Positions 1-64,000 of a stretch of 64,000 nucleotides of DNA are shown one piece after another. This DNA comes from Selenomonadaceae bacterium (GTDB lineage: Bacteria; Bacillota; Negativicutes; Selenomonadales; Selenomonadaceae), in contig JAFWFO010000001.1 in the NCBI GenBank assembly GCA_017515635.1, positions 1,162-65,161 of the forward strand, in the 5' to 3' direction. The notes beneath the pieces were generated by a model. The model did no database searches and was not told where the DNA came from. It saw nothing but the letters and a program-made list of their open reading frames with translations. Position 1 is the stretch's first letter; each line of letters opens with the position of its first letter. A program made the translations under genes and the position numbers.

Positions 1-494
1 TGATTTTGGTAGACGCATTTCAAGATATTTCGCCGCCGTTTCAGATGAGTTCGCTGGAATTTTTTTCGCTGGTGAAAAATCATTTGAACGCGGGCGGAAT
101 TATGGTTGTGAATATGAACATGCGGGCGAGTGGCGCGGGCAACATCAACGAATATTTGACGGACACGATCGGAAAAGTTTTCCCCGCGATGAAAATTGTC
201 GACGCTTCAAACTTCACAAACAAAATTTTATTCGCGGCGGACGACGAAAAATTTTTTGAGCCGTTAAAAAGTCGTGCCGAAAAAATTCCCGACGCAAAAC
301 TTTCGGCATTGATGATTCGCACGGCGAACGAGTGGAAAATTCCGACACGCGGCGAAAATATTTTGACGGACGACCGCGCTCCCGTCGAAATGTTGAGTAT
401 GCGGGCTTTGGACAATTTAATTCAGCTGAACTTGCAATATTACAAAGAAATTTATCGCCGCGAAGGTCTTGACGGCATTTTGAACAGTTTCTGA
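1..494 (+). CDS. spermidine-synthase-like methyltransferase-fold protein, C-terminal part (5' end outside window)
   Basis: The ORF is open to the window edge. VDAFQD..PF..EFF..VK..L..GG.MVVN and LTDDRAPVE resemble the C-terminal half of SpeE-like or fused MFS/spermidine-synthase proteins. Confidence 0.6.
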   Translation, partial: ILVDAFQDISPPFQMSSLEFFSLVKNHLNAGGIMVVNMNMRASGAGNINEYLTDTIGKVFPAMKIVDASNFTNKILFAADDEKFFEPLKSRAEKIPDAKLSALMIRTANEWKIPTRGENILTDDRAPVEMLSMRALDNLIQLNLQYYKEIYRREGLDGILNSF

Positions 495-592
495 ATCGCG
501 GTGGAGTTTCGTCTGGAAAAAACTTTTTTGCGGCTTGTGTTTTCATGCTAAATTCAATTATAATTAACGGCAAACAGGAGGGAGGCGGCATT

Positions 593-2074
593 TTGATAAA
601 AAAACTCAGCGAACTTGCGTTGCTCATCCCCGAAGCGAAAATTTTGGGCAACGACGTTGAAATTTCCGGTATTGAACACGATTCACGCAAGGTTACGGCG
701 AAAAATCTTTTCGTGTGCATGGAAGGCGCGCACGTTGACGGACATAATTTTATCCCGCAGGCAGTTGACGGAGGTGCGGTCGCAGTTCTCACGGCGCGAC
801 AAAATTTCACGCCGCCCGAAAATATTTCCGCGCTGGTTGTCCCCGACATGCTCAATGCGCTTGCGGTTATCGTCCCGTATTTTTACGATTATCCTGCGCG
901 GGCAATGCGAGTTGTCGGCGTCACCGGCACGAACGGCAAAACCACGACGACTTACATGTTGCGCGAAATTTTTTCGACTGCGGGACTTAAAGTCGGCGTA
1001 ATCGGCACGATTCAAATTTTGATTGGCGACGAAAGTTTTCCGAATCCGAACACTACGCCGAACGTCATCGACTTGCAACACGTTTTCGCGGACATGCGGG
1101 CGAAAAATGTTCAAGTTGTCGTCATGGAAGTTTCAAGCCACGCGCTTGCCGAAAATCGCGTTGCGGGCGTCGAATTCGATACGGCGATTTTCACGAACTT
1201 GACGCAAGATCATTTGGATTTTCATGGCACGATGGAAAATTATTTGCGGGCGAAGGCAAAACTTTTCGACATGGTTTCGCGCAAAGGTCGCAAGCAAAAT
1301 AAATCGGCGATTGTCAACGTCGACGACGCGGCGGGCGAAGAAATTTTACGTCATTGCCACTGCAACAAAATTTCTTACGGCGTCGAAAATTCGGCGGACT
1401 TGCACGCGGTTGACGTGAATGTTAAATCGGATGGCATGAAATTCAAAATCCGCGCAGATTTCGGCGTCATGAATTTGACTTTGCACGTGACGGGAATTTT
1501 CAACGTCTATAACGTGCTTGCGACAATCGGGGCGGCTCTTGCGGAAAATATTTCGCCCGAAATTATCAAGCGTGCCTTGGAAAATTTCCGTTGCGTGCCG
1601 GGACGTTTCGAGCGGATTTTTTCATCTGCACCGTTTGAAGTTATCGTCGACTACGCGCACACTCCCGACGGCGTCAAAAATGTTTTGGAGACAGCGCGGC
1701 AAATCGTCACGGGAAAAATTATTACGGTTTTCGGTTGCGGCGGAGATCGCGACAACAAAAAGCGTCCGATTATGGGCAAACTTGCGGCGGAACTTTCCGA
1801 CGTTGTGATTGCCACTTCCGACAATCCGCGCACCGAAAATCCCGAAAAAATTCTTGACGACATCGAAATCGGTATCCGCGAAGTTATCGGCGAAAAAATT
1901 TACGAACGAATTGCCGACAGACGTACCGCGATTTTCCGTGCGATTGAGCTGGCGAATTCCGGCGACGTGGTTTTGATTCTCGGCAAAGGTCACGAAGATT
2001 ATCAGATACTCAACACGGGCAAGATTCACTTTGACGACAGAGAAGTTGCTCGCGAAGCAATAGATAAGCTTTGA
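593..2074 (+). CDS. murE: UDP-N-acetylmuramoyl-L-alanyl-D-glutamate--2,6-diaminopimelate ligase
   Basis: Mur ligase P-loop GVTGTNGKTTT. A DNPR motif (SDNPRTE) is typical of meso-DAP-adding MurE. The start is placed at in-frame TTG 593, 8 nt after AGGAGGGAGG; the ORF-track ATG is at 545. Confidence 0.93.
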   Translation: MIKKLSELALLIPEAKILGNDVEISGIEHDSRKVTAKNLFVCMEGAHVDGHNFIPQAVDGGAVAVLTARQNFTPPENISALVVPDMLNALAVIVPYFYDYPARAMRVVGVTGTNGKTTTTYMLREIFSTAGLKVGVIGTIQILIGDESFPNPNTTPNVIDLQHVFADMRAKNVQVVVMEVSSHALAENRVAGVEFDTAIFTNLTQDHLDFHGTMENYLRAKAKLFDMVSRKGRKQNKSAIVNVDDAAGEEILRHCHCNKISYGVENSADLHAVDVNVKSDGMKFKIRADFGVMNLTLHVTGIFNVYNVLATIGAALAENISPEIIKRALENFRCVPGRFERIFSSAPFEVIVDYAHTPDGVKNVLETARQIVTGKIITVFGCGGDRDNKKRPIMGKLAAELSDVVIATSDNPRTENPEKILDDIEIGIREVIGEKIYERIADRRTAIFRAIELANSGDVVLILGKGHEDYQILNTGKIHFDDREVAREAIDKL

Positions 2075-2147
2075 GCTTTAAGGGGTAACGAAAAATTTCC
2101 TTAAAGCTTAAAGCTCATAAGCTCATAAGCTCATAAGCTCAAAGCTA
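2064..2147 (+). repeat. AAGCTTT heptamer-repeat hairpin plus AAGCTCAT x3 between murE and murF
   Basis: The arms AAGCTTTGAGCTTTAAGG and CCTTAAAGCTTAAAGCT flank a 15-nt loop, followed by (CATAAGCT)x3. The murE TGA lies inside the left arm. Confidence 0.85.
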
Positions 2148-2167
2148 ACAAACGGAGGTTACCACCC

Positions 2168-3526
2168 ATGAATAAATTATCTTTGGCGGAAGTCGCCCAA
2201 GTCACGAACGCCGAAAAAAATTCCGACGCCGAAATTTTCTTCGAGGGCATTACAACCGACAGCAGAAAAATTACGGCGGGTGTTTTATTTGTCGCGCTCA
2301 AAGGCGAAAAATTCAACGGCGAAGATTTTGCCGCCGACGCGCTCACAAAAGGTGCCTCGGCAGTTCTCGTCAGCAAAACTTTCGACAAAAATCTTGACGG
2401 CGTTGTTTTGAAAGTCGACGACACTTTGACTGCTTATCGGCAAATTGCGGGCGCGTGGCGAAATCGTTTCGACGTTCCGATTATCGCGGTCACCGGCTCG
2501 AACGGCAAGACCACCACGAAAGATTTAACTGCCGCCGCGTTGACTTTGTTCGGGCACGTGCTCAAGACTTCGGCGAACTTCAACAACGAAGTCGGCGTCC
2601 CCATGACGTTGCTTGCTCTCGACGAAACTCACCGCGTCGGCGTCGTCGAAATCGGTATGCGCGGTCTCGGACAAATTGAAACGCTTGCCAAAGTCGTCAA
2701 GCCGACAATCGGCATCGTTACCAACGTCAACGAAACGCACATTGAATTGCTCGGCTCGATTGAAAATATCGCGAAGGCGAAAAGCGAACTCGTCAGAGCA
2801 ATTCCCGCAGGCGGCACGGTGATTTTGAACGCGGACGATCCGAACGTTTCGGCAATGAAAAATTTCGTCGCGGACGGCGTCAAAGTCATAACTTACGGGC
2901 TGGAAAATCCCGCCGATTTAACCGCCGGCGAAATTGTAATCGGCAGCGTGTCGACGGAATTTATTTTGCGATACAACGGTTACGAATACGACTTTGAAAT
3001 TCCCATGCTCGGTCGCCACAACGTTTCAAATGCTTTGGCGGCGATTGCGGCGGGAATTGCGCTCGGTTTGAGCGTCGACGAAACTCAGCAGGGAATTTCC
3101 ACGTTGATGACGACAAAAATGCGTTACGAAGTGATTCGGCGCGACGGCTTGACGATTGTCAACGACGCTTACAATGCAAGTCCCGCGTCAATGCGCGTGG
3201 CGATTCGCACGACTGCCGAAATTTACGACGGGCGCAAATTTGCGGTTTTGGGCGACATGTTGGAACTCGGCGAAATTTCAAAAAGAGTTCACCGCGAAGT
3301 TGGTGCGGAGCTGGTCGAAAATAAATTCGACACGTTGATAACGATTGGCGGGCTTGGAAAATTTATTGCCGACGGGGCACGTGATGCCGGCATGAAAAAT
3401 GTTTACGCCGTCGACAGCCACGACGAAGCCGCGCAGAAAATTTTGGAGCTTGTCGAGGAAGGCGACACGATTTTATTCAAGGCGTCGCACGCAATGCACA
3501 TGGAAAAAATTATTGAGCTGATTTAA
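2168..3526 (+). CDS. murF: UDP-N-acetylmuramoyl-tripeptide--D-alanyl-D-alanine ligase
   Basis: Mur ligase P-loop AVTGSNGKTTT, 452 aa, and synteny directly after murE. GGAGG RBS upstream. Confidence 0.93.
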   Translation: MNKLSLAEVAQVTNAEKNSDAEIFFEGITTDSRKITAGVLFVALKGEKFNGEDFAADALTKGASAVLVSKTFDKNLDGVVLKVDDTLTAYRQIAGAWRNRFDVPIIAVTGSNGKTTTKDLTAAALTLFGHVLKTSANFNNEVGVPMTLLALDETHRVGVVEIGMRGLGQIETLAKVVKPTIGIVTNVNETHIELLGSIENIAKAKSELVRAIPAGGTVILNADDPNVSAMKNFVADGVKVITYGLENPADLTAGEIVIGSVSTEFILRYNGYEYDFEIPMLGRHNVSNALAAIAAGIALGLSVDETQQGISTLMTTKMRYEVIRRDGLTIVNDAYNASPASMRVAIRTTAEIYDGRKFAVLGDMLELGEISKRVHREVGAELVENKFDTLITIGGLGKFIADGARDAGMKNVYAVDSHDEAAQKILELVEEGDTILFKASHAMHMEKIIELI

Positions 3527-3760
3527 ATGAGTAAGCTTGAAAAACTTCTGCAACGAATCCGAAACAATCCCAAAACCGTTCGATTTGAGGAGCTTGACAA
3601 AATTCTTACGCGCCAAGAATACGAACGGACGCAACCACGCGGCGGCTCAAGTCACTACGTCTATAAAAAGCCCGGCAACAGAACGCTGACCATTCCCCGA
3701 CAAACGCCGTATGTAAATGAGTGCTACGTCAGAGACGTTTTGGAAGCACTCGGTTTCTGA
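3527..3760 (+). CDS. hicA: HicA-family toxin (YcfA-like mRNA interferase)
   Basis: 77 aa. The pattern ..VRFEELDKIL....YERTQPRGGSSHYVYKKPG..TLTIPRQ.PYV....VRDVLEALGF fits the HicA fold pattern. It abuts a HicB-like gene. Confidence 0.75.
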   Translation: MSKLEKLLQRIRNNPKTVRFEELDKILTRQEYERTQPRGGSSHYVYKKPGNRTLTIPRQTPYVNECYVRDVLEALGF

Positions 3761-4174
3761 ATGCAAAGGAGACTCCCTTTTATGGAAAACTCAGAACTGG
3801 AAAAAAAATTGAGCTACTACATGTCGTTGCCGTATCAGATTGTGGTTACGCCTTCACCGGAGGGCGGTTATGCCGCAAAAATCCCCGACTTGCCCGGTTG
3901 CATAACGCAGAGCGAAAGTCGCGAAGAAATTATCGCAATGATTGAAGACGCGAAACTTTGTTGGCTTACGGCTGAACTTGAAGATGAAGACGACATCCCC
4001 GAACCGCCCGACCCGTATAAATTCGACGGACAGTTAAGGTTGCGTATTCCGCGTTCACTGCACAAGGAATTATCGCGGTGTGCGGCACGTGACGGAGTGA
4101 ATCTCAATCAGATGGCGATTTATCTTATCGCGGATGGTTTAAGCAAACGTTTTGCGACTGACGGGCAGGATTGA
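3761..4174 (+). CDS. hicB: HicB-family antitoxin (UPF0150 N-domain plus RHH C-domain)
   Basis: Y.I.V.P..EGGY.A.IPDLPGC.T.....EE.....EDA is the HicB N-domain signature. RIPRSLHKELSRCAARDGVNLNQMAIYLIA is an RHH-like tail. The start codon follows the hicA stop directly; ATG 3782 is an alternative start. Confidence 0.8.
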   Translation: MQRRLPFMENSELEKKLSYYMSLPYQIVVTPSPEGGYAAKIPDLPGCITQSESREEIIAMIEDAKLCWLTAELEDEDDIPEPPDPYKFDGQLRLRIPRSLHKELSRCAARDGVNLNQMAIYLIADGLSKRFATDGQD

Positions 4175-4203
4175 ACTATGAAAAAAATTTTAATTGCGGG
4201 CGA

Positions 4204-4300
4204 CCACTTTAAAAGCGACGGAACAGTTTACGCGCCGAAATTTTATTGCAACCGTGATTCGTCGCCGCGTATCAAACGTTTCGCAAAAATTATCAGGGAG
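4204..4300 (+). repeat. dispersed intergenic element, copy A (degenerate)
   Basis: CCACTTTAAAAGCGACGGAACAGTT is followed by ..ACGTTTCGCAAAAATT, as in copies B and C. It lies between hicB and mraY. Confidence 0.6.
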
Positions 4301-4308
4301 AATTTTTA

Positions 4309-5301
4309 ATGACAGACATTTTAATCGCGGGTGCAATCGCGGCGGGTGTTGTAATTTTGCTTGCGCCGATTTGCATTCCGATTTTGCACAAACTCAAATT
4401 CGGGCAGAGTATTCGCGAAGAAGGGCCGAAGTCTCACCAAAAGAAAAGCGGCACACCAACAATGGGCGGAATATTTTTAATCGCGGGCATTGTTGTCGCC
4501 ACGCTGATTCAAGCAGAGTGGAATGCCGAAATTTTTCTTGCGCTGTTTATACTGCTCGGACATTTCATTTTGGGATTTATCGACGATTATTTAAAAGTCG
4601 TCCGCAAACACAATCAGGGACTTTTGGCGCGTTACAAACTTGCGGGACAAATTTTAATCGCGATCGTTACGACGTTCGTCGCAAGCGAACTTTTGATTGA
4701 CTTCAACCCGACGATTTGGATTCCGATTGTCAACGCGAAAATTGATGCGGGCGTGCTGTATCTGCCGTTCATGTTTTTGGTTTTGGTCGGTGCGTCAAAT
4801 GCGGTGAACTTGACGGACGGGCTTGACGGTTTGGCTTCGGGTTGCATGGCGGTTGCGGCAAGTTGTTACGCGGTGATTTGCCTGTTGACGGGGCACGACG
4901 AACTTGCAATTTTCTGTGCGGCGACGGTCGGGGCGTGTATCGGCTTTTTGAAATTTAATTTTCACCCCGCGAAAGTTTTCATGGGCGATACGGGTTCGCT
5001 TGCACTCGGCGGCGCGTTTGCGGCTGTCGGCATTTTGACGCGCACAGAACTTTTGTTGGCGGTCGTTGGCTTCGTGTTCGTGTGCGAGGCGTTGTCGGTA
5101 ATTTTGCAAGTCATTTCGTTTCAGACGACGGGCAAAAGAATTTTCCGCATGAGCCCGATACATCATCATTTTGAGCTGGGCGGCTGGTCGGAAGTCAAAG
5201 TCGTGTTTGTTTTCTGGACGGTCGGATTAATCGCGGGAATAATCGGGCTGACGTTGTTGAGTAACAATTCCGGAGCTGTTCAACTGGTTTTGGGCTTATA
5301 A
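4309..5301 (+). CDS. mraY: phospho-N-acetylmuramoyl-pentapeptide transferase
   Basis: 330 aa and polytopic, with the motifs PTMGG, NAVNLTDGLDGLA and MGDTGSLALGG. Confidence 0.95.
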   Translation: MTDILIAGAIAAGVVILLAPICIPILHKLKFGQSIREEGPKSHQKKSGTPTMGGIFLIAGIVVATLIQAEWNAEIFLALFILLGHFILGFIDDYLKVVRKHNQGLLARYKLAGQILIAIVTTFVASELLIDFNPTIWIPIVNAKIDAGVLYLPFMFLVLVGASNAVNLTDGLDGLASGCMAVAASCYAVICLLTGHDELAIFCAATVGACIGFLKFNFHPAKVFMGDTGSLALGGAFAAVGILTRTELLLAVVGFVFVCEALSVILQVISFQTTGKRIFRMSPIHHHFELGGWSEVKVVFVFWTVGLIAGIIGLTLLSNNSGAVQLVLGL

Positions 5302-5322
5302 AAATTTTTTGGAGTGACTCAA

Positions 5323-6684
5323 ATGGATTTGGAGAATAAAAAAGTTTTGGTTATCGGCGCGGCACGTAGCGGCATTGCGGCGGCGAAGGTTGCAAAAAAA
5401 TTCGGCGCACTCGTTATCTTGAGCGACGCCAAACTTGAGAGCGAAATTAATTTTGATTTTGACGAACTGCGCGGGCTTGGAATTGATTTGAGTTTCGGCA
5501 AGCAGACCGACGAACTTTTGAGCGGCGTGGATTTGATAATTGTTTCGCCCGCCGTCCCGATAAAAATTCCGTTGCTCAAAAGCGCGGCGGCAAAGAATAT
5601 TCCGATTATCAGCGAAGTCGAATTGGCTTACTCTTTGGCGAAGTCTCCGATTTGCGCGGTGACCGGCACCAACGGCAAAACCACGACGGTTACATTACTC
5701 GGTCTGTTGCTGAAAGAAAAATTTTCCAAAGTCGGCGTCGGCGGAAATATCGGCGTCCCGTTGAGCGAAGTTGCTTTGGAAGTCGGCGCGGGCGGTTGCA
5801 TTGCCGCTGAAATTTCCAGTTACCAAATGGAGGCGACGAAAAATTTTAAACCGCACGTCTCGGCGATTTTGAACGTCACGCCCGATCATTTGAAACGTCA
5901 TGGCTCAATGGAAGTTTATCAGGCGATGAAGGAAAAAATTTTCGCGCAGGAAACCACTGAAGATTTTCTGGTTTTGAATTACGACGACGAAAAAGTCCGC
6001 GAAATGATTGACCGCGCAGGTTGTCGCGTGCTTTACTTCAGCCGCAAAGTTAAACTTTTTGAAGGGGCGTTCGTCAAAAATAATCGGCTCGTCATCAAAT
6101 TCAACGGCGAAACTCACGAACTCTGCACGGTCGACGAACTCGGCATTAAAGGTTGGCATAACGTCGAAAATGCATTGGCGGCGGCATTGACGGCGTTTCT
6201 TGCGGGCGTCGACGCGGAAAAAATTTCCAACGTGCTGAAAACTTTTCAAGGCGTGGAACATCGAATTGAATTCGTGCGCGAAATTGACGGCGTGAAATAT
6301 TACAACGACTCGAAGGCGACAAACACCGATTCGGCGATTAAAGCTCTCGAAACTTTTGCGGGGCACATAATTTTGATTGCGGGCGGCGACGACAAGGGCA
6401 CTGACTTAACAGATTTTCTGCGGCTCGTCAATGAACGCGTCGATTATTTGATTCTCGTCGGTGACGCGGCGAAACGTTTCAAAACCTGCGCGCTTGCCGA
6501 AAATTTCCCTGCCGAAAAAATTTTGGAAGCGGGCTACTCCATGCAACGCGCCGTTGAACTTGCCAAAGAAATTGCTCGTCCGCCGCAAGTTGTATTGCTC
6601 AGTCCCGCCTGCGCAAGTTTCGACATGTACAGCGATTTTGAGGAACGCGGGCGAGATTTCAAGAAGATAGCTTTTGAGCTTTGA
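5323..6684 (+). CDS. murD: UDP-N-acetylmuramoylalanine--D-glutamate ligase
   Basis: N-terminal Rossmann motif VIGAARSG, Mur ligase P-loop AVTGTNGKTTT, and dcw synteny. ATG 5323 lies behind GGAG; the track start is GTG 5314. Confidence 0.93.
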   Translation: MDLENKKVLVIGAARSGIAAAKVAKKFGALVILSDAKLESEINFDFDELRGLGIDLSFGKQTDELLSGVDLIIVSPAVPIKIPLLKSAAAKNIPIISEVELAYSLAKSPICAVTGTNGKTTTVTLLGLLLKEKFSKVGVGGNIGVPLSEVALEVGAGGCIAAEISSYQMEATKNFKPHVSAILNVTPDHLKRHGSMEVYQAMKEKIFAQETTEDFLVLNYDDEKVREMIDRAGCRVLYFSRKVKLFEGAFVKNNRLVIKFNGETHELCTVDELGIKGWHNVENALAAALTAFLAGVDAEKISNVLKTFQGVEHRIEFVREIDGVKYYNDSKATNTDSAIKALETFAGHIILIAGGDDKGTDLTDFLRLVNERVDYLILVGDAAKRFKTCALAENFPAEKILEAGYSMQRAVELAKEIARPPQVVLLSPACASFDMYSDFEERGRDFKKIAFEL

Positions 6685-6703
6685 GCTTTAAGCTTTAAGG
6701 GGG
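6668..6703 (+). repeat. AAGCTTT heptamer repeat, left arm of the inverted repeat enclosing the four-helix-bundle gene
   Basis: GAGCTTTGAGCTTTAAGCTTTAAGG. Its reverse complement matches 7069-7093 at 23 of 25 positions. The murD TGA lies inside it. Confidence 0.85.
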
Positions 6704-6716
6704 AACCGGCTTCATT

Positions 6717-7088
6717 ATGGTTGCTAAAGACCACAAAGATTTAATCGTTTGGCAAAAGTCCATGGACTTGCTCGTCGAAGTTTATCGGCTCGTCAAGAAA
6801 TTGCCGCGTGAAGAAACTTACGCGCTTTCAGACCAAATGCGGCGGGCAGCTGTCTCCATTCCGTCGAACATTGCGGAAGGGCGCGGGCGTTCCTCCGAAA
6901 AAGATTACATCCGCTTTTTGTTCATTTCGCGGGGGTCGCGTGCTGAACTTGATACGCAACTTTTGGCGTGTATTCGGCTCGGCTATCTCGACGAATCCGA
7001 CGTTGAAAACGCTCTAAATTTATCTTCTGAAATCAGTAGCATGTTGAATTCCATGATTTACAAATTATCCTTAAAGCTTAAAGCTTAA
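6717..7088 (+). CDS. four-helix-bundle protein of the 23S rRNA intervening-sequence (S23p-like) family
   Basis: 123 aa. L.VWQKS.DL...VY.L.KKLP.EE.Y.L.DQ.RRAAVSIPSNIAEG.GR.S.KD...FL.I.RGS..EL.TQL matches the TIGR02436/PF05635 signature from memory. Confidence 0.8.
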   Translation: MVAKDHKDLIVWQKSMDLLVEVYRLVKKLPREETYALSDQMRRAAVSIPSNIAEGRGRSSEKDYIRFLFISRGSRAELDTQLLACIRLGYLDESDVENALNLSSEISSMLNSMIYKLSLKLKA

Positions 7089-7100
7089 AGCTTAAAGCTT
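7066..7100 (+). repeat. AAAGCTT heptamer repeat (x4), right arm of the inverted repeat
   Basis: CCTTAAAGCTTAAAGCTTAAAGCTTAAAGCTT. The TAA stop of the enclosed ORF lies inside it. Confidence 0.85.
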
Positions 7101-7123
7101 CGACAACGAGGCAAAAATAACAG

Positions 7124-8218
7124 ATGAGACTAATAGTATCGGGCGGCGGCACGGGCGGACACATTTACCCCGCGCTCACGCTCATTGACGCAATTAAAAC
7201 GAAACGCCCCGACGCAGAATTTTTATACGTCGGCACGAAAAAAGGTCTTGAGGCGGACATTGTCCCAAAGGCTGGAATAAATTTCACCGCGCTCAATCTC
7301 GAAGGCGGGCTGGAACGTCGATTCACTTTGGCGAACATTTCACGTGCCGCCAACGCGATTTGGAGTATCAAACACGCCTCGGACATTGTTCACGATTTCA
7401 AGCCGAATGTTGTTGTCGGCACGGGCGGTTATGTCTGCGGACCGATTCTGCTTGCCGCAAGCTTGATGAAAGTTCCCACGCTGATTCAGGAACAAAACGC
7501 CGTCGCGGGTGTCACGAATAAAATTTTGTCAAAGTTCGTGACGAAAATTGCTGTCGGGACTCATGACGCGCTGAAAAATTTCCCCGCAGAAAAAACCGTT
7601 TACACCGGCAACCCGATTCGTTCGGAAGTTCTTGCCGCGAAAAAATCCGACGGGCTTAAAGAATTCGGATTCACCGCCGACAAGCCGATTGTTTTAATTT
7701 CGGGCGGTTCTCGCGGCGCACGAAGCATTAATAACGCAATGATTGAAGTTTTAAAATCTGCCGCTCAAAAAAATTCCGCGCAGTTTCTTCACGTCACGGG
7801 CAAAGGCGAATTCGACGCCGTCACCGAAAAATTAACCGATGTACTCGACGCGCCGAATATAAAAGTAGTACCGTATCTTTACAACATGCCGCGTGCAATG
7901 GCGATGGCAGATTTGGCAATTTTCCGTGCGGGCGCGACGGGTTTGGCGGAATTGACGGCTCGCGGCGTCCCGTCGATTTTAATTCCGTATCCGTTCGCGG
8001 CGGAAAATCATCAGGAATTCAACGCACGGGCACTTGTCGAGGCAGGCGCGGCGCGAATGATTTTAAATAAAGACTTGACGGCAGAAATTTTATCGGCGAA
8101 AATTGACGAGTTATTGACTGCACCCGAAACGCTCAAAAAAATGTCCGAAGCAAGTTTGTCGCTCGGCAAACCGCACGCCGCCGACGAAATTGCAGAACTT
8201 ATTCTTGAGCTTATATAA
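7124..8218 (+). CDS. murG: undecaprenyldiphospho-muramoylpentapeptide beta-N-acetylglucosaminyltransferase
   Basis: N-terminal GGGTGGHIYPAL, GT28 architecture, and dcw synteny. Confidence 0.95.
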   Translation: MRLIVSGGGTGGHIYPALTLIDAIKTKRPDAEFLYVGTKKGLEADIVPKAGINFTALNLEGGLERRFTLANISRAANAIWSIKHASDIVHDFKPNVVVGTGGYVCGPILLAASLMKVPTLIQEQNAVAGVTNKILSKFVTKIAVGTHDALKNFPAEKTVYTGNPIRSEVLAAKKSDGLKEFGFTADKPIVLISGGSRGARSINNAMIEVLKSAAQKNSAQFLHVTGKGEFDAVTEKLTDVLDAPNIKVVPYLYNMPRAMAMADLAIFRAGATGLAELTARGVPSILIPYPFAAENHQEFNARALVEAGAARMILNKDLTAEILSAKIDELLTAPETLKKMSEASLSLGKPHAADEIAELILELI

Positions 8219-8244
8219 AAATTTTTTTACGGGGAGATTATGGC

Positions 8245-8520
8245 ATGGCCAACGAAGTGACTGTCGAGGTAAAGATTGACGCCGATTTGAAAGAGGCCGC
8301 CGAAAAAATTTTCACGCGGATGGATATGAGTTTTTCCGAGGCAATATCCGCTTTCGCCAAAGAAACAATCACGCAAAACCGCATGCCGTTTTACGTGAAG
8401 CCGAAAAGAAAATCCGCGTTCGGCTCGCTTGCAAAGTTCGCTAATCCAAAATGGGTCGGGCTTGAAGAAATCGCGTGGGAAAGGTTCGTGATCGAAAAGT
8501 ATGGCAAGGATATTAATTGA
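8245..8520 (+). CDS. RelB/DinJ-family antitoxin
   Basis: 91 aa. The N-terminus V.VKIDADLKEAAEKIF..MDMSFSEAISAF.KE.I.QNRMPF resembles the DinJ RHH domain. It overlaps the downstream PIN gene by 20 nt. Confidence 0.7.
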   Translation: MANEVTVEVKIDADLKEAAEKIFTRMDMSFSEAISAFAKETITQNRMPFYVKPKRKSAFGSLAKFANPKWVGLEEIAWERFVIEKYGKDIN

Positions 8521-8869
8521 CACAAACGTCGTGCTGCGTTACCTGTTGCGCGACCATCCGAAACAATCAATGCAGGCGAAAAAAGCTGTGGAAATCGGCG
8601 CGGTTGTTTTGCCCGAAGTTTTGGTTGAGACGGCGCACGCGTTGAAAAATGTTTATCGTGTCGACAGACAACACATCGCGGCGAATTTGATGACTTTGCT
8701 AAACGAAGTTGAAGTCGAACGAAAGCCGGTTATGGTTCACGCCGTGGAACTTTATGCCGACTCCCCCGATTTGGATTTTATGGACTGTATTATTTTGGCG
8801 TATTTCGACATTGAAAATATTCGCGTGTTTACCTTTGACCCGAAACTTAATCGCGTTCCGAAGTCTTGA
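8501..8869 (+). CDS. PIN-domain toxin (VapC-like ribonuclease)
   Basis: 122 aa. The N-terminal ILIDTNVVLRYL carries the first acidic residue, followed by E/D positions and a D.MDC motif typical of PIN domains. Confidence 0.7.
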   Translation: MARILIDTNVVLRYLLRDHPKQSMQAKKAVEIGAVVLPEVLVETAHALKNVYRVDRQHIAANLMTLLNEVEVERKPVMVHAVELYADSPDLDFMDCIILAYFDIENIRVFTFDPKLNRVPKS

Positions 8870-8878
8870 GGAGGTATT

Positions 8879-11221
8879 TTGAATTTGAAAGTTGACGGCT
8901 TGAAAAAATTTCATTTCATTGGTATCGGCGGCGTCGGCATGAGCGCGCTTGCCAAAATTTTAATCGAGAGCGGTTGCGAAGTCAGCGGCTCGGATATGAA
9001 AAATTCGCCGACTCTGGAAATGCTTAAGAGTATCGGCGCAAAAATTTTTGTCGGACATGACGCGAAAAATATTTTAGACGACGCGGGCAATCCTTGGCCT
9101 GAAGCCGTTGTTTGTTCCAGCGCAATCCCCGGCGACAATCCCGAAATAATTGCGGCGGCGAAGTTCAGAATTCCGAAACTCCACCGCTCCGACATAAATT
9201 CTTATCTGCTCAATTCGCGCAAGGGCATTGCGGTTTCCGGCTCGCACGGCAAAACCACGACAACTTCAATGATTGGTTACGTCTTGCACAGCGCGAACGT
9301 TGACCCGACGATAATTATCGGCGGCGAATCAACCGACTTGGGTACGGGTGCAATTCTCGGCGGCAGCGATTGGCTCGTCACGGAAGCCGACGAAAGCGAC
9401 GGAAGTTTTTTGACGCTCAAGCCGAAAATTGCCGTCGTCACCAACGTCGAAGATGATCACCTTGACCATTACGGCACGATTGAACGAATTCGCGCCGCGT
9501 TTAAAATTTTTATCGAAAACCTCGATCGCGAAACGGGCGTTGCCGTCGTTTGTTTCGACAACGATAATGTCCGCGAAATTGCCGGCGAAGTCGACAGAAA
9601 AATTATTTCCTACGCGATTCATCACGACGCGGACTTTATGGCGCGCAACATTCGCACGACAACCAGAGGCGTCGGCTTTGAAGTTGTTCAGCATGTCGGC
9701 GACGACGAAAAAATTCTCGGCAAAGTTAAGCTCGCGATTCACGGGCGGCATAATGTTTTGAACGCATTGGCGACGATTGCGACAGGTTTGCAAGTCGGCG
9801 TAAGTTTCGCGAAGATTGCCGAAGGTTTACGGACTTTTCACGGCGCAAAAAGACGTTTCCAATCCAAAGGACGAATCAGAAATGTTTTGGTCGTCGACGA
9901 TTACGCGCACCACCCGACGGAAATTGCCGCCACGCTCAAGGCCGCTCGCGAAATTAAACCGAATAAAGTCGTTTGCATTTTTCAGCCGCACCGTTACAGC
10001 CGCACGCAACTTTTGCTGAAGGAATTCGGCAACGCTTTTCGTGATGCGGACGTTTTGATTTTGACGGACATTTATTCTGCCGGCGAAGAAAAAATTTCGG
10101 GCGTCAGCGGCGAATCAATTCTGCATGAAGTTTTGCGCACGACGAATCAAGCCGTGTCGTACATTCCGAAACGCGAAGACATTGCCGCAGCGATTAAAGA
10201 CCAGCTCACGGCGGGCGATTTGGTTATCACTATGGGCGCGGGCGACATTTACAAGACCGGCGAAGAAATTTTGGAACTGCTCAAACAGGAACGCCGCAAA
10301 AAAATTGTCGTCATTGCGGGCGGCACGTCAACCGAGGCCGAAGTTTCACGCCGCACGGGCAAGGCCGTTGTCGACGCGCTTAAATCAAAAAATTACAACG
10401 TCGAAATGCTTGAACTTCAGCCGGAAACTTTTGCCGCCACGATTCGTGAAAAAAATCCGCTGATTGTTTTCAACGCGGTTCACGGAAAATACGGCGAAGA
10501 CGGCTTGATTCAAGGCACGCTCGATATGCTGAAAATTCCTTACACGGGGTCGGGCGTTCTTGCCGCCGCGCTGACGATGGACAAAGTCGCCACGAAACAT
10601 TTTTTGAACTCCGCCAACTTGTCCACGCCGAAATTTGCCGTCTATCGCGAAATTGACCGCACAGACGAACTTGCCGCCGAAGTCGAAAAAAAATTTGGAG
10701 TGCCCGTTGTTATCAAAGCCGCCGCGCAGGGTTCAAGTATCGGCGTGACGATTGTCGAACATGCGGACGACATTGACGAGGCGATTGACAACGCGTTTAC
10801 TTTTGGCGACGAAATTTTGGTTGAAGAATTCATCAAAGGCCGCGAATTGACGGTTGCAGTCATGGGCAACGAAGACGAGGCGGAAGCTCTGCCGATTATC
10901 GAAATCACCACGACAACGGGACGTTACGACTACAAAACGAAATACACTGCCGGCATGTCGACGCACATCTGTCCTGCGGAACTGCCCGAAGATTTGACCG
11001 ACGAAATCAAAAAACTTGCCGTTGCCGCGTTCAAACTTTGCAAATGCGCGGGTGTCGCTCGCGTTGACATGATGCTTTCCGAAAAAAATATTCCTTACGT
11101 TATCGAAGTAAATTCCGTGCCCGGCATGACGGAAACTTCACTTGTCCCCGACGCGGCTCGTGCGGCAGGTATCGAATTCCCCGAACTGTGCGAAAAAATT
11201 TTGGCGGCGGCGGGCTTCTGA
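8879..11221 (+). CDS. murC: bifunctional UDP-N-acetylmuramate--L-alanine ligase / D-alanine--D-alanine ligase (MurC-Ddl fusion)
   Basis: A single 780-aa ORF. The N-half carries FIGIGGVGMSALA and SGSHGKTTT (MurC). The C-half has an ATP-grasp ending EVNSVPGMTETSLVP (Ddl). TTG start behind GAGGAGG. Confidence 0.92.
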   Translation: MNLKVDGLKKFHFIGIGGVGMSALAKILIESGCEVSGSDMKNSPTLEMLKSIGAKIFVGHDAKNILDDAGNPWPEAVVCSSAIPGDNPEIIAAAKFRIPKLHRSDINSYLLNSRKGIAVSGSHGKTTTTSMIGYVLHSANVDPTIIIGGESTDLGTGAILGGSDWLVTEADESDGSFLTLKPKIAVVTNVEDDHLDHYGTIERIRAAFKIFIENLDRETGVAVVCFDNDNVREIAGEVDRKIISYAIHHDADFMARNIRTTTRGVGFEVVQHVGDDEKILGKVKLAIHGRHNVLNALATIATGLQVGVSFAKIAEGLRTFHGAKRRFQSKGRIRNVLVVDDYAHHPTEIAATLKAAREIKPNKVVCIFQPHRYSRTQLLLKEFGNAFRDADVLILTDIYSAGEEKISGVSGESILHEVLRTTNQAVSYIPKREDIAAAIKDQLTAGDLVITMGAGDIYKTGEEILELLKQERRKKIVVIAGGTSTEAEVSRRTGKAVVDALKSKNYNVEMLELQPETFAATIREKNPLIVFNAVHGKYGEDGLIQGTLDMLKIPYTGSGVLAAALTMDKVATKHFLNSANLSTPKFAVYREIDRTDELAAEVEKKFGVPVVIKAAAQGSSIGVTIVEHADDIDEAIDNAFTFGDEILVEEFIKGRELTVAVMGNEDEAEALPIIEITTTTGRYDYKTKYTAGMSTHICPAELPEDLTDEIKKLAVAAFKLCKCAGVARVDMMLSEKNIPYVIEVNSVPGMTETSLVPDAARAAGIEFPELCEKILAAAGF

Positions 11222-11222
11222 A

Positions 11223-11501
11223 ATGAAATATTTTTTCTCCGAAATTGACGAAGTAACTTTGACGTTCAGTGATATTCACGTCAATCGCAACGGCATGGAG
11301 TATATCCGAATTTATTTTGAGCATCCGAATTCGGACGGCTTTGATTTTTTGGAATCAACTTTGCCGACTTTGCAGATAAAAAATTCTTGCGGCTTCGACA
11401 AAGACGAATCGGCTAAACTTTTGGACTATGCGCGGACAAATGCCTTTTTGATTTGGGAAATTGCCCGCGAAGGCGGTGAAAAAATTGCCGCAAGTCTGTA
11501 G
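11223..11501 (+). CDS. hypothetical protein (92 aa)
   Basis: ATG lies 1 nt after the murC-ddl stop, and the ORF ends in TAG. No recognisable motif. Its end overlaps the following DUF4160-like ORF. Confidence 0.45.
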   Translation: MKYFFSEIDEVTLTFSDIHVNRNGMEYIRIYFEHPNSDGFDFLESTLPTLQIKNSCGFDKDESAKLLDYARTNAFLIWEIAREGGEKIAASL

Positions 11502-11733
11502 ACTGCTCGGTTACATAATTTTCTTTTGGTCAAACGAAAACAATGAGCCTGTTCATGTTCACGTTTGCAAGGGCAAGCCGCACGAAGACGCGACAAAAAT
11601 TTGGATTGAAGACGAGCCGCGATTGTAGCACAACAAAAGTCAAATTCCCGCCAAAGATTTAAACCGAATCATGCAGTGGTTGGCGGCAAACAGAAATTTT
11701 GTCGTGGACAAATGGAATAAACATTTCAACTGA
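11485..11733 (+). pseudogene. DUF4160-family gene interrupted by one in-frame TAG (11626-11628)
   Basis: Reading from TTG 11485 gives (M)PQVCRLLGYIIFFWSNENNEPVHVHVCKGKPHEDATKIWIEDEPRL*HNKSQIPAKDLNRIMQWLAANRNFVVDKWNKHFN. The G..I.F......EP.HVHV core and the ..W C-terminal part lie in the same frame on either side of the TAG. Confidence 0.6.
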
Positions 11734-11757
11734 GTGACGCGTTTCGGAGGTGAAAAC

Positions 11758-12495
11758 ATGGCGGTTATAAGACGGCGACGCAGATTCGGCAGATTGTTTC
11801 GCGGAATAATTTTTCTGTTCGTCAGCGCGATGGTTTTAAGTTTTTTCGTTTATGTGCCGTTCTTTACGCTCGAAAATATTAAACTCGTCGGCGCAAAATA
11901 TTTGACGCAGGAAGACATCATGCGAATTGGCGAAATTTATTTGGGCGAACCGCTTTTCAAACTCGAAACCGACCAAGTTCAAAGCCGCCTGTCAAAAGAT
12001 CTGCGAATCGAAGAAGTCACCGTAAAAAGAAATTTGCCGCACACGCTCGAAGTCACGATTAAGGAACGCCGCCCGATTGCAACCGTCGCTTGCAATTACG
12101 GCTATCTCGACATCGATCACGACGGAACAGTTTTGGACAGCTATAAAAGCTTGAAGATGATGAGAATCCCGATGATTAACGGCGTGCGCGTGCGCGATTT
12201 ATATATCGGCGACAAAGTTGACGACGAGTTGATAAAAAAAATTCTCGACTTCCTTCAGCGGCTCGACGAGGAAACGCTTAACGGCATTTCCGAAGTCGCT
12301 TTCGTTGAGGAAGATTACGTCGTCATGTACACCGCAACCGAACGCGCCGTGCAAATTCGTATCGGCAAACTTGAGCGGCTCGACGAAAAAGCACGCTTGA
12401 CGGAAGATTTTCTGCGCGATTTGGAAACGAATCCTCATCCCGTCGAATACGTCGATTTCAATTACACTGCGCCGTTTATCAAACTTGCTCAATAA
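11758..12495 (+). CDS. ftsQ: cell division protein FtsQ/DivIB
   Basis: Arg-rich N-terminus, a single TM segment and a POTRA-like region, at the dcw position after ddl. ATG 11758 lies behind GGAGG; the track start is 11734. Confidence 0.85.
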   Translation: MAVIRRRRRFGRLFRGIIFLFVSAMVLSFFVYVPFFTLENIKLVGAKYLTQEDIMRIGEIYLGEPLFKLETDQVQSRLSKDLRIEEVTVKRNLPHTLEVTIKERRPIATVACNYGYLDIDHDGTVLDSYKSLKMMRIPMINGVRVRDLYIGDKVDDELIKKILDFLQRLDEETLNGISEVAFVEEDYVVMYTATERAVQIRIGKLERLDEKARLTEDFLRDLETNPHPVEYVDFNYTAPFIKLAQ

Positions 12496-12531
12496 AAAAA
12501 TCCCCGTTCGATTGAGCGGGGAAATTTTTTT
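12494..12531. terminator. bidirectional terminator between ftsQ and sstT
   Basis: A7-TCCCCG-loop-CGGGGA-A3T7. Confidence 0.8.
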
Positions 12532-12547
12532 GTCCGTTTAAAAATTA

Positions 12548-13798
12548 TCATTCAGCGCGGGGCGTCAAGTCCGAAGCTTTAAGTTTGCCTGCTTTTTTGC
12601 GTTCAGCAAATTCCGCAGTCGCCGTGAAAAGCGCGTCACTCGACGAATTCAGCGCAGTTTCGCACGAGTCTTGCAACACGCCGATAATAAATCCGACGCC
12701 GACAACCTGCATTGCAATATCGTTGTCGATACCGAAACTTGCGCACGCAACGGGAATCAGCAAAAGCGAGCCGCCCGCAACGCCCGACGCTCCGCACGCG
12801 CCGACGGTTGAAATTATGCACAGCAACAACGCAGTCGGCATGTCAACGGAAATTCCCAACGTGTTCGCCGCCGCCAAACTTAAAACCGCAATCGTAATCG
12901 CCGCGCCCGCCATGTTAATCGTCGCGCCGAGAGGAATTGAAATCGAATACAAATCTTCGTTCAAGCCCAGACGTTTGCAAAGGCTCATGTTGACGGGAAT
13001 ATTCGCCGCACTCGAACGCGTGAAGAATGCGTAAATGCCGCTTTCCTTAAGCGTCGCCAAAACGAGCGGATAAGGATTCATGCCGAGTTTGAAGAAAACA
13101 ATTATCGGATTCATAATCAACGCCACGGAGAAGAACGCGCCCAAAAGTACCGCCAAAAGTTTCGCGTAGCCGAGGAGCGCATCAACGCCGCTGGTTGCAA
13201 TCGCGTCTGCAACAAGTCCCATGATACCGAACGGCGCGAAACGAATCACCCATTGCACGACTTTGGTGACGGCTTTGGCAACGTCGCTCAAAACTTCGTG
13301 GAGTTCGTCGCCCGCGTTACGGAATGCCAAACCCATAATCACGCCCCAAGCAAGAATTCCGATATAATTTGCCGTCGTCAGCGCGTGAATCGGATTGTCA
13401 ACGACGTTCATGATGACATTTTGCAAAACTTCAATGATGCCGCCCGGCGGAGTGATTGTCGTGTCCGCGCTGATTTGCAATTTCAATGTCGTTGGGAACA
13501 GGAAAGACGCCGTGACCGCAACCAGTGACGCCAGAAACGTTCCGATGACGTAAAGTTGAATTATCGGCTTCATTGTCGAATTTGATTCGGAGCGTTGGCT
13601 CATTGCGTTCATGACTAAAACGAAAACCAAAATCGGCGCGACGCCCTTCAACGCCTTGACGAAAAGTTGACCGAAAACCGCAATGAACGGCACGACCGCC
13701 GGCACGAACAAAGCCAACACAATACCGACAACCAAACCCACGGCGATTAATTTTATCAGCGCGGTTTCGCCGTAAGCTTTTGTAACTTTGGATAACAA
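12548..13798 (-). CDS. sstT: serine/threonine transporter SstT (DAACS family)
   Basis: 416 aa and polytopic. The N-terminus [18 protein letters not shown]...[21 protein letters not shown] and the overall pattern are typical of SstT. Confidence 0.85.
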
Positions 13799-14047
13799 GA
13801 TATAACCTCCTCATTTGAAAATAAAAAACTCCGTTGCATTATACAACCGAATCAATAAGCGTGCAAAATTTTTTGGCTGTATCGACGTTGCGGCAGGAGC
13901 AACGTGACGTTGCATCCAATTTGATTGACGTTTCGACGAGCAATCGGCATATGTGAAGATTTTTATTTCGACACGGCAGGAACTTTTTCGGCGGGCGCGA
14001 AAACTTCAAAGCAAATTCAATTCGTGAAAACGAAAGGAGCATATTAA

Positions 14048-15319
14048 ATGGTTGGTGTCAGAAAAGTTGTAGCGATAGTTTGCGGCGGTGGTCCCGCGCC
14101 CGGTATGAACGCCGTCATCAATGCGGTAACGAACACCGCGAACCGTCACGGTTGGGACGTTCTCGGCATGTACGACGGATTTTCGCATCTCGGTCGAGGC
14201 GAAAAAAGTTACATTCGCCTTGATTCGTCCGTCGTCAACAGAATTCATTTGACGGGCGGTTGTATTCTGCGCATGTCGCGTTTCAACCCCACGAAAAAAG
14301 AATCCGACTTGCGCACGGTCGTCGACACGTTGACTGAACTCGGCGTCGGCTATCTCGTGACAATCGGCGGCGACGATACCGCCTTCAGCTCATCGGCTGT
14401 TTCCGAATACGCCCGCAAACTCGGCAGGACGATTAACGTCGTGCACGTCCCGAAAACCATCGATAACGATTTGCCGTTGCCCGAAGGCATTCCGACTTTC
14501 GGCTTTGAAACCGCCCGCGCATTCGGCACGACGGAAATTCAAAACCTCATGGAGGACGCGCACACCTCGAACAATCGCTGGTACTTCACAATCGCAATGG
14601 GACGCACGGCAGGACATCTCGCGTTGGGCATGGGACGCAGTGCAGGTGCCGCCGTTACTATTATCCCTGAAGAATTCCCGCAGGAAAAAATTCGTCTGCA
14701 ACAGGTCGTTGACATTATCACCGGCTCGATTGTCAAACGCTACCTTATCGGCAAAAATTACGGCGTTGCGGTCGTCGCTGAAGGCGTCATCGAAAAAATT
14801 GCTGAGGAAGATTTCCAAGAACTCGGCAACGTCGTCCTCGACGAACACGGCCACATTCGTTATGCGGAATTGGACTTCGGCGAAATTCTTAAGCAAAAAG
14901 TTTTGTCGGAACTCAAACGCCTTGATTTGAAATTCTCAATCGTCGACAAAGAAATCGGCTACGAACTGCGTTGCACGGCTCCGATCGCTTACGACATCGA
15001 CTATGCCCGCAATTTGGGTTACGAAGCAATGCAATTCCTTATGCGCGGCGACAGTGGTGCACTTATCACGATTCAAGACAACAAGGCCGTTCCGCTCCGC
15101 TTTGAAGACATTCGCGACCCCGCCACGGGTAAAACTTTCGTGCGCAGAGTCAACATCGATTCCGTTCACTACAGAATTGCTCGCGGCTTCATGACTCGCC
15201 TTGAACGTGACGATTTGGATGACGCCGGTGTTGCCAACGCATTCCGCATGAGCCCCGAAGAATTCAAAAATCGCTACATGTATTTGTTCGACGAAGAACC
15301 GACGCTTAACAATGCGTAA
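14048..15319 (+). CDS. pfp: pyrophosphate-dependent 6-phosphofructokinase (PPi-PFK type)
   Basis: GGGPAPGMN is present. GGDDT and PKTIDND replace the GGDGS and PGTIDND of ATP-dependent PFKs. The Asp and Lys substitutions are the established PPi-specificity markers. Confidence 0.85.
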   Translation: MVGVRKVVAIVCGGGPAPGMNAVINAVTNTANRHGWDVLGMYDGFSHLGRGEKSYIRLDSSVVNRIHLTGGCILRMSRFNPTKKESDLRTVVDTLTELGVGYLVTIGGDDTAFSSSAVSEYARKLGRTINVVHVPKTIDNDLPLPEGIPTFGFETARAFGTTEIQNLMEDAHTSNNRWYFTIAMGRTAGHLALGMGRSAGAAVTIIPEEFPQEKIRLQQVVDIITGSIVKRYLIGKNYGVAVVAEGVIEKIAEEDFQELGNVVLDEHGHIRYAELDFGEILKQKVLSELKRLDLKFSIVDKEIGYELRCTAPIAYDIDYARNLGYEAMQFLMRGDSGALITIQDNKAVPLRFEDIRDPATGKTFVRRVNIDSVHYRIARGFMTRLERDDLDDAGVANAFRMSPEEFKNRYMYLFDEEPTLNNA

Positions 15320-15342
15320 TGCGTAATGCTTAATGCGTAATT
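15311..15342 (+). repeat. GCGTAAT heptamer tandem repeat (4 units) carrying the pfp stop codon
   Basis: AATGCGTAATGCGTAATGCTTAATGCGTAATT. TAA occurs at 15317, 15324, 15331 and 15338, which covers all three frames. Confidence 0.9.
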
Positions 15343-15383
15343 GAAAAAATCCCCGACGCTCGATTGAACGTTGGGGATTTTTG
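15343..15383. terminator. bidirectional terminator between pfp and mrdA
   Basis: A6-ATCCCCGACG-loop-CGTTGGGGAT-T4. Confidence 0.8.
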
Positions 15384-15396
15384 ATTGTCGATTTAA

Positions 15397-17202
15397 TTAA
15401 CGCGCCGACGGAGCCGCCATTTCGCCGCGTTGAATCATCAACTCAAAAGCTTTTTCCATAATCACGCGCCCGATAGGAACTGCGGAAACCGCACCGAAAC
15501 TTCCGTTTTCGACGATAACCGCGACGCTGATTGTCGGATTGTCAAATGGCCCGTAGCCGACAAACCAGCCGTGGTCGACGCCTTGAGAGTTTTCCGCCGT
15601 GCCGGTCTTGCCCGCGATTTCATACGGGAAGCCGACAAAGTTTCGCGCCGCCGTGCCGTTTTTGGTAACGTCATTCAAGCCCGATTGCACAAGCTCAATA
15701 ACCCACGGCTCAACTTGCAACTCGCTGAGCAATTCGGGCTGAAAATCTTTGATGACTTCCTTATCTTGCGTGACGATTTGTTTAACCAAATGCGGCTTGT
15801 AACGTTTGCCGTTCGCCGCGATTTCGCCCATGACCATTGCCGCTTGCAAAGGCGTCACCAGATTGAAGCCTTGACCGATAGCCGCGTCCATGATTTCCGA
15901 AAGATAAAAATCGTCTTCGTAAACTTCGCGCTTGTATTCTTTCCAGTCGGAAAGTCCCGGCGATTCGTAAGGCAAATCAATTCCCGTCACGGAACCAAGC
16001 CCGAACATTCGCGCATAATGCTCAAGCAAGTCGGCACCGAGTCTGTTGCCCATTTCGTAAAAATAAACGTTATCCGAGTGTGAAAGCGCGGTGTGAAAAT
16101 CCAGCCAACCGAGAGCCTCGCCGCCCGCGTTGCCTTTGGGAACGAGCCAGTGCGTGCCGCCGTCGAAAATCATTTCGTAGGGATCAACTTTGCCCGAAGC
16201 AAGAGCCGCCGTGCCAGTGACAATTTTGAACGTCGAACCGGGCGGATATTCGCCCGTTATCGCCTTGTTGTCCATCGGGTGGTAAGGATTTTCGTTAATC
16301 GCGTTCCAGTCTTTGGTTGAAATGCCGTGCGCGAAAAGATTCGGGTCGAATGCGGGACGAGAGACCAACGCAAGCACTTCGCCCGTCTGAGGATTCAAAA
16401 CGACGGCAGCCGCCGCGTGACAGCCGAGCGCGCTCAACATGTCGTCGACGGCTTTTTCGGACGCTTCCTGTAAATCTTTGTCAATCGTCAAAATTAAATC
16501 GTAACCGGGTTTCGGCTCCTTCTTGCCGAGAATTTGGACGGGTTTGCCCGCCACGTCAACTTCAACTTGTTCACCGCCGTTTTCGCCGCGAATTTCTTTG
16601 TCGTAAACTTTTTCAAGCCCGAACTTGCCGATAATATCGCCGGACTTGTAGCCTTCTTCTTTTTTGCGTTCAAGTTCCGCGTCGGAAATTTCGCTGACGT
16701 AGCCGAAAGTGTGTGCGCCTTCCTGCTTGAGTATGTAATTTCTAATCGGCTGAACTTCGATAACGACGCCCGGGTATAAATCTTTTTGCTCCTCGATAAT
16801 CGAAACGATGTCTTGCGTCACGTCGAGGCGAATTCGTATCGGATCGAAGCCCGAATGCACGGAAATTTTTTGCTGAATATCTTCAATCGGCACGTTCAAA
16901 AGTTTTGAGATTCGTGCGACGACTTCAGGCGAAATCGGCTCCGTTAACGGCAAAAGACTTACCGTAAAGCCCGGGCGATTTGTCACGAGCAGTTGACCGT
17001 TGCGGTCGTAAAAAGTTCCACGCGGTGCCATTGACGGGATAATTCGGATTCGGTTGCCGTCCGCCAAATGCGCGTAATATTCGCCGTCGTAAATCTGCAG
17101 GTAGCCGACGCGGGCAATCAAAATAAAAATTACGAGCGTCACCATTATCGCCAAAGGTTTAAGTCGCCCGATATATTCTTCGCCGTTGTTGTTATCTATC
17201 AC
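15397..17202 (-). CDS. mrdA: penicillin-binding protein 2 (peptidoglycan D,D-transpeptidase)
   Basis: N-terminal TM segment, and the STFK, SHSDN (SxN) and KTGTAE motifs in the canonical order. Confidence 0.9.
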   Translation of the reverse strand: MIDNNNGEEYIGRLKPLAIMVTLVIFILIARVGYLQIYDGEYYAHLADGNRIRIIPSMAPRGTFYDRNGQLLVTNRPGFTVSLLPLTEPISPEVVARISKLLNVPIEDIQQKISVHSGFDPIRIRLDVTQDIVSIIEEQKDLYPGVVIEVQPIRNYILKQEGAHTFGYVSEISDAELERKKEEGYKSGDIIGKFGLEKVYDKEIRGENGGEQVEVDVAGKPVQILGKKEPKPGYDLILTIDKDLQEASEKAVDDMLSALGCHAAAAVVLNPQTGEVLALVSRPAFDPNLFAHGISTKDWNAINENPYHPMDNKAITGEYPPGSTFKIVTGTAALASGKVDPYEMIFDGGTHWLVPKGNAGGEALGWLDFHTALSHSDNVYFYEMGNRLGADLLEHYARMFGLGSVTGIDLPYESPGLSDWKEYKREVYEDDFYLSEIMDAAIGQGFNLVTPLQAAMVMGEIAANGKRYKPHLVKQIVTQDKEVIKDFQPELLSELQVEPWVIELVQSGLNDVTKNGTAARNFVGFPYEIAGKTGTAENSQGVDHGWFVGYGPFDNPTISVAVIVENGSFGAVSAVPIGRVIMEKAFELMIQRGEMAAPSAR

Positions 17203-17272
17203 GATAAAATTTCCTCCGCAAAATTTTTAGGTTATAATTGCCGCGATTATAGCACGCGAAGGAGATTTTGTA

Positions 17273-18694
17273 ATGCGAAATAATTTTTACGCGCCGATTG
17301 TCGACGCCATGAAAAAATATTCGGCGGATAAAGTTTTACCGTTTCACACGCCAGGACACAAGCACGGTCGCGGCGCACATGAATTTTTGCGAGAACTGTT
17401 GACGCCCGAAGGTTTTCGGCAGGAAGTTTCGTTAATGGACGAACTGGACGACTTGCACGCGCCGCACGCCTGCATTAAACGCGCTCAAGAATTGGCGGCA
17501 AAACTTTGGCACGCGGACGAAACAATTTTTTTCGTCAACGGGACAACTTCCGCGATTCAAGCAATGATTTTCGGGACGCTCAAGCCGAACGATTTAATTT
17601 TCGTGCCGCGCAACGCCCATCGTTCGGTAATTTCGGGATTGATTTTGTCGGGCGCGACGCCGATATTTTTGCCCGTGGAATTCGACGCCGAATTTAATTT
17701 GCCGCTCAACGTCACAGTCAAAACGGTCACGCGGGCGATAAAAAAATTCCCGCAGGCAAAAGCGTTGTTGCTCGTGTCGCCGAATTATTACGGCGTGGCG
17801 GCGGACGTACGAAAAATTTCGGAACTCGTTCACGCGGCGGGCATGATTCTTTTGGTCGACGAAGCTCACGGCGCACATTTGCAATTCAGCGACGAACTTC
17901 CGCTTTCGGCTATGGATTCGGGCGCAGATTTGGCGGCACAATCCACGCACAAAATTTTAGGCTCGTTGACGCAAACTTCAATGTTGCACATGCGAAAAAA
18001 TTTTTCCGCGCAGGTCAAGCGGGCGGCAAGTTTGTTGCAGACGACAAGCCCGAATCAAATTTTGTTGGCGTCGCTGGACGTTGCGCGATTGCAAATGGAA
18101 GTTGACGGACGCGGATTGATTCAAGCGGCGGTTGAGCTGTCGAAAAATCTGCGCGGGCAGTTGAAACGAATCGGCTTGAAAGTTTTCGACGCACCGAAAA
18201 ATTTTTCATTCGACCCGACGAAAGTCACCGTCAACGTTTCGGAACTCGGCTTGACGGGCGCACAGGCTGAAGAAATTTTGCGGCACGAATTGAAAATCCA
18301 ATGCGAACTTTCGGACGCGGCGAACGTTTTATTTTTGCTGACTTTCGCTGATGACGAATCAACCGTTACAAAACTCGTCGACGCGCTGAAACTTTTGCCC
18401 GCCCGCGAATCGATAAAAATTTCGTCGACGAACTTGCCGCGTGAAATTTCTCGTGCGAAACTTTCACCGCGAGAAACTTTTTACGCGCCGACAATTTCTG
18501 TCAAACTGCGTGACGCCATAGGAAAAATCTGCGCAGAAGAAGTAACATTTTATCCGCCCGGTATTCCCCTGTTAATGCCTGGCGAAGAAATTTCCGCGCA
18601 GGTCGTCGAACAGATTGAACGCGAAAAACTTTCGGGCGGGAAAATTTTTGGCGTCGAAGATTCAACATTGAACACGATAAAAATTGTTTGCTGA
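17273..18694 (+). CDS. PLP-dependent Orn/Lys/Arg decarboxylase family protein
   Basis: PFHTPGHK near the N-terminus, DEAHGAH, and STHKILGSLTQ (PLP lysine). The length of 473 aa resembles Bacillus SpeA/YaaO. Confidence 0.85.
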   Translation: MRNNFYAPIVDAMKKYSADKVLPFHTPGHKHGRGAHEFLRELLTPEGFRQEVSLMDELDDLHAPHACIKRAQELAAKLWHADETIFFVNGTTSAIQAMIFGTLKPNDLIFVPRNAHRSVISGLILSGATPIFLPVEFDAEFNLPLNVTVKTVTRAIKKFPQAKALLLVSPNYYGVAADVRKISELVHAAGMILLVDEAHGAHLQFSDELPLSAMDSGADLAAQSTHKILGSLTQTSMLHMRKNFSAQVKRAASLLQTTSPNQILLASLDVARLQMEVDGRGLIQAAVELSKNLRGQLKRIGLKVFDAPKNFSFDPTKVTVNVSELGLTGAQAEEILRHELKIQCELSDAANVLFLLTFADDESTVTKLVDALKLLPARESIKISSTNLPREISRAKLSPRETFYAPTISVKLRDAIGKICAEEVTFYPPGIPLLMPGEEISAQVVEQIEREKLSGGKIFGVEDSTLNTIKIVC

Positions 18695-18744
18695 AAAATT
18701 TCATGATATAATGCCGTAAAATTTTTTGAAGGATAGGCGTTTAA

Positions 18745-20742
18745 ATGAACGATAAATACACCTCGACAAAATTCATGGCGTTTTGCGTGGGCGCAATAAT
18801 TTTCAACCTCGGTGTCTCAAGACTCGTCAAATCATTGGTTGACACGCCGCTGTATCTTGACACGGGCGGCACAATTTTTATTTCGGCACTCGGCGGCGTC
18901 GCGCCCGGAATAATCGTCGGCTTTTTGACGAACGTGACCGCGTCAATTATAAATAACGTGATGACATTTCTTGCGGACAACTCGGACGCGATGATTACTC
19001 TGGATTTCACGGACGTTTATTTCAGTGCAGTCAACGCGTTAATCGCGATAATCACGTCGTATTTGGCTCATCGCGGTTATTACACCAGCTTCAAGAAAGT
19101 TTTAATAGCAATTCCCCAGACTGTCATCATAACGACGTTCGCGAATATGTCGATTGAATTTCTTTTGGGCTTCACGGATGAAAATTTATTCCTGAGCGCA
19201 CTGGAAACAAATTTTTTGCCGAATCTCGGACTTGAGACAATCGACAAAGGTTTAATGATTATCTCGGTTTATTTCGCGCTGAAACTCGTCCCGAAACAGC
19301 TCGGCAGAAATTTTCGTGCGTTCGGCAGACATCAAGCCAACTTGCCCGAAGAGGCGTTCAAAGAAGTTCGGAAAAGTATTTTTAATCTGGCGTCACTGCG
19401 CACGAAAATGATGCTCGCGTTGTTGGCGTTAATGCTCATCATTGCCGTTTCCGTGGCGGGTGTCGGCTACATGATTTACAAAGACTCGATTGTCAAAGAC
19501 CGCGTACGAATCGCCGACGGAATAACTTCAATGATTGTGAGCGAAATAAATCCCAATCTTGTTGATGATTACCTTGAACACGGACGCGACGTTGAAGGTT
19601 ACAACGACGTGGAGCGGAATCTTTATCGAATTCGCGCCGGCAATTCCGATATAAAATTTCTTTACGTCTACAGAATTTTGGAGGACGGCTGCCATGTTGT
19701 TTTCGATTTGGAAACGTCCGACGTGCCGGCTTCCGCGCCCGGTGAAATTCAAGAGTTTGACGAAGGTTTTCGAGCTTACCTGCCGGATTTGCTTGCAGGC
19801 AAACCCGTTCCGCCGATAATCACCGACGACACTTACGGAAATTTGCTGACGGTTTACAAGCCCGTTTACGATCACAACGGACGATGCGTCTGTTATGCGG
19901 CGGTTGATTTTTCAATGGGCGTGATTCACGACTACGGCAGGAGTTTCGCCGCTCAAATTACCGCGTTACTTGCCGGCATGTTCATTTTCATTTTCGTCTG
20001 CGTGCTTGTGTTTATCGAAAATAATCTTATCTTGCCGATTAATACAATGGCTTGGTGCGCCGAAAAATTTTCCTACAAAGACGAGCCGTCGCGCATGGAA
20101 AATGTTCGCTTAATCAGAAGTTTGGAGATTCAAACGGGCGACGAAATTGAACATTTGTACACGTCGCTGGTTAAATCGGCGGAAACGGACATGCAAAATT
20201 TCCACGACCTGCGCAAGGCCGAAATTAAAGTTGCCGTCATGGACGAATTGGCGCACACGGATTCGCTCACGAGCATAAAGAATAAAACTGCTTATGTGGA
20301 GCTGACGAAAAAAATCGACGAACAAATTGCCGAGGGCAGCGTCAAGCAATTTTGTATCGTGATGATTGACGTAAACTATCTCAAACGCGTCAACGACACT
20401 TACGGGCACGAGCGCGGCAACGAATATTTGATTAACGCTTGCAAACTTGCCGGTTCGATTTTCGGCATAGAAAATATTTTCCGCGTCGGCGGCGACGAAT
20501 TTGTTGCGGTGTTGACGGGCGACGCCGTTGACAAGTCAAAAAAAATGATTCAGCAAATCAACGAAGAGATCAAAAAGTTCAAAGCAAACAACGAACTTCA
20601 GCCGTGGGAAAAAGTTTCGGCGGCGGTCGGTGCGGGTTACTATCGCGAAGGCGTCGACAAAAATTGTGAAGAAGTTTTCAAGCGAGCGGATACTCAAATG
20701 TACAAAAATAAATTGGCAATGAAGGCAATGCGCACGGATTAA
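18745..20742 (+). CDS. membrane sensor diguanylate cyclase (GGDEF domain)
   Basis: Multiple N-terminal TM segments, an extracytoplasmic segment between TMs, and a C-terminal GGDEF domain (RVGGDEFVAVL). No RxxD I-site is seen 5 residues upstream. Confidence 0.85.
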   Translation: MNDKYTSTKFMAFCVGAIIFNLGVSRLVKSLVDTPLYLDTGGTIFISALGGVAPGIIVGFLTNVTASIINNVMTFLADNSDAMITLDFTDVYFSAVNALIAIITSYLAHRGYYTSFKKVLIAIPQTVIITTFANMSIEFLLGFTDENLFLSALETNFLPNLGLETIDKGLMIISVYFALKLVPKQLGRNFRAFGRHQANLPEEAFKEVRKSIFNLASLRTKMMLALLALMLIIAVSVAGVGYMIYKDSIVKDRVRIADGITSMIVSEINPNLVDDYLEHGRDVEGYNDVERNLYRIRAGNSDIKFLYVYRILEDGCHVVFDLETSDVPASAPGEIQEFDEGFRAYLPDLLAGKPVPPIITDDTYGNLLTVYKPVYDHNGRCVCYAAVDFSMGVIHDYGRSFAAQITALLAGMFIFIFVCVLVFIENNLILPINTMAWCAEKFSYKDEPSRMENVRLIRSLEIQTGDEIEHLYTSLVKSAETDMQNFHDLRKAEIKVAVMDELAHTDSLTSIKNKTAYVELTKKIDEQIAEGSVKQFCIVMIDVNYLKRVNDTYGHERGNEYLINACKLAGSIFGIENIFRVGGDEFVAVLTGDAVDKSKKMIQQINEEIKKFKANNELQPWEKVSAAVGAGYYREGVDKNCEEVFKRADTQMYKNKLAMKAMRTD

Positions 20743-20932
20743 CACAGGAAATTATGCGGAATTAAATTCGCGTCAACAATTCCAAATTCACATTCCAAAT
20801 TGCAGTTTCAGCGCACGGATCAACGCAAAAAGTTTTCGTGAACGCAATTTTTCGCTAAGCTTGACAAAGCAACTTTACAAATTATCAAACGCGGCGTAAA
20901 ATCCCTAGCTTTAGCTATAAGCTTTAACAAAC

Positions 20933-20961
20933 TTGCAAAATTCCTTTTTGAGTTCTATAAT
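20933..20961 (+). promoter_or_regulatory. sigma-70-type promoter TTGCAA-17nt-TATAAT
   Basis: -35 at 20933-20938, an exact 17-nt spacer, and a consensus -10 at 20956-20961. It lies about 365 nt upstream of the GntR ORF. Confidence 0.6.
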
Positions 20962-20967
20962 GTAAAA

Positions 20968-21327
20968 AAATTTTTAGTGAGAGGTGAGAATTAAAACTTG
21001 AATAGCGGATAAAGGTGTCAGGAAGACAACCCGGACAACCACCAAACAGGTGAGCTGTGGTCAAGAAGTCGCCACACCTCCGCAGGTTCGCCACACGCCA
21101 AGAGGGAGGGGCAAAGTTAAGGGTAAAATCGGCACTCCAGCGTTGGACAGACAGACCAAAAAGAAAAGTTCGCAAGAACACAGGGCGGGGCATCGTCCTG
21201 CGCAGGAGACCTTGTTAGTCTTCACTTTCATTAGAAGCATAGGTTGATGATAACGGAATCCCCCGACTTTAGCCGTGGGGAGTTTGTCAAAATTAATACA
21301 AAGTTTTAACAGAAAGGACGTTGCCTT
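20968..21327 (+). ncRNA. candidate structured RNA or long 5' leader of unknown class
   Basis: About 360 nt with no credible ORF, downstream of a near-consensus promoter. It is visibly more GC-rich than its flanks. It contains the repeated TCGCCACAC (21069, 21088), the palindrome CCTGCGCAGG and a possible long-range pair GAAGAC/GTCTTC. Confidence 0.35.
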
Positions 21328-22059
21328 ATGCAAATCGGCGATGTTGTTGAGAAAAATTTTTTGCGACCAATCGACAACACGTCGGTTGTACAACAGGTTA
21401 TCGACCGTTTGACTTACGCGATGATTTACAAAGAACTGCGCCCCGGTGACAAGTTGCCGACTGAAATGGAGCTTGCGGCAAGTTTCGGCGTCGGACGCAA
21501 TTCGATTCGCGAGGCGATAAAAATTTTGGTTTCGTTCGGCGTGCTCGACATTCGCCGCCCCGAAGGAACTTTCGTTGCAAACGGCTTTTCGGACAAAATG
21601 ATTAATCCGTTGCTCTACGGAATAATTCTCGATCAATCGGACTCAATCGATTCGCTGAAAGAACTGCGCGAGTGGGTTGACTTGGGCATTCTCGAATTGG
21701 CAATGGAAAAAGCCGCGCCCGAAGATATTTTTCAGCTCGAAGAACAACTGCAACGGCTGTTCCGGTCAATCGACGACGGAGATGCGGAAAAAGTTTTCCG
21801 TGCCGATGACGGTTTTCACGAAGCAATTTCAACCGCCGCGCATAATTCGTTGCTTGCACAAATCGCCAAACTTGTTCGGACGTTGACAAGCGAAATGCGC
21901 ATGAACACGACGCGCAACATGCTTACACTTGGCAAAGGCGACGAACTCAAAAAAGCGCACGAAAATTTATTTAACATTGTCGAGCGCAAAAACGACAATT
22001 CGGCGCGGAAACTTTTGGTCGAAGGTTATTTTTACAAGTACAACATCTTGCGTAAGTAA
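21328..22059 (+). CDS. GntR-family transcriptional regulator with FadR-type (FCD) C-terminal domain
   Basis: The winged-HTH signature LPTEMELAASFGVGRNSIREAIKILVSFGVLDIRRPEGTFV is followed by a helical C-domain. Confidence 0.88.
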   Translation: MQIGDVVEKNFLRPIDNTSVVQQVIDRLTYAMIYKELRPGDKLPTEMELAASFGVGRNSIREAIKILVSFGVLDIRRPEGTFVANGFSDKMINPLLYGIILDQSDSIDSLKELREWVDLGILELAMEKAAPEDIFQLEEQLQRLFRSIDDGDAEKVFRADDGFHEAISTAAHNSLLAQIAKLVRTLTSEMRMNTTRNMLTLGKGDELKKAHENLFNIVERKNDNSARKLLVEGYFYKYNILRK

Positions 22060-22070
22060 ATTTGAATTTC

Positions 22071-22105
22071 AAAACTCCTCTCGAACCGCGAGGGGAGTTT
22101 TTTTG
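22071..22105 (+). terminator. rho-independent terminator
   Basis: Stem CTCCTCTCG/CGAGGGGAG followed by a T7 run. Confidence 0.75.
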
Positions 22106-22142
22106 TGATATAATCGTCAAAAAATTTTATGGGGAAATCTTT

Positions 22143-25100
22143 ATGCATAAACTTTTGACGGAGGCTCTTCGCGACGAATTAATCAGAGACGCGACGAAAA
22201 AATTTTCGCGGCACGGAGAGTTTTTGATTTACGGCGTGGCAGGCACGCAAAAAGTTTTGGTCACGGCGACGGCCTGCGAACTTTATCCGCGTCCGACAAT
22301 AATTTTAGTCAGCGAACGCGAAAAAATTTCCGAGTGGCGCGACGATTTAAATGAATTTTTGCCCGAAGTCGAAGTCGTCGAACTTCCCGAACTTGATTTG
22401 GCGGAAGTGAACGCGTCAACTGTCGGCATTGAACGGCGGGCGCGACGTTTTGAAATTTTGGCACGACTTCTGCGCGGCGAAAAAATAATCGTGCTTGCGA
22501 CGGTAGCGGCGGCCGTCAAAAAAGATTTTTCGCGTGCGGATTTCTTAAAGTTTCAACTGCGCGTCGAAGTCGGACAGAAAATTTCGCTGGAAGATTTTTT
22601 ATCGCGGCTTGTCGGTTTCGGCTACGAGCGAAGCGATGAAGTCGACGCAATCGGGAAATTCGCAGTCAACGGCGGACTTGTCGATATTTTTCCGCTGAAC
22701 GAGTCGACACCGCTGCGCGTGGAATTTTTCGGCGACGAAATTGATTCAATCCGCTCAATCAGCTTGGAGACACGGCGCAGTTTGAAAAAATTTTCGTCGC
22801 TGACCGTTTTGCCGATAAAAAATTTCGCAACCGCAAGCGAACCATTTTTGACGTGCGCGGGCGAAGGCGGCACAATAATTTTCGACGAACCCGCAAGAAT
22901 TTTCGAAGCGATTCACCGATTGACAGTCGAAGATCCTTCGCTCAAGAAAAAAATTTTCACGTTCGAGCAACTTGTCAAAAGTTCACGCGCAGGCAGTTTG
23001 ATTCATCTGGAATTGATGCTGAAAAAAATTCGTTCGCTGGAGCCGTCTGAGAGTTTTGGAATCACGGCGGCAAACGTCACCAGTTTTCAGGGACAGACGA
23101 AATTTTTTCTGGACGAATTGGCGCATTTGCTTGAACTCGGACAAAAAATTTTCCTGTACTTCGCGAGTGAAGCAAAACTTCTCGGCATGGAAAAACTTTT
23201 GGCGGAAAATAATCTGCGCGGCATAAATTTGGAACTCGGCAACTTGAGCGACGGTTTTTCAATGTCGGGCGCAAAATTTATCGTCTTCACGGAGAAAAAT
23301 CTTTTCGGCATTGCGAGCAGGCGGCGGCGGGCAAGTCGATTTGAAAATTCGGGCGAAAAAATTCGTGCGTTCAGCGACATAAAGCCCGGCGATTACGTCG
23401 TCCACGTCGACAACGGCATCGGAAAATATCTCGGCGTCGAAACTTTGGATTTTAACGGCGTGCGAAAAGATTTTCTGCATATTAAATACAGCGGCGAAGA
23501 CAAATTATTTATTCCCGTCGAGCAAGTCGGCTTGTTGCAAAAATATATTTCGGATGACGGCACGGCTCCAAAACTTTCGCGACTCGGTTCCGGCGATTGG
23601 GCGCGTGCCAAGTCCAAAGCCGCTTCCGCCGTCGAAGACATTGCCGAAAAACTTTTGGAACTTTACGCCCGTCGCGAAAAGTCCGCAGGTTTTGCTTTCG
23701 CGCCCGACGACGCAAGTCAAGCCGAATTCGAGGACGCTTTTCCCTACGAAGAGACGCCCGACCAAATTCGCGCCGTTGCGGACGTGAAACGCGACATGGA
23801 ACGCCCGCGACCGATGGACAGGCTCGTTTGCGGCGACGTGGGCTTCGGCAAAACCGAAATCGCGATTCGTGCGGCGTACAAGGCGGCAATGAACGGCAAA
23901 CAATGCGCCGTGCTTGTCCCGACGACCGTTTTGGCTCAGCAACATTATCAAACTTTTTCGGAACGCTTTGCGGGATTTTTGCCGACCGTCGACGTTATCT
24001 GCCGTTTCCGCACGCCCAAAGAACAGCGAACCACCTTGCAAAAAGTCCGCGCAGGTCAAATCGACGTGTTAATCGGCACGCACGCAATTTTGTCGAAAAG
24101 AATTCAGTTCAAAGATTTGGGCTTGTTGATTATCGACGAAGAACAGCGATTCGGCGTCAAGCAGAAAGAAAAAATTCGCGAAATGAGCGTTGGCGTCGAC
24201 GTGCTGACACTTTCGGCGACACCGATTCCGCGAACGTTGCACATGAGCCTTGCCGGTGCTCGCGACATGAGTTTGATTGAAACTGCGCCGGCGGAAAGAT
24301 TTCCCGTGCAAACTTACATAATCGAGGACGACGACGAAATTATTTCGGAAGCGATTCGGCGCGAAATTCGGCGCGGCGGACAAATTTATTTCGTCTACAA
24401 CAAAATCGAGACGATAGACCTTATGCGCGACCGTTTGGCGAAAATCGTCCCCGAAGCCAAAATTCAAACGGCGCACGGGCGAATGTCGGCGGATTTTTTG
24501 GAAACTATCATGATGGATTTTTACGAAGGCACATTCAACGTGCTGTTGTCGACGACGATTATCGAGAGCGGGCTTGACGTTGCCAACGCGAATACGATTA
24601 TCGTTTACGACGCGGATAATTTTGGTTTGGCGCAACTTTATCAAATGCGCGGGCGTGTCGGGCGTTCGAGTCGGATGGCGTTTGCGTATTTCGTTCATCG
24701 TGTCGGACAAGTTTTGACCGAAACCGCCGAAAAACGATTAAATGCAATGCGCGAATTCGCTCAACTCGGCGCGGGCTTTAAAATTGCGATGAAAGACCTT
24801 GAAATTCGCGGCGCGGGAAATTTGTTGGGCGCGGAACAACACGGACACATTGCGGGCGTCGGTTTTGAAATGTATTGCCGACTTTTGGAAGATGCCGTCA
24901 ACAAACTGCAACACAAAGATTCGCCCGAAAAAATTTCCGAACCCGATCCGATAATTTCGTTGCCGATCGAAGCTTTTATCGACAGAAATTACATTTCAAA
25001 CGCCGCCGACAAGATTGAAATTTATCGGAGACTTTCCGCCATGCGCGAGGACGTTGAAGTTAAAGACCTGCGCGACGAATTGACTGACAGATTCGGAAAT

Positions 25101-25382
25101 ATTACTGAGCCCGTCGAAAATTTGTTACTCGTGGCGCGAATTAGGATTGCGGCGAAAAATTTGGATGTGAAGTCGATTCAGGAAAAAAATCTGCGCGTGG
25201 AAATTATTTTCGGCGACGTAAAAAAAATTTCGTCATACGGATTGATTCAGCTCGGAAAAATTTTCCGCAAAGATTTAAAGTTCGTCGAGAGTGCCCAACG
25301 ATTATTTTTGACGTTCCACACGAAAAAAAATCTCCTAAACAAAATTTTCAACGTGCTGAAAGGTTTGACGCGGCGCGCTTGA
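22143..25382 (+). CDS. mfd: transcription-repair coupling factor
   Basis: About 1080 aa. It has a UvrB-homology N-terminal region, an RNAP-interaction domain, an SF2 helicase (GDVGFGKTE, DEEQRFG) and a TRCF C-domain. ATG 22143 lies after the upstream terminator; the track ORF starts at 22062, inside the terminator. Confidence 0.95.
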   Translation: MHKLLTEALRDELIRDATKKFSRHGEFLIYGVAGTQKVLVTATACELYPRPTIILVSEREKISEWRDDLNEFLPEVEVVELPELDLAEVNASTVGIERRARRFEILARLLRGEKIIVLATVAAAVKKDFSRADFLKFQLRVEVGQKISLEDFLSRLVGFGYERSDEVDAIGKFAVNGGLVDIFPLNESTPLRVEFFGDEIDSIRSISLETRRSLKKFSSLTVLPIKNFATASEPFLTCAGEGGTIIFDEPARIFEAIHRLTVEDPSLKKKIFTFEQLVKSSRAGSLIHLELMLKKIRSLEPSESFGITAANVTSFQGQTKFFLDELAHLLELGQKIFLYFASEAKLLGMEKLLAENNLRGINLELGNLSDGFSMSGAKFIVFTEKNLFGIASRRRRASRFENSGEKIRAFSDIKPGDYVVHVDNGIGKYLGVETLDFNGVRKDFLHIKYSGEDKLFIPVEQVGLLQKYISDDGTAPKLSRLGSGDWARAKSKAASAVEDIAEKLLELYARREKSAGFAFAPDDASQAEFEDAFPYEETPDQIRAVADVKRDMERPRPMDRLVCGDVGFGKTEIAIRAAYKAAMNGKQCAVLVPTTVLAQQHYQTFSERFAGFLPTVDVICRFRTPKEQRTTLQKVRAGQIDVLIGTHAILSKRIQFKDLGLLIIDEEQRFGVKQKEKIREMSVGVDVLTLSATPIPRTLHMSLAGARDMSLIETAPAERFPVQTYIIEDDDEIISEAIRREIRRGGQIYFVYNKIETIDLMRDRLAKIVPEAKIQTAHGRMSADFLETIMMDFYEGTFNVLLSTTIIESGLDVANANTIIVYDADNFGLAQLYQMRGRVGRSSRMAFAYFVHRVGQVLTETAEKRLNAMREFAQLGAGFKIAMKDLEIRGAGNLLGAEQHGHIAGVGFEMYCRLLEDAVNKLQHKDSPEKISEPDPIISLPIEAFIDRNYISNAADKIEIYRRLSAMREDVEVKDLRDELTDRFGNITEPVENLLLVARIRIAAKNLDVKSIQEKNLRVEIIFGDVKKISSYGLIQLGKIFRKDLKFVESAQRLFLTFHTKKNLLNKIFNVLKGLTRRA

Positions 25383-25404
25383 ATTTCAAACCGATTTTGC
25401 AACG

Positions 25405-25435
25405 AAAAGCCCCGACGTTGTGTCGAGGCTTTTTA
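25405..25435 (+). terminator. rho-independent terminator
   Basis: AGCCCCGAC-loop-GTCGAGGCT followed by TTTTT. Confidence 0.7.
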
Positions 25436-25504
25436 TAATGTTTGCCGAAAAATTTTTGCTTGCCGATAAAATTTTTGCTAAACTGCCGGCAGGGAGATGA
25501 TTTT

Positions 25505-27406
25505 ATGGCGAACGATTACGATTTTGCGGCAAGCTTGATGCGAATTCTGTCGGAAAAGTATCCGACGAAAGAATCCATCTACGAAAAACTGATTTACTTG
25601 CAATCGCGGCTGTTTTTGCCGAAAGACACCGAACATTTCATGAGCGACCTGCACGGCGAATACGATTTATTTTTGCACATACTCAACAACTGTTCGGGCG
25701 TGATTCGCGAGAAAGTCGAATATATTTTCGGCGACTTGCTTGGCGAGGACGAAATTGGCGAGTTTTGCACGCTGATTTATTATCCGAAAGAAAAAATCGC
25801 GCAGATTAAATCGCAGGGGCGGGCAACTTCCGTTTGGTATCGAAAAAATCTTGCTCGGCTTGTGAAACTGTCGAAGTTCATGAGTTTTAAGTTTCCGTCG
25901 TTCAAAATGCGCGACCTGATTCCGAATCGCTACGAAACGGTGATTTTGGAGCTGTTAAACACGCACCCCGAAGACGACGAGGCGCAGAAAATTTATTACG
26001 AAAAACTTTTAAATTCTGTCGTCGAAGTCGGCGGCGCGGAAGATTTTATCACAGCGTTAAGCATGTTGATAAAAAATATGGCGGTTCACCGTCTGCATTT
26101 AGTCGGCGACTTTTTCGACCGTGGCGACCGTCCCGACGCGATTTTGAATTTGCTTTAGAATTATCCGGCCGAAATCGACATTCAATGGGGCAATCACGAC
26201 GTGGTTTGGATGGGAGCGGCTCTCGGCAGTGAAGTTTGTATCGCGACGGTTGTGCGGAATTCGTTGCACTACGACAACACGGACGTTCTTGAGCGCGGCT
26301 ACGGAATTTCACTGCGTCCCTTGACGATTTTTGCGTCGAAACTTTATCCGAATGAAAATCCGACACGCGCCGCCGAATTTGCGATGTTAATGATGATGTT
26401 CAAGCTTGAAGGGCAAATGATTCGCAGAAATCCCGATTTTAAAATGGACAGCCGACTTTTGCTAGACAAAATTAATTTCGACGACTTGACGGTTACAATC
26501 GGAGACAAAATTTGCAAGTTGACGCGTTCGGACTTCCCGACCGTCGACAAAAACGGCGACAGATACGCTTTGACGGACGACGAACAGAAAATTATTGACG
26601 ATCTGCGCGAAAATTTCTTGGAAAGTTCGCGACTTCAAGCGCACGTCGATTATTTATACAAAAAAGGCGGAGTTTACACCTGTCACAACGGAAATTTGCT
26701 TTTTCATGCGAACGTGCCTTTGACGGCGGACGGAGACTTCAAAAAAATTACTTTCGAGGGCAAAACGTTCAGCGGCAAAAATTATTTCGATTACGTGGAC
26801 GCCCGCGCCCGTCGCGCATATTTTGAACGCCAACAAAACGATTTGGACTTCATGTATTTTCTGTGGTGCGGAATTTTATCGCCGATAGCCGGCAGAGAGT
26901 TTCGGACATTTGAGCGCGCCTTCACGGACGACAAAGACGTTCAAAAGGAGCCTGCCGACGCGTACTATGATTTGATTAACGACGAAAAAATTTGCGACAA
27001 GATTTTGATTGAATTCGGGCTTGATACCGAGCGCGGGCACATTATCAACGGGCATGTTCCCGTTCGCGTGCGAAAAGGCGAAACTCCGATTAAAGCGGGC
27101 GGCAAGGCGTTGTTGATTGACGGAGGATTTTCGACGCCGTATCACGAACGCACGGGCATTTCGGGTTACACGCTGATTTCAAATTCTCGCGGCTTGAGAT
27201 TATTGCGTCATCAAAAAATTGCCGACGTGAAACTTGCGCTTGCTGAAAACAAAGACATTGAGTCGACGACAGAGACCGTCGAAATTTTGTCGCATCACAT
27301 GACAATCGGCGACACCGACCACGGGCAAGGCATTCGTCAAGAAATTGTCGGCTTGCACAAACTTTTGCAGGCATATCAACGCGGAACAATTCAGCCGAAA
27401 AATTGA
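25505..27406 (+). pseudogene. fbp: class 3 (Firmicutes-type) fructose-1,6-bisphosphatase interrupted by a single in-frame TAG at 26156-26158
   Basis: Both track ORFs (25442..26158 and 26201..27406) are in the same frame. The read-through sequence ..[45 protein letters not shown].. is colinear with intact class-3 FBPases. The metallophosphoesterase motifs GDxxDRG and GNHD fall on opposite sides of the stop. Confidence 0.85.
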
Positions 27407-27414
27407 CTGTTCAA

Positions 27415-27455
27415 TAAAAAATTACCGACAGGATAAAATCCCGTCGGTTTTTTGT
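27415..27455. terminator. bidirectional terminator between fbp and the TPR gene
   Basis: ACCGACAGG-loop-CCCGTCGGT, flanked by an A-run and a T-run. Confidence 0.7.
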
Positions 27456-27469
27456 TTCGGAACAAATTT

Positions 27470-28708
27470 TTATTTGCTCATTGCCTCAATGCAAAGTTGA
27501 CGAGTTTTCTTCGCACGTTCAAAATTTGGATTGAGTTCAAGAGCTTTGTCCAAACTTTTTATCGCTTGCCGGTAATCTTTCAGGAAATAATAAGCCGCGC
27601 CGCGATTGTTGTACGCCTCGGTATAATTCGGATTAAGCTGAATTGCTCTATCGAAATCTTTAACCGCCCGCTCGTATTGCTTGTTGTGGAAGTGAATAAT
27701 TCCGCGATTATTGTAAGCCAAAGCATAATTCGGGTTGATTTGAATTGCCTTGTCGAAATTTTGAAACGCTTGCTCATATTGCTGTTTATGCAAGTAAGCG
27801 TTGCCGCGATTGTAATATGCTTTGTCGAAATTCGGATTGAGTCGAATTGCTTCGTCGTAATCTTGAATCGCTCTATCGTATTGATTCAAATTGTCGTAAA
27901 CACTTCCGCGGTTATTGTACGCCAGAACATAATTCGGATTGAGTTCGATGGCCTTGTCATAATCTTGAATCGCCCGCTCGTATTGTCTCAAGTCGTCGTA
28001 AACGTTTCCGCGATTGTTATACGCTCCAAAATAATTCGGATTGATTTGAATTGCTTCGTCGTAAAGTTTCATCGCTCCGTTGTAATTTTTGGCGTAATAA
28101 AGTTTGTTGCCCGCGTCAAGTTTTTGCTCCGCTAAAAATTCACGGTCGGCGTCGTTTATCTGCTCGCGAATTTGATTTTTTTCGTCTTGAGATGTTGCGC
28201 TCCGATATTGTTCCTGCAAATTCTCGGCAAGCTCGTCATTTCTCTGAATCGCGTCTTGCAAGTCGTTATTCTGCCTCAGAATTGCAACTTTGTCTGTTTC
28301 GTCGCGGTTAATCCAATCGTAAATGCCGTCGGGGTCGATTTTCGCTTGAAGTGTCGCCGTATAAAGAATTGTCGTCTGACTGTCGCTGAGCGGAATAATT
28401 TTTTTGTCGAAGTTGACTTCGCCGATAATCTCGATGATATTGTTCGTGACCGCTGAAATTTCGTCTTCCGCAAGCTCAAGGTTGACGGTTTTTGAAAAAG
28501 TTTTGAGATAAACGCCGGCTTTTTTCTGAGCGTCGAGTTGAGCGCGTTGGCTTGCGCGAGACATTGCAATTTTTTGATTGTCGTCGTCGTTGGTGTGCCA
28601 TTCGCCTTTGCCGTCAAAAATTTGTACGGCCGCAACGCAAATCGTCGCCGAAATCACACACGCGACAATAAAAATCGCCGTCAACGCCCGTCGAAAAAAT
28701 TTTTTCAT
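27470..28708 (-). CDS. membrane-anchored tetratricopeptide-repeat protein
   Basis: N-terminal TM or signal segment, then a coiled segment. At least 7 tandem 34-aa TPR units follow (AIQ.NPNY..AYNNRG..Y..L.QY..AI.D.D.AI). ATG lies behind GAGGAGGTGA. Confidence 0.85.
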   Translation of the reverse strand: MKKFFRRALTAIFIVACVISATICVAAVQIFDGKGEWHTNDDDNQKIAMSRASQRAQLDAQKKAGVYLKTFSKTVNLELAEDEISAVTNNIIEIIGEVNFDKKIIPLSDSQTTILYTATLQAKIDPDGIYDWINRDETDKVAILRQNNDLQDAIQRNDELAENLQEQYRSATSQDEKNQIREQINDADREFLAEQKLDAGNKLYYAKNYNGAMKLYDEAIQINPNYFGAYNNRGNVYDDLRQYERAIQDYDKAIELNPNYVLAYNNRGSVYDNLNQYDRAIQDYDEAIRLNPNFDKAYYNRGNAYLHKQQYEQAFQNFDKAIQINPNYALAYNNRGIIHFHNKQYERAVKDFDRAIQLNPNYTEAYNNRGAAYYFLKDYRQAIKSLDKALELNPNFERAKKTRQLCIEAMSK

Positions 28709-28784
28709 GTCGTCACCTCCTCTCGACAAAAATATTTTCGACGCAAATGTCTTTCGTCACGTGAATAAAATTCCCTGCGCGGGC

Positions 28785-28820
28785 AAAAAAAATCCTCTGC
28801 CGTAAACTTTCGACAGAGGA
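28785..28820 (-). terminator. rho-independent terminator of the PRC-barrel gene
   Basis: Stem TCCTCTGxCG/CGxCAGAGGA, with a T-run on the minus strand. Confidence 0.7.
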
Positions 28821-28830
28821 TAATTGATTT

Positions 28831-30021
28831 TTATTGAACGTTCATGGACAGTTCGATAAATTTGTTCGACAATCTTGCGCGTTGCAGAACTTCTTCGGTG
28901 ACTTCCGCGCCGGCTTCGACGACGATTGTGCCGCTGTCCGCCATAATCGTTTTGGTCGCGTGTTTTCCGAGCAAAACTCTGCGGCGGCGTTCGTCAACGG
29001 CTTTTTCGCGTGAAGATTTTGGCTTGTCTTCGGTGCCCATTGCTTTTTGCAACGCGGATTTCAATTCTTCCGCCTGCTGAGTCATTGCCGCGATTTTATC
29101 TTCGGCGGGTTGTTCGTCGAAGGTGGGCATTTCGTTGACAACGGGGATATCCGAAAGCGTCGGGATGTCAGCCGGTTGTTCTTCAACTTCGAGAGTTGGC
29201 TCTTCGGTGAACGGCGTAAACGGTTCTTCATTAACTTCCGCTTCAACTTCGGGCATCGGGTCGGGTGTCATCATTTCTTCGAGTGACGCTTGAGCTTCTT
29301 CGGGCGTCTCGTTGAAAATGTCGTCCGTGTTCGTTTGTTCTGCGGTTGCGTCGAAAGTTTCAGTCGGGAAATTTGCGGGCGCGTCAAAATTTTGCGTCTG
29401 AGCGTCGAAAGTTTCCTGCGTCACGTCAAAATTTTCTTGCGGAATTTCTGCAGGTTCTTCAACAGGCGGCGTCCAAGTATCTTGCGCGGGTTCTTCAGCC
29501 TGAGCCTCAACCGTCGGAGTGAATGCGGGCGCGCTCGTCACAAAATTATTTTTTTTTTCTGTGCCGGCGTCCACAACAGTGACTTGTTTGCCGAAAATCG
29601 AAATTTGATCTGCATCAACTTCGTTGGCGGAACCTTCGGGCGTGGTGATTTCGACTTTGACGATTTTGCCGCCTTCGCCGATGAAAACTTCGGTGACTTT
29701 GCCTTGAATGCGTCCGGTTTTGGTTATCGCCTTGGTGCCGATGACGCGAATATTTTCATTCAAGAAACGTTCGTAGTCGCCCGCCTCTTCCAAATTCAAA
29801 ATGTTGTCGCTGTGCGTGATTGTAACGGCGTCCTCGCCGATAGCGATAACTGATTCGTAGGGAATGAGTTTGACGCCGCGATACCAGTCGTCGTCCTCTA
29901 TCGTTATCGCCGCAACAACGCCGTTTTTCGCGTCAATAAGCAAGGTTTTACTCATGCCCAGTTCGCGACCTTCGGTTATGCTGATAATCGGCAGTCCCAG
30001 AATTTCAACGCTTTTTTTCAT
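28831..30021 (-). CDS. PRC-barrel domain protein with an acidic Pro/Glu/Thr-rich linker
   Basis: The N-terminus ILGLPIISITEGRELG....LLID.KNG.V.AI.IE is YlmC/YmxH-like, and a second barrel follows. A long low-complexity acidic linker and a C-terminal domain complete the protein. Confidence 0.7.
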   Translation of the reverse strand: MKKSVEILGLPIISITEGRELGMSKTLLIDAKNGVVAAITIEDDDWYRGVKLIPYESVIAIGEDAVTITHSDNILNLEEAGDYERFLNENIRVIGTKAITKTGRIQGKVTEVFIGEGGKIVKVEITTPEGSANEVDADQISIFGKQVTVVDAGTEKKNNFVTSAPAFTPTVEAQAEEPAQDTWTPPVEEPAEIPQENFDVTQETFDAQTQNFDAPANFPTETFDATAEQTNTDDIFNETPEEAQASLEEMMTPDPMPEVEAEVNEEPFTPFTEEPTLEVEEQPADIPTLSDIPVVNEMPTFDEQPAEDKIAAMTQQAEELKSALQKAMGTEDKPKSSREKAVDERRRRVLLGKHATKTIMADSGTIVVEAGAEVTEEVLQRARLSNKFIELSMNVQ

Positions 30022-30124
30022 GCTTGATACCTCCAAAAGTTTTTGTCAATCGGATATGAAATGCACGACTTGACTTTATATCGCTTGCGGCGCGGCGTCA
30101 AGTGCTGCGATAAAACTTTTTTCG

Positions 30125-31306
30125 TCATTTGGCGGAATTGCGAATCTCGGCGTCGATTTCGCGCAAAAATTCTTTGGAAAGTTTGCTGAACGGCGTCGAC
30201 AATGCGCGGTGTCGAAGTAAGACTGTTCGCACGGCGCGCAGGTACTCCAAATTTTTGACGAATTCTTTTTGTGTCTCGGTACTTCGTTCAACCGCCGGCA
30301 AAGTCAAAGCCTCTTCGTAAATTTTTATCGCCTTCGAGTAAAGAGCTTCCTCCTTGTAGACGTTGCCCAAATCAATCGCCACGAAAGGTGCGTATTCGTC
30401 GTTGCGGTAGCGTTCCAGTGCCTTGCGATAAAAATCAATCGCCTGCCAAACGTGTCCTTTTGAGCGTTCCGAATAAGCGCGATCTAAAATGTCGTCGAGC
30501 GTTTCGATTTTTTCTTCGAGTTCGGGCGACGGCTCATGGTGCGAAATTTTTTCCTCGTCCTGAATTTTTTCAATCGTTTCGGGCTTGACGGCGTCGAGCG
30601 GCTTGAAAACTTCTTCATACGGAAAAACTTCGCTTGGCTTCGGTTCGGGCACGGGCTTGGATTTTTTTTCTTCACGCGCAAACTTTTCGAGCTTTTCTAT
30701 CGGCACGGTTTCGAGCGGCTTGAAAACTTCCTCCAGCGGAAATTCTTCAGCCGATTTTTTTTCGGAAGATTTTTCGTCCGATGATTTATTTTCAGCGGGC
30801 GAATCGGTTTCATCCTGCGCGGAAAATTCGTTGTAATGCGAAACGTTGTCGGAAGTTTCTTCAGCTTTTGCAGGTTCGGAAATTTCTGCGTTGACGGTCT
30901 CGACTTTTTCGCCCCACTCAAATTGTTCGACGGGGACAACATCATCTTTAACGTCGGGCGTTTCATCTGCTTTTGAAGAATCTTTTTCGACTTCGGCGCG
31001 ATAGGCGGCACGAACTTCCTCGTTAAAATTTTTCTCCTCTGTTCGCTTTCGTTTGACAAAAAAAATATTCGCCAAAGTCAACACGACCGCTGACGCCGCA
31101 ACCAAAATTCCCAGTCGCAAGAAAAAAGTTTTGTCGGCTGCGGGCGAAATGAATACCGCCGCAAAATCTGCCGCGAAAGCCGCCAAAGCCGCCGCGACCA
31201 ATGTACCGTAATATATTCGCAACCCCATGCGATTTGCCAGCGCGTGAACGAACAGGACGCTGACTATCATGACGGAAGGCACTATCAAAAAAAATGCCAA
31301 CTCCAT
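30125..31306 (-). CDS. membrane protein with an acidic internally repeated region and a TPR-like C-terminus
   Basis: Three predicted TM helices. EEVFKPL(E/D).V..E..EK is repeated twice. The C-terminus W.AIDFYRKALE...NDEY...IDLGNVYKEEALYSKAIKIYEEAL is TPR-like. The start is uncertain (ATG 31306, or TTG 6 nt downstream). Confidence 0.55.
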   Translation of the reverse strand: MELAFFLIVPSVMIVSVLFVHALANRMGLRIYYGTLVAAALAAFAADFAAVFISPAADKTFFLRLGILVAASAVVLTLANIFFVKRKRTEEKNFNEEVRAAYRAEVEKDSSKADETPDVKDDVVPVEQFEWGEKVETVNAEISEPAKAEETSDNVSHYNEFSAQDETDSPAENKSSDEKSSEKKSAEEFPLEEVFKPLETVPIEKLEKFAREEKKSKPVPEPKPSEVFPYEEVFKPLDAVKPETIEKIQDEEKISHHEPSPELEEKIETLDDILDRAYSERSKGHVWQAIDFYRKALERYRNDEYAPFVAIDLGNVYKEEALYSKAIKIYEEALTLPAVERSTETQKEFVKNLEYLRAVRTVLLRHRALSTPFSKLSKEFLREIDAEIRNSAK

Positions 31307-31497
31307 CCCTCCACGAAAAATTTTCAAGTTCAGCTTGCTTGTCGATTTGACTTCGACGCGGCAATTAAAATTCCTTTTGGCAACAAAAATTATCGACAAC
31401 AATTCTGCGCCGCCGCCGGAAATCCTTTAAAAAATTTCGGGCAACTGATATAATCGTCAAAAAGCTTTAAGCTCAAAGTTACAAACGGAGGCAACTC

Positions 31498-32277
31498 GTG
31501 CATCAAATTTTATTTTACGTCGGGGACTTCCCGATTCGTTCTTACGGCGCGATTTTAAGCCTGTCAATTTTTTTGGCGACGGGCGTCGGATATTTTATGG
31601 CGAAATTCGACGGGCGCGGCTACGAAAAATTTTTAATTGACATCGGTTTAACCGGCGGATTTTTCGGCTTACTCGGCGCACGACTTTGGGACGTGTTCTT
31701 TTTCGACTGGGATTATTACCAAAATCATCTCGACGAAATTTTGAACGTGTGGCAAGGCGGCATGGCTGTTCAAGGCGGAATTATTTTGGGCGTGACGGCG
31801 GGCGGACTTTATGCCTACACAAAAAAACTTGACGTGATTCATCTGGCGGATATTTTGGCACCGGCAATCGTCCTCGGTCAAGCTTTGGGACGTTGCGCAA
31901 ATCTTTTGAACGGCGACGCATTCGGAGCACCGACCGGCGGAAATTTCGGCATAATTTATCCCGACACGACGCTTGCTTATCGAACTTACGGGGCGCAACC
32001 GCTTTTTCCCGCCGAAATTTGGGAATGTCAGCTTGACATTGTAATTTTTGCGTTGCTGTTGATTTTCCGTTGCACCAATTACGTCAAAGGTCAATGTTTC
32101 GCGCTGTATGTCATGCTTTACGCGGCGGCAAGATTTTTTCTGGAATTTCTTCGCGGCGACTATACTCAACAAGTTTTCGGCGTCTTGAAGTCCGCGCAGG
32201 TTACAAGCGTCGTGGCGTTCAGCGTCGCGCTGATAATTTTCGTTTATTTACAGTTCAGGAGGTCACGAAATGGCTAA
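31498..32277 (+). CDS. lgt: prolipoprotein diacylglyceryl transferase
   Basis: 259 aa and polytopic. The Y.....S......G, W.GG(M)A..GG and GR..N..N.....G patterns of Lgt are present. GTG start behind GGAGG. Confidence 0.85.
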   Translation: MHQILFYVGDFPIRSYGAILSLSIFLATGVGYFMAKFDGRGYEKFLIDIGLTGGFFGLLGARLWDVFFFDWDYYQNHLDEILNVWQGGMAVQGGIILGVTAGGLYAYTKKLDVIHLADILAPAIVLGQALGRCANLLNGDAFGAPTGGNFGIIYPDTTLAYRTYGAQPLFPAEIWECQLDIVIFALLLIFRCTNYVKGQCFALYVMLYAAARFFLEFLRGDYTQQVFGVLKSAQVTSVVAFSVALIIFVYLQFRRSRNG

Positions 32278-32548
32278 TCAATCCATGGAAGACGTTTTAA
32301 AATTGGTTCACAGCTACAACAACCCGCCGAACAGATTGCGTTCCGTGCAGGAAATTAACGCCCGTTACCTGCAAACGCTTGAGAATTACAAAAAAATTTG
32401 TTTCATGTCGGGCGACGTACGCGACCAAAAAATCGCCGTCCACGCCGAAATTAAAATGCTCGGTTGGGTTTTGGGCAAGCCCGAAAAGGACATTATCAAG
32501 GACATCAACGATCATTCCAATCGTCCGAATTTTCCTTTGCAACTATGA
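32270..32548 (+). CDS. hypothetical protein (92 aa)
   Basis: The ATG overlaps the lgt stop region, suggesting translational coupling. No recognisable motif. Confidence 0.5.
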   Translation: MANQSMEDVLKLVHSYNNPPNRLRSVQEINARYLQTLENYKKICFMSGDVRDQKIAVHAEIKMLGWVLGKPEKDIIKDINDHSNRPNFPLQL

Positions 32549-33099
32549 ACGAGTTAAAAGAACTTCAAAAAATTTTGTACGAGGAGACCGCGCAGTTTCG
32601 GAAATTCTCGCGGAAGTTTTATTTCATCGCGGCGGCAATTTTTTTCGCGCTGGCTTTCGCGGTTGTGCTTTATCCGAAAGACGACACGCCGCCCAGTTGG
32701 CACGAAGAAATTTTTCCGTCCGAAAGAATCAGTTTTATTCGTGACGGAAAACTTGTCGCGTTGCCTGACGGAAATTATCCGCTTGCAATGCCGCCCGCAG
32801 GAACTTTCGTCGGGGAAGTTGCGCCGCTTATGCTCGTGCAAGTCGACGCCGAATGGTATCCGCTGAACATCGTCGACGATTCGATTATCCCGCGTCAAGG
32901 AAAACTTTTGCCACTGAAAATTTTATTCGGCTTCACGTCCGCGCACGCCGAAAACACGCTCAAGTACAAAGAAAAAAACGGCAACGATCCCGTCGCCGAT
33001 TATCGGAAAAAAGCGTTTTATTATCTGTCAGTTGTTGACGGTTACGGTCAAGTTAAGCGCGGTTTTGAAATTAAAGACGTGCCGCCGAAAAAAAATTAG
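32545..33099 (+). CDS. hypothetical single-pass membrane protein (184 aa)
   Basis: ATGA overlap with the previous ORF. One TM segment (FYFIAAAIFFALAFAVVLY). The ORF ends in TAG. Confidence 0.5.
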   Translation: MNELKELQKILYEETAQFRKFSRKFYFIAAAIFFALAFAVVLYPKDDTPPSWHEEIFPSERISFIRDGKLVALPDGNYPLAMPPAGTFVGEVAPLMLVQVDAEWYPLNIVDDSIIPRQGKLLPLKILFGFTSAHAENTLKYKEKNGNDPVADYRKKAFYYLSVVDGYGQVKRGFEIKDVPPKKN

Positions 33100-33116
33100 G
33101 AACGCGGCTCCGATTT

Positions 33117-34163
33117 TTAATTCCCAACGCCCAATTGCTTTTTCGCGGCGTCGATAACTTGCGCGGGCGTGACGTTTTGCAGGCAGGCGGGTTTCGGGAA
33201 CGTCGGACACTGTTCGGCTTTGAAAGTGCACGGACAACAATTTTCGCGGCTCGTGAAAGCAATCGCATTCGGATTAATCGGGTGCCAGCGGTCGGGGCTT
33301 GTGCAACCGTACATCGTTATCATTTTGACGCCGGTCGTCGCGGCAATGTGCGTTGCGCCCGTGTCGACGGTGATAAATAAATCTGCGCGCCGAAAAAGTT
33401 CCGCCAAATCCGTCAGCGAAGTTTCGCCACAAAAATTTTCCACGTCAAAGCCGATTTCGCGAATAACTTCGTCGGCATAATCTTTATCATTCGGCGCACC
33501 GACAACGAAAAATGCCGCGTCATAACTTTTGTTGAGTTCGCGAACGACTTCGGCAAAATATTCTTTGCTCCACGTCTTGAGCGGAAAAGTTCCTTTGACA
33601 CACAGCGCGATTTTAAATTTTTTATCGGGCAAACGTGCAAGCAACTTTTCTGCGACGGGCGAATTTTTTTGCGGGAATTTGGGCGTCTCGTGCCCGTCAA
33701 TGCCGAAAAATTTGCGGACAATTTCTTGATAAGTTTCCGCCTGCAAAGTTTTGTTCAGATCGTGCGAAATTTCTATAACGTCGGTGTAAAGCATGGTTAC
33801 GCGACTTTTGTTGTTGTCAAAAACTTTCGTCGGGCAAACTCTGCGCGGAATTCTCGCCAAAAATGTCAGCAACGCGGGACGAAGTTTTCTGTCAAACGAA
33901 ATTGCCAAATCGAAATTCCGCCGCCGAATTTCTTTGATGAGCGCACGCATTTTGCCGAAAGAATTTTCCTTGGCGCGGTAGTCCAAAATTATCACGTCGT
34001 CGACAACGGGATTGTCAATCACGGCGTCTTTGACAACGGGCTTGACGAGCATCGTGATTTTCGTTTCGGGGAAATTTTTTTTAATGAGCGCAAGCGCGGA
34101 AGTCGTCAACACCACGTCGCCGAGATTTACCAGCGCATTGACCAAAATATTTTTAAACATCAT
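33117..34163 (-). CDS. glycosyltransferase family 9 (LPS heptosyltransferase-like)
   Basis: NILV..L..LGDVVLTT.AL..IKK.FP...I..LV is the typical GT9 N-terminus. The C-terminal pattern D.GA.H.AA..G is also present. Confidence 0.85.
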   Translation of the reverse strand: MMFKNILVNALVNLGDVVLTTSALALIKKNFPETKITMLVKPVVKDAVIDNPVVDDVIILDYRAKENSFGKMRALIKEIRRRNFDLAISFDRKLRPALLTFLARIPRRVCPTKVFDNNKSRVTMLYTDVIEISHDLNKTLQAETYQEIVRKFFGIDGHETPKFPQKNSPVAEKLLARLPDKKFKIALCVKGTFPLKTWSKEYFAEVVRELNKSYDAAFFVVGAPNDKDYADEVIREIGFDVENFCGETSLTDLAELFRRADLFITVDTGATHIAATTGVKMITMYGCTSPDRWHPINPNAIAFTSRENCCPCTFKAEQCPTFPKPACLQNVTPAQVIDAAKKQLGVGN

Positions 34164-34938
34164 TTTGCTCCGTTACATGAATATTTTCTTTGCCGTAATA
34201 ATACAGCTTGACATATTTCGCCATCGTGTAGAAATAATGGAAGCCCGCCAGCACGAAGCCGATTCGCCCGTCGAGGAAGCCGCCGCGCAAAAAATACATG
34301 CGAAAACTCGCCCAAATCGGATGAAAAATCATATCCAAAATGTTCGCGGATTTGCCTTGCTCGTGCGCTTTTTTCGCGGCAAGCGTCGTGTAAAAGTTCA
34401 GCTTGTTAAAATAGTGATTCCAATCGCGATACGGATAGTGAACCAGGTACGCCGATTCGGGAAAATCTTTTTCGGTGCACGGGTGATGAATTTGCGGGTG
34501 AACAAAGCCCGTGACGTAACTGCCCTGCGTCGGGAAAAGTCGCGTGACGTAATCGGGGAACCAGCCGCCGTGTTTGAGCGGTTGACCCCAAAAATAACTC
34601 AGCCGCGCCGTTCGCCAAGCAATTTTTTTGTCGTCAGTAGCCAAAATTTTTTTTATCTCGGCGGAAAGTTCGGGCGTGGCGCGTTCGTCGGCGTCAATGA
34701 AAAAAACCCAATCGAATTTCGCCTGTTGAATTGCAAACGTCTGTTGCCCGCCCCAATCGCCCGCAAGTGCACGTTGCACGACACGCGCTCCGAGCTCGGC
34801 GGAAATTTTCGCAGTCGCGTCGGTGCTGAAGTCGTCGATAACAACAACTTCGTCCGCAAAATCCAAAACACTTTTTATGCACGCAGCGATAAATTTTTCT
34901 TCGTTCTTCGCCAGAATCAGCACGGAAACTTTAGCCAT
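34153..34938 (-). CDS. glycosyltransferase family 2 (LPS-core type)
   Basis: VSVLILAKNEE..I..CI.SV..FADEVVVIDDFSTD.T and FIDADE (DxD) motifs. Confidence 0.85.
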   Translation of the reverse strand: MAKVSVLILAKNEEKFIAACIKSVLDFADEVVVIDDFSTDATAKISAELGARVVQRALAGDWGGQQTFAIQQAKFDWVFFIDADERATPELSAEIKKILATDDKKIAWRTARLSYFWGQPLKHGGWFPDYVTRLFPTQGSYVTGFVHPQIHHPCTEKDFPESAYLVHYPYRDWNHYFNKLNFYTTLAAKKAHEQGKSANILDMIFHPIWASFRMYFLRGGFLDGRIGFVLAGFHYFYTMAKYVKLYYYGKENIHVTEQNDV

Positions 34939-35004
34939 TAAATTCCTCCAAAGTTGATTTTAAAAATTTTTGTGATACAATCTTGTTGAAAGGAGTTGAT
35001 TTTC

Positions 35005-35289
35005 ATGTATGCAATCGCTTTTAATTTGAAAATTGACGACCTTAAACGTGAGTATGGAGACCCTTACAACGGTGCTTACGATGAAATTCGCCGTGAACTT
35101 ACGACACTCGGTTTTGATTGGACACAAGGGAGCGTTTACGTCAGCAACAGCGAAAAAGATTCTTTGACAACGGTTTACAAGGCGATTATCAAGCTCTCAA
35201 ATATCGGCTGGTTTAAGCGTAGTGTCCGAGACATTCGTGCTTTTAAAGTAGAAGATTGGTCTGACTTCACTGAAGTTGTTAAAGGTTGA
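35005..35289 (+). CDS. vapD: virulence-associated protein D (VapD, Cas2-fold endoribonuclease family)
   Basis: MYAIAF.L......Y...Y..AY..I...L...GF...QGSVY.......L..VY.AI..L....[18 protein letters not shown] is colinear with the VapD sequences I recall. AAGGAG RBS upstream. Confidence 0.85.
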
Positions 35290-35302
35290 CAGAAAAAATC
35301 TT

Positions 35303-35331
35303 GCCTCGAACGAAAAGTCGGGGCTTTTTTA
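35303..35331 (+). terminator. rho-independent terminator after vapD
   Basis: GCCTCGA-loop-TCGGGGC followed by T6. Confidence 0.65.
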
Positions 35332-35387
35332 TTGCAGAAATTTTTTCAATACGTTTGGCAAAATTCATGGGCGAGTCGCTCGAAAAT

Positions 35388-36521
35388 TCAAGTGTTGATA
35401 ATTTTTTCGATACGTTTGGCGAAATTCACGGGTGAAAAATTTTCTCCCGCCGCCTGCAAGTTCGCCGCATATGTCGGAAAGTTTTTGTCGAAGTCGTTGA
35501 TAAAAGTTTCAAGCACGCGGGCAAGTTCGTCCAAATTTCCGCTCTCGAAAGTTTCGCCGACGCGGTACAGGTCGAAAACTTCGGGATTCATGTCGTTGCT
35601 TGCGACAACGGGCTTGCCGAAGCCGATCGCCGTGAAAAGCATTCCGCCCCAATGATAACGGTAACGCTCCGCAGAATACGGCATCAACAGCGCGTCCACG
35701 CCGAAAATCGCCCGTTGCCACTCCGCGCCGATTAAACCTTTGTGCAAAAAACTTAACCGTTCGTCGCCGCCGTATTGCCGAATAATTTCTTCAAAGTCGT
35801 CCGAATCCTCTTTGTGCATCGTCGAACCTTGAACTTGCAATTTAACTTTCCGCGTGTACTTTCCGCGTAAAAAAACTTCCAGCAACCCGCGCAGATTTTT
35901 TTCGCGACGATACTGCCCGAAGAAGCCGACTTTCAAAACTTCGCCCGCCGCAGAAATTTTCGGAGCAACTTTCAAATCTCGTGCGGTGTACGTTGGCGGG
36001 TAAATCGTGAAAATATTTTCGCGCCGCTGTCCGAAAATCGAATCGCCGAACGTCAAAACAACTGGCTTGATATTTCTGTTCGACGAAAGTTTTTCAGCTT
36101 CCGCCAAAAATTTCGGTGCTTCTGTCGGATTTATTCCGTGCAAGATAAAAATCATCGGGACGGAAATTTTTTTCAACGAACTGTGATTCAACGCCCGCAA
36201 ATATCTGTAAGTCGACGTGGGGACAATCAGCGCGTCGAAATTTTTTTGTGCGTCGAAAAGCTGACTGTACCAGCGTTGACGATTTATTTCGCGTTTGGCG
36301 GCGGCAAAAATTTTCTTCAACCCGCGTGAATTCGTGTAAGTGACGGCGTCGCCATTGAGCCGCGTAACGGGCGTGTGATAATCGAATTGGAACGAAAAAT
36401 TTTCGGGGACGTAAAACTCGACGCTGTGACCGAGTGCGCGAAATTCCTCAACGATAATTCTGTCGAATTCGACTTCGTGACCGCCGGGCGTCATTATGTT
36501 TTCAAAAATTGCAAGCTTCAA
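35388..36521 (-). CDS. glycosyltransferase family 4 (group 1)
   Basis: 377 aa with a GT-B layout. The N-terminus is ..GGHEVEF and the C-terminal half has conserved E...E-type spacing. The TTG start overlaps the upstream stop (TTGA). Confidence 0.7.
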   Translation of the reverse strand: MKLAIFENIMTPGGHEVEFDRIIVEEFRALGHSVEFYVPENFSFQFDYHTPVTRLNGDAVTYTNSRGLKKIFAAAKREINRQRWYSQLFDAQKNFDALIVPTSTYRYLRALNHSSLKKISVPMIFILHGINPTEAPKFLAEAEKLSSNRNIKPVVLTFGDSIFGQRRENIFTIYPPTYTARDLKVAPKISAAGEVLKVGFFGQYRREKNLRGLLEVFLRGKYTRKVKLQVQGSTMHKEDSDDFEEIIRQYGGDERLSFLHKGLIGAEWQRAIFGVDALLMPYSAERYRYHWGGMLFTAIGFGKPVVASNDMNPEVFDLYRVGETFESGNLDELARVLETFINDFDKNFPTYAANLQAAGENFSPVNFAKRIEKIINT

Positions 36522-37438
36522 CGTTCAAACCCCCGTAACGTGTCGACAATCGATTTATCCAGCTCATCAAGCAACGCGAATCGCCGACGATATTGGGCGC
36601 GTTTGTGTGACGGAATTTCTTCGACGGTTTTGCGCGTCTCTGTGAGCGGCAACTCGAAAAATCTTACGTCGTTCGTCTGCAAGCCGCCGACTTCCGCCCA
36701 AAAGTCGCTGAACGAAGTTTTTAATTTTCTGTCGCTGCGAATGTGATTGTTGGCGTAATAGCCTGCGTTCGTGACGGCAAAAATTTTCGTCAATCCCAAA
36801 CTTCGGGCAACGGACTGCGCGGCGTAGAGAATCAAATTTTTCGTGCGGTAAGCGTGACATTTTTTCGTTATGCGTTTGACCAAATCTTTCGCGTCGTCGA
36901 CGTTGGGGCCTTGCATTGCGCCAATCCACATCGCCCACGAGCCGTCGCGATTAATCAATTCGTCCCGCGCAATCCAAAACAAAATTTGATACACGGGCAC
37001 TTCACCGGGCAAATTGAACATTACCGCCGCGAGACCTTCTTTGCGTTGACCGGATTCCGCGCACAAGACCAAATTCATTTCGCCTAAAGTTTCATCCAAA
37101 GCCATTCGCCACAGTTCGATTTTTTTGTCGCCGTAAAGTTTCAGCATGAAGTCATCGTTCATGCGTGCCGACAAAAATTCCATGTTTTCTTCGACAAGCC
37201 GCGCCCGTTCCTCGAACGTCGACTTGTGATAAAAAAATGCCCGCGTCGCCTGTTCGTAAACAAACGGATAACCTTCCGCGATTTTTTTGAACAGCTCCGA
37301 CTGCCCGAAAAATTTTTCCAAGCGGCTCATGCGTTGCGGGTGCAAAAGACAGCGCGCAAGAAACACGGCGAATCGGTGCGCCTCGCGTGGATTGTTCAAG
37401 TCATAAATTTTTTTTCCGAGTTCTATAAAGTTGCTCAC
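36518..37438 (-). CDS. VirK/YbjX-family protein (DUF535)
   Basis: 306 aa. Regions such as ..EG..........WIGA.QGP and F..FW.E.GG and the C-terminal basic tail fit DUF535. It sits in the LPS-core context. Confidence 0.7.
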   Translation of the reverse strand: MSNFIELGKKIYDLNNPREAHRFAVFLARCLLHPQRMSRLEKFFGQSELFKKIAEGYPFVYEQATRAFFYHKSTFEERARLVEENMEFLSARMNDDFMLKLYGDKKIELWRMALDETLGEMNLVLCAESGQRKEGLAAVMFNLPGEVPVYQILFWIARDELINRDGSWAMWIGAMQGPNVDDAKDLVKRITKKCHAYRTKNLILYAAQSVARSLGLTKIFAVTNAGYYANNHIRSDRKLKTSFSDFWAEVGGLQTNDVRFFELPLTETRKTVEEIPSHKRAQYRRRFALLDELDKSIVDTLRGFER

Positions 37439-37944
37439 GATAATTTTTCAACCTCAGTTTTGACAGCCTCAAAAAGATTTCCGCCCGTGAATAAAATTCC
37501 GTCGCGAAGACCCGCCGCCCGTGCCGAATCAATGTCGCGTTGAGAATCACCAAACAAAATCGACCGCGCAGGATCGATTTGCAATTCTTCACACGCCCGC
37601 AAAATCATTCCCGGTTTCGGCTTGCGACAATCGCAGGTGACGGCAAATTCGGCGACGGTTCCTTCGGGGTGGTGCGGACAAAAATAAAACGCGTCGATAT
37701 GTGCGCCGACCTCCGACAAACTTTTTTGCATGAAGTCATGAAGTTTGGCGACATCTGCGGCGGTGTACATTCCGCGAGCAATTCCGCTTTGATTCGTGAC
37801 GACGACGACCAAAAGCCCGCGTTCGTTGCAAAATTTAATCGCGTCGCATGCGCCGTCAATCCACACGAATTTTTCAATCTGCCAAAGGTAACCGACTTCC
37901 GCGTTTAAAACGCCGTCTCTGTCAAAAAAAATCGCCGCGTTCAT
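37435..37944 (-). CDS. gmhB: D-glycero-beta-D-manno-heptose 1,7-bisphosphate 7-phosphatase
   Basis: HAD-IIIA motifs FFDRDGVLN, VVVTNQSGI and GDS.RD, plus the GmhB Zn-loop CPHHP....C.CRKPKPGM. ATG lies behind GGAGG. Confidence 0.9.
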   Translation of the reverse strand: MNAAIFFDRDGVLNAEVGYLWQIEKFVWIDGACDAIKFCNERGLLVVVVTNQSGIARGMYTAADVAKLHDFMQKSLSEVGAHIDAFYFCPHHPEGTVAEFAVTCDCRKPKPGMILRACEELQIDPARSILFGDSQRDIDSARAAGLRDGILFTGGNLFEAVKTEVEKLS

Positions 37945-38036
37945 TGCTTCGCCTCCGAAAAAATTTTCGCTATCGTGATTCGTCGACGCGCCGTCAAATT
38001 CCTGCCGCAGTTTTGTCACAATAACGCGCCGAAAAA

Positions 38037-38068
38037 ATTCCTAACTCCTAATTCCAAACTCCTAACTG
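38037..38068. repeat. CCTAA(C/T)T heptamer-like repeat in the gmhB/ctsR divergent region
   Basis: ATTCCTAACTCCTAATTCCAAACTCCTAACTG. It has a single arm and no inverted partner nearby. Confidence 0.7.
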
Positions 38069-38077
38069 AAAAAACGC

Positions 38078-38106
38078 TTGCCGATTTGATTTTTTACGGC
38101 TATAAT
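38078..38106 (+). promoter_or_regulatory. sigma-70-type promoter TTGCCG-17nt-TATAAT, with one CtsR-box-like half-site (GTCAAAA) directly downstream
   Basis: -35 at 38078-83 and -10 at 38101-06. GTCAAAA at 38107-13 resembles one heptad of the (A/G)GTCAAA-NAN-(A/G)GTCAAA CtsR operator. The second heptad is not convincing. Confidence 0.5.
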
Positions 38107-38135
38107 GTCAAAATATCAAGACGAGGTGATTGATT

Positions 38136-38612
38136 ATGTTGAACAACAAAGCGGACACGATTGAGAAATATATCCTCAGCCGACTGGAAGGCAACGAAGA
38201 GAAAAAAATTGAACTCAAGCGCACGGCTTTGGCGGACGAAATCAGTTGTGCGCCGTCACAGATCAGTTACGTTTTGAGTACGCGTTTCACGACCGAACGC
38301 GGCTTTGCGGTTGAATCGCGGCGCGGTTTGGGCGGCTACATTCGCATTGCCGTCATTGCCGAGGAGGTTGATCGCAAGCAACTTTTGTTCCGCGAAATGA
38401 TTGAAGAGATTGACGAATACACGCCCTTTGCCCGAATCAAAACGATGCTTGATTTTCTGTTGAACAATCGAATTGTCACGCGGCGTGAGGCTGAACTTGT
38501 CGCGCAGATGTCGGCGAACCTGTACAAATCCGAGTTGGCGAAAAAAATTTCTCCGGAAGAACGCGCAAAATTAATCCGCTCAACTTTTGTGACGCTGGCA
38601 AAAATAACCTGA
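38136..38612 (+). CDS. ctsR: class III stress-gene repressor CtsR
   Basis: ..D.IE.YI...L......E.KR..LA..I.CAPSQISYVLSTRFT.ERGF.VESRRG.GGYIRI is the CtsR signature. Confidence 0.9.
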   Translation: MLNNKADTIEKYILSRLEGNEEKKIELKRTALADEISCAPSQISYVLSTRFTTERGFAVESRRGLGGYIRIAVIAEEVDRKQLLFREMIEEIDEYTPFARIKTMLDFLLNNRIVTRREAELVAQMSANLYKSELAKKISPEERAKLIRSTFVTLAKIT

Positions 38613-38625
38613 CGGGTGACTTGAC

Positions 38626-39243
38626 TTGAAACGAGAACTTGAACATTTTTATATCGGCGACTCTTACGGCGGGCAACAGGAATGGTATTCGCGCCTGACG
38701 AATTTCGGAATGCACATCGGCGGCTGCGCGGCGATAACTGCCTGCGACTGTTCGATTTACTTCACGAAATATTTCGGGCGCAAACTTTATCCGTTCGACG
38801 CGCAAAATCTCACTAAGGTTGAGTATTTGGAGTTCGGTAAAATTATGGAGCCGTACTTGTATCCGCGCTGGTCGGGCGTCGACAAACTGGAAATTTACAT
38901 TGACGGCTACGGCAGATTTCTGCGCGACCATGACGAAAAATCTTTGACGCTTGCGCCGTGGTCGGGTGAAAATTCTTTCGAGGACACGCGGGAAATTGTT
39001 CGCCGACAAATTGACGCGGGCTTTCCGATACCCTGCCTGACGCTGAATCACCACGAGCCGGCACTTGAAGATTACAACTGGCACTGGTTTATTTTGAACG
39101 CTTACGACGAATGCGACGGGAAATTTTTCGTCAAGGCGGTGACTTACGGCGTCGGGCGTTGGTTCGACTTGCAGACGTTGTGGGACACGGGCTATCAGCG
39201 TAAAGGCGGCTTGATTTTGTTCGGATTTGACAGCAAAAATTAA
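38626..39243 (+). CDS. hypothetical protein, possibly a papain-like Cys/His fold
   Basis: 205 aa. GGCAAITACD and NWHWFILNAY give a Cys...His arrangement reminiscent of C39-like or BtrH-like peptidases. This rests on weak recognition only. Confidence 0.4.
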   Translation: MKRELEHFYIGDSYGGQQEWYSRLTNFGMHIGGCAAITACDCSIYFTKYFGRKLYPFDAQNLTKVEYLEFGKIMEPYLYPRWSGVDKLEIYIDGYGRFLRDHDEKSLTLAPWSGENSFEDTREIVRRQIDAGFPIPCLTLNHHEPALEDYNWHWFILNAYDECDGKFFVKAVTYGVGRWFDLQTLWDTGYQRKGGLILFGFDSKN

Positions 39244-39281
39244 TAATGTTATCTTTAATCGCAAAACTTGGGGCGGAGCGA
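39225..39281 (+). repeat. direct repeat copy 1 (rib promoter plus the first ~20 nt of the FMN aptamer)
   Basis: TTTGACAGCAAAAATTAATnnTGTTATCTTTAATCGCnAAACTTGGGGCGGAGCGA recurs at 39363-39419 with 3 mismatches. Confidence 0.85.
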
Positions 39282-39355
39282 CCCGCTTTAAAAGCGGGGG
39301 AACAGTTGGCGTAACTCGCAACGCTGTTACCGCGTCCCGACGTTTCAATCGACAC
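39282..39355 (+). repeat. dispersed intergenic element, copy B
   Basis: CCCGCTTTAAAAGCGGGGGAACAGTTGG is shared with 4204-4228 (+) and 51087-51113 (-). A hairpin CCCGC-TTTAAAA-GCGGG is present. Confidence 0.75.
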
Positions 39356-39364
39356 GCAAAAAAT

Positions 39365-39393
39365 TTGACAGCAAAAATTAATCGTGTTATCTT
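39365..39393 (+). promoter_or_regulatory. rib operon promoter TTGACA-17nt-TATCTT
   Basis: Consensus -35 at 39365-70, a 17-nt spacer and a weak -10 at 39388-93, immediately 5' of the FMN aptamer P1. Confidence 0.55.
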
Positions 39394-39401
39394 TAATCGC
39401 G

Positions 39402-39594
39402 AAACTTGGGGCGGAGCGAAATTCTCCACCGGCGGTGACAGTCCGCGAGCCTTTTTTCAGTTAGGAATTTGGAATTAGGAATTAGGAATTAGTTGAACGA
39501 CTTAATTCCTAACTGCTAACTCCTCACTCCTAATTAAAAAGGTTGACTCGGCGAAATTCCGAGACCGACGGTTAAAGTCCGGATGTGAAAGTTT
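39402..39594 (+). promoter_or_regulatory. FMN riboswitch (RFN element) aptamer with an enlarged variable hairpin
   Basis: P1 is AAACUU/AAGUUU. The conserved blocks are GGGGCGGAGCGAAAUUCUCCACCGGCGGU, AGUCCGCGAGCC and GGCGAAAUUCCGAGACCGACGGUUAAAGUCCGGAUG.GA.AG. A ~90-nt heptamer-repeat hairpin sits in the variable loop. Confidence 0.9.
39459..39538 (+). repeat. AATTAGG heptamer-repeat hairpin
   Basis: AGTTAGGAATTTGGAATTAGGAATTAGGAATTA-loop-TAATTCCTAACTGCTAACTCCTCAC. The 33-nt left arm is identical to the reverse complement of part of 62941-63016. Confidence 0.85.
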
Positions 39595-39612
39595 TGCAAA
39601 CATCAATTTGAA

Positions 39613-39652
39613 TTTACCCGCCCGAAGTGTAAAAATTTTTGGGCGGTTTTTG
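39613..39652 (+). terminator. riboswitch expression-platform terminator
   Basis: CCGCCC-17-nt loop-GGGCGG followed by TTTTT, 17 nt before the first ORF. Confidence 0.75.
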
Positions 39653-39668
39653 ATTGGAGGGTTTGACC

Positions 39669-40355
39669 ATGAAAAAAATTTTTGTCCTTGGCGTCATGTT
39701 GAGCCTGCTTTTCGTCGCGCAGTCGGCTTTCGCAATGACGTTTCAACAGCCCGTCAAGATCGGCAGAATCGGTTTCCCGGTTCAAGCACCGTATCACGGA
39801 TTAATTATTGACGGCGCTAATTATAATGACGGCACGCCTTACCGCGAAAAAAGCAATAAAACAACTTACACGAAAGGCACGGCGCGTTTCGGCGAAGGGA
39901 CGAACGCTCTTTGGTGCAGATATAATTTTGAGCGAAAAAATTCCGCTGATTGTTTCATTAAATTCGGCGGCGCGAATGATTTTGTCTTGACTCAATACAT
40001 CGCTGACAAAGAGATTTTCCGAATCGACAACGACGCAGGCGTCGCGCTCTATGCAAGTTATCATATTTATTGCGTAACCGATTTGAAAATCCTCGGCACG
40101 CGAAAAGATGGCAAATGGGTTGTTTACATTGACAGTAAAAAAATCAGCGATAAATATTTTGGCGGCAAGGATTCTTACAAATTGGACGGCGGCGTTCTCT
40201 ACGAAGTGCCAACCTGCGCGGGAGATACGTTGATTGTTCAATATCGTCGCTGGCATTGGTCAACTAACGGCGGCATATCTGAGCCCGAAGGCGAATTCCG
40301 TTTCAAGTGGGACGACAAGGCGCAGTGGTTCGGCGTCGAGCAGATTGTTTATTGA
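39669..40355 (+). CDS. secreted protein of unknown function, rib-operon paralog 1
   Basis: Signal peptide MKKIFVLGVMLSLLFVAQSAFA|MTFQQPVK, and the C-terminus [21 protein letters not shown]. Paralogous to 41005..41688 and 42440..43162. Confidence 0.8.
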   Translation: MKKIFVLGVMLSLLFVAQSAFAMTFQQPVKIGRIGFPVQAPYHGLIIDGANYNDGTPYREKSNKTTYTKGTARFGEGTNALWCRYNFERKNSADCFIKFGGANDFVLTQYIADKEIFRIDNDAGVALYASYHIYCVTDLKILGTRKDGKWVVYIDSKKISDKYFGGKDSYKLDGGVLYEVPTCAGDTLIVQYRRWHWSTNGGISEPEGEFRFKWDDKAQWFGVEQIVY

Positions 40356-40364
40356 GGTGACGAA

Positions 40365-40991
40365 ATGTTCACTGGGATTGTTGAGGAAGTCGGCAAGCTC
40401 AGAAGTTTGGACGGCGGGCGAATCGAAATTTCTTGCGCGAAAGTTTTGGACGACGTGAAAATCGGCGACAGCATAAACACGAACGGAATTTGCTTGACGG
40501 TCGTCGACTTCGGCGAAAATTTTTTTGCGGCAGACGTAATGCCTGAAACTTTCCGCAAAACTTCGCTTGACGAATTGAAACGCGGCGGCATTGTAAATCT
40601 TGAACGCGCCTTGAAAGTCGGCGACAGATTCGGCGGGCACATCGTCAGCGGGCACATTGACGGCGTCGGAAAAATTTTGAGCATTCGTCCCGAAGGCAAC
40701 GCGGTTTTGATCGACGTGGCGGCAGAAAATTTTTTGCTCCGACAAATCGCGTCGAAAGGTTCCGTTGCGCTTGACGGAATTAGTTTGACGGTCGTGGACG
40801 CGGGCAACGAAAAATTTTCCGTGTCGATGATTCCGCACACTCGCGCCGTCACGAACTTTCAATCTAAGCGCGTCGGCAGTCCCGTCAACATTGAAACGGA
40901 CGTTTTGGCAAAGTATGTCGAACGCTTGCTTAATTTCAAAACTTCCGCAAACGTGACGAAAAATTTTTTGGAGGCGAACGGTTTCATTTAA
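40365..40991 (+). CDS. ribE: riboflavin synthase (alpha chain)
   Basis: MFTGIVEE.G.........I.......L.D.K.GDSI..NG.CLTV, plus the internal duplication (GHIVSGHIDG...DGISLTVV). Confidence 0.93.
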   Translation: MFTGIVEEVGKLRSLDGGRIEISCAKVLDDVKIGDSINTNGICLTVVDFGENFFAADVMPETFRKTSLDELKRGGIVNLERALKVGDRFGGHIVSGHIDGVGKILSIRPEGNAVLIDVAAENFLLRQIASKGSVALDGISLTVVDAGNEKFSVSMIPHTRAVTNFQSKRVGSPVNIETDVLAKYVERLLNFKTSANVTKNFLEANGFI

Positions 40992-41004
40992 GGATGGATT
41001 GATC

Positions 41005-41688
41005 ATGAAAAAATTTTTACTCGGCGTCGTTTTAAGCGTGCTTTTCGTCGCGCAGTCGGCTTTCGCCATGACTTTTCAACAGCCCGTCAAGCTTGGTGAT
41101 TTTGTTTGGAAGCAAGTTCACCATAACAGCTTTGAAATTAAAGGCGCGACTTACAACAGTGGGCAATCGAACGTTGAGCCACGCTCGGGTAGGATTTATT
41201 ATACAAAAGGCGTTGCGCGCTTTGGTGACGGCGATTCGGCGATCTGGTTACACTATAACAAAGAAAATCGTCCTCCTTTTGGAAAACTTGGCGGACAAAA
41301 TTTCAATAACGTCTTGTCTGAAGATTTTTTGGGAACAGGCTACGAAATTTTTTTTATCGGCGAAGAGCGTGGCTTTAAATTTTACGCCATCAGGGGCGGC
41401 TACGACCTTCCTTCCGCTCAATTTCGTTACGAGTACGACATTATAGGGCGCAAGCCGGATGGTACTTGGGTTAAATATCTCAACACGGGAAAACTTTTGA
41501 AGCAGTACATCGGCAAAGATTACGCCTGTTCGATTCAAAACGTTACGACATCGGGCAATACGATCATCATGCAATACAAAATTCTGGAATATAAACTCAG
41601 ACGCGTGACAGACGGTCGTTGCGGCGAACTTCGATTCAAATGGGACGAGACGGCGCAGTGGTTCGGCGTCGAACAAGTGAGGTACTGA
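41005..41688 (+). CDS. secreted protein of unknown function, rib-operon paralog 2
   Basis: Signal peptide ..VLFVAQSAFA|MTFQQPVK, and the C-terminus [21 protein letters not shown]. Confidence 0.8.
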   Translation: MKKFLLGVVLSVLFVAQSAFAMTFQQPVKLGDFVWKQVHHNSFEIKGATYNSGQSNVEPRSGRIYYTKGVARFGDGDSAIWLHYNKENRPPFGKLGGQNFNNVLSEDFLGTGYEIFFIGEERGFKFYAIRGGYDLPSAQFRYEYDIIGRKPDGTWVKYLNTGKLLKQYIGKDYACSIQNVTTSGNTIIMQYKILEYKLRRVTDGRCGELRFKWDETAQWFGVEQVRY

Positions 41689-41689
41689 A

Positions 41690-42424
41690 ATGAAAATTTT
41701 CAAAAAATTAATCGCAGTCGTCGCGGCAATGATTTTTCTGTCGAACACGGCAATCGCTCAACGGCACGAAAGCCCCAAATCTTGGCTGAAATATCTTTCG
41801 GGCGATTGGTACGACAACAACGGCAAGCTTGTCCTGTCGATTCACGACGGCTACATCAACGGTTGCAAAATTTTGTACTGCCAACGCGTGGCGGGTGGAG
41901 GCGGTTTGGCGGGCGGCGATTTTTGTATTTCGGAGGGCGCGGGCAACAGGTTGATTCATCTGTCGTGGAATATTCAACATCAACAATCCGATTCATTGGC
42001 AGTCGACAGGCGGCAAACTCTCCACAAATTTTTTCCATTCCATTTCGAGTCGGTCGGCGGAGTTCATCTGGGCATGACGCGGGACGAAGTCAACAAAAAA
42101 CTCGGCAACGACATCAAGAAAATTTCCAAAAGCGAAGTTACCAGATTAACGGGCGACACTTTCGGTTTTGACGACACATGGTTTGTTGAAAAACTCGGAG
42201 TAATACTGACGTTCGAGGCGGGCAGCGTTGACAGAATAATTCTGTTGAAGTCGAGTAAAAATGTTTTGGAGCATTCGCGCCTGAATTGTTCAAACAGTTT
42301 AAAAGAATTTGCCGCCGCATATCAAAAGCCGCTCCCAAAGAAATATTTAGGCATCGGGCACGGCGAACATATTTCTTTCGGCGAAGGAATGCGTTATATC
42401 ATGCTGTCGAATTACAACAACTGA
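41690..42424 (+). CDS. secreted protein of unknown function (244 aa, unrelated to the paralog family)
   Basis: Signal peptide MKIFKKLIAVVAAMIFLSNTAIA|Q. Its start is 1 nt after the upstream stop. Confidence 0.65.
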   Translation: MKIFKKLIAVVAAMIFLSNTAIAQRHESPKSWLKYLSGDWYDNNGKLVLSIHDGYINGCKILYCQRVAGGGGLAGGDFCISEGAGNRLIHLSWNIQHQQSDSLAVDRRQTLHKFFPFHFESVGGVHLGMTRDEVNKKLGNDIKKISKSEVTRLTGDTFGFDDTWFVEKLGVILTFEAGSVDRIILLKSSKNVLEHSRLNCSNSLKEFAAAYQKPLPKKYLGIGHGEHISFGEGMRYIMLSNYNN

Positions 42425-42439
42425 ACGGAGGTTTTCACC

Positions 42440-43162
42440 ATGAAAAAAATTTTTGTCGCCGTCGTCGTGAGCGTGCTTTTTGTCGCGCAAACCGCTTTGG
42501 CAATGACGTTTCAACAGCCCGTGAAAGTCGGCAGGGTCAGCGGAACACCTCAAGGCGGTTTCAGCATTGACGGCGCATCTTATAACAACGGCACTTCATT
42601 TCAAAACGGGAAATTGGATAAACAATGGGGCAAGCTTTACGAAAAAGGAATTGCCCGTTTCGGTGACGGCGATGCCGCGTTGTACATGCATTACGATTGT
42701 TCGCCGAACAAAAGTCGACAGTATTGGGACGCTTACGCGCCAAAATTCGGTGACAAGGACGCCAAAAGAACTGTTTCATTGTGGGCTGGCGAAGGCGAAA
42801 CCGTTACGATATACACAACAAAAAATGACGGCAATGTCACTTTGTATTTGCTCAGGGGTGAAGGTCCGATAGCGGGAACGACAAATTACATTCTTCTTGG
42901 CAGACGCTCGGACGGGATTTTTGTCAAATATTTCGACTTGGAAGACATAAACATCAAATACTTTGGCTTGCAAAAAAACAAATACGGCACGACGAGAGGA
43001 CGTTTGAGCCCGTGGTATAAAAACCTTCGTTGTCAAGGCGATACGATTATAATCGATTACGAACGTTCACACGGGCGGAGCGGTTACGTCAAAGAGGGCG
43101 AATTCCGTTTCAAGTGGGACGAGGCGGCGCAGTGGTTCGGCGTCGAACAAATTATCTATTGA
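42440..43162 (+). CDS. secreted protein of unknown function, rib-operon paralog 3
   Basis: Signal peptide ..[10 protein letters not shown]|MTFQQPVK, and the C-terminus [21 protein letters not shown]. Confidence 0.8.
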
Positions 43163-43175
43163 GGTGAAAATTTTT

Positions 43176-44369
43176 ATGAGTGAATTTGCAACGATTGAGC
43201 AGGCTATTGACGACATTAAGCGCGGCAAGATGATTGTTGTTGTCGACGACGAAGACCGCGAAAACGAAGGCGACTTGATTGTTGCCGCCGAGACCGTCAC
43301 GCCCGCCGACATAAATTTTATGGCGACGCACGCCAAAGGTTTGATTTGCACGCCCATTGACGGCAAACGCCTTGACGAACTGGAAATCGGGCAGATGGTC
43401 ACCAACAACACCGACAATCACGAAACGGCCTTCACGGTGTCGATTGACGCTTACGACACGGACACGGGCATTTCCGCTTACGAACGCTGTCACACGATTA
43501 AAATGTTGCTTGACCCTGCCGCGAAGTCTTCAAGTTTTCGTCGACCGGGTCACGTCTTCCCGCTACGTTCGGTTGAGGGCGGAGTTTTGCGCCGCGCCGG
43601 TCACACGGAGACGACAACCGACCTTGCGCGATTGGCGGGCTTTTATCCTGCGGGTTTGTGTTGCGAAATTATGGATGACGACGGGCACATGATGCGCACG
43701 GAAAATCTTAAAAAATTCGCGGACAAACACGGGCTGAACATTATCAGTGTTCGGGCGTTGATTGAATATCGCAAGCGCACGGAAAAATTCGTCAAGCAAA
43801 TTGCCGACGTGGATTTTCCCAGCAAGTACGGGCATTTTCGGCTTAAAGCTTATGAAAGCACGCTTGACGGCAAATGTCATCTGGCGATTGTCAAAGGCGA
43901 CGTTGCGGGCAAGTCGAACGTTTTGGTTCGCGTGCATTCGGAGTGCCTGACGGGCGACGCGTTGGGAAGTTTGCGTTGTGATTGCGGCGATCAACTTGCC
44001 ACGGCGCTGAAAAAAATCGACGCGGCGGGCGAAGGCGTTTTGCTTTACATGCGGCAGGAAGGTCGCGGAATCGGACTTGCCAACAAAATTCGGGCTTACG
44101 CACTTCAAGACGCGGGCAAAGACACTGTCGAAGCGAACGTTATTTTGGGATTCAAGCCCGATCTTCGCGATTACGGTATCGGCGCGCAGATTCTTTCCGA
44201 CTTGGGCTTGACGACGATAAAACTTTTGACGAACAATCCCGCCAAACGCGCAGGACTTGAAGGGCACGGCTTGACTATAACCGAACGCGTCCCGATTGTC
44301 ATTGCGCCGACGAAGTTCGATAAAAATTATCTCACCGTCAAAAAAACTAAAATGGGTCACGTATTGTAA
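43176..44369 (+). CDS. ribBA: bifunctional 3,4-dihydroxy-2-butanone-4-phosphate synthase / GTP cyclohydrolase II
   Basis: [11 protein letters not shown] (DHBP synthase), and [20 protein letters not shown] (the GCH II zinc site). Confidence 0.95.
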
Positions 44370-44449
44370 GCTTTTAGCTTATGAGCTTTAAGCTTTAAGT
44401 AAAATTTTCGTCACTCCCTTAAAGCTCAAAGCTTGCAGTTTAAAGCTAA
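44366..44449 (+). repeat. AAGCTTT heptamer-repeat hairpin between ribBA and ribH
   Basis: The arms GAGCTTTAAGCTTTAAG and CTTAAAGCTCAAAGCTT flank a ~18-nt loop. The ribBA stop TAA begins the repeat. Confidence 0.8.
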
Positions 44450-44468
44450 TTTTTCGGAGGCGATTTAC

Positions 44469-44951
44469 TTGAAAATTTACGAAGGCAACATCAGCGGCCG
44501 CGATTTAAAATTTGCGATTGTCGTCGCAAGGTTTAACGAATTCATCACGAGCAAACTTTTGAGCGGCGCGATTGACGCGTTGAAACGTCACGAGACGCCC
44601 GAAGAAAATATTTCCGTCGCATGGGTGCCGGGCGCGTTTGAAATTCCGTTGGTTGCCAAAAAGTTGGCGGAGACCAAAAATTTCGACGCGATAATTTGTC
44701 TGGGCTGTGTGATTCGCGGATCGACAACGCATTATGATTACGTCTGCAACGAAGTTTCCAAAGGCGTGGCTCAAGTTGGTTTGCAAAGCGGCATTCCGAC
44801 AATTTTCGGCGTCGTCACAACCGAAAACATTCAACAGGCGATTGAACGTTCCGGCACGAAAGCCGGCAACAAAGGTTTTGACGCGGCGATTTCAGCAATG
44901 GAAATGGCAAACCTGTTAAAAAATCTTCCGAGCGTCGAAATAAATTTTTGA
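44469..44951 (+). CDS. ribH: 6,7-dimethyl-8-ribityllumazine synthase
   Basis: ..[20 protein letters not shown]........V.WVPGAFE.P......A......DA.ICLG.VIRG.T.HYDYV. TTG start behind GGAGG; the track start is 44433. Confidence 0.93.
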
Positions 44952-45032
44952 GCGATTCTTTCGCGGCGACAAAATTTGAATTGCGACAAGGACGCGTAGC
45001 GTCAACTGTTTGGTTACTTTTTAAAAGTAACC

Positions 45033-45067
45033 AAAAAAACCCTCTCCAAATTCGGAGGGGGCTTTTT
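45033..45067. terminator. bidirectional terminator after ribH and the zinc-ribbon gene
   Basis: CCCTCTCC-loop-GGAGGGGG, flanked by A7 and T5. Confidence 0.75.
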
Positions 45068-45082
45068 CGTTGCAAGTTGACA

Positions 45083-45298
45083 TCAAGATTTTTTCTGTTT
45101 GGCAATGACGCTGACGGTATCTTCGTCTTCATCAATTTCCGCGCCGCAACGCGGACAACATTCGTATTCGGTGCCGTCGGGCAAAGAGCGTCTCCCCTTG
45201 CATTTTTGGCAGAAAATCAGCGAGCAACGTTTGCACTCCAAAATTTCGCCAAAATCTTTGCGCCCGCATTTCGGACAGCTGACATATTCTTTCGCCAT
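45083..45298 (-). CDS. zinc-ribbon protein (71 aa, four CxxC pairs)
   Basis: CPKC..., CKRC..., CQKC... and CPRC, with an acidic tail. Confidence 0.6.
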   Translation of the reverse strand: MAKEYVSCPKCGRKDFGEILECKRCSLIFCQKCKGRRSLPDGTEYECCPRCGAEIDEDEDTVSVIAKQKKS

Positions 45299-45314
45299 GA
45301 TAAATCGCCTCCGT

Positions 45315-45650
45315 TCAATAGTGCGGATTCGCTTTGACGTAATCGACGGGGCGGCTCCAATCGACGTGAACGCCCGTAGCCTCCCAAAGCCGCGTCAAAA
45401 CAATTTTCAAACTCTCTGCGCTTTTGTTGGCATCGAAAGTTTCTTCGGTGAAGTCCAACAGTGTTTCGTGCGGAACTTTTATTTCGTGCGGCGTCGACAA
45501 AAATTCTTCGGCAAGCTTTTTGCCTTCGTCGTCGCCCAAAAAAACTTTTGCGCGTTTTTCCGCTTCGTCGTATTCAACCCAGCCGAGACTTCCTTTGAAA
45601 CTTATCGCCACGCTGAAATTCTCCAAACAAATCAACTCCCTGAAACTCAC
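45315..45650 (-). CDS. hypothetical protein (111 aa)
   Basis: GTG start with no clear RBS, and no recognisable motif. It is preceded by a TTGACG-16-TAAAAT promoter-like sequence. Confidence 0.45.
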   Translation of the reverse strand: MSFRELICLENFSVAISFKGSLGWVEYDEAEKRAKVFLGDDEGKKLAEEFLSTPHEIKVPHETLLDFTEETFDANKSAESLKIVLTRLWEATGVHVDWSRPVDYVKANPHY

Positions 45651-45699
45651 TTAAATATATCTGCCGATAATTTTAGCAAAAAAATTTCAACCGTCAACG

Positions 45700-45733
45700 A
45701 AAAAACCCCCCGACATTTGCCGAAGGGTTTTTT
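45700..45733 (-). terminator. cassette terminator (copy 1 of 3)
   Basis: The minus strand reads CCCTTCG-GCAAATGT-CGGGGGG plus a T-run. The same design occurs at 46107 and 46683. Confidence 0.75.
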
Positions 45734-45750
45734 GTTTGCGTTGCGACTTA

Positions 45751-45966
45751 TTAACTGGTTATCCAGTCCCAAGCCTGTTTAATCTTGTCACCAAGTGCAC
45801 TGCCGCCCGCCACGTTGTCGAGTTCCTCGTCGCTGAGTTGCTCCAAATCGTAGCCTTCAGCCTTCGCCAGCGCGATTGCTTGCGACTCGTTTTCCACGCC
45901 TTTGAATTTTGCGGCAAATTCCGCGTCGCTCTCGATTCTTGATTTAAATTCCTTGAAACCTTTCAT
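45751..45966 (-). CDS. Nif11-type double-glycine leader peptide precursor (16-aa core SALGDKIKQAWDWITS)
   Basis: MKGFKEFKSRIESDAEFAAKFKGVENESQAIALAKAEGYDLEQLSDEELDNVAGG|SALGDKIKQAWDWITS. It has the Nif11 N-terminal helix pattern and the LSDEEL..VAGG cleavage motif. Confidence 0.75.
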   Translation of the reverse strand: MKGFKEFKSRIESDAEFAAKFKGVENESQAIALAKAEGYDLEQLSDEELDNVAGGSALGDKIKQAWDWITS

Positions 45967-46009
45967 GATTATCATCCTCTAAATTGTAAATTGTTTCTTT
46001 CTGCACCTT

Positions 46010-46036
46010 ATACGTTGGAGTTCCGATTTCGTTACA
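46010..46036 (-). promoter_or_regulatory. ECF-sigma-like promoter TGTAAC-16nt-CGTAT (upstream of the Nif11 precursor)
   Basis: The minus strand reads TGTAAC (46036-31), a 16-nt spacer, then CGTAT (46014-10). A sigma-A-like TTGCGG-16-TAAAGT lies just upstream. Confidence 0.45.
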
Positions 46037-46074
46037 CACTTTAGCAGAAAATTTTTCAGCCGCAAAGAATTTTT

Positions 46075-46107
46075 CATTACGCATTACGAATTACGCATTA
46101 CGCATTG
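46075..46107 (-). repeat. GCGTAAT heptamer tandem repeat (4-5 units)
   Basis: The minus strand reads CAATGCGTAATGCGTAATTCGTAATGCGTAATG, with a 7-nt period. Confidence 0.85.
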
Positions 46108-46144
46108 AAAAAACCCTCCGACATTTGCCGAAGGGCTTTTTTTA
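46107..46144 (-). terminator. cassette terminator (copy 2 of 3)
   Basis: The minus strand reads CCCTTCG-GCAAATGT-CGGAGGG plus T6. Confidence 0.75.
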
Positions 46145-46161
46145 CTGCCGAGACGATTTTT

Positions 46162-46533
46162 TTACCATTTCCAATCTTTTTCCGTCATGTAGTGTCCGGT
46201 AACTTTCATTGCGTGCTGACGCGCCTGTTCCTGCGTAACTTGCTGACCGTTGATGAAATATTTATTGGGGGCTCCTTCACCGATTATATAACCCGAATGA
46301 AGTTCTGCCTTGACTCCGACTGTTGCCCAAGCTTTTGTGATTTCTTCGCCGTGCGATTGATTTCTAATTCGCCATTCACCATAGCGGTCGCATGAGCCGT
46401 TCAAACTGTTCAAAAAGCGGCTGTCATCTGCCATTTCAGTTGTAGTGCCGCCCGCGACCCGGTCGAGTTCCTTGTCGTTCAACTTTTCCAGCTCGTCGTT
46501 GATTTTTTTGAGGTTTTCTTCACGTGTTGCCAT
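46162..46533 (-). CDS. double-glycine-leader secreted protein, paralog A (123 aa; 94-aa core)
   Basis: MATREENLKKINDELEKLNDKELDRVAGG|TTTEMADDSRFLNSL.... AGGAG RBS. Own promoter and terminator. Confidence 0.75.
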   Translation of the reverse strand: MATREENLKKINDELEKLNDKELDRVAGGTTTEMADDSRFLNSLNGSCDRYGEWRIRNQSHGEEITKAWATVGVKAELHSGYIIGEGAPNKYFINGQQVTQEQARQHAMKVTGHYMTEKDWKW

Positions 46534-46624
46534 TGTTATCAATCTCCTTTGATTTGATTAAAAATTTTTTTCGGCAGTGCTGTCAATTCAGCGTGTCCCT
46601 TGCGGCTCTGTTTTTCTGACTGTT

Positions 46625-46651
46625 ATACGACGTGAAACGCATTTCGTTACA
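46625..46651 (-). promoter_or_regulatory. ECF-sigma-like promoter TGTAAC-16nt-CGTAT (upstream of paralog A)
   Basis: The minus strand has TGTAAC (46651-46) and CGTAT (46629-25). A sigma-A-like TTGACG-16-TAAATT lies at 46680-46653. Confidence 0.45.
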
Positions 46652-46682
46652 GAATTTAGCAGAAATTTTTTGTCCGTCAACG

Positions 46683-46716
46683 AAAAAAACCTCCGACGTG
46701 TGCCGAAGGGATTTTT
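46683..46716 (-). terminator. cassette terminator (copy 3 of 3)
   Basis: The minus strand reads CCCTTCG-GCACACGT-CGGAGG plus T7. Confidence 0.75.
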
Positions 46717-46746
46717 AACGATTGCGACCGTGCGCCGCATTTTGAT

Positions 46747-47088
46747 TCAACCCCACGCAACCGATCTTGCATGAGCGTACGCTTCGTCGCGGGAAACATC
46801 CTTGCCATTGACTTTATATTCGTTGTCGTAAACCGCGCCGCCGTGCCACTTAAACTCAACGCCGTATCTTGCCCATTCTTCCTTGATGAGATTTTCAGTA
46901 ACTGTACCGGGCGTAAACGCAAGTGCAGCTTCGTTGATTTCATTAAAATCGGGATTCAACGTGTGCAGAAAATGACTGTCGTCAGCGGTTTGATGCCAAG
47001 TGCCGCCCGCGACCTCTTCAAGCTGTTCGTCGCTCAATTTTTCGAGTTCGTCATTGATTTTTTTGAGATTTTCTTCGCGTGTTGCCAT
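46747..47088 (-). CDS. double-glycine-leader secreted protein, paralog B (113 aa; 84-aa core)
   Basis: MATREENLKKINDELEKLSDEQLEEVAGG|TWHQTADDSHFLHTL...WHGGAVYDNEY...SRDEAYAHA. Confidence 0.75.
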   Translation of the reverse strand: MATREENLKKINDELEKLSDEQLEEVAGGTWHQTADDSHFLHTLNPDFNEINEAALAFTPGTVTENLIKEEWARYGVEFKWHGGAVYDNEYKVNGKDVSRDEAYAHARSVAWG

Positions 47089-47122
47089 TTGAGATTTCTC
47101 CTTTCATTGAAGGTTCCGAAGA

Positions 47123-47464
47123 TTATTTACCGAAAATGCTTTTCGCGTGGTTGATAGCTTCATCGCGGGAGACTTTTCTCGTGCCAATGTAGTATTCGTT
47201 GTCGTAAATCGCGCCGCCGTGCCAAATGAAGTTTATGCCGCAAGCTTTCCACGCCGCTTGAACTTCTTCCTCTTTGCTTGAGCCGGCTGTAAATGCGAGT
47301 TCAGCACCGGTGTACTTTTCGCACAAGTCCGCCAAGTTATGAAGAAATTCACTGTCATCAGCAGTTTGACCCCAAGTGCCGCCCGTGATTTGTTCAAGTT
47401 GTTCGTCGCTCAACTGTTCGAGCTTGGCATTGATTTTTTTGAAGTTTTCTTCGCGTGTTGCCAT
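47123..47464 (-). CDS. double-glycine-leader secreted protein, paralog C (113 aa; 84-aa core)
   Basis: MATREENFKKINAKLEQLSDEQLEQITGG|TWGQTADDSEFLHNL...WHGGAIYDNEY...SRDEAINHA. Confidence 0.75.
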   Translation of the reverse strand: MATREENFKKINAKLEQLSDEQLEQITGGTWGQTADDSEFLHNLADLCEKYTGAELAFTAGSSKEEEVQAAWKACGINFIWHGGAIYDNEYYIGTRKVSRDEAINHAKSIFGK

Positions 47465-47482
47465 GTTAATCAGTCTCCTTTC

Positions 47483-47851
47483 TTATTCGCGACCCAAGAG
47501 TTTCGAGGCGTAAGTCCATGCCTGTGATTGAGTAAGTTTTTCGCCGGTATCCTTTACGACATAATCGTTAGTGGGACCAAGAATATGTTCGGTAAAATCA
47601 ATGCCCAGCACACCCCAAGCTTTTTTGACATCGTCCGGACTCGCGGTGCGAGTTCTGATAATTCCCAACAACATCGTATGAACATCAGGTCTTTTAGGGG
47701 CATCGGCGGTTCCCTTCAAAAGAGCGTTCAGAAAGGAAGCGTCTCTTATGGTTTGGGTACGAGTGCCGCCCGCGACTTGTTCAAGCTGTTCGTCGCTCAA
47801 CTGTTCGAGTTGCTCGTTAATTTTTTTGAGATTTTCTTCGCGTGTTGTCAT
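47483..47851 (-). CDS. double-glycine-leader secreted protein, paralog D (122 aa; 93-aa core)
   Basis: MTTREENLKKINEQLEQLSDEQLEQVAGG|TRTQTIRDASFLNAL.... ATG 47851 lies behind AAGGAGA. The longer track ORF (to 48022) only translates the promoter and leader. Confidence 0.75.
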   Translation of the reverse strand: MTTREENLKKINEQLEQLSDEQLEQVAGGTRTQTIRDASFLNALLKGTADAPKRPDVHTMLLGIIRTRTASPDDVKKAWGVLGIDFTEHILGPTNDYVVKDTGEKLTQSQAWTYASKLLGRE

Positions 47852-47938
47852 GTTGAACGGTCTCCTTTCCGATAAAAGTTTAATTCGCTGTGCTGTCAAT
47901 TCAGCTTGTCCCTTGCGGATTGTTTCTTTCTGCATGTT

Positions 47939-47965
47939 ATACGCCGTGAATCCGATTTCGTTACG
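47939..47965 (-). promoter_or_regulatory. ECF-sigma-like promoter CGTAAC-16nt-CGTAT (upstream of paralogs D-C-B)
   Basis: The minus strand has CGTAAC (47965-60) and CGTAT (47943-39). A sigma-A-like TTGACC-16-TAAAGT lies at 47994-47967 and overlaps the RND stop codon. Confidence 0.45.
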
Positions 47966-47990
47966 CACTTTAGCAAAAAATTTTTTGCGG

Positions 47991-50900
47991 TCAATTTTTC
48001 CCATTGAGGTAAACTGCCGCATACATGACGGGCAAAACCAACAACGTCAAGACCGTCGCCACGAGCAAGCCGCCCGCGATTGCAACCGCCATCGGTGCCC
48101 AAAAGACGCTTAACATCAACGGAAACATGCCGAGAATCGCCGCCGCCGCCGTCAACATTATCGGGCGGAAACGCAAAATTGCCGAATCGATTATCGCGTC
48201 GTGAAGATTTTCGCCCGCCGTGACGTGTTGTTGAATTTGGTCGATTAAAATTACCGAGTTGCGAATTATCATGCCCGACAGCGCGATAACGCCGAGTTCC
48301 GCCACGAAGCCCAAAGGTTTCGACAAAATTATCAGCGCGAAGATAACGCCGATTAATCCGAGCGGCGCGGTCAAAAGCGTCAACACCATTGCTTTGGCGT
48401 CGTTGAGCTGAAACATTAGCAACGTCATTATCACGAACACGACAAGCGGCAACATTGCGGCGAGATGTCCCGTCGATTTTTCGGATTGCTCCAAATCGCC
48501 CGCAGGTTCAATCGAATAACCGAGCGGCAAATCTTTTCGCAAGTCTTCCGTTGCGTCGAAGGCTTTTTTGGTTGCGTCGTTCGCCGTGCCCGATAAAATA
48601 TTCGCCTGCACAGTAATTGTCGGTTTCAAGTCGCGTCGGACAATCAAGCCGTATTCCGCGTCGAAAGAAATTTTTGCAATTTGTTCAAGTGGCACGTAAC
48701 CCGCCGCGCCGAGATAAATCGGCAAATTTTTCAACGCGGCAAGATTATTTCTGTCCGCCGCTGCAAGTCTCAAATCAATGTCAATCGTCCTGTCGCCCGT
48801 GTAAAATTCTGCCGACTTCGCGCCCGTGATTTCCGTGTACAGTGTGGACTTGACGGCTTGACTTGAAACGCCGAGCGCACGAAGTTTATCCTGGTCAAGC
48901 TCAATGCGCACGACTTTAGATTTTTCGTTCCAGTCAAGGTGAACGTTCACGGCGTTTGGATTTTCGGCAACGCGGTCTGAAACTTTTTCGGCGAGCGCGT
49001 GAACTTTTTCAATGTCCGTGCCGGAAACGCGCAACATAATCGGATAATCGGCGGGCGGCCCCGTTTGAATCAGCTGAATATTTGTCCGCACGTTCGGAAA
49101 ATTTTCGGCAAGTTCGTTACGGATTTTGTAAATCAAATCGTCGCGAACGTCTTCGGATTTTGCGGTAACGACGAATTTTGCGCGATTGTCGGCGTCGGTT
49201 TTCGGCGCGATAGTCAACACGAAACGCGGCGTGTCTTTGCCGACATAGCAGGCGAAATTTTCAATGTTATCGCGTTCAGTCTCCAGAAATTTCGTGAACT
49301 CGTCGACTTCGGCTTGAGTGGCGGCGATTGAAGAACCTTCGGGCAAACGCATTTCGATTAAAATTTCGGGACGAATCGACGGCGGGAAAAATTCCAGCTG
49401 CACGAATCCTGCCGCGAAAATTGTCACTGCGAAACTTGCGATTGTTCCGGCGAGTACCAAAATTTTGTTGTCCAAAAAAATTTCAAGCACGCGCCGAAAA
49501 CTTCTGTAAAAACGCCCGTCGTAAAGTTCGGCGGGAAATTTTTTTTCGACTTTGATTAAGTGCCAACCGAACAGCGGCGCGACCATAACCGAGACAATCC
49601 ACGACAGCAACAGCGCGATTGACACGACCCAAAACATGTCGCGGCAAAATTCGCTTGCCATGCCTTTCGCGAACGCCACGGGGATAAAGCCCGCGCAGGT
49701 TATCAGCGTGCCCGTCAGCATCGGTTTTGCCGTGACGTTGAACGCGTGACAGGCGGCGTCGAATCGTGACAGCCCGCGCTCAAGTTGCACGCTCATCATT
49801 TCCACGGCGATTATCGCGTCGTCGACGAGCAACCCCAACGCGATTATCAGCGAGCCGAGCGAAACTTTGTGCAGGTCAATTCCGAGCACGAACATAAAGC
49901 AAAATGTCCCCGCCAAAACCAGCGGAATGCAACCCGCGACGACTAAACCCGTTCGCACGCCGAGACTTGCGAAACTCACGCCCAAAACGATTACGATTGC
50001 CAAAACTAAAGTTTCAATGAATTCGCTGATTGATTCTTCGACGACTTCAGGTTGATTTGATACTTGATGAAGTTCCAAACCCAGCGGCAATTCGGATTGA
50101 ATTTCTTCCGTCATGACGCGCAGATTTTCGCCGAGTCGCAAAATATTTCCGCCTTCTTCCATTGACACGGCAATTCCAATCGCGGGCTTGCCGTCGAAAA
50201 ACATTTTCGGTTCGGGCGGGTCAATGTAACGTCGCTCAACTTTGGCAATGTCTGCTAGCCGAAAAATTTTCCCGTTCGCATTAATCGGCAGATTTTTTAT
50301 CGCATCCACGTCGTCGAAAATTCCCGTCACGCGCAAATAAACGTTGTCGCTTGAAGTTTCGACCATGCCGGCGGGCGTCATCGAATTTTGCGCGGCGAGC
50401 GTGTTTGAAATTATTTGCGGACTGATTCCGAGTTCCGAAAGTTTGACGTGCTCAATTTCGACGTAAACAATTTCGGATTGCACGCCGACGAGTTCAATTT
50501 TTTTCACGTCGTGAACGTCAAGAAGCAAGCGGCGAATATTTTCCGCGTGTTGTCGAAGTTCTTCATAAGTGAAGCCGTCGCCCGTCAACGCGTAAATCGA
50601 GCCGAAAACTTCGTCGTAAGTGTCATTAAAAAAAATTCCCGCAACACCTTCGGGCAGTTCGCTTTTGATGTCCGAGCAATAATTTCGCACGTCGCGCCAC
50701 GTCGGACGAATCTGCGCGGTCGGCAATTCGTCATTCAGCTCAACATAAATCACGGTGGAATTCGGGCGCGTTTCGCTCCGCAAATTGTCAAGTCCGGGAA
50801 TATCCTGCAATTTTTTTTCGAGCTTGTCGGTAACCTGTCGTTGCATTTCGTCGGCGGTTGCGCCCGGCCAATACGCGGCGACAATCATTTGACGGACGAC

Positions 50901-51023
50901 AAATTTCGGATCTTCCATGCGCCCAAGTTTGAAGTAAGAAAAAATCCCGCCGATAACCGCGACAAAAATAAAATACCAAATCAGCGAACGATTTTTGAGC
51001 GACAGTTCCGTTAGATTTCTCAA
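47991..51023 (-). CDS. RND-family efflux transporter permease (AcrB/CzcA superfamily)
   Basis: About 1010 aa with a 12-TM layout and two large periplasmic loops. The start is placed at TTG 51023 behind AGGTGA ((M)RNLTELSLKNRSLIWYFIF...). The track extension to 51122 runs through an intergenic repeat. Confidence 0.88.
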   Translation of the reverse strand: MRNLTELSLKNRSLIWYFIFVAVIGGIFSYFKLGRMEDPKFVVRQMIVAAYWPGATADEMQRQVTDKLEKKLQDIPGLDNLRSETRPNSTVIYVELNDELPTAQIRPTWRDVRNYCSDIKSELPEGVAGIFFNDTYDEVFGSIYALTGDGFTYEELRQHAENIRRLLLDVHDVKKIELVGVQSEIVYVEIEHVKLSELGISPQIISNTLAAQNSMTPAGMVETSSDNVYLRVTGIFDDVDAIKNLPINANGKIFRLADIAKVERRYIDPPEPKMFFDGKPAIGIAVSMEEGGNILRLGENLRVMTEEIQSELPLGLELHQVSNQPEVVEESISEFIETLVLAIVIVLGVSFASLGVRTGLVVAGCIPLVLAGTFCFMFVLGIDLHKVSLGSLIIALGLLVDDAIIAVEMMSVQLERGLSRFDAACHAFNVTAKPMLTGTLITCAGFIPVAFAKGMASEFCRDMFWVVSIALLLSWIVSVMVAPLFGWHLIKVEKKFPAELYDGRFYRSFRRVLEIFLDNKILVLAGTIASFAVTIFAAGFVQLEFFPPSIRPEILIEMRLPEGSSIAATQAEVDEFTKFLETERDNIENFACYVGKDTPRFVLTIAPKTDADNRAKFVVTAKSEDVRDDLIYKIRNELAENFPNVRTNIQLIQTGPPADYPIMLRVSGTDIEKVHALAEKVSDRVAENPNAVNVHLDWNEKSKVVRIELDQDKLRALGVSSQAVKSTLYTEITGAKSAEFYTGDRTIDIDLRLAAADRNNLAALKNLPIYLGAAGYVPLEQIAKISFDAEYGLIVRRDLKPTITVQANILSGTANDATKKAFDATEDLRKDLPLGYSIEPAGDLEQSEKSTGHLAAMLPLVVFVIMTLLMFQLNDAKAMVLTLLTAPLGLIGVIFALIILSKPLGFVAELGVIALSGMIIRNSVILIDQIQQHVTAGENLHDAIIDSAILRFRPIMLTAAAAILGMFPLMLSVFWAPMAVAIAGGLLVATVLTLLVLPVMYAAVYLNGKN

Positions 51024-51029
51024 GCGCAA

Positions 51030-51118
51030 TTCACCTGCCAGAAAATTTTTCAACGTATGCGAACGAAAACAAGTCAAAGTTATTCCAACTGTTCCGCCGC
51101 TTTTAAAGCGGCCGCACG
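51030..51118 (-). repeat. dispersed intergenic element, copy C
   Basis: The minus strand reads GCGGCCGCTTTAAAAGCGGCGGAACAGTTGGAATAACT..., between the MFP and RND genes. Confidence 0.75.
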
Positions 51119-52168
51119 TCAATCACCCGTCCTGACTTGCTGCCCGTCGCGCAGTTTGTGCACGCCGGCAACGACAACTTTATCGCCCGACTTCAGCCCG
51201 CGCACGCGCACGGAATTTTCGTCGAACGCGGAAACTTCAACTTGACGCAACGAAACTTTATCGCCGTCGACAAGCCAAACTTGAGCAACTCCGCCCGTTT
51301 GATAAATCGCGCTGAGAGGCACAACAATCGCGCTTGAAGAAATTTTTGACGCCGGTGAAACGCTTGCCGTCATGCCGAGCCGAATATTGGGCACGTCGGG
51401 CAAAGAAATTTTCACGGCGAACGTTCGGGACGCGGGATCAGCCATCGGGGAAATTTCGCGAACGGAACCGCTTACACCGTCGCCCGTCGCCCAAAATTTT
51501 ATCGTGACGCGTTGACCGATTTGCACAGAAGAAATTTTGTTTTCGGGAATGTTGACGACGACATCAAAATCATTTGTCTGCACGAGCGTCAAAACGGTTT
51601 GCCCCGCCGCAACGACTTGACCGATTTCCGCGTTGACGTTCGAGATGACCCCGTCGGCGTTCGCGGTTAAATGCGTGTAACCCAGCGCGTTTTGACTTTG
51701 GCGGGCTTGAGCAACTGCGGCGTCGTAAGTTGCCAAAGCGGCGTCGTATTGAGTTTTGTATTGATCGAGCACGGCGGCGGCTATCGCTTCGGATTTAAAA
51801 AGTTCCGTATATCTGTCGAGATTCGCTTTGGCAAGTTGCAGTTGAGCTTGAGCGGAGGCAACCTGCGCGGCGGCGGAATGCGATTGTTCGACGATGTCTT
51901 TCGGGTCGAGCGTCATTAAAATTTCGCCCGCGTGAACCAAGTCGCCCGTTTGCACGTCGCGAGAAATAATTTTCCCGCTGACTTGAAACGACATATTTGT
52001 TTCGTAACGGCCTTTGACGACGCCCGAATAATTTTCTTCGTCGGCGGTGTCGGAAAGTTTGACTTGCTGAACTTTGACGACGGGCGGTTTCATCGGAACA
52101 ACAACTTCGTTGCACCCCGTCACAAAAAAACTCGCCGTGATTATTCCCGTCACAAAAAAATTACGCAT
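51119..52168 (-). CDS. efflux RND periplasmic adaptor (membrane fusion protein), probable lipoprotein
   Basis: Lipobox FFVTGC, with barrel-sandwich, coiled-coil and beta-barrel order typical of the HlyD_D23 family. The start is ambiguous (ATG 52168 or GTG 52180) because it lies in a heptamer repeat. Confidence 0.85.
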   Translation of the reverse strand: MRNFFVTGIITASFFVTGCNEVVVPMKPPVVKVQQVKLSDTADEENYSGVVKGRYETNMSFQVSGKIISRDVQTGDLVHAGEILMTLDPKDIVEQSHSAAAQVASAQAQLQLAKANLDRYTELFKSEAIAAAVLDQYKTQYDAALATYDAAVAQARQSQNALGYTHLTANADGVISNVNAEIGQVVAAGQTVLTLVQTNDFDVVVNIPENKISSVQIGQRVTIKFWATGDGVSGSVREISPMADPASRTFAVKISLPDVPNIRLGMTASVSPASKISSSAIVVPLSAIYQTGGVAQVWLVDGDKVSLRQVEVSAFDENSVRVRGLKSGDKVVVAGVHKLRDGQQVRTGD

Positions 52169-52190
52169 TACGCATTCCACATTCCTAATT
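52160..52190 (-). repeat. GCGTAAT / AATTAGG-like heptamer repeats at the gamma-CA/MFP junction
   Basis: The minus strand reads AATTAGGAATGTGGAATGCGTAATGCGTAAT. Confidence 0.7.
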
Positions 52191-52195
52191 GCTTT

Positions 52196-52738
52196 TCAGT
52201 CGTCCATCCACGCGCTCATGCCCATATTAACGACGTATTCTTTCGCGCACTCGTAATAATGCATCGCTGAAGTTCTCAACGCGGCAATTTCGTCTTGACG
52301 CAAGGCACGCATAATTTTTGCGGGGTTGCCGAAAACCAAAGAGTTATTCGGAATTTTTTTGTACTGCGTGATGACGGTGCCCGCGCCGATAATGCAGTTG
52401 TCGCCAATTTCGGAGTAACCCAAAATAATTGAGCCCATACCGATTAAACAGTCATTGCCGATTGAGCGGCAGTGAATAATCGCGTTGTGTCCGACAGTGA
52501 CATAATTGCCGATAACCGTCGGCTCGTCGCCCATGACGTGCACGGTGCAGTTGTCTTGAATATTCGTGTAGCAGCCGATTCGCACGGGCTGAAAATCTCC
52601 GCGCACGATGACACCAAACCAAATACTTGAGCCTGCACCGATTGTCACGTCTCCGACAACAGACGCACTCGGCGCAACAAAAACGTCCTTAGCGATTTGC
52701 GGTTGCTTGCCCTTGTACGGCAAAATGACAGGTTCCAT
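52196..52738 (-). CDS. gamma-carbonic-anhydrase-family / hexapeptide-repeat protein (YrdA/PaaY-like)
   Basis: Left-handed beta-helix repeats and the I.DNC.VHV....P..IG..VTVGHNA..H pattern. Confidence 0.85.
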   Translation of the reverse strand: MEPVILPYKGKQPQIAKDVFVAPSASVVGDVTIGAGSSIWFGVIVRGDFQPVRIGCYTNIQDNCTVHVMGDEPTVIGNYVTVGHNAIIHCRSIGNDCLIGMGSIILGYSEIGDNCIIGAGTVITQYKKIPNNSLVFGNPAKIMRALRQDEIAALRTSAMHYYECAKEYVVNMGMSAWMDD

Positions 52739-52742
52739 TTAA

Positions 52743-53990
52743 TCAAACCTCCGTAAAAATTTTGAACGTCGAATAAATTTTTTTGAAACGGCGAACGCGT
52801 TCGTCGTGAATCCATTTGCCGATTTCGACGCCTTTAAGTTCGGGCGGGGCATGTCGTCCGCCGATTTTCAACAGCTCGGAAATAATTTCTTCCGCGTGCT
52901 CAAGATACGGCGGCAGTCCGTGATTGTCCGCGTTGATTATGTCGCAGAAATCCCGCACGGAAATTTTCTGCGCGTACATGCCCAAAAGCAAGTCGACGAT
53001 TTTACCCGCGTGGCTCAAGTGCGGGGCGCGCATGTGTTCGCGAATAACGAATTCGGCAGATTTTTTCCAGTCGCTCGGCAAAATCATTCGTTCGCCCATT
53101 TGCTTTAAAACGTCAAGCCCGCGTCGTTCGTGTTTGTAATGGTGCGGCAACATGTCCGGCGGCGTGGTGCCTTTGCCAACGTCGTGCATCAACGCCGCGA
53201 ATCGCACAATCGGTTTCGGGTTGACTTTCGCCACTTCGTCCAAAATATTCAGCGTGTGTTCGTAAGCGTCGCCTTCGGGGTGAAATTCCGTCGGTTGAGT
53301 TTTGCCGCGCAGATTTTCAATTTCGGGGAAAGTTATCGCCAACAAATCCGCCCGCTCCAAACTGCGGAAAAAAATCGACGGCTTATCGGTTTTGAGCGCG
53401 GTCGCCAGTTCGTCGAAAATTCTTTCGGTCGGTTCGTTGGCAACTTCTTCGCCGCAAAGTCTCATAGCGTCAATAGTTTCCGCCGAAATTTCAAAATTAA
53501 ATTGAGCCGCCTGCCGCGCCGCCCGCAACGCACGAACGGGGTCGTCGGTGAAATGTTCGCTGACCGCACGAATTTTTTTGTTTAAAACGTCTTCGCGCCC
53601 GCCGAACGGGTCGACAAGTTCGCCCGACAAAATTTCAATCGCCATTGCGTTAATCGTCGTGTCGCGCCGAAATAAATCTTGTTCAATCGTCACGTTCGGC
53701 GAAAACAAAATTTCAAAGCCGCGATAACCCGTGCCGATTTTTCTTTCCGTGCGTGCGAAAGCAACTTCGCAATGCTCGCCGTCAATTTCAATCGAATACA
53801 CGGGGAAACTTTTGCCGAATTTATCCGCGTCGGGGAAAATTTCCGTGAAAGTTTTTTCGTCAATGCCCGTGACGCAATAATCGCGGTCGTGAGCTTCGAC
53901 GTTGCGAAATTTGTCGCGAACCGCGCCGCCGACAAGGTAAGCCGTGCCGCCCGCCTCGCGAATTTTTTTTGCAAAATCAAGTTCAGTCAT
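52743..53990 (-). CDS. cca: CCA-adding tRNA nucleotidyltransferase with a C-terminal HD domain
   Basis: GGAVRD.....,.DRD head-domain motifs, RRD.TINA, and an HD motif (LMHDVGK). ATG 53990 lies behind GGAGA. Confidence 0.88.
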   Translation of the reverse strand: MTELDFAKKIREAGGTAYLVGGAVRDKFRNVEAHDRDYCVTGIDEKTFTEIFPDADKFGKSFPVYSIEIDGEHCEVAFARTERKIGTGYRGFEILFSPNVTIEQDLFRRDTTINAMAIEILSGELVDPFGGREDVLNKKIRAVSEHFTDDPVRALRAARQAAQFNFEISAETIDAMRLCGEEVANEPTERIFDELATALKTDKPSIFFRSLERADLLAITFPEIENLRGKTQPTEFHPEGDAYEHTLNILDEVAKVNPKPIVRFAALMHDVGKGTTPPDMLPHHYKHERRGLDVLKQMGERMILPSDWKKSAEFVIREHMRAPHLSHAGKIVDLLLGMYAQKISVRDFCDIINADNHGLPPYLEHAEEIISELLKIGGRHAPPELKGVEIGKWIHDERVRRFKKIYSTFKIFTEV

Positions 53991-54129
53991 TGGCAAATCT
54001 CCATGAATTTATATGACGCCGGAAATTATACAACAAACGCGGCGGCTAATCCACTTCGCGGCAAAAAAATTCGACACGCTGAAAATTTCAACGTGCCGCG
54101 TGAAAATTTATGACTGCATGAAAAAATTT

Positions 54130-55635
54130 TTACGTCCGTGAAAATTGGTCTCTCAGAATTACATCGTGACTGCCGCCCTCGACAATGCTGGTCGACGAAA
54201 CCAAAGTCATCCGCGCTTTGTCGCGAAGTTCCGCCAAATTCAATGCGCCGCAGTTGCACATAGTCGAACGAATTTTTGACAGCGTGATATTAACGTTATC
54301 TTTGAGCGTGCCGGCGTAAGGAACGTAAGAGTCAACGCCTTCCTCGAACGAAAGTTTTTTGTCGCCGCCCAAATCGTAACGTTGCCAGTTGCGCGCACGG
54401 TTGGAACCTTCGCCCCAATACTCTTTGTAATACGTGCCGTTGATTCGGATTTTGTCCGTCGGCGATTCGTCGAAGCGCGAAAAATATCTGCCGAGCATGA
54501 GAAAATCCGCGCCCATTGCAAGTGCAAGCGTCATGTGATAATCGTGAACAATGCCGCCGTCGGAGCACACGGGAATATAAATTCCGGTCTCCTTAAAATA
54601 TTCGTCCCGCGCACGACACACGTCGATAACCGCCGTCGCCTGTCCGCGTCCGATGCCTTTCGTTTCGCGTGTAATACAGATTGAGCCGCCGCCGATACCG
54701 ACTTTGACGAAATCCGCGCCCGCCTCCGCCAAAAATCTAAATCCGTCAGCGTCGACGACATTGCCCGCGCCGACTTTGACATCTTCGCCAAATTCGCGGT
54801 GAATGTAATCGAGCGTAATTTTTTGCCATTCGCTGAAACCTTCGGAGCTGTCGATACACAAAACGTCCGCGCCGGCTTTGAGCAACGCGGGAACTCTGTC
54901 AGCGTAGTCGCGAGTGTTTATGCCCGCGCCGACAACGTAACGTTTCCTGCGGTCGATTAATTCAAGCGGATTGGTTTTGTTGTCCGTGTAATCTTTGCGG
55001 AAAACCATGTAGCGCAGACGTTGTTTCTTGTCGACGAGCGGCAACATGTTGAGCTTGTGCTCCCAAATTAAATCGTTCGCCTTCGGGAGAGTGGTTGAAT
55101 CGGCGTCAGCGTAAATTAATTTGTCAAACGGCGTCATAAAAGTTTGAACTTGTTCGTCGCCCGTCATGCGCGTGATTCGATAATCGCGGCTGGTGACGAT
55201 GCCCAAAAGTTTTCCCGTGGGCTTGCCGTCTTCGGTGACCGCCATTGTCGAATGTCCCGTTTCCTGCAACAGCTCCAACATTTCGCGCAACGTCGTTGTC
55301 GGTTTTAAATTCGAGTCGCTGGACACAAAACCCGATTTGTAATTCTTGACGCGGGTAACCATTGCCGCCTGTTCTTTGATCGGTTGCGAGCCGAAAATAA
55401 ACGAAATGCCGCCTTCCTTCGCAAGCGCGATGGCCATCGTGTCATTTGAGACCGACTGCATTATCGCCGAGACAAGCGGAATGTTCAGCGAAAATTTGCA
55501 CTCTTCGCCACGCTTGAACTTGACGAGCGGCGTGGACAAGTCGACGTTTGCGGGAATGCAATCTGTCGACGAATAGCCCGGCACCAACAAATATTCGCCG
55601 AAAGTGTGAGACGGTTCCTTGTAATAAAATGCCAC
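54130..55635 (-). CDS. guaB: IMP dehydrogenase family protein (with CBS pair)
   Basis: The N-terminus is (M)[24 protein letters not shown] pair is present, and the catalytic loop is [16 protein letters not shown] start 55635 lies behind GGGAGGG; the track start is 55737. Confidence 0.88.
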
Positions 55636-55771
55636 TTCAATCCCTCCCGAAAAATCTTTTTCGCTAAATTCGGCGACGGGCGGGATAATTCCTGCGCGGA
55701 AGTTGACGAAAAAATTTTCCGCCGCTTGACGAAACAAATTGCGGTGTTAAAATTTTTCTTCGGTGATTCGG

Positions 55772-56572
55772 ATGTTGCAAAATATAACGTTGGGGCAATT
55801 TTTCCCCGGCAAATCAATACTCCACAAGCTTGACCCGCGCACGAAAATAATTTGCCTGTTCGCGCTGATAGTGTTAATTTTCGCAGTCGACGGTTGGCCT
55901 GCTTATGCGGCGTTGACGGGCGTGACGGTCGCGCTGATTTTTTTGTCGCAAGTGCCGCCGCTCACCGTGATAAAATCCGTCAAGCCGTTGTCGTGGATAA
56001 TTTTATTTACGCTACTGATTCATTTCGTCAGCCACGACGGAGAAGTTCTCGCGAAATTTTTCGTGTTCAAAATCACGGCCGAAGGAATTTTTTACGGCGT
56101 GCAGATAAGTTTGCGATTGGTCTTGCTGATAATTTTGTCGAGCCTGTTGACGTTCACGACTTCGCCGCTGAAATTGACGGACGCGACGGAAAAACTTTTG
56201 TCGCCGCTGGAAAAAATCGGCGTGCCCGCACACGAATTGGCAATGATGATGACAATCGCAATTCGATTCGTGCCGACGTTGCTTGAGGAGACCGACAAAA
56301 TTATCAAGGCGCAAAAATCACGCGGGCTTGACTTTAATTCGGGCGGAGTGGTCACGCGGCTCAAAGCGTTCGTTCCGATTTTGGTGCCGTTATTTCTGTC
56401 GAGTTTTCGGCGTGCGGAAGATTTGGCAATGGCGATGGAGGCGCGCTGTTATCGCGGCGGCGAAGGACGAACACATTTGAAGGCGTTGAAATTTTCGCGT
56501 GCAGATTTTTTGGCGGCGGGCGTGACGATTTTAATTTGCGCGGCGGTCGGAGGTTTAAGTTATGCGGGCTGA
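55772..56572 (+). CDS. ecfT: energy-coupling factor transporter transmembrane subunit EcfT
   Basis: LGQFFPG.S.LHKLDPRTK, a CbiQ-family polytopic layout, and the conserved pair ARG..F/..R....A....A...RG. Confidence 0.85.
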   Translation: MLQNITLGQFFPGKSILHKLDPRTKIICLFALIVLIFAVDGWPAYAALTGVTVALIFLSQVPPLTVIKSVKPLSWIILFTLLIHFVSHDGEVLAKFFVFKITAEGIFYGVQISLRLVLLIILSSLLTFTTSPLKLTDATEKLLSPLEKIGVPAHELAMMMTIAIRFVPTLLEETDKIIKAQKSRGLDFNSGGVVTRLKAFVPILVPLFLSSFRRAEDLAMAMEARCYRGGEGRTHLKALKFSRADFLAAGVTILICAAVGGLSYAG

Positions 56573-57347
56573 AAATAAAGCACAGATGAAATTGCGGCGG
56601 CGAAATATCGCGTTGACGGTCGCTTATGACGGAACAAATTATCACGGCTTCCAGTGGCAAAATCCTCCGCGAATTGCCGTGCAAAACGTTTTGGAAGAAC
56701 GATTGGAAAAAATTTTCGGCGACAAGATTGAATTGGCGGCGTCCGGTCGAACTGATGCGGGCGTCCATGCTTTCGGGCAAGTCGTCAACTTTTTCACGGA
56801 CGGACGAATCGCTGTCGACAAAATTCCGATTGCGGCGCGTTCGGTTTTGCCGGATGATATTGTCGTTCGCGAGGCGCGGGAAGTCGACAAAAATTTCAGC
56901 GCGTTGCACTCGGCGAAGAGCAAAATTTATCTGTATCGAATCTTGCGCGGCGCGGCGTCGAATCCGTTCGTCAATCGGTTTGCGTGGCACATTTTCCGCC
57001 CGCTTGAAGTTGAGCCGATGCGCGAAGTTTTGAGCCTGTTGGTCGGCACGCATGATTTTTCGTCGTTCAAATCGGCAAGCAATGTTCAAAGAGACCCCGT
57101 GCGAGAAATTTTGGCGGCGGAAATTTTTAACGAAGAATTTTTCGGTAGCGAAGTGCTCACGATAAAAATTCACGCGACGGGATTTTTATATCACATGGCG
57201 CGAAATATCGTTGCGGCGGTCGTCGAAGTCGGGCGAAATCGTTGGAGCGTCGAAGATTTCAAAAAAGTTTTCGCCGCCCGTGACAGGTCGCTTGTTCCCG
57301 CAACTGCGCCCGCCTGCGGTTTGTGTCTGCAAAAAGTTTTCTATTAA
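56562..57347 (+). CDS. truA: tRNA pseudouridine(38-40) synthase
   Basis: YDGT.YHGFQ.Q and SGRTDAGVHA (catalytic Asp). The alternative start is ATG 56586. Confidence 0.92.
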   Translation: MRAENKAQMKLRRRNIALTVAYDGTNYHGFQWQNPPRIAVQNVLEERLEKIFGDKIELAASGRTDAGVHAFGQVVNFFTDGRIAVDKIPIAARSVLPDDIVVREAREVDKNFSALHSAKSKIYLYRILRGAASNPFVNRFAWHIFRPLEVEPMREVLSLLVGTHDFSSFKSASNVQRDPVREILAAEIFNEEFFGSEVLTIKIHATGFLYHMARNIVAAVVEVGRNRWSVEDFKKVFAARDRSLVPATAPACGLCLQKVFY

Positions 57348-57396
57348 AAAATCCCGTCGAGGTTATCGGCGGGAAATTTTTTCGCGAAAATTATTG

Positions 57397-58653
57397 TCAG
57401 CCGTTTTTCAGCTCGTCAAATTTGGCAAGCGCGTCGGAAAATCTTTTTTCAACGTCGCTGAGCAAATACAAGCCGTCAGAATTCGTCTGCAAGCCTTTCA
57501 AGCGCAACGGATAAATTTTCGGCGGATTTTCAAGCGTGAACGGCGACAAATTTTTAATCTGCGCGTCGCTCATGTAAACAAAATTCAACGAAACGTAATC
57601 TTGACCGTCTGAAATATTTTTCCAGCGTTCGATAAGAATTTTCCCGCCAATCGGCGTGCGATACTCGACAGTTTCGGGCAACGAATAATCTTCGACGTTC
57701 AAGACCGACAAAATTTCGTTGATGTTCGAGTCGTGACCGCAGACAAACGAAAATTTTCTGTCGCTTGCAAGTTCGTCGCTCAAAAATTTCATCAGCGGTT
57801 GCGAAACGTTCACCGCAATATTTTCGATGCCGATCATGCCGATAGAAAATTCTTTGACGTTGCCGATTTGGTGCCATTGCTTGTCGCTCAATTTTTTCCC
57901 GAACGCCGCGCCTGTTTCGTAATATTGCATAATCAGCGCGTCGGCGGAGGAGTAAATCGGCAACATTGAACCGCGAAACACCGGAGTTTTGTCAAGCTCC
58001 AAAATAAATTCGGTGGCATTCGTGCTCATTGAAGTTTCGCCCGTTTTTCTCGCGTAACGGGAATTTTTGAAGTCCAGAACGTTTTCGAGGAGCGCGATTT
58101 CATTTTTCAAATTCGACCCCGTAAGGCGCAAATCTTCGACGCCGCAATATTCCTTAAGACTTTTCGTCACGTCGGCAAGATATTTTTCGTTCATGAAATT
58201 AAATTTCGCGTTGAAAACGTCATCCCAATTTCCGAGCGGCAAGGCGTGTTCGATTTCGACATTCGCGACGGGCAAAAGTCCGCTTGAAAAATATTTCGCG
58301 GTCGCAACCGTGCGTTGAATCGAATTCGCATAAAATCTGAACTCGCCGGCAGTCGGCTGATAATTTTCCGTCATGAAATTTTCGTCGACAAGATACTTGC
58401 GAAAATATTGCCCCAGCGAAGTTTCAAGCAGTCCGCCGCGCAGTGAAAGTTCGCCCGAAGCCGCCGTCCACTTAAACCATTTTTGCGGCGTCAAATCTCG
58501 CGTTCTGTCGATATTCGGCGAACGGATGTTGTGGCGGCTGAAAATCAAAACTTTGTCGAGCTGATAATTTTCGCCGAATTTTTTTGCCTCGACTGTCACG
58601 AACGACGAAATTATCACCGCGACAACCAAAAGCGTCAGAAAAAATTTTTTCAT
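57397..58653 (-). CDS. secreted histidine-type acid phosphatase (branch 2; Agp/AppA-like)
   Basis: A signal peptide, RHNIRSP (the RHGxRxP motif) and the C-terminal GHDSN (HD motif). Confidence 0.8.
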   Translation of the reverse strand: MKKFFLTLLVVAVIISSFVTVEAKKFGENYQLDKVLIFSRHNIRSPNIDRTRDLTPQKWFKWTAASGELSLRGGLLETSLGQYFRKYLVDENFMTENYQPTAGEFRFYANSIQRTVATAKYFSSGLLPVANVEIEHALPLGNWDDVFNAKFNFMNEKYLADVTKSLKEYCGVEDLRLTGSNLKNEIALLENVLDFKNSRYARKTGETSMSTNATEFILELDKTPVFRGSMLPIYSSADALIMQYYETGAAFGKKLSDKQWHQIGNVKEFSIGMIGIENIAVNVSQPLMKFLSDELASDRKFSFVCGHDSNINEILSVLNVEDYSLPETVEYRTPIGGKILIERWKNISDGQDYVSLNFVYMSDAQIKNLSPFTLENPPKIYPLRLKGLQTNSDGLYLLSDVEKRFSDALAKFDELKNG

Positions 58654-58684
58654 GTGCAAACCTCACTTCACGAAAATTTTTGAA

Positions 58685-59347
58685 TCAATTTTTCATTGCG
58701 CGTTCAAAGTTCGCAATCGCGGCGGCCGTCCCGATGACAAAAATTTTATCGCCCTCAACAAAAATTCGTTTCGGCGGCGGCGTCACGAGAGTTTCTCCGT
58801 TTTTCGCGACAATCGCGGCGATATTCACGTTGTAAGTTCCGCGCAGATTCGCTTCGATAATATTTTTCCCGACAAATTGTTTCGGAATCGTCAAGCTCAA
58901 AATATTTATGCCCACGTCAACGCTTATGAAGTCAACCGAATTCGTCGAAACCAAACTCATTGCCACGCGCCGCGCAGTGTCACGTTCGGAAAAAATTATC
59001 TGCGTTGCACCGAGTCGCCGCGCCATTTCGGCATGACGTTCGTCAATCGCTTTAACGACAATTTCCGAAACGTTCATTTCTTTGCAAAGCATCGTTGCCA
59101 TCAAACTTGCTTCAAGATTTTTCGACGCGATAATAACCGTGTCGAAATTTTCAATGCCGGCCTCTTCAAGGGCGCGCACGTCGCGAATGTCAAAACTCAC
59201 GACGCGAGTCAAACTTTCGGACAGTTGATCGATAACATTTTCGTCTTTGTCGACGCCGAGCACGTCATAGCCCATTTCTTCGAGCGTCAAGGCAACGTTC
59301 CTGCCGAAACGTCCCAGCCCGAATACCGCAAAATTTTTTTTCGCCAA
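58685..59347 (-). CDS. trkA: K+ uptake system NAD-binding subunit (TrkA/KtrA)
   Basis: FAVFGLGRFG Rossmann motif, with RCK_N and RCK_C layout, 220 aa. Confidence 0.88.
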   Translation of the reverse strand: MAKKNFAVFGLGRFGRNVALTLEEMGYDVLGVDKDENVIDQLSESLTRVVSFDIRDVRALEEAGIENFDTVIIASKNLEASLMATMLCKEMNVSEIVVKAIDERHAEMARRLGATQIIFSERDTARRVAMSLVSTNSVDFISVDVGINILSLTIPKQFVGKNIIEANLRGTYNVNIAAIVAKNGETLVTPPPKRIFVEGDKIFVIGTAAAIANFERAMKN

Positions 59348-59358
59348 AATTTTTCACC

Positions 59359-60750
59359 TCAGCCAATCATAATATCTTCGGGCGGATATTTTATCCGATT
59401 TTCGTGTTGCGTAATGAGCGACAACATAAACGTCATGATTCCGACCCTGCCGACGAGCATTGTCAACACGAGAATTAATTTTCCCCAATCATCCCATTCG
59501 GAAGTTACGCCGACGCCCATTCCAACCGTCGCGAAAGCCGAAACCGTCTCGAAAAGCACATGGGTGAGTTTGTGAACTTCGCCGTCAATCGCCGACAAAA
59601 TCATTGCCGCCGTTACAACCCAAATCGTGCCCATTGTGAAGATTGCGAACGCCTGATCGCGGATTTTATCGGAAATTCGCCGCCCGAAAACGACAATATC
59701 ATCTTTGCCGCGAAAAACCGCCCACATCGACATAACGATAACAAAAAATGTCGTGCTCTTGATTCCGCCGCCGGTTGACAGCGGAGCCGCGCCGATAAAC
59801 ATCAGCAAAATCATCGTCAGCATCGTAATTTGTTCCGCCTCATTCAAAACGAAAGTATTCATGCCCGCCGTCCTGCAAGAAACGGACGTGAAAACCGATT
59901 GCGCAATTTGTTCGCTCAACGGCAAACCTTCCAGCGTGTACGGATTTAAACTTTCGACCGCGAAAATCACCGCGCCGCCGATAAAAACCAGCGCAAAATT
60001 CATGACGATAACAATTTTTGTGTGCAGAGAAAATTTTTTCCACTTGCGGCGGTGAATCACGTCATAAATTACGGTAAAGCCCGTGTTGCCCAAAAGAATC
60101 AGCGAACCGATACACGTCAGCAGAAAAAAATCATCTCCGCGCCCGCAAAGACTGTCATAGTTGCCGAACAAGTCAAAGCCCGCGTTGCAAAATGACGAGA
60201 CCGAGTGGAAAATTCCGTAACCGACGGCATTGATCGCGCCAAATTCGGGCACGAAATGAATCGTCAGCAACACGGCGAAAAATCCTTCAATCACGAACGT
60301 ATATTTGATTATTCGAGCGATTAAAGTGACCAAACCCGCCTGCGAACGTTGATTCAGCGACTCTTGCAAAATCAAAGTTTCTTTAAGCCGAAAACGATAG
60401 CCCATTGTGTGAATTACGAGCGTCGCCAACGTCATTATGCCGAGCCCGCCGATTTGAATCAAAATCACCATAACGACTTGCCCGAACAAAGTTAAATCGT
60501 TGTGCACGTCGACGACCGTCAAGCCGACCACGCACGAGGCGGACGTTGCGACAAAAAGCGCGTCAAAAAAATTCAAGCCGAGATTGTTCGTCGTGCTTAT
60601 CGGCAACATTAAAAAAAAAGTCCCGATTACAACCATCAAGACAAAACTCAAAATAATTATTTGAGTCGGCTTCATTCGGAAAGTTTTTTGCAGACGCGAA
60701 CCATCAAATTTTTTTTCGAGCTTTAAAATCCCCATTGATTGTCCTTTCAC
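59359..60750 (-). CDS. trkH: K+ transporter membrane subunit (TrkH/KtrB family)
   Basis: Polytopic, with repeated pore-loop-like GF/GL segments (CNAGF, TGGG..). The start is uncertain (GTG 60750, ATG 60735 or ATG 60675). Confidence 0.85.
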   Translation of the reverse strand: MKGQSMGILKLEKKFDGSRLQKTFRMKPTQIIILSFVLMVVIGTFFLMLPISTTNNLGLNFFDALFVATSASCVVGLTVVDVHNDLTLFGQVVMVILIQIGGLGIMTLATLVIHTMGYRFRLKETLILQESLNQRSQAGLVTLIARIIKYTFVIEGFFAVLLTIHFVPEFGAINAVGYGIFHSVSSFCNAGFDLFGNYDSLCGRGDDFFLLTCIGSLILLGNTGFTVIYDVIHRRKWKKFSLHTKIVIVMNFALVFIGGAVIFAVESLNPYTLEGLPLSEQIAQSVFTSVSCRTAGMNTFVLNEAEQITMLTMILLMFIGAAPLSTGGGIKSTTFFVIVMSMWAVFRGKDDIVVFGRRISDKIRDQAFAIFTMGTIWVVTAAMILSAIDGEVHKLTHVLFETVSAFATVGMGVGVTSEWDDWGKLILVLTMLVGRVGIMTFMLSLITQHENRIKYPPEDIMIG

Positions 60751-60765
60751 TTCAAAATTTCGTAA

Positions 60766-61956
60766 TCATTTCATGCGCAACGAATTCGCCAAAATTATCG
60801 CGGCGAAAATTGCGACGCCCGCAACGGACGCCAACGGATGCCACGGCAACGGCGAATTTTCCAGCGCGGAAACGACTGCGGGCGGCACCAAAATTACCCA
60901 CGACGCCAATGCCAGCCGCCGATTGAGTTTCAGGACGCTGATAACTTTTCGGGCGATTGAGTACACCGCCAAAAATTTTTCGAGCGACGGAATTTCAAAG
61001 TCGATTTTTATTTCGTTCAGCTCTTCGGGATTCAACGAGCCGTCCGCCAGCAAAAATGAAACGTCCGCATTAATCATCGCGGGCAAGTCATGAAATTCGT
61101 TTCCGACGGCGGCAACGATATTTCCCTTGGCGCGGAAAATTTGAACTTCGCGGGCTTTACCTTCGGGCGTCAAATTTGTGCGCACGTGATTTAACGGAAA
61201 ATCTTTCGACAGACGACTTGCCATTTTTTTCGGCGCGGCAGTCAAAAGCAACGTTTCAATTTTGCGCAACTGCAACGCCGCCAAAAATTTTCTCGCATCT
61301 TCGTTCAAGTCGTCTTTGAGCGCAATAATTCCGCGTGCAACTTGATTCATGCTGAAAAGCAAAACCGTTTTGCCTTTGACGACGAGTTGATCAATTTTCG
61401 TGCGCAAATTCGCGCTGACGGTGGCGCCTTGACTTTCAACCCATGCGGGGTGACCGACGCGCACCAAAGTTCCCGTGACGTTTGCTTCAACGCCGCGACC
61501 TGCCAATTCCCGAAAATTTGTCGAGCCTTGCAAACGCAATGCACGATGAGCCGCCGTGTCGTAAATCGTGCGTCCCAAAAGATGTTGGGCGTCGCGTTCG
61601 GCACTTGCGGCGATTGTGAGCAACGCGGCCTGCGAAAGACCTTCCGGCACCAAATCCGTCACGTAACATTCTCCGCACGTCAAAATTCGGTTGTACGGCA
61701 GGGCGAAAACATTCACGTCCGCCAAAGTTTTCAGCGCGGCAGGATTGTTAATCGTTACACCCGCTTCGGCAATTTTTCTGCCGGCAAGATAAAGCGTGAA
61801 CGGCGCGGCAAGTACAAGACATATCGGCGAAAACGCGATAAAGACCGACAGTCCGACCATGAACGCTTCATCAAGTCCACGCGTCATGAAAACGTAGCCG
61901 CCGACTGCCGCCGTTGCCAGCACGTCCAGAAACAGAAGTAAAATTATTTTTTTCAT
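60766..61956 (-). CDS. truncated, catalytically degenerate P1B-type ATPase-like membrane protein
   Basis: Colinear with TM6 to the C-terminus of heavy-metal ATPases. CPC is replaced by SPIC, DKTGT by PYNRI, and GDGIND by GNEFHD. The actuator and metal-binding domains are absent. Confidence 0.65.
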   Translation of the reverse strand: MKKIILLLFLDVLATAAVGGYVFMTRGLDEAFMVGLSVFIAFSPICLVLAAPFTLYLAGRKIAEAGVTINNPAALKTLADVNVFALPYNRILTCGECYVTDLVPEGLSQAALLTIAASAERDAQHLLGRTIYDTAAHRALRLQGSTNFRELAGRGVEANVTGTLVRVGHPAWVESQGATVSANLRTKIDQLVVKGKTVLLFSMNQVARGIIALKDDLNEDARKFLAALQLRKIETLLLTAAPKKMASRLSKDFPLNHVRTNLTPEGKAREVQIFRAKGNIVAAVGNEFHDLPAMINADVSFLLADGSLNPEELNEIKIDFEIPSLEKFLAVYSIARKVISVLKLNRRLALASWVILVPPAVVSALENSPLPWHPLASVAGVAIFAAIILANSLRMK

Positions 61957-61957
61957 G

Positions 61958-62923
61958 TCAGTTGACGACGTTGACGGGCTTGCCCGCCAGAAAAGCTTTA
62001 ACATTTTCGACGGCGATATTCATCAGACGCACGCGGGATTCTTTCGGTGCCCAGCTGATATGCGGCGTGATGAAACAATTTTTTGCGCCCAAAAGCGGAT
62101 TGTCGGCTTTAATCGGTTCAGCCGACACAACGTCAACGCCCGCCGCGTAAACTTTGCCGCTGTCGAGAGCGTCGCGCAAATCCTGTTCGACAACCAAACC
62201 GCCGCGCCCGTTGTTGATGATTATGACGCCGTCTTTCATCTTCGCGATATTTTCTTTGCAGATAATTCCCTGCGTCGACGGGAACAACGGACAATGCAAG
62301 GCAATAACGTCCGAAGTTTTAAAAAGTTCGTCAAGCTCCACGAATGAACAATCGCCCAATTTCGTACCGATTTCACGATGAGGAGCGAACGCGATAACTT
62401 TCATGCCGAACGCTTGAGCAAGTTTGCCCGTGGTTTGACCGATTCGCCCGTAACCGATAATGCCAATCGTCTTGCCCGCAAGCTCAATCAGCGGATGTTC
62501 CCAAAAACAAAAATCGGCGGAACTTTCCCAACGCCCCGCATGAACGGCCGCGCTGTGGTCGCCGACACGACTGCAAATTTCCAAAAGCAACGCGAACGCA
62601 AATTGTGCGGCGGCTTGCGTGCTGTAGTTCGGGACGTTCGTAACGGGAATATTTTTTTCGCGAGCGGCTTGCACGTCGACAACGTTATAGCCCGTTGCCA
62701 AAACTCCAACGTAGCGAATACTTTTACAGGCGTCGAAAATATTTTTCGTTATCGGCGTTTTATTCGTGATGATAATCTGCGCGTCGCCGATACGCGAAAT
62801 AATTTCCGCTTCGTCGGTTAAACTTGTGCGGTCGTAGATTTTGCATTCGCCGAGCGCGTTAAAGCCGTCCCAGCTCAAATCGCCGGGGTTGAGCGTGTAT
62901 CCGTCCAAAACAACAATTTTCAT
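61958..62923 (-). CDS. D-isomer-specific 2-hydroxyacid dehydrogenase (glycerate dehydrogenase-like)
   Basis: GIIGYGRIGQ NAD motif, with R..., E... and H catalytic spacing (FITPHISW). Confidence 0.88.
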   Translation of the reverse strand: MKIVVLDGYTLNPGDLSWDGFNALGECKIYDRTSLTDEAEIISRIGDAQIIITNKTPITKNIFDACKSIRYVGVLATGYNVVDVQAAREKNIPVTNVPNYSTQAAAQFAFALLLEICSRVGDHSAAVHAGRWESSADFCFWEHPLIELAGKTIGIIGYGRIGQTTGKLAQAFGMKVIAFAPHREIGTKLGDCSFVELDELFKTSDVIALHCPLFPSTQGIICKENIAKMKDGVIIINNGRGGLVVEQDLRDALDSGKVYAAGVDVVSAEPIKADNPLLGAKNCFITPHISWAPKESRVRLMNIAVENVKAFLAGKPVNVVN

Positions 62924-62940
62924 GCGGCAACCTCCAATCA

Positions 62941-63016
62941 GTGAGGAGTTTGAAGTTAGGAGTTAGGAGTTAATCTCGTCTTAATTCCTAATTCCTAATT
63001 CCAAATTCCTAACTCA
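62941..63016 (-). repeat. AATTAGG heptamer-repeat hairpin (same element as in the FMN riboswitch loop)
   Basis: The minus strand reads GAGTTAGGAATTTGGAATTAGGAATTAGGAATTA-loop-AACTCCTAACTCCTAACTTCAAACTCCTCAC. The TAG stop of the upstream gene lies in the first unit. Confidence 0.85.
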
Positions 63017-63968
63017 TAATTGCTTTATCGACGCCCGTCTCGTCGAAAGTTTTCATTTCGTTTAACATGGTCAATGCCGCTTCGACAATCTCGACGCCCG
63101 CGCAGGATGCCTCGCCGTCAAAACCATTAGGCGTGCCGTCGTCGGACTCATAAACAATCAGCCTGTCGACGCGCAAAATGAACGGGCGAATTTCGGGACA
63201 AATTTTTTCCATGTAGCGGGCAATGATGTCCGCCGCGCCCGTGTCGACGACAATCAACGTGGAATTATGCGCCGCCGCGACAAGTGCCCCGATAATCGCG
63301 CCGGTCATTGCCTGATAATTTTTCGGGACGTGACGCAAAAATTCTTCGGGCGGGAATTTTAAATCGCCGTCGGGCGTCAACAACGCGTCGTAAAATTTTT
63401 CGGCAAGTCTGTCCTCCAAAAGGTTACCCAAATCCGTGAGCGCAAGAATCGGCGTTTCAAAAGAAATTTCTTCGGCAAGGTTGCGTCCGAAATTGAACGC
63501 GGCATTTAAATTTTCTTCGGGATTGATGACGCCCAAAAAAATTTTCATGCCGAAAGTTCGAGTCGTCGCGCTGAAATCCATTGCCAAATCACGGCGACCG
63601 CCCTTCACGTTGGGATTGTAATTTTCGTCGGTGAATGACGGGCAGTTTTCAAAATTCGTGAAGGCAAGCGCGGCATGACGCAATTTGTTCGTCGGACAAT
63701 CTTCGTTGGAAATTCCCGCCGCCTGCACTGCAATTTCTTCGAGATAACCCAAACTTCCACGCGGCTTTGTCAAGTTGTCGATAAGTTCGCGGCAATTTTT
63801 CATTGCACGGTCGTTGAGTTTCGGCATCGTCTGCAGATAAAAATTAAAAGTTCTGTCGGTCGCGACAACACGGTCGTCGTCGTCCTCGCCCATGACGCGC
63901 ACAGCCATCGGATAAGCGCGGGGAATGTTCATTTTGTTCGTGTCGAACGGCAATTCAATGCTGTCCAT
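63009..63968 (-). CDS. CobT-like (nicotinate-nucleotide--dimethylbenzimidazole phosphoribosyltransferase family) protein
   Basis: LTKPRGSLGYLEEIAVQAAGI matches the CobT KPxGSLGxLE signature. The reading frame stays open upstream to the window edge, so the true start may lie beyond 64000. The ORF ends in TAG. Confidence 0.65.
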   Translation of the reverse strand: MDSIELPFDTNKMNIPRAYPMAVRVMGEDDDDRVVATDRTFNFYLQTMPKLNDRAMKNCRELIDNLTKPRGSLGYLEEIAVQAAGISNEDCPTNKLRHAALAFTNFENCPSFTDENYNPNVKGGRRDLAMDFSATTRTFGMKIFLGVINPEENLNAAFNFGRNLAEEISFETPILALTDLGNLLEDRLAEKFYDALLTPDGDLKFPPEEFLRHVPKNYQAMTGAIIGALVAAAHNSTLIVVDTGAADIIARYMEKICPEIRPFILRVDRLIVYESDDGTPNGFDGEASCAGVEIVEAALTMLNEMKTFDETGVDKAIMS

Positions 63969-64000
63969 GCGGTGTTCGCTGACGTGAAAGTCAACGGGAA

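What the first reader, a model, noticed from the sequence alone, without database searches (positions are those of the whole stretch)
2064..63016. Three families of heptanucleotide tandem repeats sit exactly on gene boundaries and provide stop codons in all three frames
Intergenic spacers repeatedly contain 3-5 tandem copies of 7-nt units.
- AAGCTTT/AAAGCTT (the HindIII palindrome plus one base) at 2064-2147, 6668-6703, 7066-7100, 31461-31480 and 44366-44449, with a weak copy at 20905-20925.
- AATTAGG/CCTAATT at 38037-38068, 39459-39538 and 62941-63016.
- GCGTAAT at 15311-15342, 46075-46107 and 52160-52178.

Each unit contains TAA or TAG. Because 7 is not a multiple of 3, three consecutive units place a stop in every frame; for example, TAA occurs at 15317, 15324, 15331 and 15338.

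The real stop codons of murE, murD, the four-helix-bundle ORF, pfp, ribBA and the CobT-like gene all fall inside these arrays. The GCGTAAT family is in the sense orientation relative to local transcription in 3 of 3 cases.

Tandem heptamers (STRR) are known from heterocystous cyanobacteria. I am not aware of a described equivalent in diderm Firmicutes-like genomes, or of a stop-in-all-frames rationale.
Basis: partly seen in the sequence, partly recalled or inferred. Interest (0 to 1): 0.62.

Follow-up and report, generated by a model that had tools for sequence, protein, structure and literature searches.

The report
Heptamer-armed hairpin elements in a rumen bacterium
The 7-base tandem repeats are real, but they are mostly the two arms of about 80-base hairpin elements that have spread through this rumen Quinella-like genome; their stop codons look like a by-product, and their full-length form appears to carry a small "23S rRNA intervening-sequence protein" gene.

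Summary
Observation confirmed and extended. The genome (2.5 Mb Quinella-like MAG, Selenomonadaceae) holds about 200 period-7 arrays, against 0 in a Markov control and 6 or fewer at periods 6 and 8. 83% of array bases are intergenic.

The stop-in-all-frames rationale is not supported.
- Stops in all three frames are as common on the antisense strand (47%) as on the sense strand (39%).
- One arm variant and one orientation of GCGTAAT carry no stops.
- Arrays also lie in-frame, stop-free, inside RpoC, PurL, FolC, MtaB and CopA.
- One hairpin sits inside an FMN riboswitch loop.

Arrays are mainly complementary arms of hairpins with fixed polarity. They fill the gap between a stop codon and the next Shine-Dalgarno site. 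Relatives have 14-31 nt spacers at the same places, so the hairpins are insertions.

Each species has its own unit families. In this genus PF05635 four-helix-bundle genes are nearly always bracketed by inverted heptamer arrays, and all three window families occur as such arms. The protein tree tracks the arm family. In most genomes checked the arm family is also abundant as dispersed arrays.

Best reading: IVS-like palindromic elements with gene-less miniature copies, comparable to REPIN/RPE. The copying mechanism is unknown.

The parts
2064..2147 (+). AAAGCTY-family (F1) hairpin filling the murE-murF spacer. The 5' arm (RAGCTTT)n contains the murE stop. The 3' arm (AAAGCTY)n ends 8 nt before the murF SD. 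The 3' arm also carries a local 8-nt variant expansion (AAGCTCAT x4.6 at 2111-2146).
   Evidence: Fold -31.5 kcal/mol, z -6.0. The orthologous spacer is 14-31 nt in most relatives.
6668..6703 (+). 5' arm (RAGCTTT)n of the full-length element. It contains the murD stop and replaces murD's last 4-5 codons.
   Evidence: It pairs with 7066-7100 at duplex dG -46.9 kcal/mol.
6717..7088 (+). 123-aa four-helix-bundle ORF (PF05635, 23S rRNA intervening-sequence protein) in the 'loop' between the two F1 arms. It is the only copy found in this 87%-complete genome.
   Evidence: Pfam E 2.2e-40. Single hit in the genome. Absent from this junction in many relatives.
7066..7100 (+). 3' arm (AAAGCTT)x4.4 of the full-length element. 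It overlaps the ORF's stop and ends 24 nt before the murG start.
15311..15342 (+). GCGTAAT-family (F3) solo array in sense orientation. It contains the stop of gene 14048-15319 and is followed by an intrinsic-terminator-like hairpin.
   Evidence: F3 arrays almost never have a nearby inverted partner (1 of 22).
20905..20925 (+). Weak, degenerate F1-like remnant.
   Evidence: Below my census threshold.
31461..31480 (+). Weak solo 3'-arm-type F1 array followed by ACAAACGGAGG (SD), upstream of gene 31498.
   Evidence: Same tail as at 2148-2158. AACGGAGG follows F1 3' arms in 23% of cases against 2.2% of all genes.
38037..38068 (+). Solo 3'-arm-type AGGARTT-family (F2) array (AAYTCCT)n, upstream of ctsR (38136) in a divergent spacer.
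39459..39538 (+). F2 hairpin inserted in the variable loop of the FMN riboswitch (aptamer 39398-39598).
   Evidence: Rfam RF00050, 97.5 bits, with a 79-nt insertion at the variable stem. Fold -28.2 kcal/mol, z -4.6. A metagenome unitig carries 9 nt in place of 39451-39543.
44366..44449 (+). F1 hairpin between ribBA (stop inside the 5' arm) and ribH (44433).
   Evidence: Fold -25.8 kcal/mol, z -4.3.
46075..46107 (-). F3 solo array (GCGTAAT on the transcribed minus strand), lying just after a terminator hairpin.
52160..52178 (-). Short F3 array between two minus-strand genes.
62941..63016 (-). F2 hairpin between two minus-strand genes. The stop of the upstream gene (63009-63011) lies in the 5' arm.
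   Evidence: Fold -29.4 kcal/mol, z -6.5.

Best explanation
The heptamer arrays are the terminal inverted repeats (arms) of a genus-wide class of small palindromic insertion elements.

**Full-length form.** 5' arm (G-over-C heptamer array), SD, PF05635 four-helix-bundle ORF, then the complementary 3' arm. This is the architecture of ORF-bearing 23S rRNA intervening sequences. Window 6668-7100 is one such copy.

**Other copies.** Most copies are gene-less miniature hairpins with 3-7 heptads per arm and a 3-30 nt unique loop. Others are single surviving arms.

**Where they persist (shown).** They survive where a self-folding insert is tolerated:
- between a stop codon and the next SD inside operons;
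- in a riboswitch variable loop;
- in-frame in surface segments of proteins, provided the frame read is stop-free.

**Stop codons (inferred).** Many units carry a stop triplet and 7 is not a multiple of 3. A copy landing on a gene's 3' end therefore truncates it by only a few codons. That is why real stops fall inside arrays. It is a permissive by-product, not the function.

**Array dynamics (inferred).** Within an array, slippage changes copy number and homogenises units.

**Family turnover (shown).** Between species, unit families turn over. In most genomes checked, the family around the PF05635 gene is also abundant as dispersed arrays.

**Transcripts (inferred).** The arms would pair into 20-35 bp stems, which are likely RNase III substrates or mRNA-end protectors.

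**Copying (unknown).** How copies are made is not known. A role of the PF05635 protein in recognising its cognate heptamer is a hypothesis.
For: **Hairpin structure.**
- 77 of 203 arrays have an inverted partner within 150 nt, against 3 in the control.
- Polarity is fixed: RAGCTTT then AAAGCTY in 12 of 15 close F1 pairs, and AGGARTT then AAYTCCT in 9 of 9 close F2 pairs.
- Window hairpins fold with z -4.3 to -6.5.

**Insertions relative to relatives.**
- The murE-murF spacer is 14-31 nt in most relatives. It holds an F1 hairpin here and in L005, and a hairpin of a different family in L006.
- L024 has a gene-less hairpin between murD and murG.

**Non-junction sites.**
- FMN riboswitch loop.
- In-frame in RpoC, PurL, FolC, MtaB, CopA, ABC-F, IorA and others.
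- The RpoC hairpin is absent from 17 same-genus orthologs and is confirmed on metagenome unitigs.

**Defined element ends.** C at position -1 of F2 arrays in 42 of 67 cases.

**Link to PF05635.**
- At least 14 of 19 PF05635 genes located by BLAST with adequate flanks have strongly complementary flanks. The 5' unit equals the reverse complement of the 3' unit, within one or two bases, in 12 of the 14 cases where both arms were called.
- F2 arms bracket the gene in L131, L143 and L144. F3 arms bracket it in L137 and L142. F1 arms bracket it here.
- The protein tree tracks arm family: an AAT-type clade (support 99/96), an AATTAGG subclade (98/98), an AGGG-type clade (96/94).

**Arm co-variation at one orthologous locus.** Cognate duplex dG averages -38 kcal/mol against -28 for non-cognate pairings; 9 of 720 permutations do as well.

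**Arm family matches a family dispersed in that genome.**
- F1: 165 hits here, 16 or fewer in all others.
- AAAACCT: 79 and 172 hits in the L012 and L013 genomes. It also has 105 hits in the L016 genome, whose murD-murG arms are AAGCTAT.
- AAGCTAT: 57 hits in the L016 genome, and 27 in the L006 genome.
- TTAAGGA: 200 hits in G024, whose IVP arms are TAAGGAT.
- F3 is most abundant (191 hits) in G002, which has an F3-armed gene.

**Taxonomic distribution.** PF05635 occurs in 16 of 25 same-genus genomes and 2 of 16 other genera. F1, F2 and F3 occur in 0 of 16 other genera. Spearman rho is 0.50, p 0.011, between PF05635 copy number and F1+F2 hits.
Against: - No transposase, RAYT or reverse transcriptase is linked to the arrays. 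PF01797 and PF00078 are absent, and the 11 TnpB genes are not array-associated.
- No target-site duplication was seen.
- Loops are unique in sequence and show no clear remnant of the ORF. 'Miniature derivative' is therefore inferred from the shared arms only.
- This genome has about 97 F2 and about 56 F3 pattern hits but no F2- or F3-armed PF05635 gene. The MAG is 87% complete.
- G004 has an F3-armed gene but only 10 F3 hits.
- The link between gene and arms could equally mean that the gene inserts into pre-existing hairpins.
- Two sites suggest local seeding or microhomology, not transposition. The native murD end GAGCTTTGA and the native FolC segment 'KSLKL' both resemble an F1 unit at exactly the place where an array sits.
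- The sense RNA fold is not more stable than the antisense fold. For F2 it is less stable (p 0.025). There is thus no G-U signature of selection on the mRNA hairpin.
- No RNA-end data are available.
Confidence: 0.6

Rival explanations
1. The arrays are selected as frame-independent translational stop pads that catch read-through or frameshifted ribosomes at gene ends.
For: - Six window genes end inside arrays.
- Stop-side arms start within 10 nt of the stop in 46 of 64 cases.
- 39% of arrays carry stops in all three sense frames, against 2% of control spacers.
Against: - Stops in all frames are equally or more frequent on the antisense strand (47%).
- (AAAGCTC)n and (ATTACGC)n have no stops, and ATTACGC is the majority sense orientation of that family (12 against 6).
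- About half of the arrays sit before start codons, not after stops.
- Arrays also occur in a riboswitch loop and in-frame inside about 10 conserved genes, where the stops are avoided.
- Relatives manage the same junctions with 14-31 nt spacers and no array.
Confidence: 0.06
2. These are ordinary microsatellites. Polymerase slippage favours 7-nt units, as proposed by Mrazek et al. 2007 (cited in PMC4679880). Arrays are born in situ from chance heptamer doublets, and the inverted pairs arise secondarily. No mobility and no link to any gene is involved.
For: - Heptamer SSR over-representation is widespread in bacteria.
- Copy number differs between species at the same site, and one arm carries a private 8-nt expansion.
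- The native murD end and the FolC 'KSLKL' segment resemble an F1 unit at array sites.
- No mobilising enzyme was found.
Against: - In-situ birth predicts many unrelated units. Here three families give about 180 of 203 arrays.
- Hairpin polarity is fixed and F2 has a defined end base.
- Whole hairpins appear at junctions that are 14-31 nt in relatives.
- Families are genome-specific and match the arms of the PF05635 gene.
Confidence: 0.15
3. These are primarily host-selected RNA elements. The intercistronic stems serve as RNase III processing sites or as stabilisers of mRNA 3' and 5' ends, punctuating polycistronic transcripts. Spread and turnover are secondary. This is compatible with the best explanation as an exaptation.
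For: - 86% of arrays lie in co-directional spacers.
- Stems of 20-35 bp lie exactly between the stop and the SD, and mostly lack a U-tract.
- Arms co-vary across six species at one locus.
- A metatranscriptome unitig runs through the 5' arm, so the arms are transcribed.
- By analogy, IVS stems in 23S rRNA and Correia elements in Neisseria mRNAs are cut by RNase III (established knowledge).
Against: - Most hairpins are absent at orthologous junctions in close relatives, so they are not conserved regulators.
- The distribution over spacer types roughly follows the number of spacers.
- The sense fold is no more stable than the antisense fold, and weaker for F2.
- Copies inside coding regions and a riboswitch are hard to explain by operon punctuation.
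Confidence: 0.17
4. Assembly or binning artefact of a metagenome-assembled genome.
For: - Four arrays lie at contig ends.
- The genome is a 72-contig MAG.
Against: - Identical sequence across the arrays is found in unitigs from several independent ruminant metagenomes and a metatranscriptome.
- Orthologous arrays occur in MAGs from other studies.
- The in-frame copies preserve long open reading frames.
Confidence: 0.01

Closest known systems
STRR (short tandemly repeated repetitive) heptamers of heterocystous cyanobacteria; GGGAATC / GGGGAYT heptamer repeats of Xanthomonas and Nostoc (PMC4692102); TAACTGA repeats of marine Beggiatoaceae (PMC4679880)
   Same: - Tandem 7-nt units, 2-9 copies, overwhelmingly intergenic, with several families per genome.
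- Some occur as inverted pairs (Xanthomonas, Nostoc).
- Length and sequence vary between close relatives.
- Forward TAACTGA repeats were already noted to give stops in all three frames.
   Different: - A different phylum (Negativicutes, rumen Quinella-like genus) and different units.
- Here the dominant form is a complementary two-arm hairpin of fixed polarity.
- Copies also lie in-frame in proteins and in a riboswitch.
- The arrays are tied to a PF05635 gene. I did not find that link in the papers read.
REP / BIME / REPIN elements with their RAYT transposase (PMC3116915, PMC3333891)
   Same: - Species-specific populations of intergenic palindromic repeats, as singlets and as inverted doublets forming long hairpins.
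- A low-copy gene is flanked by the very repeat family that is dispersed in the genome.
- Families turn over between species.
   Different: - No Y1/RAYT gene (PF01797 absent).
- The flanked gene is a 120-aa four-helix bundle with no known catalytic activity.
- The arms are tandem heptamers, not a single imperfect palindrome with a GTAG/CGTC tag.
Rickettsia palindromic elements (RPE), as summarised in the prokaryotic MITE review PMC10969869
   Same: Hairpin-forming repeats that insert not only between genes but also in-frame into conserved protein-coding genes and into structured RNA genes, and are tolerated as extra peptide or stem segments.
   Different: - RPEs are about 100-150 bp single-copy-unit palindromes, not heptamer arrays.
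- They occur in a different phylum.
- No associated gene is known.
ORF-bearing 23S rRNA intervening sequences (Leptospira, Coxiella; PF05635 'S23p')
   Same: The same protein family lies in the loop of a long stem formed by flanking inverted repeats.
   Different: - Here the element sits in mRNA operons (murD-murG and other junctions), not in 23S rRNA.
- The stems are built from tandem heptamers.
- Many gene-less copies exist.
- RNase III excision is untested.

Membership tests
STRR-type bacterial heptamer SSRs | Tandem repeats with a 7-nt unit, over-represented relative to neighbouring periods and to chance | tested here: met
   108 runs at period 7, against 0 in the Markov control and 6 and 1 at periods 6 and 8. 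TRF: 357 rows against 86 and 64.
STRR-type bacterial heptamer SSRs | Predominantly intergenic, with a few sequence families per genome | tested here: met
   83% of array bases are intergenic. Three families give about 180 of 203 arrays.
STRR-type bacterial heptamer SSRs | Occurrence in heterocystous cyanobacteria (the original definition) | tested here: not met
   The closest genomes are Quinella / Selenomonadaceae MAGs.
REPIN/RAYT system | Inverted doublets of a dispersed intergenic repeat that form a long hairpin | tested here: met
   77 of 203 arrays have an inverted partner within 150 nt, against 3 in the control. Folds.
REPIN/RAYT system | A Y1 (HUH) RAYT transposase gene flanked by the repeats | tested here: not met
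   PF01797 gives no hit in the genome. The flanked gene is PF05635 instead.
Rickettsia palindromic elements (behavioural class) | Palindromic repeat inserted in-frame in conserved protein genes and in structured RNAs | tested here: met
   RpoC, PurL, FolC, MtaB, CopA and others. FMN riboswitch loop.
Rickettsia palindromic elements (behavioural class) | Sequence homology to RPE families | not tested
   Different phylum, and the arms are built of heptamers. No comparison was run.
ORF-bearing 23S rRNA IVS | PF05635 ORF enclosed by inverted repeats that form a stem | tested here: met
   Pfam E 2e-40. Duplex dG -46.9 kcal/mol for the window copy. At least 14 of 19 genus copies with adequate flanks have complementary flanks.
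ORF-bearing 23S rRNA IVS | Located in a 23S rRNA helix | tested here: not met
   The copy lies between murD and murG. Rfam finds no rRNA in the window.
ORF-bearing 23S rRNA IVS | Excised from the transcript by RNase III | not testable with these tools
   Only assembled unitigs of one metatranscriptome were available.
MITE (miniature inverted-repeat transposable element) | Terminal inverted repeats and a gene-bearing parent element with the same ends | tested here: met
   The same heptamer families form gene-less hairpins and bracket PF05635 genes.
MITE (miniature inverted-repeat transposable element) | Target-site duplication and a parent-encoded transposase | tested here: not met
   No duplication at the murE-murF or murD-murG junctions when compared with empty sites. 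PF05635 is not a known transposase.
Intrinsic terminator | GC-rich hairpin followed directly by a U-tract | tested here: not met
   3' arms are followed by A-rich sequence plus an SD (e.g. ACAAACGGAGG). Only a minority of F2 copies have a T-run.

The most novel reading that the evidence does not exclude
PF05635 'intervening-sequence' four-helix-bundle proteins are the trans-acting partners of bacterial heptamer repeats. Each protein lineage recognises its own 7-nt unit, as DNA or RNA, and drives or maintains the spread of gene-less hairpin copies. This would be a RAYT/REPIN-like system with a completely different protein and no known nuclease. If true, it would explain STRR-type heptamer repeats, ORF-bearing rRNA intervening sequences and these Quinella hairpins as one class of element.
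Probability: 0.3. Interest if true: 0.9.

Novelty: new variant of a known kind. Interest (0 to 1): 0.7.

Why it matters
Heptamer repeats (STRR and relatives) have been known for decades without an accepted origin or function. PF05635 is a widespread protein family of unknown role.

This genus offers a compact natural experiment. It has dozens of species, each with private heptamer families, and low-copy PF05635 genes bracketed by those families. Copies sit in operon junctions, in a riboswitch and in essential proteins such as RpoC.

That makes two questions directly testable:
- Does the protein recognise its cognate heptamer?
- Do the stems process or stabilise operon mRNAs?

There are practical consequences as well.
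- Annotation pipelines will mis-call gene ends where the last codons and the stop are supplied by an array.
- The arrays break short-read assemblies; four contigs end in arrays.

Tried and rejected
- **G-U wobble test for selection on the sense mRNA hairpin.** The sense fold is not more stable. F1 shows no bias (p 0.5). For F2 the antisense fold is more stable (p 0.025). AGGAATT outnumbers AGGAGTT 61 to 19 on the sense strand, while the complementary arm is split 27 to 23. This suggests avoidance of SD-like AGGAG, not structure selection.\n- **Mobilising enzymes.** Y1/RAYT transposase (PF01797) and reverse transcriptase (PF00078) are both absent. Of the 11 TnpB genes, ten have their nearest array 1 kb or more away or have none on the contig; one gene starts about 75 nt downstream of an F2 hairpin on contig C69.\n- **Strain-level copy-number variation from public runs.** Only Logan unitigs were available. 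They break at the arrays, and arrays attract unitigs from other loci. No 7-nt indel was seen, so the test is uninformative.\n- **RNA-end evidence.** No raw-read RNA runs hold this organism.\n- **Restriction-site idea for AAGCTT (HindIII site).** The site is not avoided outside arrays: 956 observed, against about 1193 expected in total. Rejected.\n- **Long-range gene-bracketing pairs other than the PF05635 case.** Only a handful of opposite-orientation same-family neighbours lie within 3 kb, which is not clearly above chance.\n- **Prediction that F3 would be abundant in both genomes with F3-armed PF05635 genes.** Confirmed for G002 (191 hits, the highest of 25). Not confirmed for G004 (10 hits). 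The tool's reversed-pattern control is invalid for this unit, because the reversed pattern is a rotation of the same repeat.\n- **Intrinsic-terminator reading.** Most hairpins lack a U-tract.

Full report

The window is contig C19:1162-65161 of a 2.51-Mb, 72-contig, 48.7% GC genome.

- Genome-wide, period-7 runs of about three or more copies number 108. A third-order Markov simulation gives 0, and periods 6 and 8 give 6 and 1.
- TRF gives 357 period-7 rows, against 86 for period 6 and 64 for period 8.
- A relaxed census finds 203 arrays in 166 clusters.
- Three families dominate: AAAGCTY (F1, about 83), AGGARTT (F2, about 75, including AATGAGG-like variants) and GCGTAAT (F3, about 22).
- I wrote a dicodon-score gene caller, which gives 2360 genes and 91% coding. 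With it, 83% of array bases are intergenic and 86% of arrays lie between co-directional genes.
- Unitigs identical across the arrays occur in independent sheep, goat and bovine gut metagenomes and in one metatranscriptome. The arrays are therefore not assembly artefacts.

The nearest genomes are rumen Selenomonadaceae MAGs, several of them labelled Quinella, with MurD 80-87% identical.

**2. What the arrays are structurally**

- 2064-2147, 44366-44449, 39459-39538 and 62941-63016 fold into single long hairpins, at -25.8 to -31.5 kcal/mol and z -4.3 to -6.5.
- Genome-wide, 77 of 203 arrays have an inverted partner within 150 nt. A complement-only control gives 3.
- Polarity is fixed. It is 5'-(RAGCTTT)n loop (AAAGCTY)n-3' in 12 of 15 close F1 pairs, and 5'-(AGGARTT)n loop (AAYTCCT)n-3' in 9 of 9 close F2 pairs.
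- Loops are 3-30 nt and unique in sequence.
- F3 arrays are almost never paired (1 of 22).
- On the transcribed strand, the RAGCTTT and AGGARTT arms abut the upstream stop, at median distances of 1 and 5 nt. The AAAGCTY and AAYTCCT arms end about 20-29 nt before the next start, just upstream of the SD. The same holds for unpaired arrays.
- F2 elements have a defined outer end: C at position -1 in 42 of 67 cases, i.e. TC|AATTAGG...CCTAATT|GA.
- AACGGAGG follows F1 3' arms in 23% of cases, against 2.2% of all genes.

**3. They are insertions, not conserved spacers**

- At the murE-murF junction most relatives have 14-31 nt. This genome and L005 carry an F1 hairpin there. L006 carries a hairpin of a different family, AGGAGTT/AAATCCT.
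- Between murD and murG many relatives have overlapping stop and start codons. Some have an SMR gene. L024 has a gene-less hairpin. Six species, this one included, have a 123-aa ORF flanked by inverted arrays.
- The hairpin at 39459-39538 is not at a gene boundary. It occupies the variable loop of an FMN riboswitch (RF00050, 97.5 bits, with a 79-nt insertion). A metagenome unitig carries 9 nt in its place.

About 13 arrays in 10 conserved genes lie deep inside the coding sequence, read in-frame without a stop. The genes are RpoC, PurL (two sites), FolC, an MtaB-like enzyme (two sites), CopA, an ABC-F ATPase, IorA, two radical-SAM proteins and a restriction-modification helicase.

- In RpoC the segment SFKLEALSFKGDDTQSSKL is an F1 hairpin.
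- Seventeen same-genus orthologs carry unrelated sequence of 15-22 aa at that position, and other genera carry about 6 aa.
- A 597-nt unitig from runs X4 and X5 spans it.
- In three coding copies the unit that would give TAA reads GAA (the AAGCTTG variant).
- In MtaB the two arrays coincide with 6-7-aa gaps in the alignment to a solved MiaB.

**4. Test of the stop-in-all-frames rationale**

Any 7-nt unit that holds one stop triplet puts a stop in every frame within three units. The question is whether that property is selected.

- 39% of arrays have stops in all three frames on the sense strand and 47% on the antisense strand. Control spacer windows give 2%. The property is not strand-specific.
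- (AAAGCTC)n and (ATTACGC)n have no stop in any frame.
- F3 is sense-oriented as GCGTAAT in only 6 of 18 co-directional cases.
- By my strict calls, only 33 of 203 arrays contain a gene's stop.
- The coding-region copies show selection for the opposite property.

The simplest account is this. Ancestral operon spacers are a few bases long, so an inserted hairpin necessarily abuts the stop and the SD. A copy that lands on the last codons is tolerated because the array soon supplies a stop; murD's last codons here read IAFEL* out of the array. MacGregor (PMC4679880) had already noted that forward TAACTGA repeats give stops in all frames.

**5. Link to the PF05635 gene**

The ORF at 6717-7088 is a 23S-rRNA-intervening-sequence protein (PF05635, E 2e-40). 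It is the only copy found in this 87%-complete genome.

*Arm co-variation at the orthologous locus.* The arms differ by species: AGCTTTR/YAAAGCT in this window and in L005 and L007, AGGTTTT/AAAACCT in L012 and L013, and ATAGCTT/AAGCTAT in L016. The two arms always stay complementary. Cognate duplex dG averages -38 kcal/mol against -28 for non-cognate pairings, and 9 of 720 permutations do as well.

*Arm family matches a dispersed family of that genome.*
- F1 has 165 pattern hits here and 16 or fewer in 24 congeners.
- AAAACCT has 79 and 172 hits in the L012 and L013 genomes. It also has 105 hits in the L016 genome, whose murD-murG arms are AAGCTAT.
- AAGCTAT has 57 hits in the L016 genome and 27 in the L006 genome.
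- G024 has 200 hits of a TTAAGGA family, and its PF05635 gene has TAAGGAT arms.

*Across relatives.*
- PF05635 occurs in 16 of 25 same-genus genomes and in 2 of 16 other genera of the class. F1, F2 and F3 arrays occur in none of those 16 genera.
- Gene copy number correlates with F1+F2 hits (Spearman rho 0.50, p 0.011).
- Of 30 fetched loci, at least 14 of the 19 located by BLAST with adequate flanks have strongly complementary flanks. The two arms carry the same unit, within one or two bases, in 12 of the 14 cases where both were called.
- F2 arms bracket the gene in L131, L143 and L144. F3 arms bracket it in L137 and L142.
- A maximum-likelihood tree of the proteins tracks arm type. There is an AAT-type clade (support 99/96) containing an AATTAGG subclade (98/98) and an AATGCGT pair (90/75), and an AGGG-type clade (96/94).
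- I predicted that F3 would be abundant where an F3-armed gene exists. This held for G002 (191 hits, the highest) but not for G004 (10 hits).

**6. Mechanism: what is shown and what is inferred**

*Shown.*
- The arrays are arms of hairpin-forming insertions with defined polarity.
- They are gained and replaced at permissive sites.
- Families are lineage-specific.
- The same families form the inverted termini of PF05635 genes.

*Inferred.*
- Gene-less hairpins are miniature derivatives of the gene-bearing form. The analogues are REPIN/RAYT, MITE/IS, and RPE for the in-frame behaviour.
- Slippage explains copy-number differences and private expansions, such as the 8-nt AAGCTCAT run at 2111-2146.
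- In RNA the 20-35 bp stems should be RNase III substrates, as IVS stems are.

*Not known.*
- How copies are made. No Y1 transposase or reverse transcriptase is present, and the TnpB genes are not array-linked. No target duplication is visible.
- Two sites suggest homology-assisted seeding: native GAGCTTTGA at the murD end, and native KSLKL in FolC.
- The G-U test gives no evidence that the sense mRNA fold is the selected object.

**7. Comparison and novelty**

Heptamer SSRs are known from cyanobacteria (STRR), Xanthomonas and Nostoc (PMC4692102) and Beggiatoaceae (PMC4679880). Hairpin repeat populations tied to a flanked gene are known as REPIN/RAYT (PMC3116915). In-frame palindromic insertions are known as RPEs (PMC10969869).

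I found no paper describing such elements in Quinella, Selenomonadaceae or Negativicutes, and none linking PF05635 to heptamer repeats.

Earlier AI notes from this scan report similar hairpins and the same PF05635 link in other phyla. I treated these as leads and tested the link independently within this genus.

I file the finding as a new variant of a known kind. If the protein-repeat partnership proves real, it would be a new kind of system.

Noticed in passing
whole genome (G000): The palindromes GAGCTC (72 observed against about 372 expected) and CAATTG (70 against about 540) are strongly avoided, which suggests active restriction-modification systems with these targets. AAGCTT is not avoided.
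   Followed up: partly
window 2111-2146: The 3' arm of the murE-murF hairpin carries a private 8-nt variant expansion (AAGCTCAT x4.6) that has no counterpart in the 5' arm. This points to local slippage acting on one arm alone.
   Followed up: no
G000 C26:30922-34944 (rpoC) and loci L086-L112: The whole genus has a 15-22-aa lineage-specific segment in RpoC between 'LQAEI.VR' and 'VKTSVGRMIFNE', where other genera have about 6 aa. In some relatives its DNA looks weakly palindromic, so it may be a decayed older hairpin insertion.
   Followed up: partly
window 6684-7124 versus loci L006, L008, L009, L011, L015, L044: The murD-murG junction is a hot spot for small inserted genes. An SMR (EmrE-like) gene sits there in six relatives, the PF05635 gene in six others, and nothing in the rest.
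   Followed up: partly
genome-wide F2 arrays, sense strand: On the transcribed strand the stop-side arm uses AGGAATT far more than AGGAGTT (61 against 19). The complementary arm uses AATTCCT and AACTCCT about equally (27 against 23). This fits avoidance of SD-like AGGAG in mRNA, and it puts A-C mismatches into the sense hairpin.
   Followed up: partly
window 46108-46145 and 15345-15382; G000 C26:83760-83838: F3 arrays sit directly beside strong intrinsic-terminator hairpins, before one and after two others. Two of these share flanks (tttttcAATGCGTAATG...aaaaatctttg), as if they were part of a repeated promoter/terminator cassette of the double-glycine peptide genes.
   Followed up: no
whole genome (G000): There are eleven TnpB-like (PF07282) genes but no Y1 TnpA. 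These are non-autonomous IS605-type elements or domesticated TnpB.
   Followed up: partly
window 27599-28077: A 102-nt-period tandem repeat (about 4-5 copies, 74-77% matches) lies inside the minus-strand gene 27470-28684. It probably encodes 34-aa (TPR-like) protein repeats.
   Followed up: no
G000 contigs C19, C35, C49, C55: Four contigs begin or end in a heptamer array, so the arrays are one cause of assembly breaks in this MAG.
   Followed up: no
PF05635 loci L115-L144: In all 13 PF05635 elements with a callable 5' arm, the 5' unit has G at least as frequent as C (e.g. AGGTTTT, AAGGGAC, AATGCGT), and the 3' arm is the C-rich complement. The same polarity rule holds for the gene-less hairpins.
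   Followed up: partly

Follow-up and report, generated by a model that had tools for sequence, protein, structure and literature searches.

The segment at positions 6673–7100 of the 64,000 nt stretch of DNA analysed here (the window), which comes from a Quinella-like rumen member of the Selenomonadaceae, is probably a 'loaded' member of a family of hairpin insertion elements built from heptamer arrays, IVS-like and MITE-like in character. The arms of this family would be inverted tandem-heptamer arrays, (YAG-N4)n on the 5' side and (N4-CTR)n on the 3' side. In the loaded copy they enclose an IVP gene.

The initial annotation had assigned the enclosed ORF to the protein family of the 23S rRNA intervening sequences (IVSs). 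Profile searches bear this out, with the cut-offs of both PF05635 (23S_rRNA_IVP; E 2.2e-40, 137.6 bits against a cut-off of 33.8) and TIGR02436 (133.6 bits against 24) being passed, and residues 7–112 aligned to positions 1–106 of the 106 in the PF05635 profile. The AF2 model of the IVP (pLDDT 94.9) has four helices arranged as an up-down four-helix bundle. Foldseek matches this model to 2GSC (TM 0.89, 46% identity) and 2RLD (TM 0.80), both of which have five chains, and the IVP is described as a pentamer in crystals (Lin et al. 2006, as cited in PMC3936711). With omega between 0.03 and 0.18, the IVP gene is a real gene under strong purifying selection. To our knowledge no function is known for the IVP family, for which there are thousands of genes and two crystal structures. 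The fold is shared with Avd, the accessory protein of DGRs, which is also a pentamer and works in a nucleic-acid complex; the TM score to Avd in the DGR RNP structures (PDB 8UBE and related entries) is 0.76. However, the IVP scores 31 bits against the Avd equivalog NF033474, for which the cut-off is 80, and its neighbours are murD and murG, with no reverse transcriptase or template/variable (TR/VR) repeats adjoining.

The inverted repeat around the IVP gene (6673–6700 and 7069–7096) has 28 nt arms, complementary at 26 of 28 positions (93%), with a spacing of 368 nt. The 25 nt arms first reported to bracket the whole ORF read as claimed, and are part of this fuller repeat. As in an IVS, the ends of the insert are predicted to form a long stem around the ORF, and this long-range stem is present in both the MFE and the centroid structures of 6660–7110 (z = -3.9). 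The murD ORF ends at 6684 and its TGA stop codon (6682–6684) is inside the left arm. Likewise, the right arm contains the IVP stop codon and the last six codons, and the C-terminal KLSLKLKA comes from the right array. The Shine-Dalgarno-like AAGGGGGA is 12 nt upstream of the IVP start codon and pairs through its first four bases with CCTT in the right arm; in all orthologous cassettes a purine-rich RBS is found straight after the left array. Allowing up to two mismatches, there are 18 occurrences of AAGCTTTAAGCTTT against 0.59 expected. The features of the window are listed in Table 1.

Table 1. Heptamer-array features identified in the window
Feature	Position	Strand	Description
Left arm	6673..6700	+	TTTGAGC TTTGAGC TTTAAGC TTTAAG(G); array call (GAGCTTT/AAGCTTT) x3.9
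Right arm	7069..7100	+	C + (CTTAAAG) x4.4; complements left arm
Shine-Dalgarno-like AAGGGGGA	6697..6704	+	Inner end of left arm; from sequence reading and fold
IVP gene	6717..7088	+	123 aa, PF05635/TIGR02436 four-helix bundle
Empty A-type hairpin, murE–murF	2066..2116	+	19-bp stem, 11-nt apical loop
Empty A-type hairpin, ribBA–ribH	44383..44434	-	Arms as in 2066–2116, orientation inverted
Empty C-type hairpin	39459..39535	+	(TTAGGAA)n / (TTCCTAA, CTCCTAA)n
Empty C-type hairpin	62945..63021	-	Between two minus-strand genes
C-type half array with CTGAAAAAA terminus	38036..38084	-	Inverted near-copy (90%) of 39442–39490
Single B-type array (AATGCGT) x4.4	15311..15341	+	Just past gene end, before terminator-like hairpin
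Sister B-type arrays	46075–46106 and 52160–52185		Reverse-complement units

An assembly artefact is ruled out, since the cassette is identical at every base across five independent metagenome assemblies. Rfam gave no match within the cassette, even with the threshold relaxed to E ≤ 1, and the interval 6600–7200 is free of called terminator-like sites. The stems have no U-tract 3' of them and are therefore not terminators, and a terminator or attenuator reading was rejected. No rRNA is present in the 64 kb window, the cassette being located in the murD–murG spacer and not in helix 25 or 45 of 23S rRNA.

Short-loop hairpins with common arms had also been described at murE–murF and ribBA–ribH. 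Both were found, with identical arms (AAGCTTTGAGCTTTAAG / CTTAAAGCTTAAAGCTC) in opposite orientations and with related loops, and the 'loaded' and 'empty' hairpins are one family, as was originally suggested. Fold z values of the short hairpins are -5.8 and -3.6 to -4.6. The murE stop codon TGA (2072–2074) is within the left arm of the first of these hairpins, which is followed by an 8-mer array, (AAGCTCAT) x4.6, at 2111–2146. Degenerate units are present next to the ribBA–ribH hairpin at 44367–44382. In total, the 64 kb contain three A-type copies, two C-type hairpins and one separate C-type half array, the last of these in the spacer from which a HAD-hydrolase gene and ctsR diverge. The C-type hairpin at 39459–39535 interrupts an FMN riboswitch (39398–39598) at the apical loop of its variable helix. 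In the other, at 62945–63021, the 5' arm on the transcribed strand consists of the YAG-type array, TTAGGAA. All of the arrays in the window are outside ORF bodies. The B-type arrays, having a unit without AG and no partner arm, count against the cassette reading.

The three A-type elements and the riboswitch hairpin of the window are insertions relative to related genomes. In outgroups and several Quinella-like genomes murD abuts murG, with a gap of 0–30 nt, and other Quinella-like genomes carry at this junction an SMR gene, another type of IVP gene, an empty heptamer hairpin (L047) or the window cassette. The expectation that ftsW would normally be at this position is wrong for this lineage, where ftsW has never occupied the junction: murD abuts or overlaps murG in Selenomonas, Anaerovibrio, Megamonas and several of the Quinella-like genomes. 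The murE and murF genes overlap in most genomes; the A-type hairpin is present between them in the window and in L007, and a hairpin with a different unit is at the identical point in L027. Similarly, ribBA and ribH overlap in three relatives. Because the genes in related genomes abut or overlap in this way, the A-type elements of the window are seen to be clean insertions. The loop of the FMN riboswitch reads GCC-GUAA-GGC in L192, and L194 and L195 have a comparably short one (aptamers of 116–117 nt), while in the window and in L193 it holds heptamer hairpins of 76–79 nt, which are thus present in two genomes and absent from three. The riboswitch hairpin is an 'intervening sequence' of the empty kind, carried by a structured RNA on the same principle as the IVSs of rRNA. 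In L007 and L022 an array is in frame inside murD, with the in-frame TAG mutated away.

Across the family, IVP genes are tied to complementary heptamer arms of their own. Bracketing stems were found for 42 of 66 metagenomic IVP genes (64%), while among other genes of these contigs the count was 3 of 149 (2%). Within 150 nt of the ends of IVP genes (45 kb) there are 75 period-7 arrays, as opposed to 19 in 224 kb further off, and other periods are close to zero. Arms score a median of 18 when paired with their own partner and a median of 7 with the arms of other loci (95th percentile 13.5). Each locus has its own heptamer unit, and only YAG in the left arm and CTR in the right arm are conserved across loci. 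AG is present in the unit of 91 of 96 arms (47% expected) and YAG in 77 of 96 (23% expected). On the sense strand, YAG is on the 5' side in 43 of 44 left arms, with CT in 16 of 44. The median is approximately 4.3 units per arm, with a range of about 3 to 12 units per array. Cassettes are co-oriented with the upstream gene at 47 of 52 loci, and the stop codon of the upstream gene is within the left array at 16 of 32.

The same architecture is present on Anabaena, Nostoc, Geminocystis and Calothrix plasmids, in Mangrovibacterium and in type I R-M operons. The pattern is seen in Cyanobacteria, Bacteroidota and Xanthomonas (XCC0516), which makes at least three further phyla and at least four in total. 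In Xanthomonas, a GGGAATC array overlaps the start of XCC0516, a crystallised IVP (PMC4692102 supplement). Full-text searches of papers available without subscription turned up work on heptamer repeats and mentions of IVPs, and no link between the two. Counting against the cassette reading, about one third of the related IVP genes have no detectable bracket; in addition, the arrays of L180 are direct, not inverted. Of the distant arrays on IVP-bearing contigs, 12 of 37 match the local cassette unit at 6–7 of 7 positions, where 6% would be expected. Unit sharing within a genome is real but partial; the other 25 use other units, which also counts against the cassette reading. Period-7 arrays are also a feature of the Quinella-like genomes as a whole, with 42 in 629 kb against none in 245 kb of outgroup sequence, and a period census gave 49 period-7 arrays against 0–13 for each other period from 5 to 11.

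Vertical inheritance with covariation of the arms in situ was rejected. The identity of the IVPs is poorly correlated with that of their flanks (Spearman 0.23), and in L035 and L038 the flanks are 96% identical and the IVPs 87% identical, yet the arm units are entirely different. The covariation of the arms is therefore better read as the presence of distinct cassette lineages than as compensatory change. In the closest pairs, IVP dS is approximately 1.5–3 times that of the flanks. The clean filled and empty differences, the mismatch between cassette and flank histories, and the frequency of bracketing all fit the earlier suggestion that the hairpin is a package carrying IVS-type ORFs. These comparisons suggest that each element is mobile as a unit. 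Neither a transposase nor a recombinase nor a target-site duplication was found, the IVP gene being the only gene of the loaded copy and no transposase being near it, so that 'mobile' refers here to presence/absence and incongruent divergence only. In three filled/empty comparisons no target-site duplication is evident, and the junctions are short and A/T-rich. The arrays are invariant in five samples of the window population and therefore give no sign of current activity. On the plasmids of Nostoc PCC 7120 there are two identical IVP genes, with homology from the start codon to past the right array; these copies travel with an ISL3 fragment and without matched arms. The idea that GAGCTTT was derived from the native end of murD (GAGCTTTGA), which would have acted as a 'seed', is attractive for this locus but not established. 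Against it, the GAGCTTT unit is also present at murE–murF and ribBA–ribH, and the units of orthologous cassettes are different ones.

The layout of the cassette suggests how it may have been accommodated. It would have landed precisely where murD and murG meet in translational coupling. There the left array provides a stop codon for the truncated upstream gene, and the RBS behind this array would drive expression of the IVP gene, taken to be promoterless, from the transcript of the host operon. The IVP frame terminates in the right array, leaving the downstream gene with its own RBS. With a stop codon, an RBS, a frame end and a retained downstream RBS, such an insertion would be harmless. The arms would close into a stem of approximately 28 bp, placing the whole insert in a side-branch, as for the 23S IVSs and the FMN-riboswitch hairpin. 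It may be that this stem forms in the RNA and is processed or controls translation of the IVP. The IVP, which is pentameric in crystals and homologous to Avd, the RNA-binding protein of DGRs, may act on the arrays. The hairpins at murE–murF and ribBA–ribH are non-coding members of the repeat family, comparable to MITEs.

IVSs of 23S rRNA with an IVP ORF are described from Leptospira, Coxiella and others (Ralph & McClelland 1993, as cited in PMC3936711). These share with the window cassette the same protein family and an ORF in the loop of a long stem made from the ends of the insert; the insert is tolerated as a side-branch of the RNA that hosts it. The window has a sister element that likewise occupies the apical loop in a functional RNA helix, that of the FMN riboswitch. 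In contrast to the 23S IVSs, for which excision by RNase III is known, the host here is a protein-coding operon junction, the arms are locus-specific tandem heptamers, and none of the 80 closest metagenomic relatives is in an rRNA gene.

Short, terminally inverted, multi-copy insertions in transcribed spacers are known from other bacteria. The Correia/NEMIS elements of Neisseria are MITEs whose transcripts fold into hairpins that RNase III cleaves. REP/BIME elements have their own RAYT gene (PMC3733652). The elements described here resemble both in being strain-polymorphic and in that a minority carry a protein gene, most being empty. They are small, have terminal inverted repeats and occur in several copies, with presence/absence at the orthologous murE–murF, ribBA–ribH, FMN loop and murD–murG sites. 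They differ in having no transposase, RAYT or target-site duplication seen, in arms that are variable-unit arrays rather than a conserved TIR, and in an associated protein that is a four-helix bundle without known catalytic activity. Derivation from a transposase-encoding autonomous element was not found. The REP tag (GTAG or CGTC at the foot of a 20–40 bp palindrome) is absent from the window arms.

Published heptamer repeats include the STRRs of cyanobacteria, GGGAATC in Xanthomonas and GGGGAYT in Nostoc (PMC4692102), and TAACTGA in the Beggiatoaceae (PMC4679880). Like the arrays here, they are intergenic, consist of 2–14 heptamers and are often at gene ends, and the period-specific excess reported for them is also found here. 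Stop codons are present in all frames of one orientation, and inverted pairs are frequent (70 in X. campestris). However, these papers see the repeats as G-quadruplex formers or possible regulators, with no link to the IVP, whereas here they are arms around an IVP gene.

The cassette might instead be an intervening sequence of mRNA in the strict sense, with the stem of approximately 28 bp being a substrate for RNase III, the IVP message being excised from the murD–murG transcript, and the empty hairpins uncoupling neighbouring cistrons. This is possible, but doubtful. The stem is long enough and is in the predicted structures, members of the family are known from 23S IVSs that RNase III excises (PMC11270868), the sister hairpin lengthens a riboswitch helix as IVSs lengthen rRNA helices, and the stems, with no U-tract after them, are not terminators. 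Against this, mismatches in 55 stems are G.U-compatible in 54 cases and A.C in 50. The strand bias is neutral, giving no specific sequence support for selection of an RNA stem over a DNA-level origin of the complementarity, and no claim of a selected RNA stem is made. The empty stems are only approximately 19 bp, the location of the closest relatives outside rRNA genes is unfavourable, and one of the empty copies is inverted relative to its operon, so its sequence-specific features cannot matter on RNA.

HutP recognises UAG followed by four spacer bases, (UAG-N4)3, with a period of 7 and in competition with a hairpin, and TRAP binds spaced (G/U)AG triplets. The likeness of the arrays to these sites is one of RNA-site geometry only, (U/G)AG triplets at fixed spacing, the folds being unrelated to that of the IVP. 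By analogy, the IVP pentamer could bind single-stranded (YAG-N4)n RNA, one unit per subunit and in competition with the stem, controlling its own translation and, at empty copies, the flanking genes. In support of such a post-transcriptional regulon, YAG is invariant at a strict 7 nt period while N4 is free, the YAG arm is almost always 5' on the sense strand with CT much rarer there, the median number of units per arm is near to the five subunits of the crystal asymmetric unit, and the left arm ends in a ribosome-binding site. The membership of Avd in an RNA–protein complex and the strong selection on the IVP also agree with it. However, the Xanthomonas units (GGGAATC) and the B-type units of the window are without AG, array lengths vary widely, and the empty copy is found in both orientations. 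Arrays in coding sequence and in a riboswitch resemble tolerated insertions rather than regulators. A regulon of this kind is rather unlikely.

Coincidence, in which heptamer microsatellites slip up in any spacer and the IVP gene is merely between two of them, could draw on the richness of Quinella-like genomes in period-7 arrays and on the intergenic heptamer excess known in several phyla (PMC4692102, PMC4679880), but is strongly disfavoured and very improbable, as arrays are approximately 20 times denser at IVP gene ends than at least 400 nt away, control genes of the same contigs are rarely bracketed, the arms complement each other and not those of other loci, and slippage alone does not produce an inverted partner.

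The reading of the cassette as a loaded insertion element brings together two orphan features that are more than 30 years old, the IVP family and the excess of heptamer repeats in Cyanobacteria, Xanthomonas, Beggiatoaceae and others. They are joined by the evidence: in at least four phyla, the repeats are the arms on either side of the gene in a hairpin package. The (YAG-N4)n arrays are a concrete candidate substrate for the IVP. The presence of IVP genes in unrelated operons (cas, nrd, par, acc, mur and type I R-M) is explained without functional membership, which corrects guilt-by-association labels such as 'CRISPR-associated' for these genes. IVS-like insertions also extend beyond rRNA, to mRNA junctions, one coding region and a riboswitch helix. 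Tentatively, PF05635 proteins might be dedicated partners of heptamer-array elements, with a pentamer that recognises YAG-N4 arrays and either propagates the hairpins or runs a genome-wide post-transcriptional network. If so, propagation would represent a new transposase-less mobile element homing to transcribed junctions and the loops of RNA helices, and 23S IVSs, STRRs, the GGGAATC repeats of Xanthomonas and the 'four helix bundle' genes spread among cas, R-M and housekeeping operons would all belong to one system.

Heptamer-hairpin elements are insertions, the two ends of which are able to pair. In most relatives the end of murE runs over the start of murF (...AITEVxSHE* over ATGAATAA). There, in the window and in related contig L007, lies a hairpin of ~90 nt built of A-type (GAGCTTT-like) units, with GCxATx on one side and the ribosome-binding site of murF on the other; a hairpin of quite different units (TTAGGAG / CCTAAAT) is found at the identical point in L027. 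Likewise, ribBA and ribH overlap (ATGA) in three relatives and are separated by a hairpin in the window. As the initial annotation described, the two short-loop hairpins of the window have identical arms and related loops in opposite orientations.

The sole Rfam match in the window is an FMN riboswitch preceding the rib operon; it is 201 nt long as against the usual ~117 nt. A C-type hairpin (TTAGGAA / TTCCTAA) of 79 nt, set in the apical loop of the variable helix, accounts for the excess, and L193 has a similar insert of ~76 nt in the identical place (riboswitch at 2073–2269). Aptamers of 116–117 nt with a short loop and no insert are found in L192 (GCC-GUAA-GGC), L194 and L195, Quinella 2Q5 being among these three. 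Predicted folds of the insert-bearing riboswitch keep the riboswitch helices and extend the variable helix coaxially. As in the rRNA intervening sequences (IVSs), the hairpin is predicted to extend one helix of its host RNA with the others kept, which is the IVS principle in a structured RNA of another kind. In-frame arrays (AATTAGG) also lie inside the murD coding region of L007 (4200–4275, inverted partner AATTCCA also present) and L022 (4255–4290); in both, the unit that would otherwise bring a TAG into frame is mutated and reads TTG or TAT there.

Features of the window, with coordinates on the forward strand
Feature	Position	Length	Description
Empty hairpin, murE/murF	2066–2116		
HicB-like antitoxin gene	3761–4174		
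hicB-mraY segment	4230–4336	~128 nt	with 42/43-aa ORF
Left arm	6673–6700	28 nt	tandem heptamer array; murD stop codon inside
IVP gene (+)	6717–7088	123 aa	
Right arm	7069–7096	28 nt	tandem heptamer array; final six IVP codons and IVP stop inside
RelB/PIN toxin-antitoxin pair	8245–8869		
murC-ddl fusion	8879–11221		
AATGCGT / CATTACG arrays	15311–15341, 46075–46106, 52160–52185		third array family
102-nt tandem repeats	27600–28077		2–4 copies, ~76% identity
Inverted repeat	38036–38084 / 39442–39490	49 nt	90%; ctsR and a 205-aa ORF (no assigned family) lie between the two copies
FMN riboswitch	39398–39598	201 nt	
Empty hairpin, ribBA/ribH	44383–44434		
Peptide genes (-)	45700–47088		three; Nif11-type or double-glycine leaders, bacteriocin-like
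Terminator-like hairpins	45700–45741, 46100–46141		near-identical

Other repeats were found in the window. The first copy of the 49-nt inverted repeat reproduces part of the riboswitch helix and array in the 5' region of an opposite-strand HAD-hydrolase gene. The AATGCGT unit has neither AG nor an inverted partner, and two of its three arrays directly precede terminator-like hairpins, a (CATTACG) x4.6 array preceding the second of the near-identical pair. The 102-nt tandem repeats are probably a repeat-protein gene.

The gene order of the window is murE, murF, hicB-like, mraY, murD, IVP, murG, relB/PIN and fused murC-ddl. The closest MurG relatives are from uncultured rumen Selenomonadaceae, including named Quinella MAGs (94–75% identity); those of Selenomonas, Anaerovibrio and Megamonas match at ~60%. 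In these three genera, and likewise in several Quinella-like genomes, murD and murG adjoin or overlap (gap 0–30 nt); therefore ftsW was never at that junction. The initial annotation's placing of the gene at the ftsW position is thus abandoned; its proposal of loaded and empty IVS-type stem-loop elements is upheld.

Comparison of contigs indicates that the murD/murG junction is an insertion hot spot within the Quinella clade. It can hold nothing; most commonly, a gene for a 107-aa SMR/EmrE-like membrane protein (e.g. L009, L012, L017–L021, L024); the SMR gene with a second, divergent, array-less IVP type (L011, L025, L027); an empty heptamer hairpin (L047); or the present cassette type (the window, L006, L007, L010, L016, L022, L035, L037, L038). 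L008 has the SMR gene together with an IVP that is 61% identical and has a left array only. The same dcw operon also houses the HicB-like, RelB/PIN and murC-ddl genes. The hicB-mraY segment is single in the window and a tandem double in L001 (7334–7593), a contig otherwise 99.9% identical. Junctions of essential operons seem to accumulate small selfish genes in this lineage.

The initial reading of 6668–7100 matches the sequence, and the ORF belongs, as proposed, to the IVS-protein family. The whole PF05635 (23S_rRNA_IVP) profile aligns to it (E 2.2e-40; 137.6 bits against a cut-off of 33.8), and TIGR02436 ('four helix bundle protein') also exceeds its cut-off of 24, with 133.6 bits. The equivalog HMM for Avd, the accessory protein of diversity-generating retroelements (DGR), gave just 31 bits, below its cut-off of 80. 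AlphaFold, given 35 homologues, models the protein with confidence (pLDDT 94.9) as a four-helix bundle. This predicted structure fits both members of the family with a solved structure, XCC0516 (2GSC; TM 0.89, 46% identity) and BT_0352 (2RLD; TM 0.80), and, more distantly, Avd, including Avd within DGR ribonucleoprotein structures (TM 0.76). The IVP is under strong purifying selection (omega 0.03–0.18) and is therefore no decaying passenger. The arms of its cassette are 93% complementary over 28 nt, the inner end of the left arm being the Shine-Dalgarno-like AAGGGGGA. Their long-range stem closes the MFE and centroid folds of 6660–7110 (z = -3.9), and the cassette is unchanged across five independent assemblies from different samples.

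Among the sampled loci, only those of the Quinella clade have period-7 arrays: 42 were counted in 629 kb, and 0 in the 245 kb of outgroup loci. Period 7 accounts for 49 arrays; the other periods in the 5–11 range have 0–13 each. Heptamer arms are, moreover, a general property of the IVP gene family. In 80 metagenomic loci encoding relatives of 48–74% identity, 75 period-7 arrays lie no more than 150 nt from a gene end (45 kb in total) versus 19 in the 224 kb beyond, and other periods are essentially absent. Of 66 IVP genes, 42 have a bracketing stem with a score of at least 14; among 149 non-IVP genes of these contigs, 3 do. The unit is locus-specific (e.g. GTGGTTA, AGACGGC, AGTTTTC, TAGTGGA, TCAGGGA). 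Left arms pair with their own partner (median score 18) but fail to do so with right arms from elsewhere, for which the median is 7 and the 95th percentile 13.5. This specificity answers the objection that these are generic heptamer arrays. The sole feature common to the 96 arms is AG on the 5'-arm strand (91 arms; 47% expected), extended to YAG in 77 (23% expected), the remaining four unit positions being free. Cassette and upstream gene share orientation in 47 of 52 cases. Of 32 upstream genes, 16 end in a stop codon located in the left array and 7 others in one at most 7 nt away from it; in 23 of 43 left arrays each of the three frames contains a stop.

IVP genes with matching inverted heptamer arms are also found on complete cyanobacterial plasmids: between cas6 and cas4 in Anabaena sp. 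90, between nrdB and nrdA in Nostoc edaphicum, between parA-like and parB genes in Geminocystis, and 3' of a TraM-domain gene in Nostoc C052. The Pseudanabaena IVP, also between cas6 and cas4, has direct, not inverted, arrays. The cas6/cas4 loci of two of these plasmids (L176, L180) are type I-D. IVP genes in cas loci have been read as CRISPR-associated (PMC3936711); the present results suggest instead that they are insertions. In Mangrovibacterium (Bacteroidota) the gene is located in the bat operon, with (AAGAGGG)5 on one side and the complement of that array on the other. Further relatives lie within type I R-M operons (L188–L191), where a single 21-nt block of the right array distinguishes L188 from L189, a copy-number variation. 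A second Quinella cassette locus, with arms varying between species, has a gntR-type regulator on one side and glmU-prs on the other. In Xanthomonas campestris a GGGAATC array between bccP (XCC0517) and XCC0516 overlaps the XCC0516 start codon (Rehm et al. supplementary table, PMC4692102). Heptamer arrays, inverted pairs and all-frame stops are covered by Rehm et al. and by MacGregor for TAACTGA repeats (PMC4679880), neither of which mentions IVP genes. No earlier account of the link was found in the searchable literature, which omits most subscription journals.

Arm differences at orthologous sites could reflect compensatory evolution in place. In pairwise comparisons the identity of IVPs tracks that of MurD+MurG poorly (Spearman 0.23); L035 and L038 share 96% identity in their flanks and 87% in their IVPs, and their arm units are unrelated (TAGGTTT vs AAGCTTT); and IVP dS is ~1.5–3 times that of murD/murG in the closest pairs. 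Exchange of whole cassettes is therefore the better explanation from these comparisons. Most of 37 distant arrays on IVP contigs have a unit other than that of the local cassette, while 12 share it at 6–7 of 7 positions (6% expected). Plasmids gamma and alpha of Nostoc PCC 7120 (L182, L183) carry identical IVP genes, with homology from the start codon to just beyond the right array (CTTCTGC units) and, separately, over the 3' end of an upstream ISL3 transposase gene. Neither a transposase nor a target-site duplication was found for the hairpin elements.

The element gives the truncated upstream gene a stop; a ribosome-binding site, the promoterless IVP gene and the second array follow in that order, and the ribosome-binding site of the downstream gene stays intact. 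Within the transcript the stem probably forms and sets the insert apart, as required in the riboswitch case, and RNase III, which acts on such stems in rRNA, may cut it. Complementarity could equally have its origin at the DNA level, as in terminal inverted repeats, since mismatches in 55 stems are neutral for selection on RNA (54 G.U-compatible versus 50 A.C). The IVP may act on the arrays. HutP recognises (UAG-N4)3, a site that the 7-nt-spaced YAG of the IVP arrays resembles. This fixed spacing, its placement on the sense 5' arm, the arm length (median ~4.3 units) and the pentameric crystals of the family suggest that the IVP may be a HutP-like ring protein reading periodic triplets. The cassette is a variant of three known kinds of element, and its importance is that it joins them: rRNA IVSs, MITE/REP-like hairpins and heptameric SSRs.

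Follow-up and report, generated by a model that had tools for sequence, protein, structure and literature searches.

Four genes for predicted exported proteins interrupt an FMN-riboswitch riboflavin operon without ribD in a Selenomonadaceae bacterium

Introduction

Why would a riboflavin operon headed by an FMN riboswitch lack ribD and carry, among ribE, ribBA and ribH, four genes whose products appear to leave the cytoplasm? The question is raised by a 64,000-nucleotide stretch of DNA (the window) from a rumen-type Selenomonadaceae bacterium. An earlier note on this DNA suggested that the four proteins have an extracytoplasmic flavin-related function. The window also encodes an LPS heptosyltransferase, a GmhB-like HAD hydrolase and an AcrB-type pump, which makes the host a diderm. 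Here we describe the operon, follow its extra genes (the X family and P4) through relatives and other loci, numbered with the prefix L, and weigh the explanations for their presence.

Results

Architecture of the operon and its leader

The seven genes X1, ribE, X2, P4, X3, ribBA and ribH are tightly packed on one strand (Table 1), and the order read earlier, three secreted paralogs and an unrelated secreted ORF interleaved with the three rib genes, holds. Successive gaps from X1 through ribBA are 9, 13, 1, 15 and 1 nt, leaving the ribBA–ribH spacer (63–99 nt), which contains a repeat hairpin, as the one exception to gaps of 1–15 nt. In L017 and L043 ribBA and ribH abut and this hairpin is absent. 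By comparison with relatives, translation of ribBA probably begins at the ATG at 43176 and that of ribH at the TTG at 44469. The window ribBA is 97% identical to those of L008 and L011. Many independent assemblies show the arrangement, which is therefore no artefact of assembly.

Table 1. Features of the operon and its flanks (positions in the window)
Feature	Position	Strand	Details
Truncated copy of promoter and first ~22 nt of aptamer	39225-39281	+	direct repeat D6, 57 nt
Putative sigma-70-like operon promoter	39365-39393	+	TTGACA-17-TATCTT, extended -10 TG, 10/12 positions
FMN riboswitch aptamer (RF00050)	39398-39598	+	97.5 bits, E 2.7e-21, full model
Heptamer-repeat hairpin in aptamer P3 loop	39452-39545	+	-29.9 kcal/mol, z -5.0; TTAGGAA heptamers
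Expression platform, intrinsic-terminator-like hairpin and U-run	39618-39652	+	10-bp stem CCCGCCCGAA/UUUUUGGGCGG (39618-39646), then UUUUU
X1 (P1), predicted exported X-family protein, slot 1	39669-40355	+	predicted signal peptide MKKIFVLGVMLSLLFVAQSAFA followed by M; hypervariable core ~39840-40060
ribE, riboflavin synthase	40365-40991	+	PF00677 Lum_binding, two domains, 3.7e-47
X2 (P2), X-family paralog, first of three-gene ribE-ribBA insert	41005-41688	+	43% identical to X1
P4, predicted exported protein, second unrelated family	41690-42424	+	predicted signal peptide; invariant Cys59, Cys200
X3 (P3), X-family paralog	42440-43162	+	core 42523-43122 differs in L142
ribBA, DHBP synthase / GTP cyclohydrolase II	43164-44369	+	PF00926 3.5e-86, PF00925 4.6e-72
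Heptamer-repeat hairpin, ribBA-ribH spacer	44369-44447	+	-27.5 kcal/mol, z -2.0; TAAGCTT repeats
ribH, lumazine synthase	44469-44951 (ORF opens 44433)	+	PF00885 DMRL_synthase 3.7e-62
Operon terminator	45040-45071	+	8-bp stem, 6 GC pairs, then CTTTTTCGTT

The RFN aptamer and terminator previously noted ahead of the operon are confirmed, the aptamer clearing the RF00050 gathering score of 66.2. Its variable P3 loop carries a 79-nt insertion, the CCGCC core of the leader terminator is invariant across relatives, and the position of the operon promoter is conserved among them. Further upstream, 39225–39281 is 95% identical to 39363–39419, the copies lying 138 nt apart, and includes at 39227–39255 a promoter-like TTGACA-17-TATCTT identical to that at 39365–39393; the upstream copy is the remnant of a 138-nt tandem duplication. 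The stretch between the copies is also found upstream of the L008 promoter.

Neither a search for the RibD zinc motif nor tblastn with a same-clade RibD detects ribD at any point of the 64-kb window; its absence from the operon agrees with the earlier reading, and the signal-peptide protein X1 indeed sits between riboswitch and ribE, the usual ribD position. As a baseline, of 56 unrelated metagenomic ribE loci whose upstream sequence spans 1.3 kb or more, about 50 have ribD directly upstream, and a RibD motif occurs anywhere in the locus in 55 of 80 metagenomic ribE loci. Absence from the operon need not mean a broken pathway: in the relative L017 ribD is complete and lies three genes upstream, beyond the riboswitch unit.

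The exported proteins

X1, X2 and X3 are paralogous (43–45% identity), and P4 is unrelated to them (hhalign probability against the X proteins, 13%). All four begin with an MKK-type n-region, a hydrophobic core and an A-x-A site, predicting Sec-type signal peptides and export. Searching with X1 returned 132 homologs as word-indexed matches, none named, and an exhaustive search expanded the family to 344 clusters at 50% identity. Every named source belongs to the Negativicutes, whose genomes carry several loci each, and X has no Pfam, NCBIfam or PDB match; by these searches the family is multi-copy, undescribed and limited to Negativicutes. The AlphaFold model of X is confident and all-beta (pLDDT 92.8 for X1) and that of P4 reaches a pLDDT of 88; fold searches with the two models gave no match. 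Conserved aromatics in X include W215, W221, F222 and several Tyr/Phe. The 5′ end of X genes, encoding the signal peptide and an MTFxQPVK motif, is conserved, as is the 3′ end. Values of dN/dS are 0.18–0.34 for X, 0.15–0.20 for ribE and 0.05–0.07 for ribBA, indicating that the X genes are real and under purifying selection. P4 has 13 homologs; outside rib operons, they lie between two X genes in L005–L007 and near X genes in L047. X and P4 probably act in the envelope and not as enzymes.

X genes occupy many operons, and cargo of the rib operon varies

Only in one Selenomonadaceae clade does an X gene stand between the riboswitch and ribE. Among 45 X loci from species-representative genomes, seven lie near rib genes, nearly all in one clade, and the other 38 have no rib gene. 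Elsewhere X fills tight operon slots: hisF-X-hisIE (gaps of 1 and 25 nt), truB-X (7 nt), P-type ATPase-X-DUF445 (2 and 2 nt), between a solute-binding protein and a MiaB-like gene, and after M14 peptidase, MFS and AAA genes. A tandem array of four X genes lies on a T4SS/relaxase conjugative element. Among the fetched genome loci, the closest relative of X2 (58%) comes second in such a four-gene array, carried by a T4SS/Mob element. Target duplications are seen at two loci only.

Among relatives with RibBA 84–98% identical, the cargo of the rib operon differs: none in L016, L017 and L043, a PGA_cap gene in L008, a PIN toxin–antitoxin pair in L011, a toxin–antitoxin pair with a DNA_alkylation gene in L022 and L034, an aldo-keto reductase in L021, and P4 with a PIN gene in L140. 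Inserts in the ribE–ribBA slot are cleanly gained or lost between close relatives. The riboswitch–ribE slot (slot 1) holds an X gene in every rib operon seen of the clade (about ten distinct lineages), even with a different paralog type or beside a decayed aptamer (L021, L022); such constancy may be a sign that the linkage is selected for and not neutral.

The slot-1 occupant does not appear to be one orthologous lineage on a rough neighbour-joining tree. In L141 the X ahead of ribE is P3-like and the X behind it P1-like (86%), and in L043 slot 1 holds an X from a distant subfamily (≤36%) despite a RibBA 91% identical to that of the window. Exchange also reaches inside genes. In L142, P2 and ribBA are 100% identical to the window (X2 over 102 aa) and a 46% X replaces P3; along X3, identity to L142 is 100% up to ~42472, 90% to 42522, 22–66% in the core and again 100% from 43123. 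Compared with L011, L008 and L141, X1 shows a mosaic pattern of identity. The breakpoints fall in the conserved ends, which retain 74–89% DNA identity between paralogs with only ~40% protein identity.

Probable passenger genes in a permissive operon

The explanation we favour, with reasonable though not strong confidence, is that the extra genes are passenger cassettes in a permissive, riboswitch-controlled rib operon and that their FMN control is a by-product. Observed directly are how the operon is built, where the family occurs, how the cargo varies and where the mosaic breakpoints fall. On this explanation, ribD would have become unlinked from the FMN-riboswitch ribE-ribBA-ribH operon of a diderm Selenomonadaceae, and the operon would have turned into a permissive landing site for promoter-less passengers, here three X paralogs of an exported beta-protein family and one P4 member. 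Each gene, with its own ribosome-binding site, would be read from the riboswitch-controlled transcript and its product exported through Sec into the periplasm or envelope. The conserved 5′ and 3′ ends of X may serve as homology arms, through which paralogs and central segments would be exchanged between slots, loci and strains. Derepression under flavin limitation would follow from position and would not be a sign of flavin chemistry. Since relatives of these genes occupy unrelated operons and swap segments between strains, their association with flavin is probably a matter of chance placement.

The earlier proposal, that the exported proteins act in flavin capture, as flavin shuttles or in flavin-dependent envelope chemistry, and that their placement is adaptive, is unlikely, if the least improbable of the alternatives. 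In its favour, the proteins are predicted to be exported, are rich in conserved aromatics and evolve under purifying selection, and slot 1 is always X-filled in the clade, across X divergence down to 36–49% identity. Against it, most family loci lack rib genes, and in 750 kb of family loci no FMN element accompanies any non-rib X copy. The his, truB, ATPase and conjugative-element contexts, the mixed ancestry of slot-1 occupants and the unrelated cargo sharing the rib operon in relatives all speak against it, as does the persistence of X-ribE beside decayed riboswitches in L021 and L022. X and P4 match no FMN_bind, ApbE, flavodoxin or dodecin domain at E≤0.1, contain no [ST]GA[ST] flavinylation motif and have no PDB fold match.

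Slightly less credible is the idea that slot-1 X persists for the sake of the operon, whatever its protein does, as in a neutral ratchet. For example, the X 3′ end (TAT TGA GGTG) could supply the ribE ribosome-binding site and translational coupling, so that imprecise loss of X would silence ribE. The window, L017 and L043 share the conserved junction ...TATTGAGGTG-N5-ATG(ribE). Ahead of ribBA, X3 closes with this same stop-plus-SD ending, which also stands before the L012 DUF445 gene, and the slot outlasts paralog replacement. However, purifying selection acts along the length of X, which argues that the protein itself matters, and inserts in the ribE–ribBA slot come and go cleanly.

A single promoter, riboswitch and terminator lie upstream of all seven genes, one terminator follows ribH, and no convincing terminator is found within the operon, one weak, chance-level candidate in ribE apart. 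From this we infer that the four exported-protein genes are probably co-transcribed and FMN-responsive, so that the co-regulation claimed earlier stands as a deduction from architecture. That they are instead driven by internal promoters, the operon being mere tight packing, seems improbable. Weak promoter-like matches do lie inside X1 (40129), X2 (41174) and ribBA (43207), and the region holds 19 such matches against 7.1 expected; consensus matches are no evidence of function, however, the short intergenic gaps leave no space for regulatory regions, and ribBA and ribH, downstream of the inserts, require read-through from the riboswitch promoter.

The idea that X is a non-homologous deaminase/reductase replacing RibD, suggested by its position, is effectively refuted by the predicted cleavable signal peptide, by invariant positions that are Gly and aromatics with no conserved catalytic-type residues, by the true RibD encoded alongside X in L017, and by the many non-rib contexts of X.

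Discussion

The operon resembles the Firmicutes-type rib operon of Bacillus subtilis (ribDG-E-BA-H) in its RF00050 aptamer and intrinsic terminator and in the order ribE, fused ribBA and ribH on one strand. It differs in lacking ribD, which in L017 lies outside riboswitch control, in its four interleaved exported-protein genes and in the repeat hairpin within aptamer P3.

RFN-linked riboflavin transporters are polytopic membrane proteins, found repeatedly downstream of RFN elements across many phyla. Surveys by Vitreschak et al. in 2002 and by later authors reportedly name such transporters, RibU/YpaA, RibM/PnuX, ImpX and RfnT, as the non-biosynthetic genes behind FMN riboswitches. X and P4 likewise are not biosynthetic-enzyme genes and appear to be under FMN control, but they encode soluble-looking beta proteins with predicted signal peptides and are not RFN-linked outside this operon. 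Known extracytoplasmic flavin proteins include FMN_bind-domain proteins such as Listeria PplA and the ApbE/Ftp flavin transferases; X and P4 share their exported location, yet no sequence, motif or fold similarity.

Analogies are found among mosaic, recombining paralog families, such as neisserial pilE/pilS-type segmental conversion and the arrays of orphan periplasmic immunity genes on Bacteroidales mobile elements. X is likewise multi-copy, occurs in tandem arrays and on a conjugative element, has predicted exported products, and combines conserved termini with segmental core exchange between copies and strains. Unlike these systems, to which it has no homology, X comes with neither demonstrated phase or antigenic variation nor a cognate toxin, and its copies are not silent donors but intact genes embedded in housekeeping operons. 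Integron cassettes, too, are promoter-less ORFs that rely on an upstream promoter and whose make-up at a fixed site differs from one close relative to the next; the annotated neighbourhood, however, holds no integrase, and X exchange appears instead to use homology within the coding ends.

Layout of the riboflavin operon

The operon runs in the order X1, ribE, X2, P4, X3, ribBA and ribH, where X1, X2 and X3 are paralogous exported proteins of one family (X) and P4 is an exported protein of a second family. The tightly packed seven-gene order claimed in the earlier note is confirmed, with gaps of 9, 13, 1, 15 and 1 nt from X1 through ribBA, followed by a longer ribBA-ribH spacer, and so are its RFN aptamer and terminator. 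The Rfam run returned a full-model RF00050 match of 97.5 bits (E 2.7e-21; Rfam gathering score 66.2), and a 10-bp GC-rich stem with a U-run follows the aptamer and is kept in relatives. Directly 5' of the aptamer lies a sigma-70-like promoter (TTGACA-17-TATCTT with a TG extension), and the stem and U-run between the aptamer and the first gene form a predicted FMN-switched expression platform. The three enzyme genes ribE, ribBA and ribH are all encoded (Pfam E-values 1e-47 to 1e-86), and the sole good terminator of the operon is found 3' of ribH. The riboswitch and the rib enzymes themselves are ordinary. Coordinates of all features are collected in the table.

The RF00050 match carries a 79-nt insertion in the variable P3 loop, which forms a strong hairpin of TTAGGAA-type heptamers (-29.9 kcal/mol, z -5.0), and a second heptamer-repeat hairpin fills the ribBA-ribH spacer. 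Similar hairpins, each composed of ~4.5 tandem heptamers and their complements, recur in intergenic positions across the window, the heptamer varying by site (TTAGGAA, TAAGCTT, AATGCGT, CATTACG, CTTAAAG and others); two related loci, L008 and L011, bear AATGCGT-type hairpins in the same P3 loop. These elements look like a genome-wide repeat-hairpin class. In addition, a second copy of the promoter and the opening ~22 nt of the riboswitch, 95% identical, lies 138 nt further upstream. A transcript from the upstream copy would contain only the 5' strand of P1/P2 and then a small GC hairpin (CCCGCTTTAAAAGCGGGGG); the duplicate may be a tandem-duplication footprint or a decoy start. Downstream of the operon, the opposite strand encodes two double-glycine-leader peptides (…NVAGG and …DRVAGG), candidate bacteriocin or RiPP precursors, of which the one nearer the operon has a Nif11-type leader domain (E 1.2e-6).

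Coordinates of features in the window and in fetched loci (L-numbers) of relatives and X-family members
Feature	Locus	Positions	Strand
Upstream copy of promoter and riboswitch start	window	39225-39281	
Original of the copied segment	window	39363-39419	
Sigma-70-like promoter	window	39365-39393	
RF00050 match	window	39398-39598	+
Expression platform (stem and U-run)	window	39618-39652	
X1	window	39669-40355	+
ribE	window	40365-40991	+
X2	window	41005-41688	+
P4	window	41690-42424	+
X3	window	42440-43162	+
ribBA	window	43164-44369	+
ribH	window	ORF opens 44433, probable start TTG 44469, end 44951	+
Terminator 3' of ribH	window	45040-45071	
Heptamer-repeat hairpins	window	2104-2146, 6673-6699, 7070-7100, 15311-15341, 38036-38067, 39461-39533, 44367-44399, 46075-46106, 62940-63021	
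Double-glycine-leader peptide, Nif11-type leader	window	45751-45975	-
Double-glycine-leader peptide	window	46162-46542	-
Gene for 203-206-aa protein	window	38626-39243	+
Gene for 203-206-aa protein	L016	528-1139	
Gene for 203-206-aa protein	L017	8936-9547	
Gene for 203-206-aa protein	L008	703-1323	
VapBC-like antitoxin/PIN pair	L011	2201-2847	
VapBC-like antitoxin/PIN pair	L022	11338-11996	
VapBC-like antitoxin/PIN pair	L034	11302-11978	
VapBC-like antitoxin/PIN pair	L140	3284-3937	
Aldo-keto reductase gene	L021	12526-13455	
Terminator-like hairpin	L021	9930-10000	
FMN aptamer remnant	L022	9869-9932	
20-nt duplication around X	L025	9960-10010, 10660-10700	
Common signal-peptide coding sequence	L042	1260-1335, 1960-2035	
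CsgG-like lipoprotein gene	L026	9114-9941	
CsgG-like lipoprotein gene	L036	8891-9703	
RAGATH-18 RNA	L012	10823-10884	

ribD lies outside the riboswitch unit in a close relative

Neither the RibD zinc motif (PC-x5-10-PC) nor tblastn with RibD from the same clade revealed a ribD gene in the 64-kb window. In a baseline of unrelated ribE loci, drawn from a metagenome scan with RibE and covering distant taxa only (at most 60% identity), ribD lies directly upstream in ~50 of 56 loci with enough upstream sequence, which makes its absence here unusual; the RibD motif occurs somewhere in 55 of all 80 loci of the baseline. The related locus L017, whose RibBA is 93% identical to that of the window and whose X gene between riboswitch and ribE (slot 1) is 67% identical to X1, has the order recO, ribD, macro-domain gene, 203-aa gene, FMN riboswitch, X, ribE, ribBA and ribH, and its RibD is complete, with both deaminase and RibD_C domains. 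The clade therefore has ribD, placed outside the riboswitch unit. In the genome of the window, ribD must lie more than ~20-40 kb from the operon or be absent. An operon without ribD does not mean that the riboflavin pathway is incomplete, and a role of X in place of RibD is effectively ruled out.

The 203-aa gene of L017 belongs to a set encoding cytoplasmic-looking proteins of 203-206 aa with several Cys residues (MK[RK]EL[EP]HFY[IV]G[DN]S.GGQQEWYSR...). It is found upstream of the rib riboswitch in the window (directly so), L016 and L017; in L008 it comes after ctsR and is separated from the riboswitch by three genes. The window member (205 aa) has no Pfam, NCBIfam, PHROGs or PADLOC match.

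The cargo of the rib operon varies between close relatives

Although RibBA of the relatives is 84-98% identical to that of the window, the genes accompanying the rib enzymes differ. Where the window has X2-P4-X3 between ribE and ribBA, three loci have no cargo (L016, L017, L043), three carry a PGA_cap gene (L008, L009, L015), one an antitoxin/PIN pair (L011), two an antitoxin/PIN pair together with a DNA_alkylation-family gene (L022, L034), and one an X3-like gene fragment, P4 and a PIN-domain gene (L140); in L021 an aldo-keto reductase gene is placed between ribBA and ribH. The antitoxin/PIN toxin pairs between ribE and ribBA, in L011, L022, L034 and L140, are VapBC-like.

Nor is the X gene of a given slot constant. 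L141 has an X3-like gene (66%) before ribE and an X1-like gene (86%) after it; in L043 the slot-1 X comes from a distant subfamily, though RibBA is 91% identical to that of the window; and in L142 X2 and ribBA are 100% and P4 93% identical to the window, yet the X at the third position is only 46% identical to X3. On a rough neighbour-joining tree, the X genes linked to rib do not form a single clade; of the fetched genome loci, the closest to X1 and X2 are, respectively, genes one and two of a conjugative-element array. This clade's rib operon acts as a landing pad for passenger genes, a conserved biosynthetic operon whose passengers change fast between near-identical strains.

X and P4 are functional genes for predicted exported proteins

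X1, X2 and X3 are 43-45% identical to one another, and P4 is unrelated to them (hhalign probability 13%). All four N-termini, read by eye, show a Sec-type signal of MKK, a hydrophobic core and an A-x-A site (for example ...AQSAFA|MTFQQPVK in X and ...SNTAIA|Q in P4), and the signal peptides appear as an N-terminal helix in AlphaFold models. The window encodes LPS-core enzymes and an AcrB-type pump, so the host is diderm and the predicted destination of X and P4 is the periplasm or beyond.

A word-indexed search with X1 gave 132 homologs, none with a Pfam domain and with no source name other than "hypothetical protein" of Selenomonadaceae MAGs; a profile search run exhaustively over 1.84 billion cluster representatives gave 344 clusters. 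Among genomes sampled at one per GTDB species, 45 X loci are found, nearly all in Negativicutes (hosts include Selenomonadaceae, Anaerovibrio, Megamonas, Schwartzia, Quinella, Acidaminococcaceae, Sporomusa and Pelosinus), and some MAGs hold several (five in RGIG4823, four in RGIG4811). X1-3 and P4 have no match in Pfam, NCBIfam, PHROGs or PADLOC scans, their profiles match no PDB sequence, and tblastn with X1 against PLSDB plasmids and INPHARED phages gave no match. An AlphaFold2 model of X built from 75 sequences (pLDDT 92.8, pTM 0.86) has ~17 short strands and one helix, and Foldseek against PDB and BFVD returned nothing at E<=0.001 (best E 0.05, TM below 0.3). P4 has 13 homologs and a model of pLDDT 88, for which Foldseek against PDB likewise gave no match at E<=0.001 (best E 0.09, TM below 0.3). 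X appears to be an undescribed, Negativicutes-restricted, predicted exported family with a confidently predicted fold unmatched by solved structures.

Glycines and aromatics make up the invariant residues of X, and nothing among them resembles a catalytic set; in P4 two cysteines are invariant, as would fit an oxidising compartment. Three X-family proteins bear fused C-terminal TPR repeats, a hint only of protein-protein interaction. An outer-membrane beta-barrel with a C-terminal beta-signal was considered for X and rejected, the predicted strands being short (3-9 residues) and the terminal ...VEQIVY having no alternating hydrophobic pattern. Across whole genes, X has a dN/dS of 0.18-0.34 and P4 one of 0.16-0.27, compared with 0.15-0.20 for ribE and 0.05-0.07 for ribBA; X and P4 are functional genes, not debris. 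Positive selection on X was not found at this whole-gene level, so exchange of segments, not point substitution, is the source of its diversity.

X is tied to riboflavin in one clade only

The earlier note had proposed an extracytoplasmic flavin-related function and suggested asking whether homologs recur downstream of RFN elements. X lies immediately upstream of ribE in 7 of the 45 species-level loci (L015, L016, L017, L021, L022, L034, L043), nearly all from one clade, and in metagenome contigs L008-L011, L140, L141 and L143-L146; an intact FMN aptamer precedes X in most rib-linked loci. A covariance model from the clade's aptamers found no FMN element away from rib operons in 750 kb of family loci, and Rfam found no riboswitch of any kind at ten non-rib X loci with long upstream spacers. 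No FMN_bind, ApbE, flavodoxin(-like) or dodecin match from Pfam/NCBIfam is seen in X1-3 or P4 (E<=0.1-1), and the flavinylation motif Dxx[ST]GA[ST] is present in none of the four operon proteins and in 1 of 75 X-family members. The structural comparison yielded no fold match to a flavin protein, and no known unrelated fold was assigned either. With the family mostly off rib loci, and no flavin domain or PDB fold match found, the flavin inference is for the most part unsupported. For riboflavin biology the lesson is one of caution: a place behind the riboswitch is no evidence of a related function.

In one subclade the aptamer is degraded: what is left in L022 is a 64-nt remnant that has lost P3-P5 by internal deletion (45.5 bits, below gathering), and L021 has a terminator-like hairpin only. 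The arrangement X-ribE-ribBA persists in both.

Outside rib operons, X genes separate hisF from hisIE (gaps 1 and 25 nt), a P-type ATPase gene from its DUF445 neighbour (gaps 2 and 2 nt) and the gene of a solute-binding protein from a MiaB-like one. They also follow truB (gap 7 nt) or the gene of an AAA ATPase, an M14 peptidase or an MFS transporter, and some stand alone; on one contig, an array of four X genes is accompanied by VirB4, TrbL, a relaxase and a toxin-antitoxin pair. Away from rib operons, P4 is flanked by X genes on both sides in L005-L007 and has X genes nearby in L047. A further signal-peptide family, Y (roughly 170-190 aa), accompanies X at ten loci; the Y-family neighbour that was scanned has no match in Pfam, NCBIfam, PHROGs or PADLOC. 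At two loci (L026, L036) a CsgG-like lipoprotein gene (PF03783, E 1.3e-7) is directly upstream of X, a possible hint at a way through the outer membrane. In L012, a RAGATH-18 RNA (70 bits) near a BrnT toxin gene is found downstream of the ATPase-X-DUF445 cluster.

Conserved gene ends flank exchanged cores

Alignments and DNA repeats show that X genes combine conserved termini with a variable core. X1-3 are 79-80% identical in DNA over a 99-nt stretch that takes in the RBS, the signal peptide and ten residues of the mature N-terminus, and 74-89% identical over the last 74 nt, as against only ~40% identity in protein. Identity profiles reveal sharp mosaic boundaries within these conserved ends. 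Relative to L142, identity of the window is 100% to ~42472 and 90% to 42522, drops to 22-66% within the X3 core and returns to 100% from 43123; relative to L011, X1 is 95% identical, then 43-62% over 39840-40060, then 97-100%. That same X1 segment is 100% identical to the X after ribE (slot 2) in L141, whose 3' half is only 77-85% identical. The position of the boundaries suggests that the conserved coding ends behave as homology arms, through which cores or whole genes could be swapped between slots, loci and strains.

Many X genes end in ...TAT TGA GGTG, which puts a Shine-Dalgarno sequence 5' of the next gene; we infer that such an ending would make insertions non-polar. Long direct duplications surround the insert at two loci, against a control distribution that rarely exceeds 13 nt: in L025 a 20-nt duplication flanking X equals the RBS and ATG of hisIE, and in L042 ~70 nt of signal-peptide coding sequence is common to X and a downstream unrelated exported Y gene. 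These repeats suggest that X insertion may copy the target's translation-start region. No integron integrase is present among annotated neighbours.

Discussion

We consider it probable that X and P4 are passenger cassettes in a permissive operon, non-enzymatic envelope proteins with recombining cores. They would be read from the riboswitch promoter, and their response to FMN would be a side effect of position. Against this reading stands slot 1, which in this clade is always an X, even after paralog replacement or aptamer decay.

A wider reading, which we hold as tentative and on balance doubtful, takes X, P4 and Y as a new type of promoter-less, self-translating cassette, coding for exported proteins of unmatched fold; such cassettes would colonise tight housekeeping-operon slots of Negativicutes (rib, his, truB and ATPase operons, conjugative elements), draw expression from the host operon and diversify by end exchange. 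Insertion would sometimes duplicate the translation-start region of the downstream gene, as in L025 and L042, and the whole would serve as an envelope-diversification system for phage or toxin defence or surface variation. If such behaviour is general, it would show how accessory envelope proteins gain expression without promoters of their own, and these rumen bacteria would, as a by-product, have their envelope remodelled by flavin starvation.

The persistence of X in slot 1 could be explained in two ways. Selection for a flavin link accords with the constant occupancy of the slot, and it is unlikely given the confinement to one clade. An operon-level ratchet, with the X 3' end supplying the ribE translation signals, accords with the retention of X through paralog replacement and aptamer decay, and we regard it as quite unlikely. 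That the extra genes are driven by independent internal promoters is very unlikely.

Taken together, three aspects appear new: a ribD-less form of the rib operon with a gene set that varies among near-identical strains, the X family with its unmatched predicted fold, and an exchange of segments, visible in the sequence, at the conserved ends of genes. This rib-operon arrangement was not found described in the literature searched. In the canonical Firmicutes rib operon, ribD is inside the regulated unit, whereas in the operon of the window it is not.
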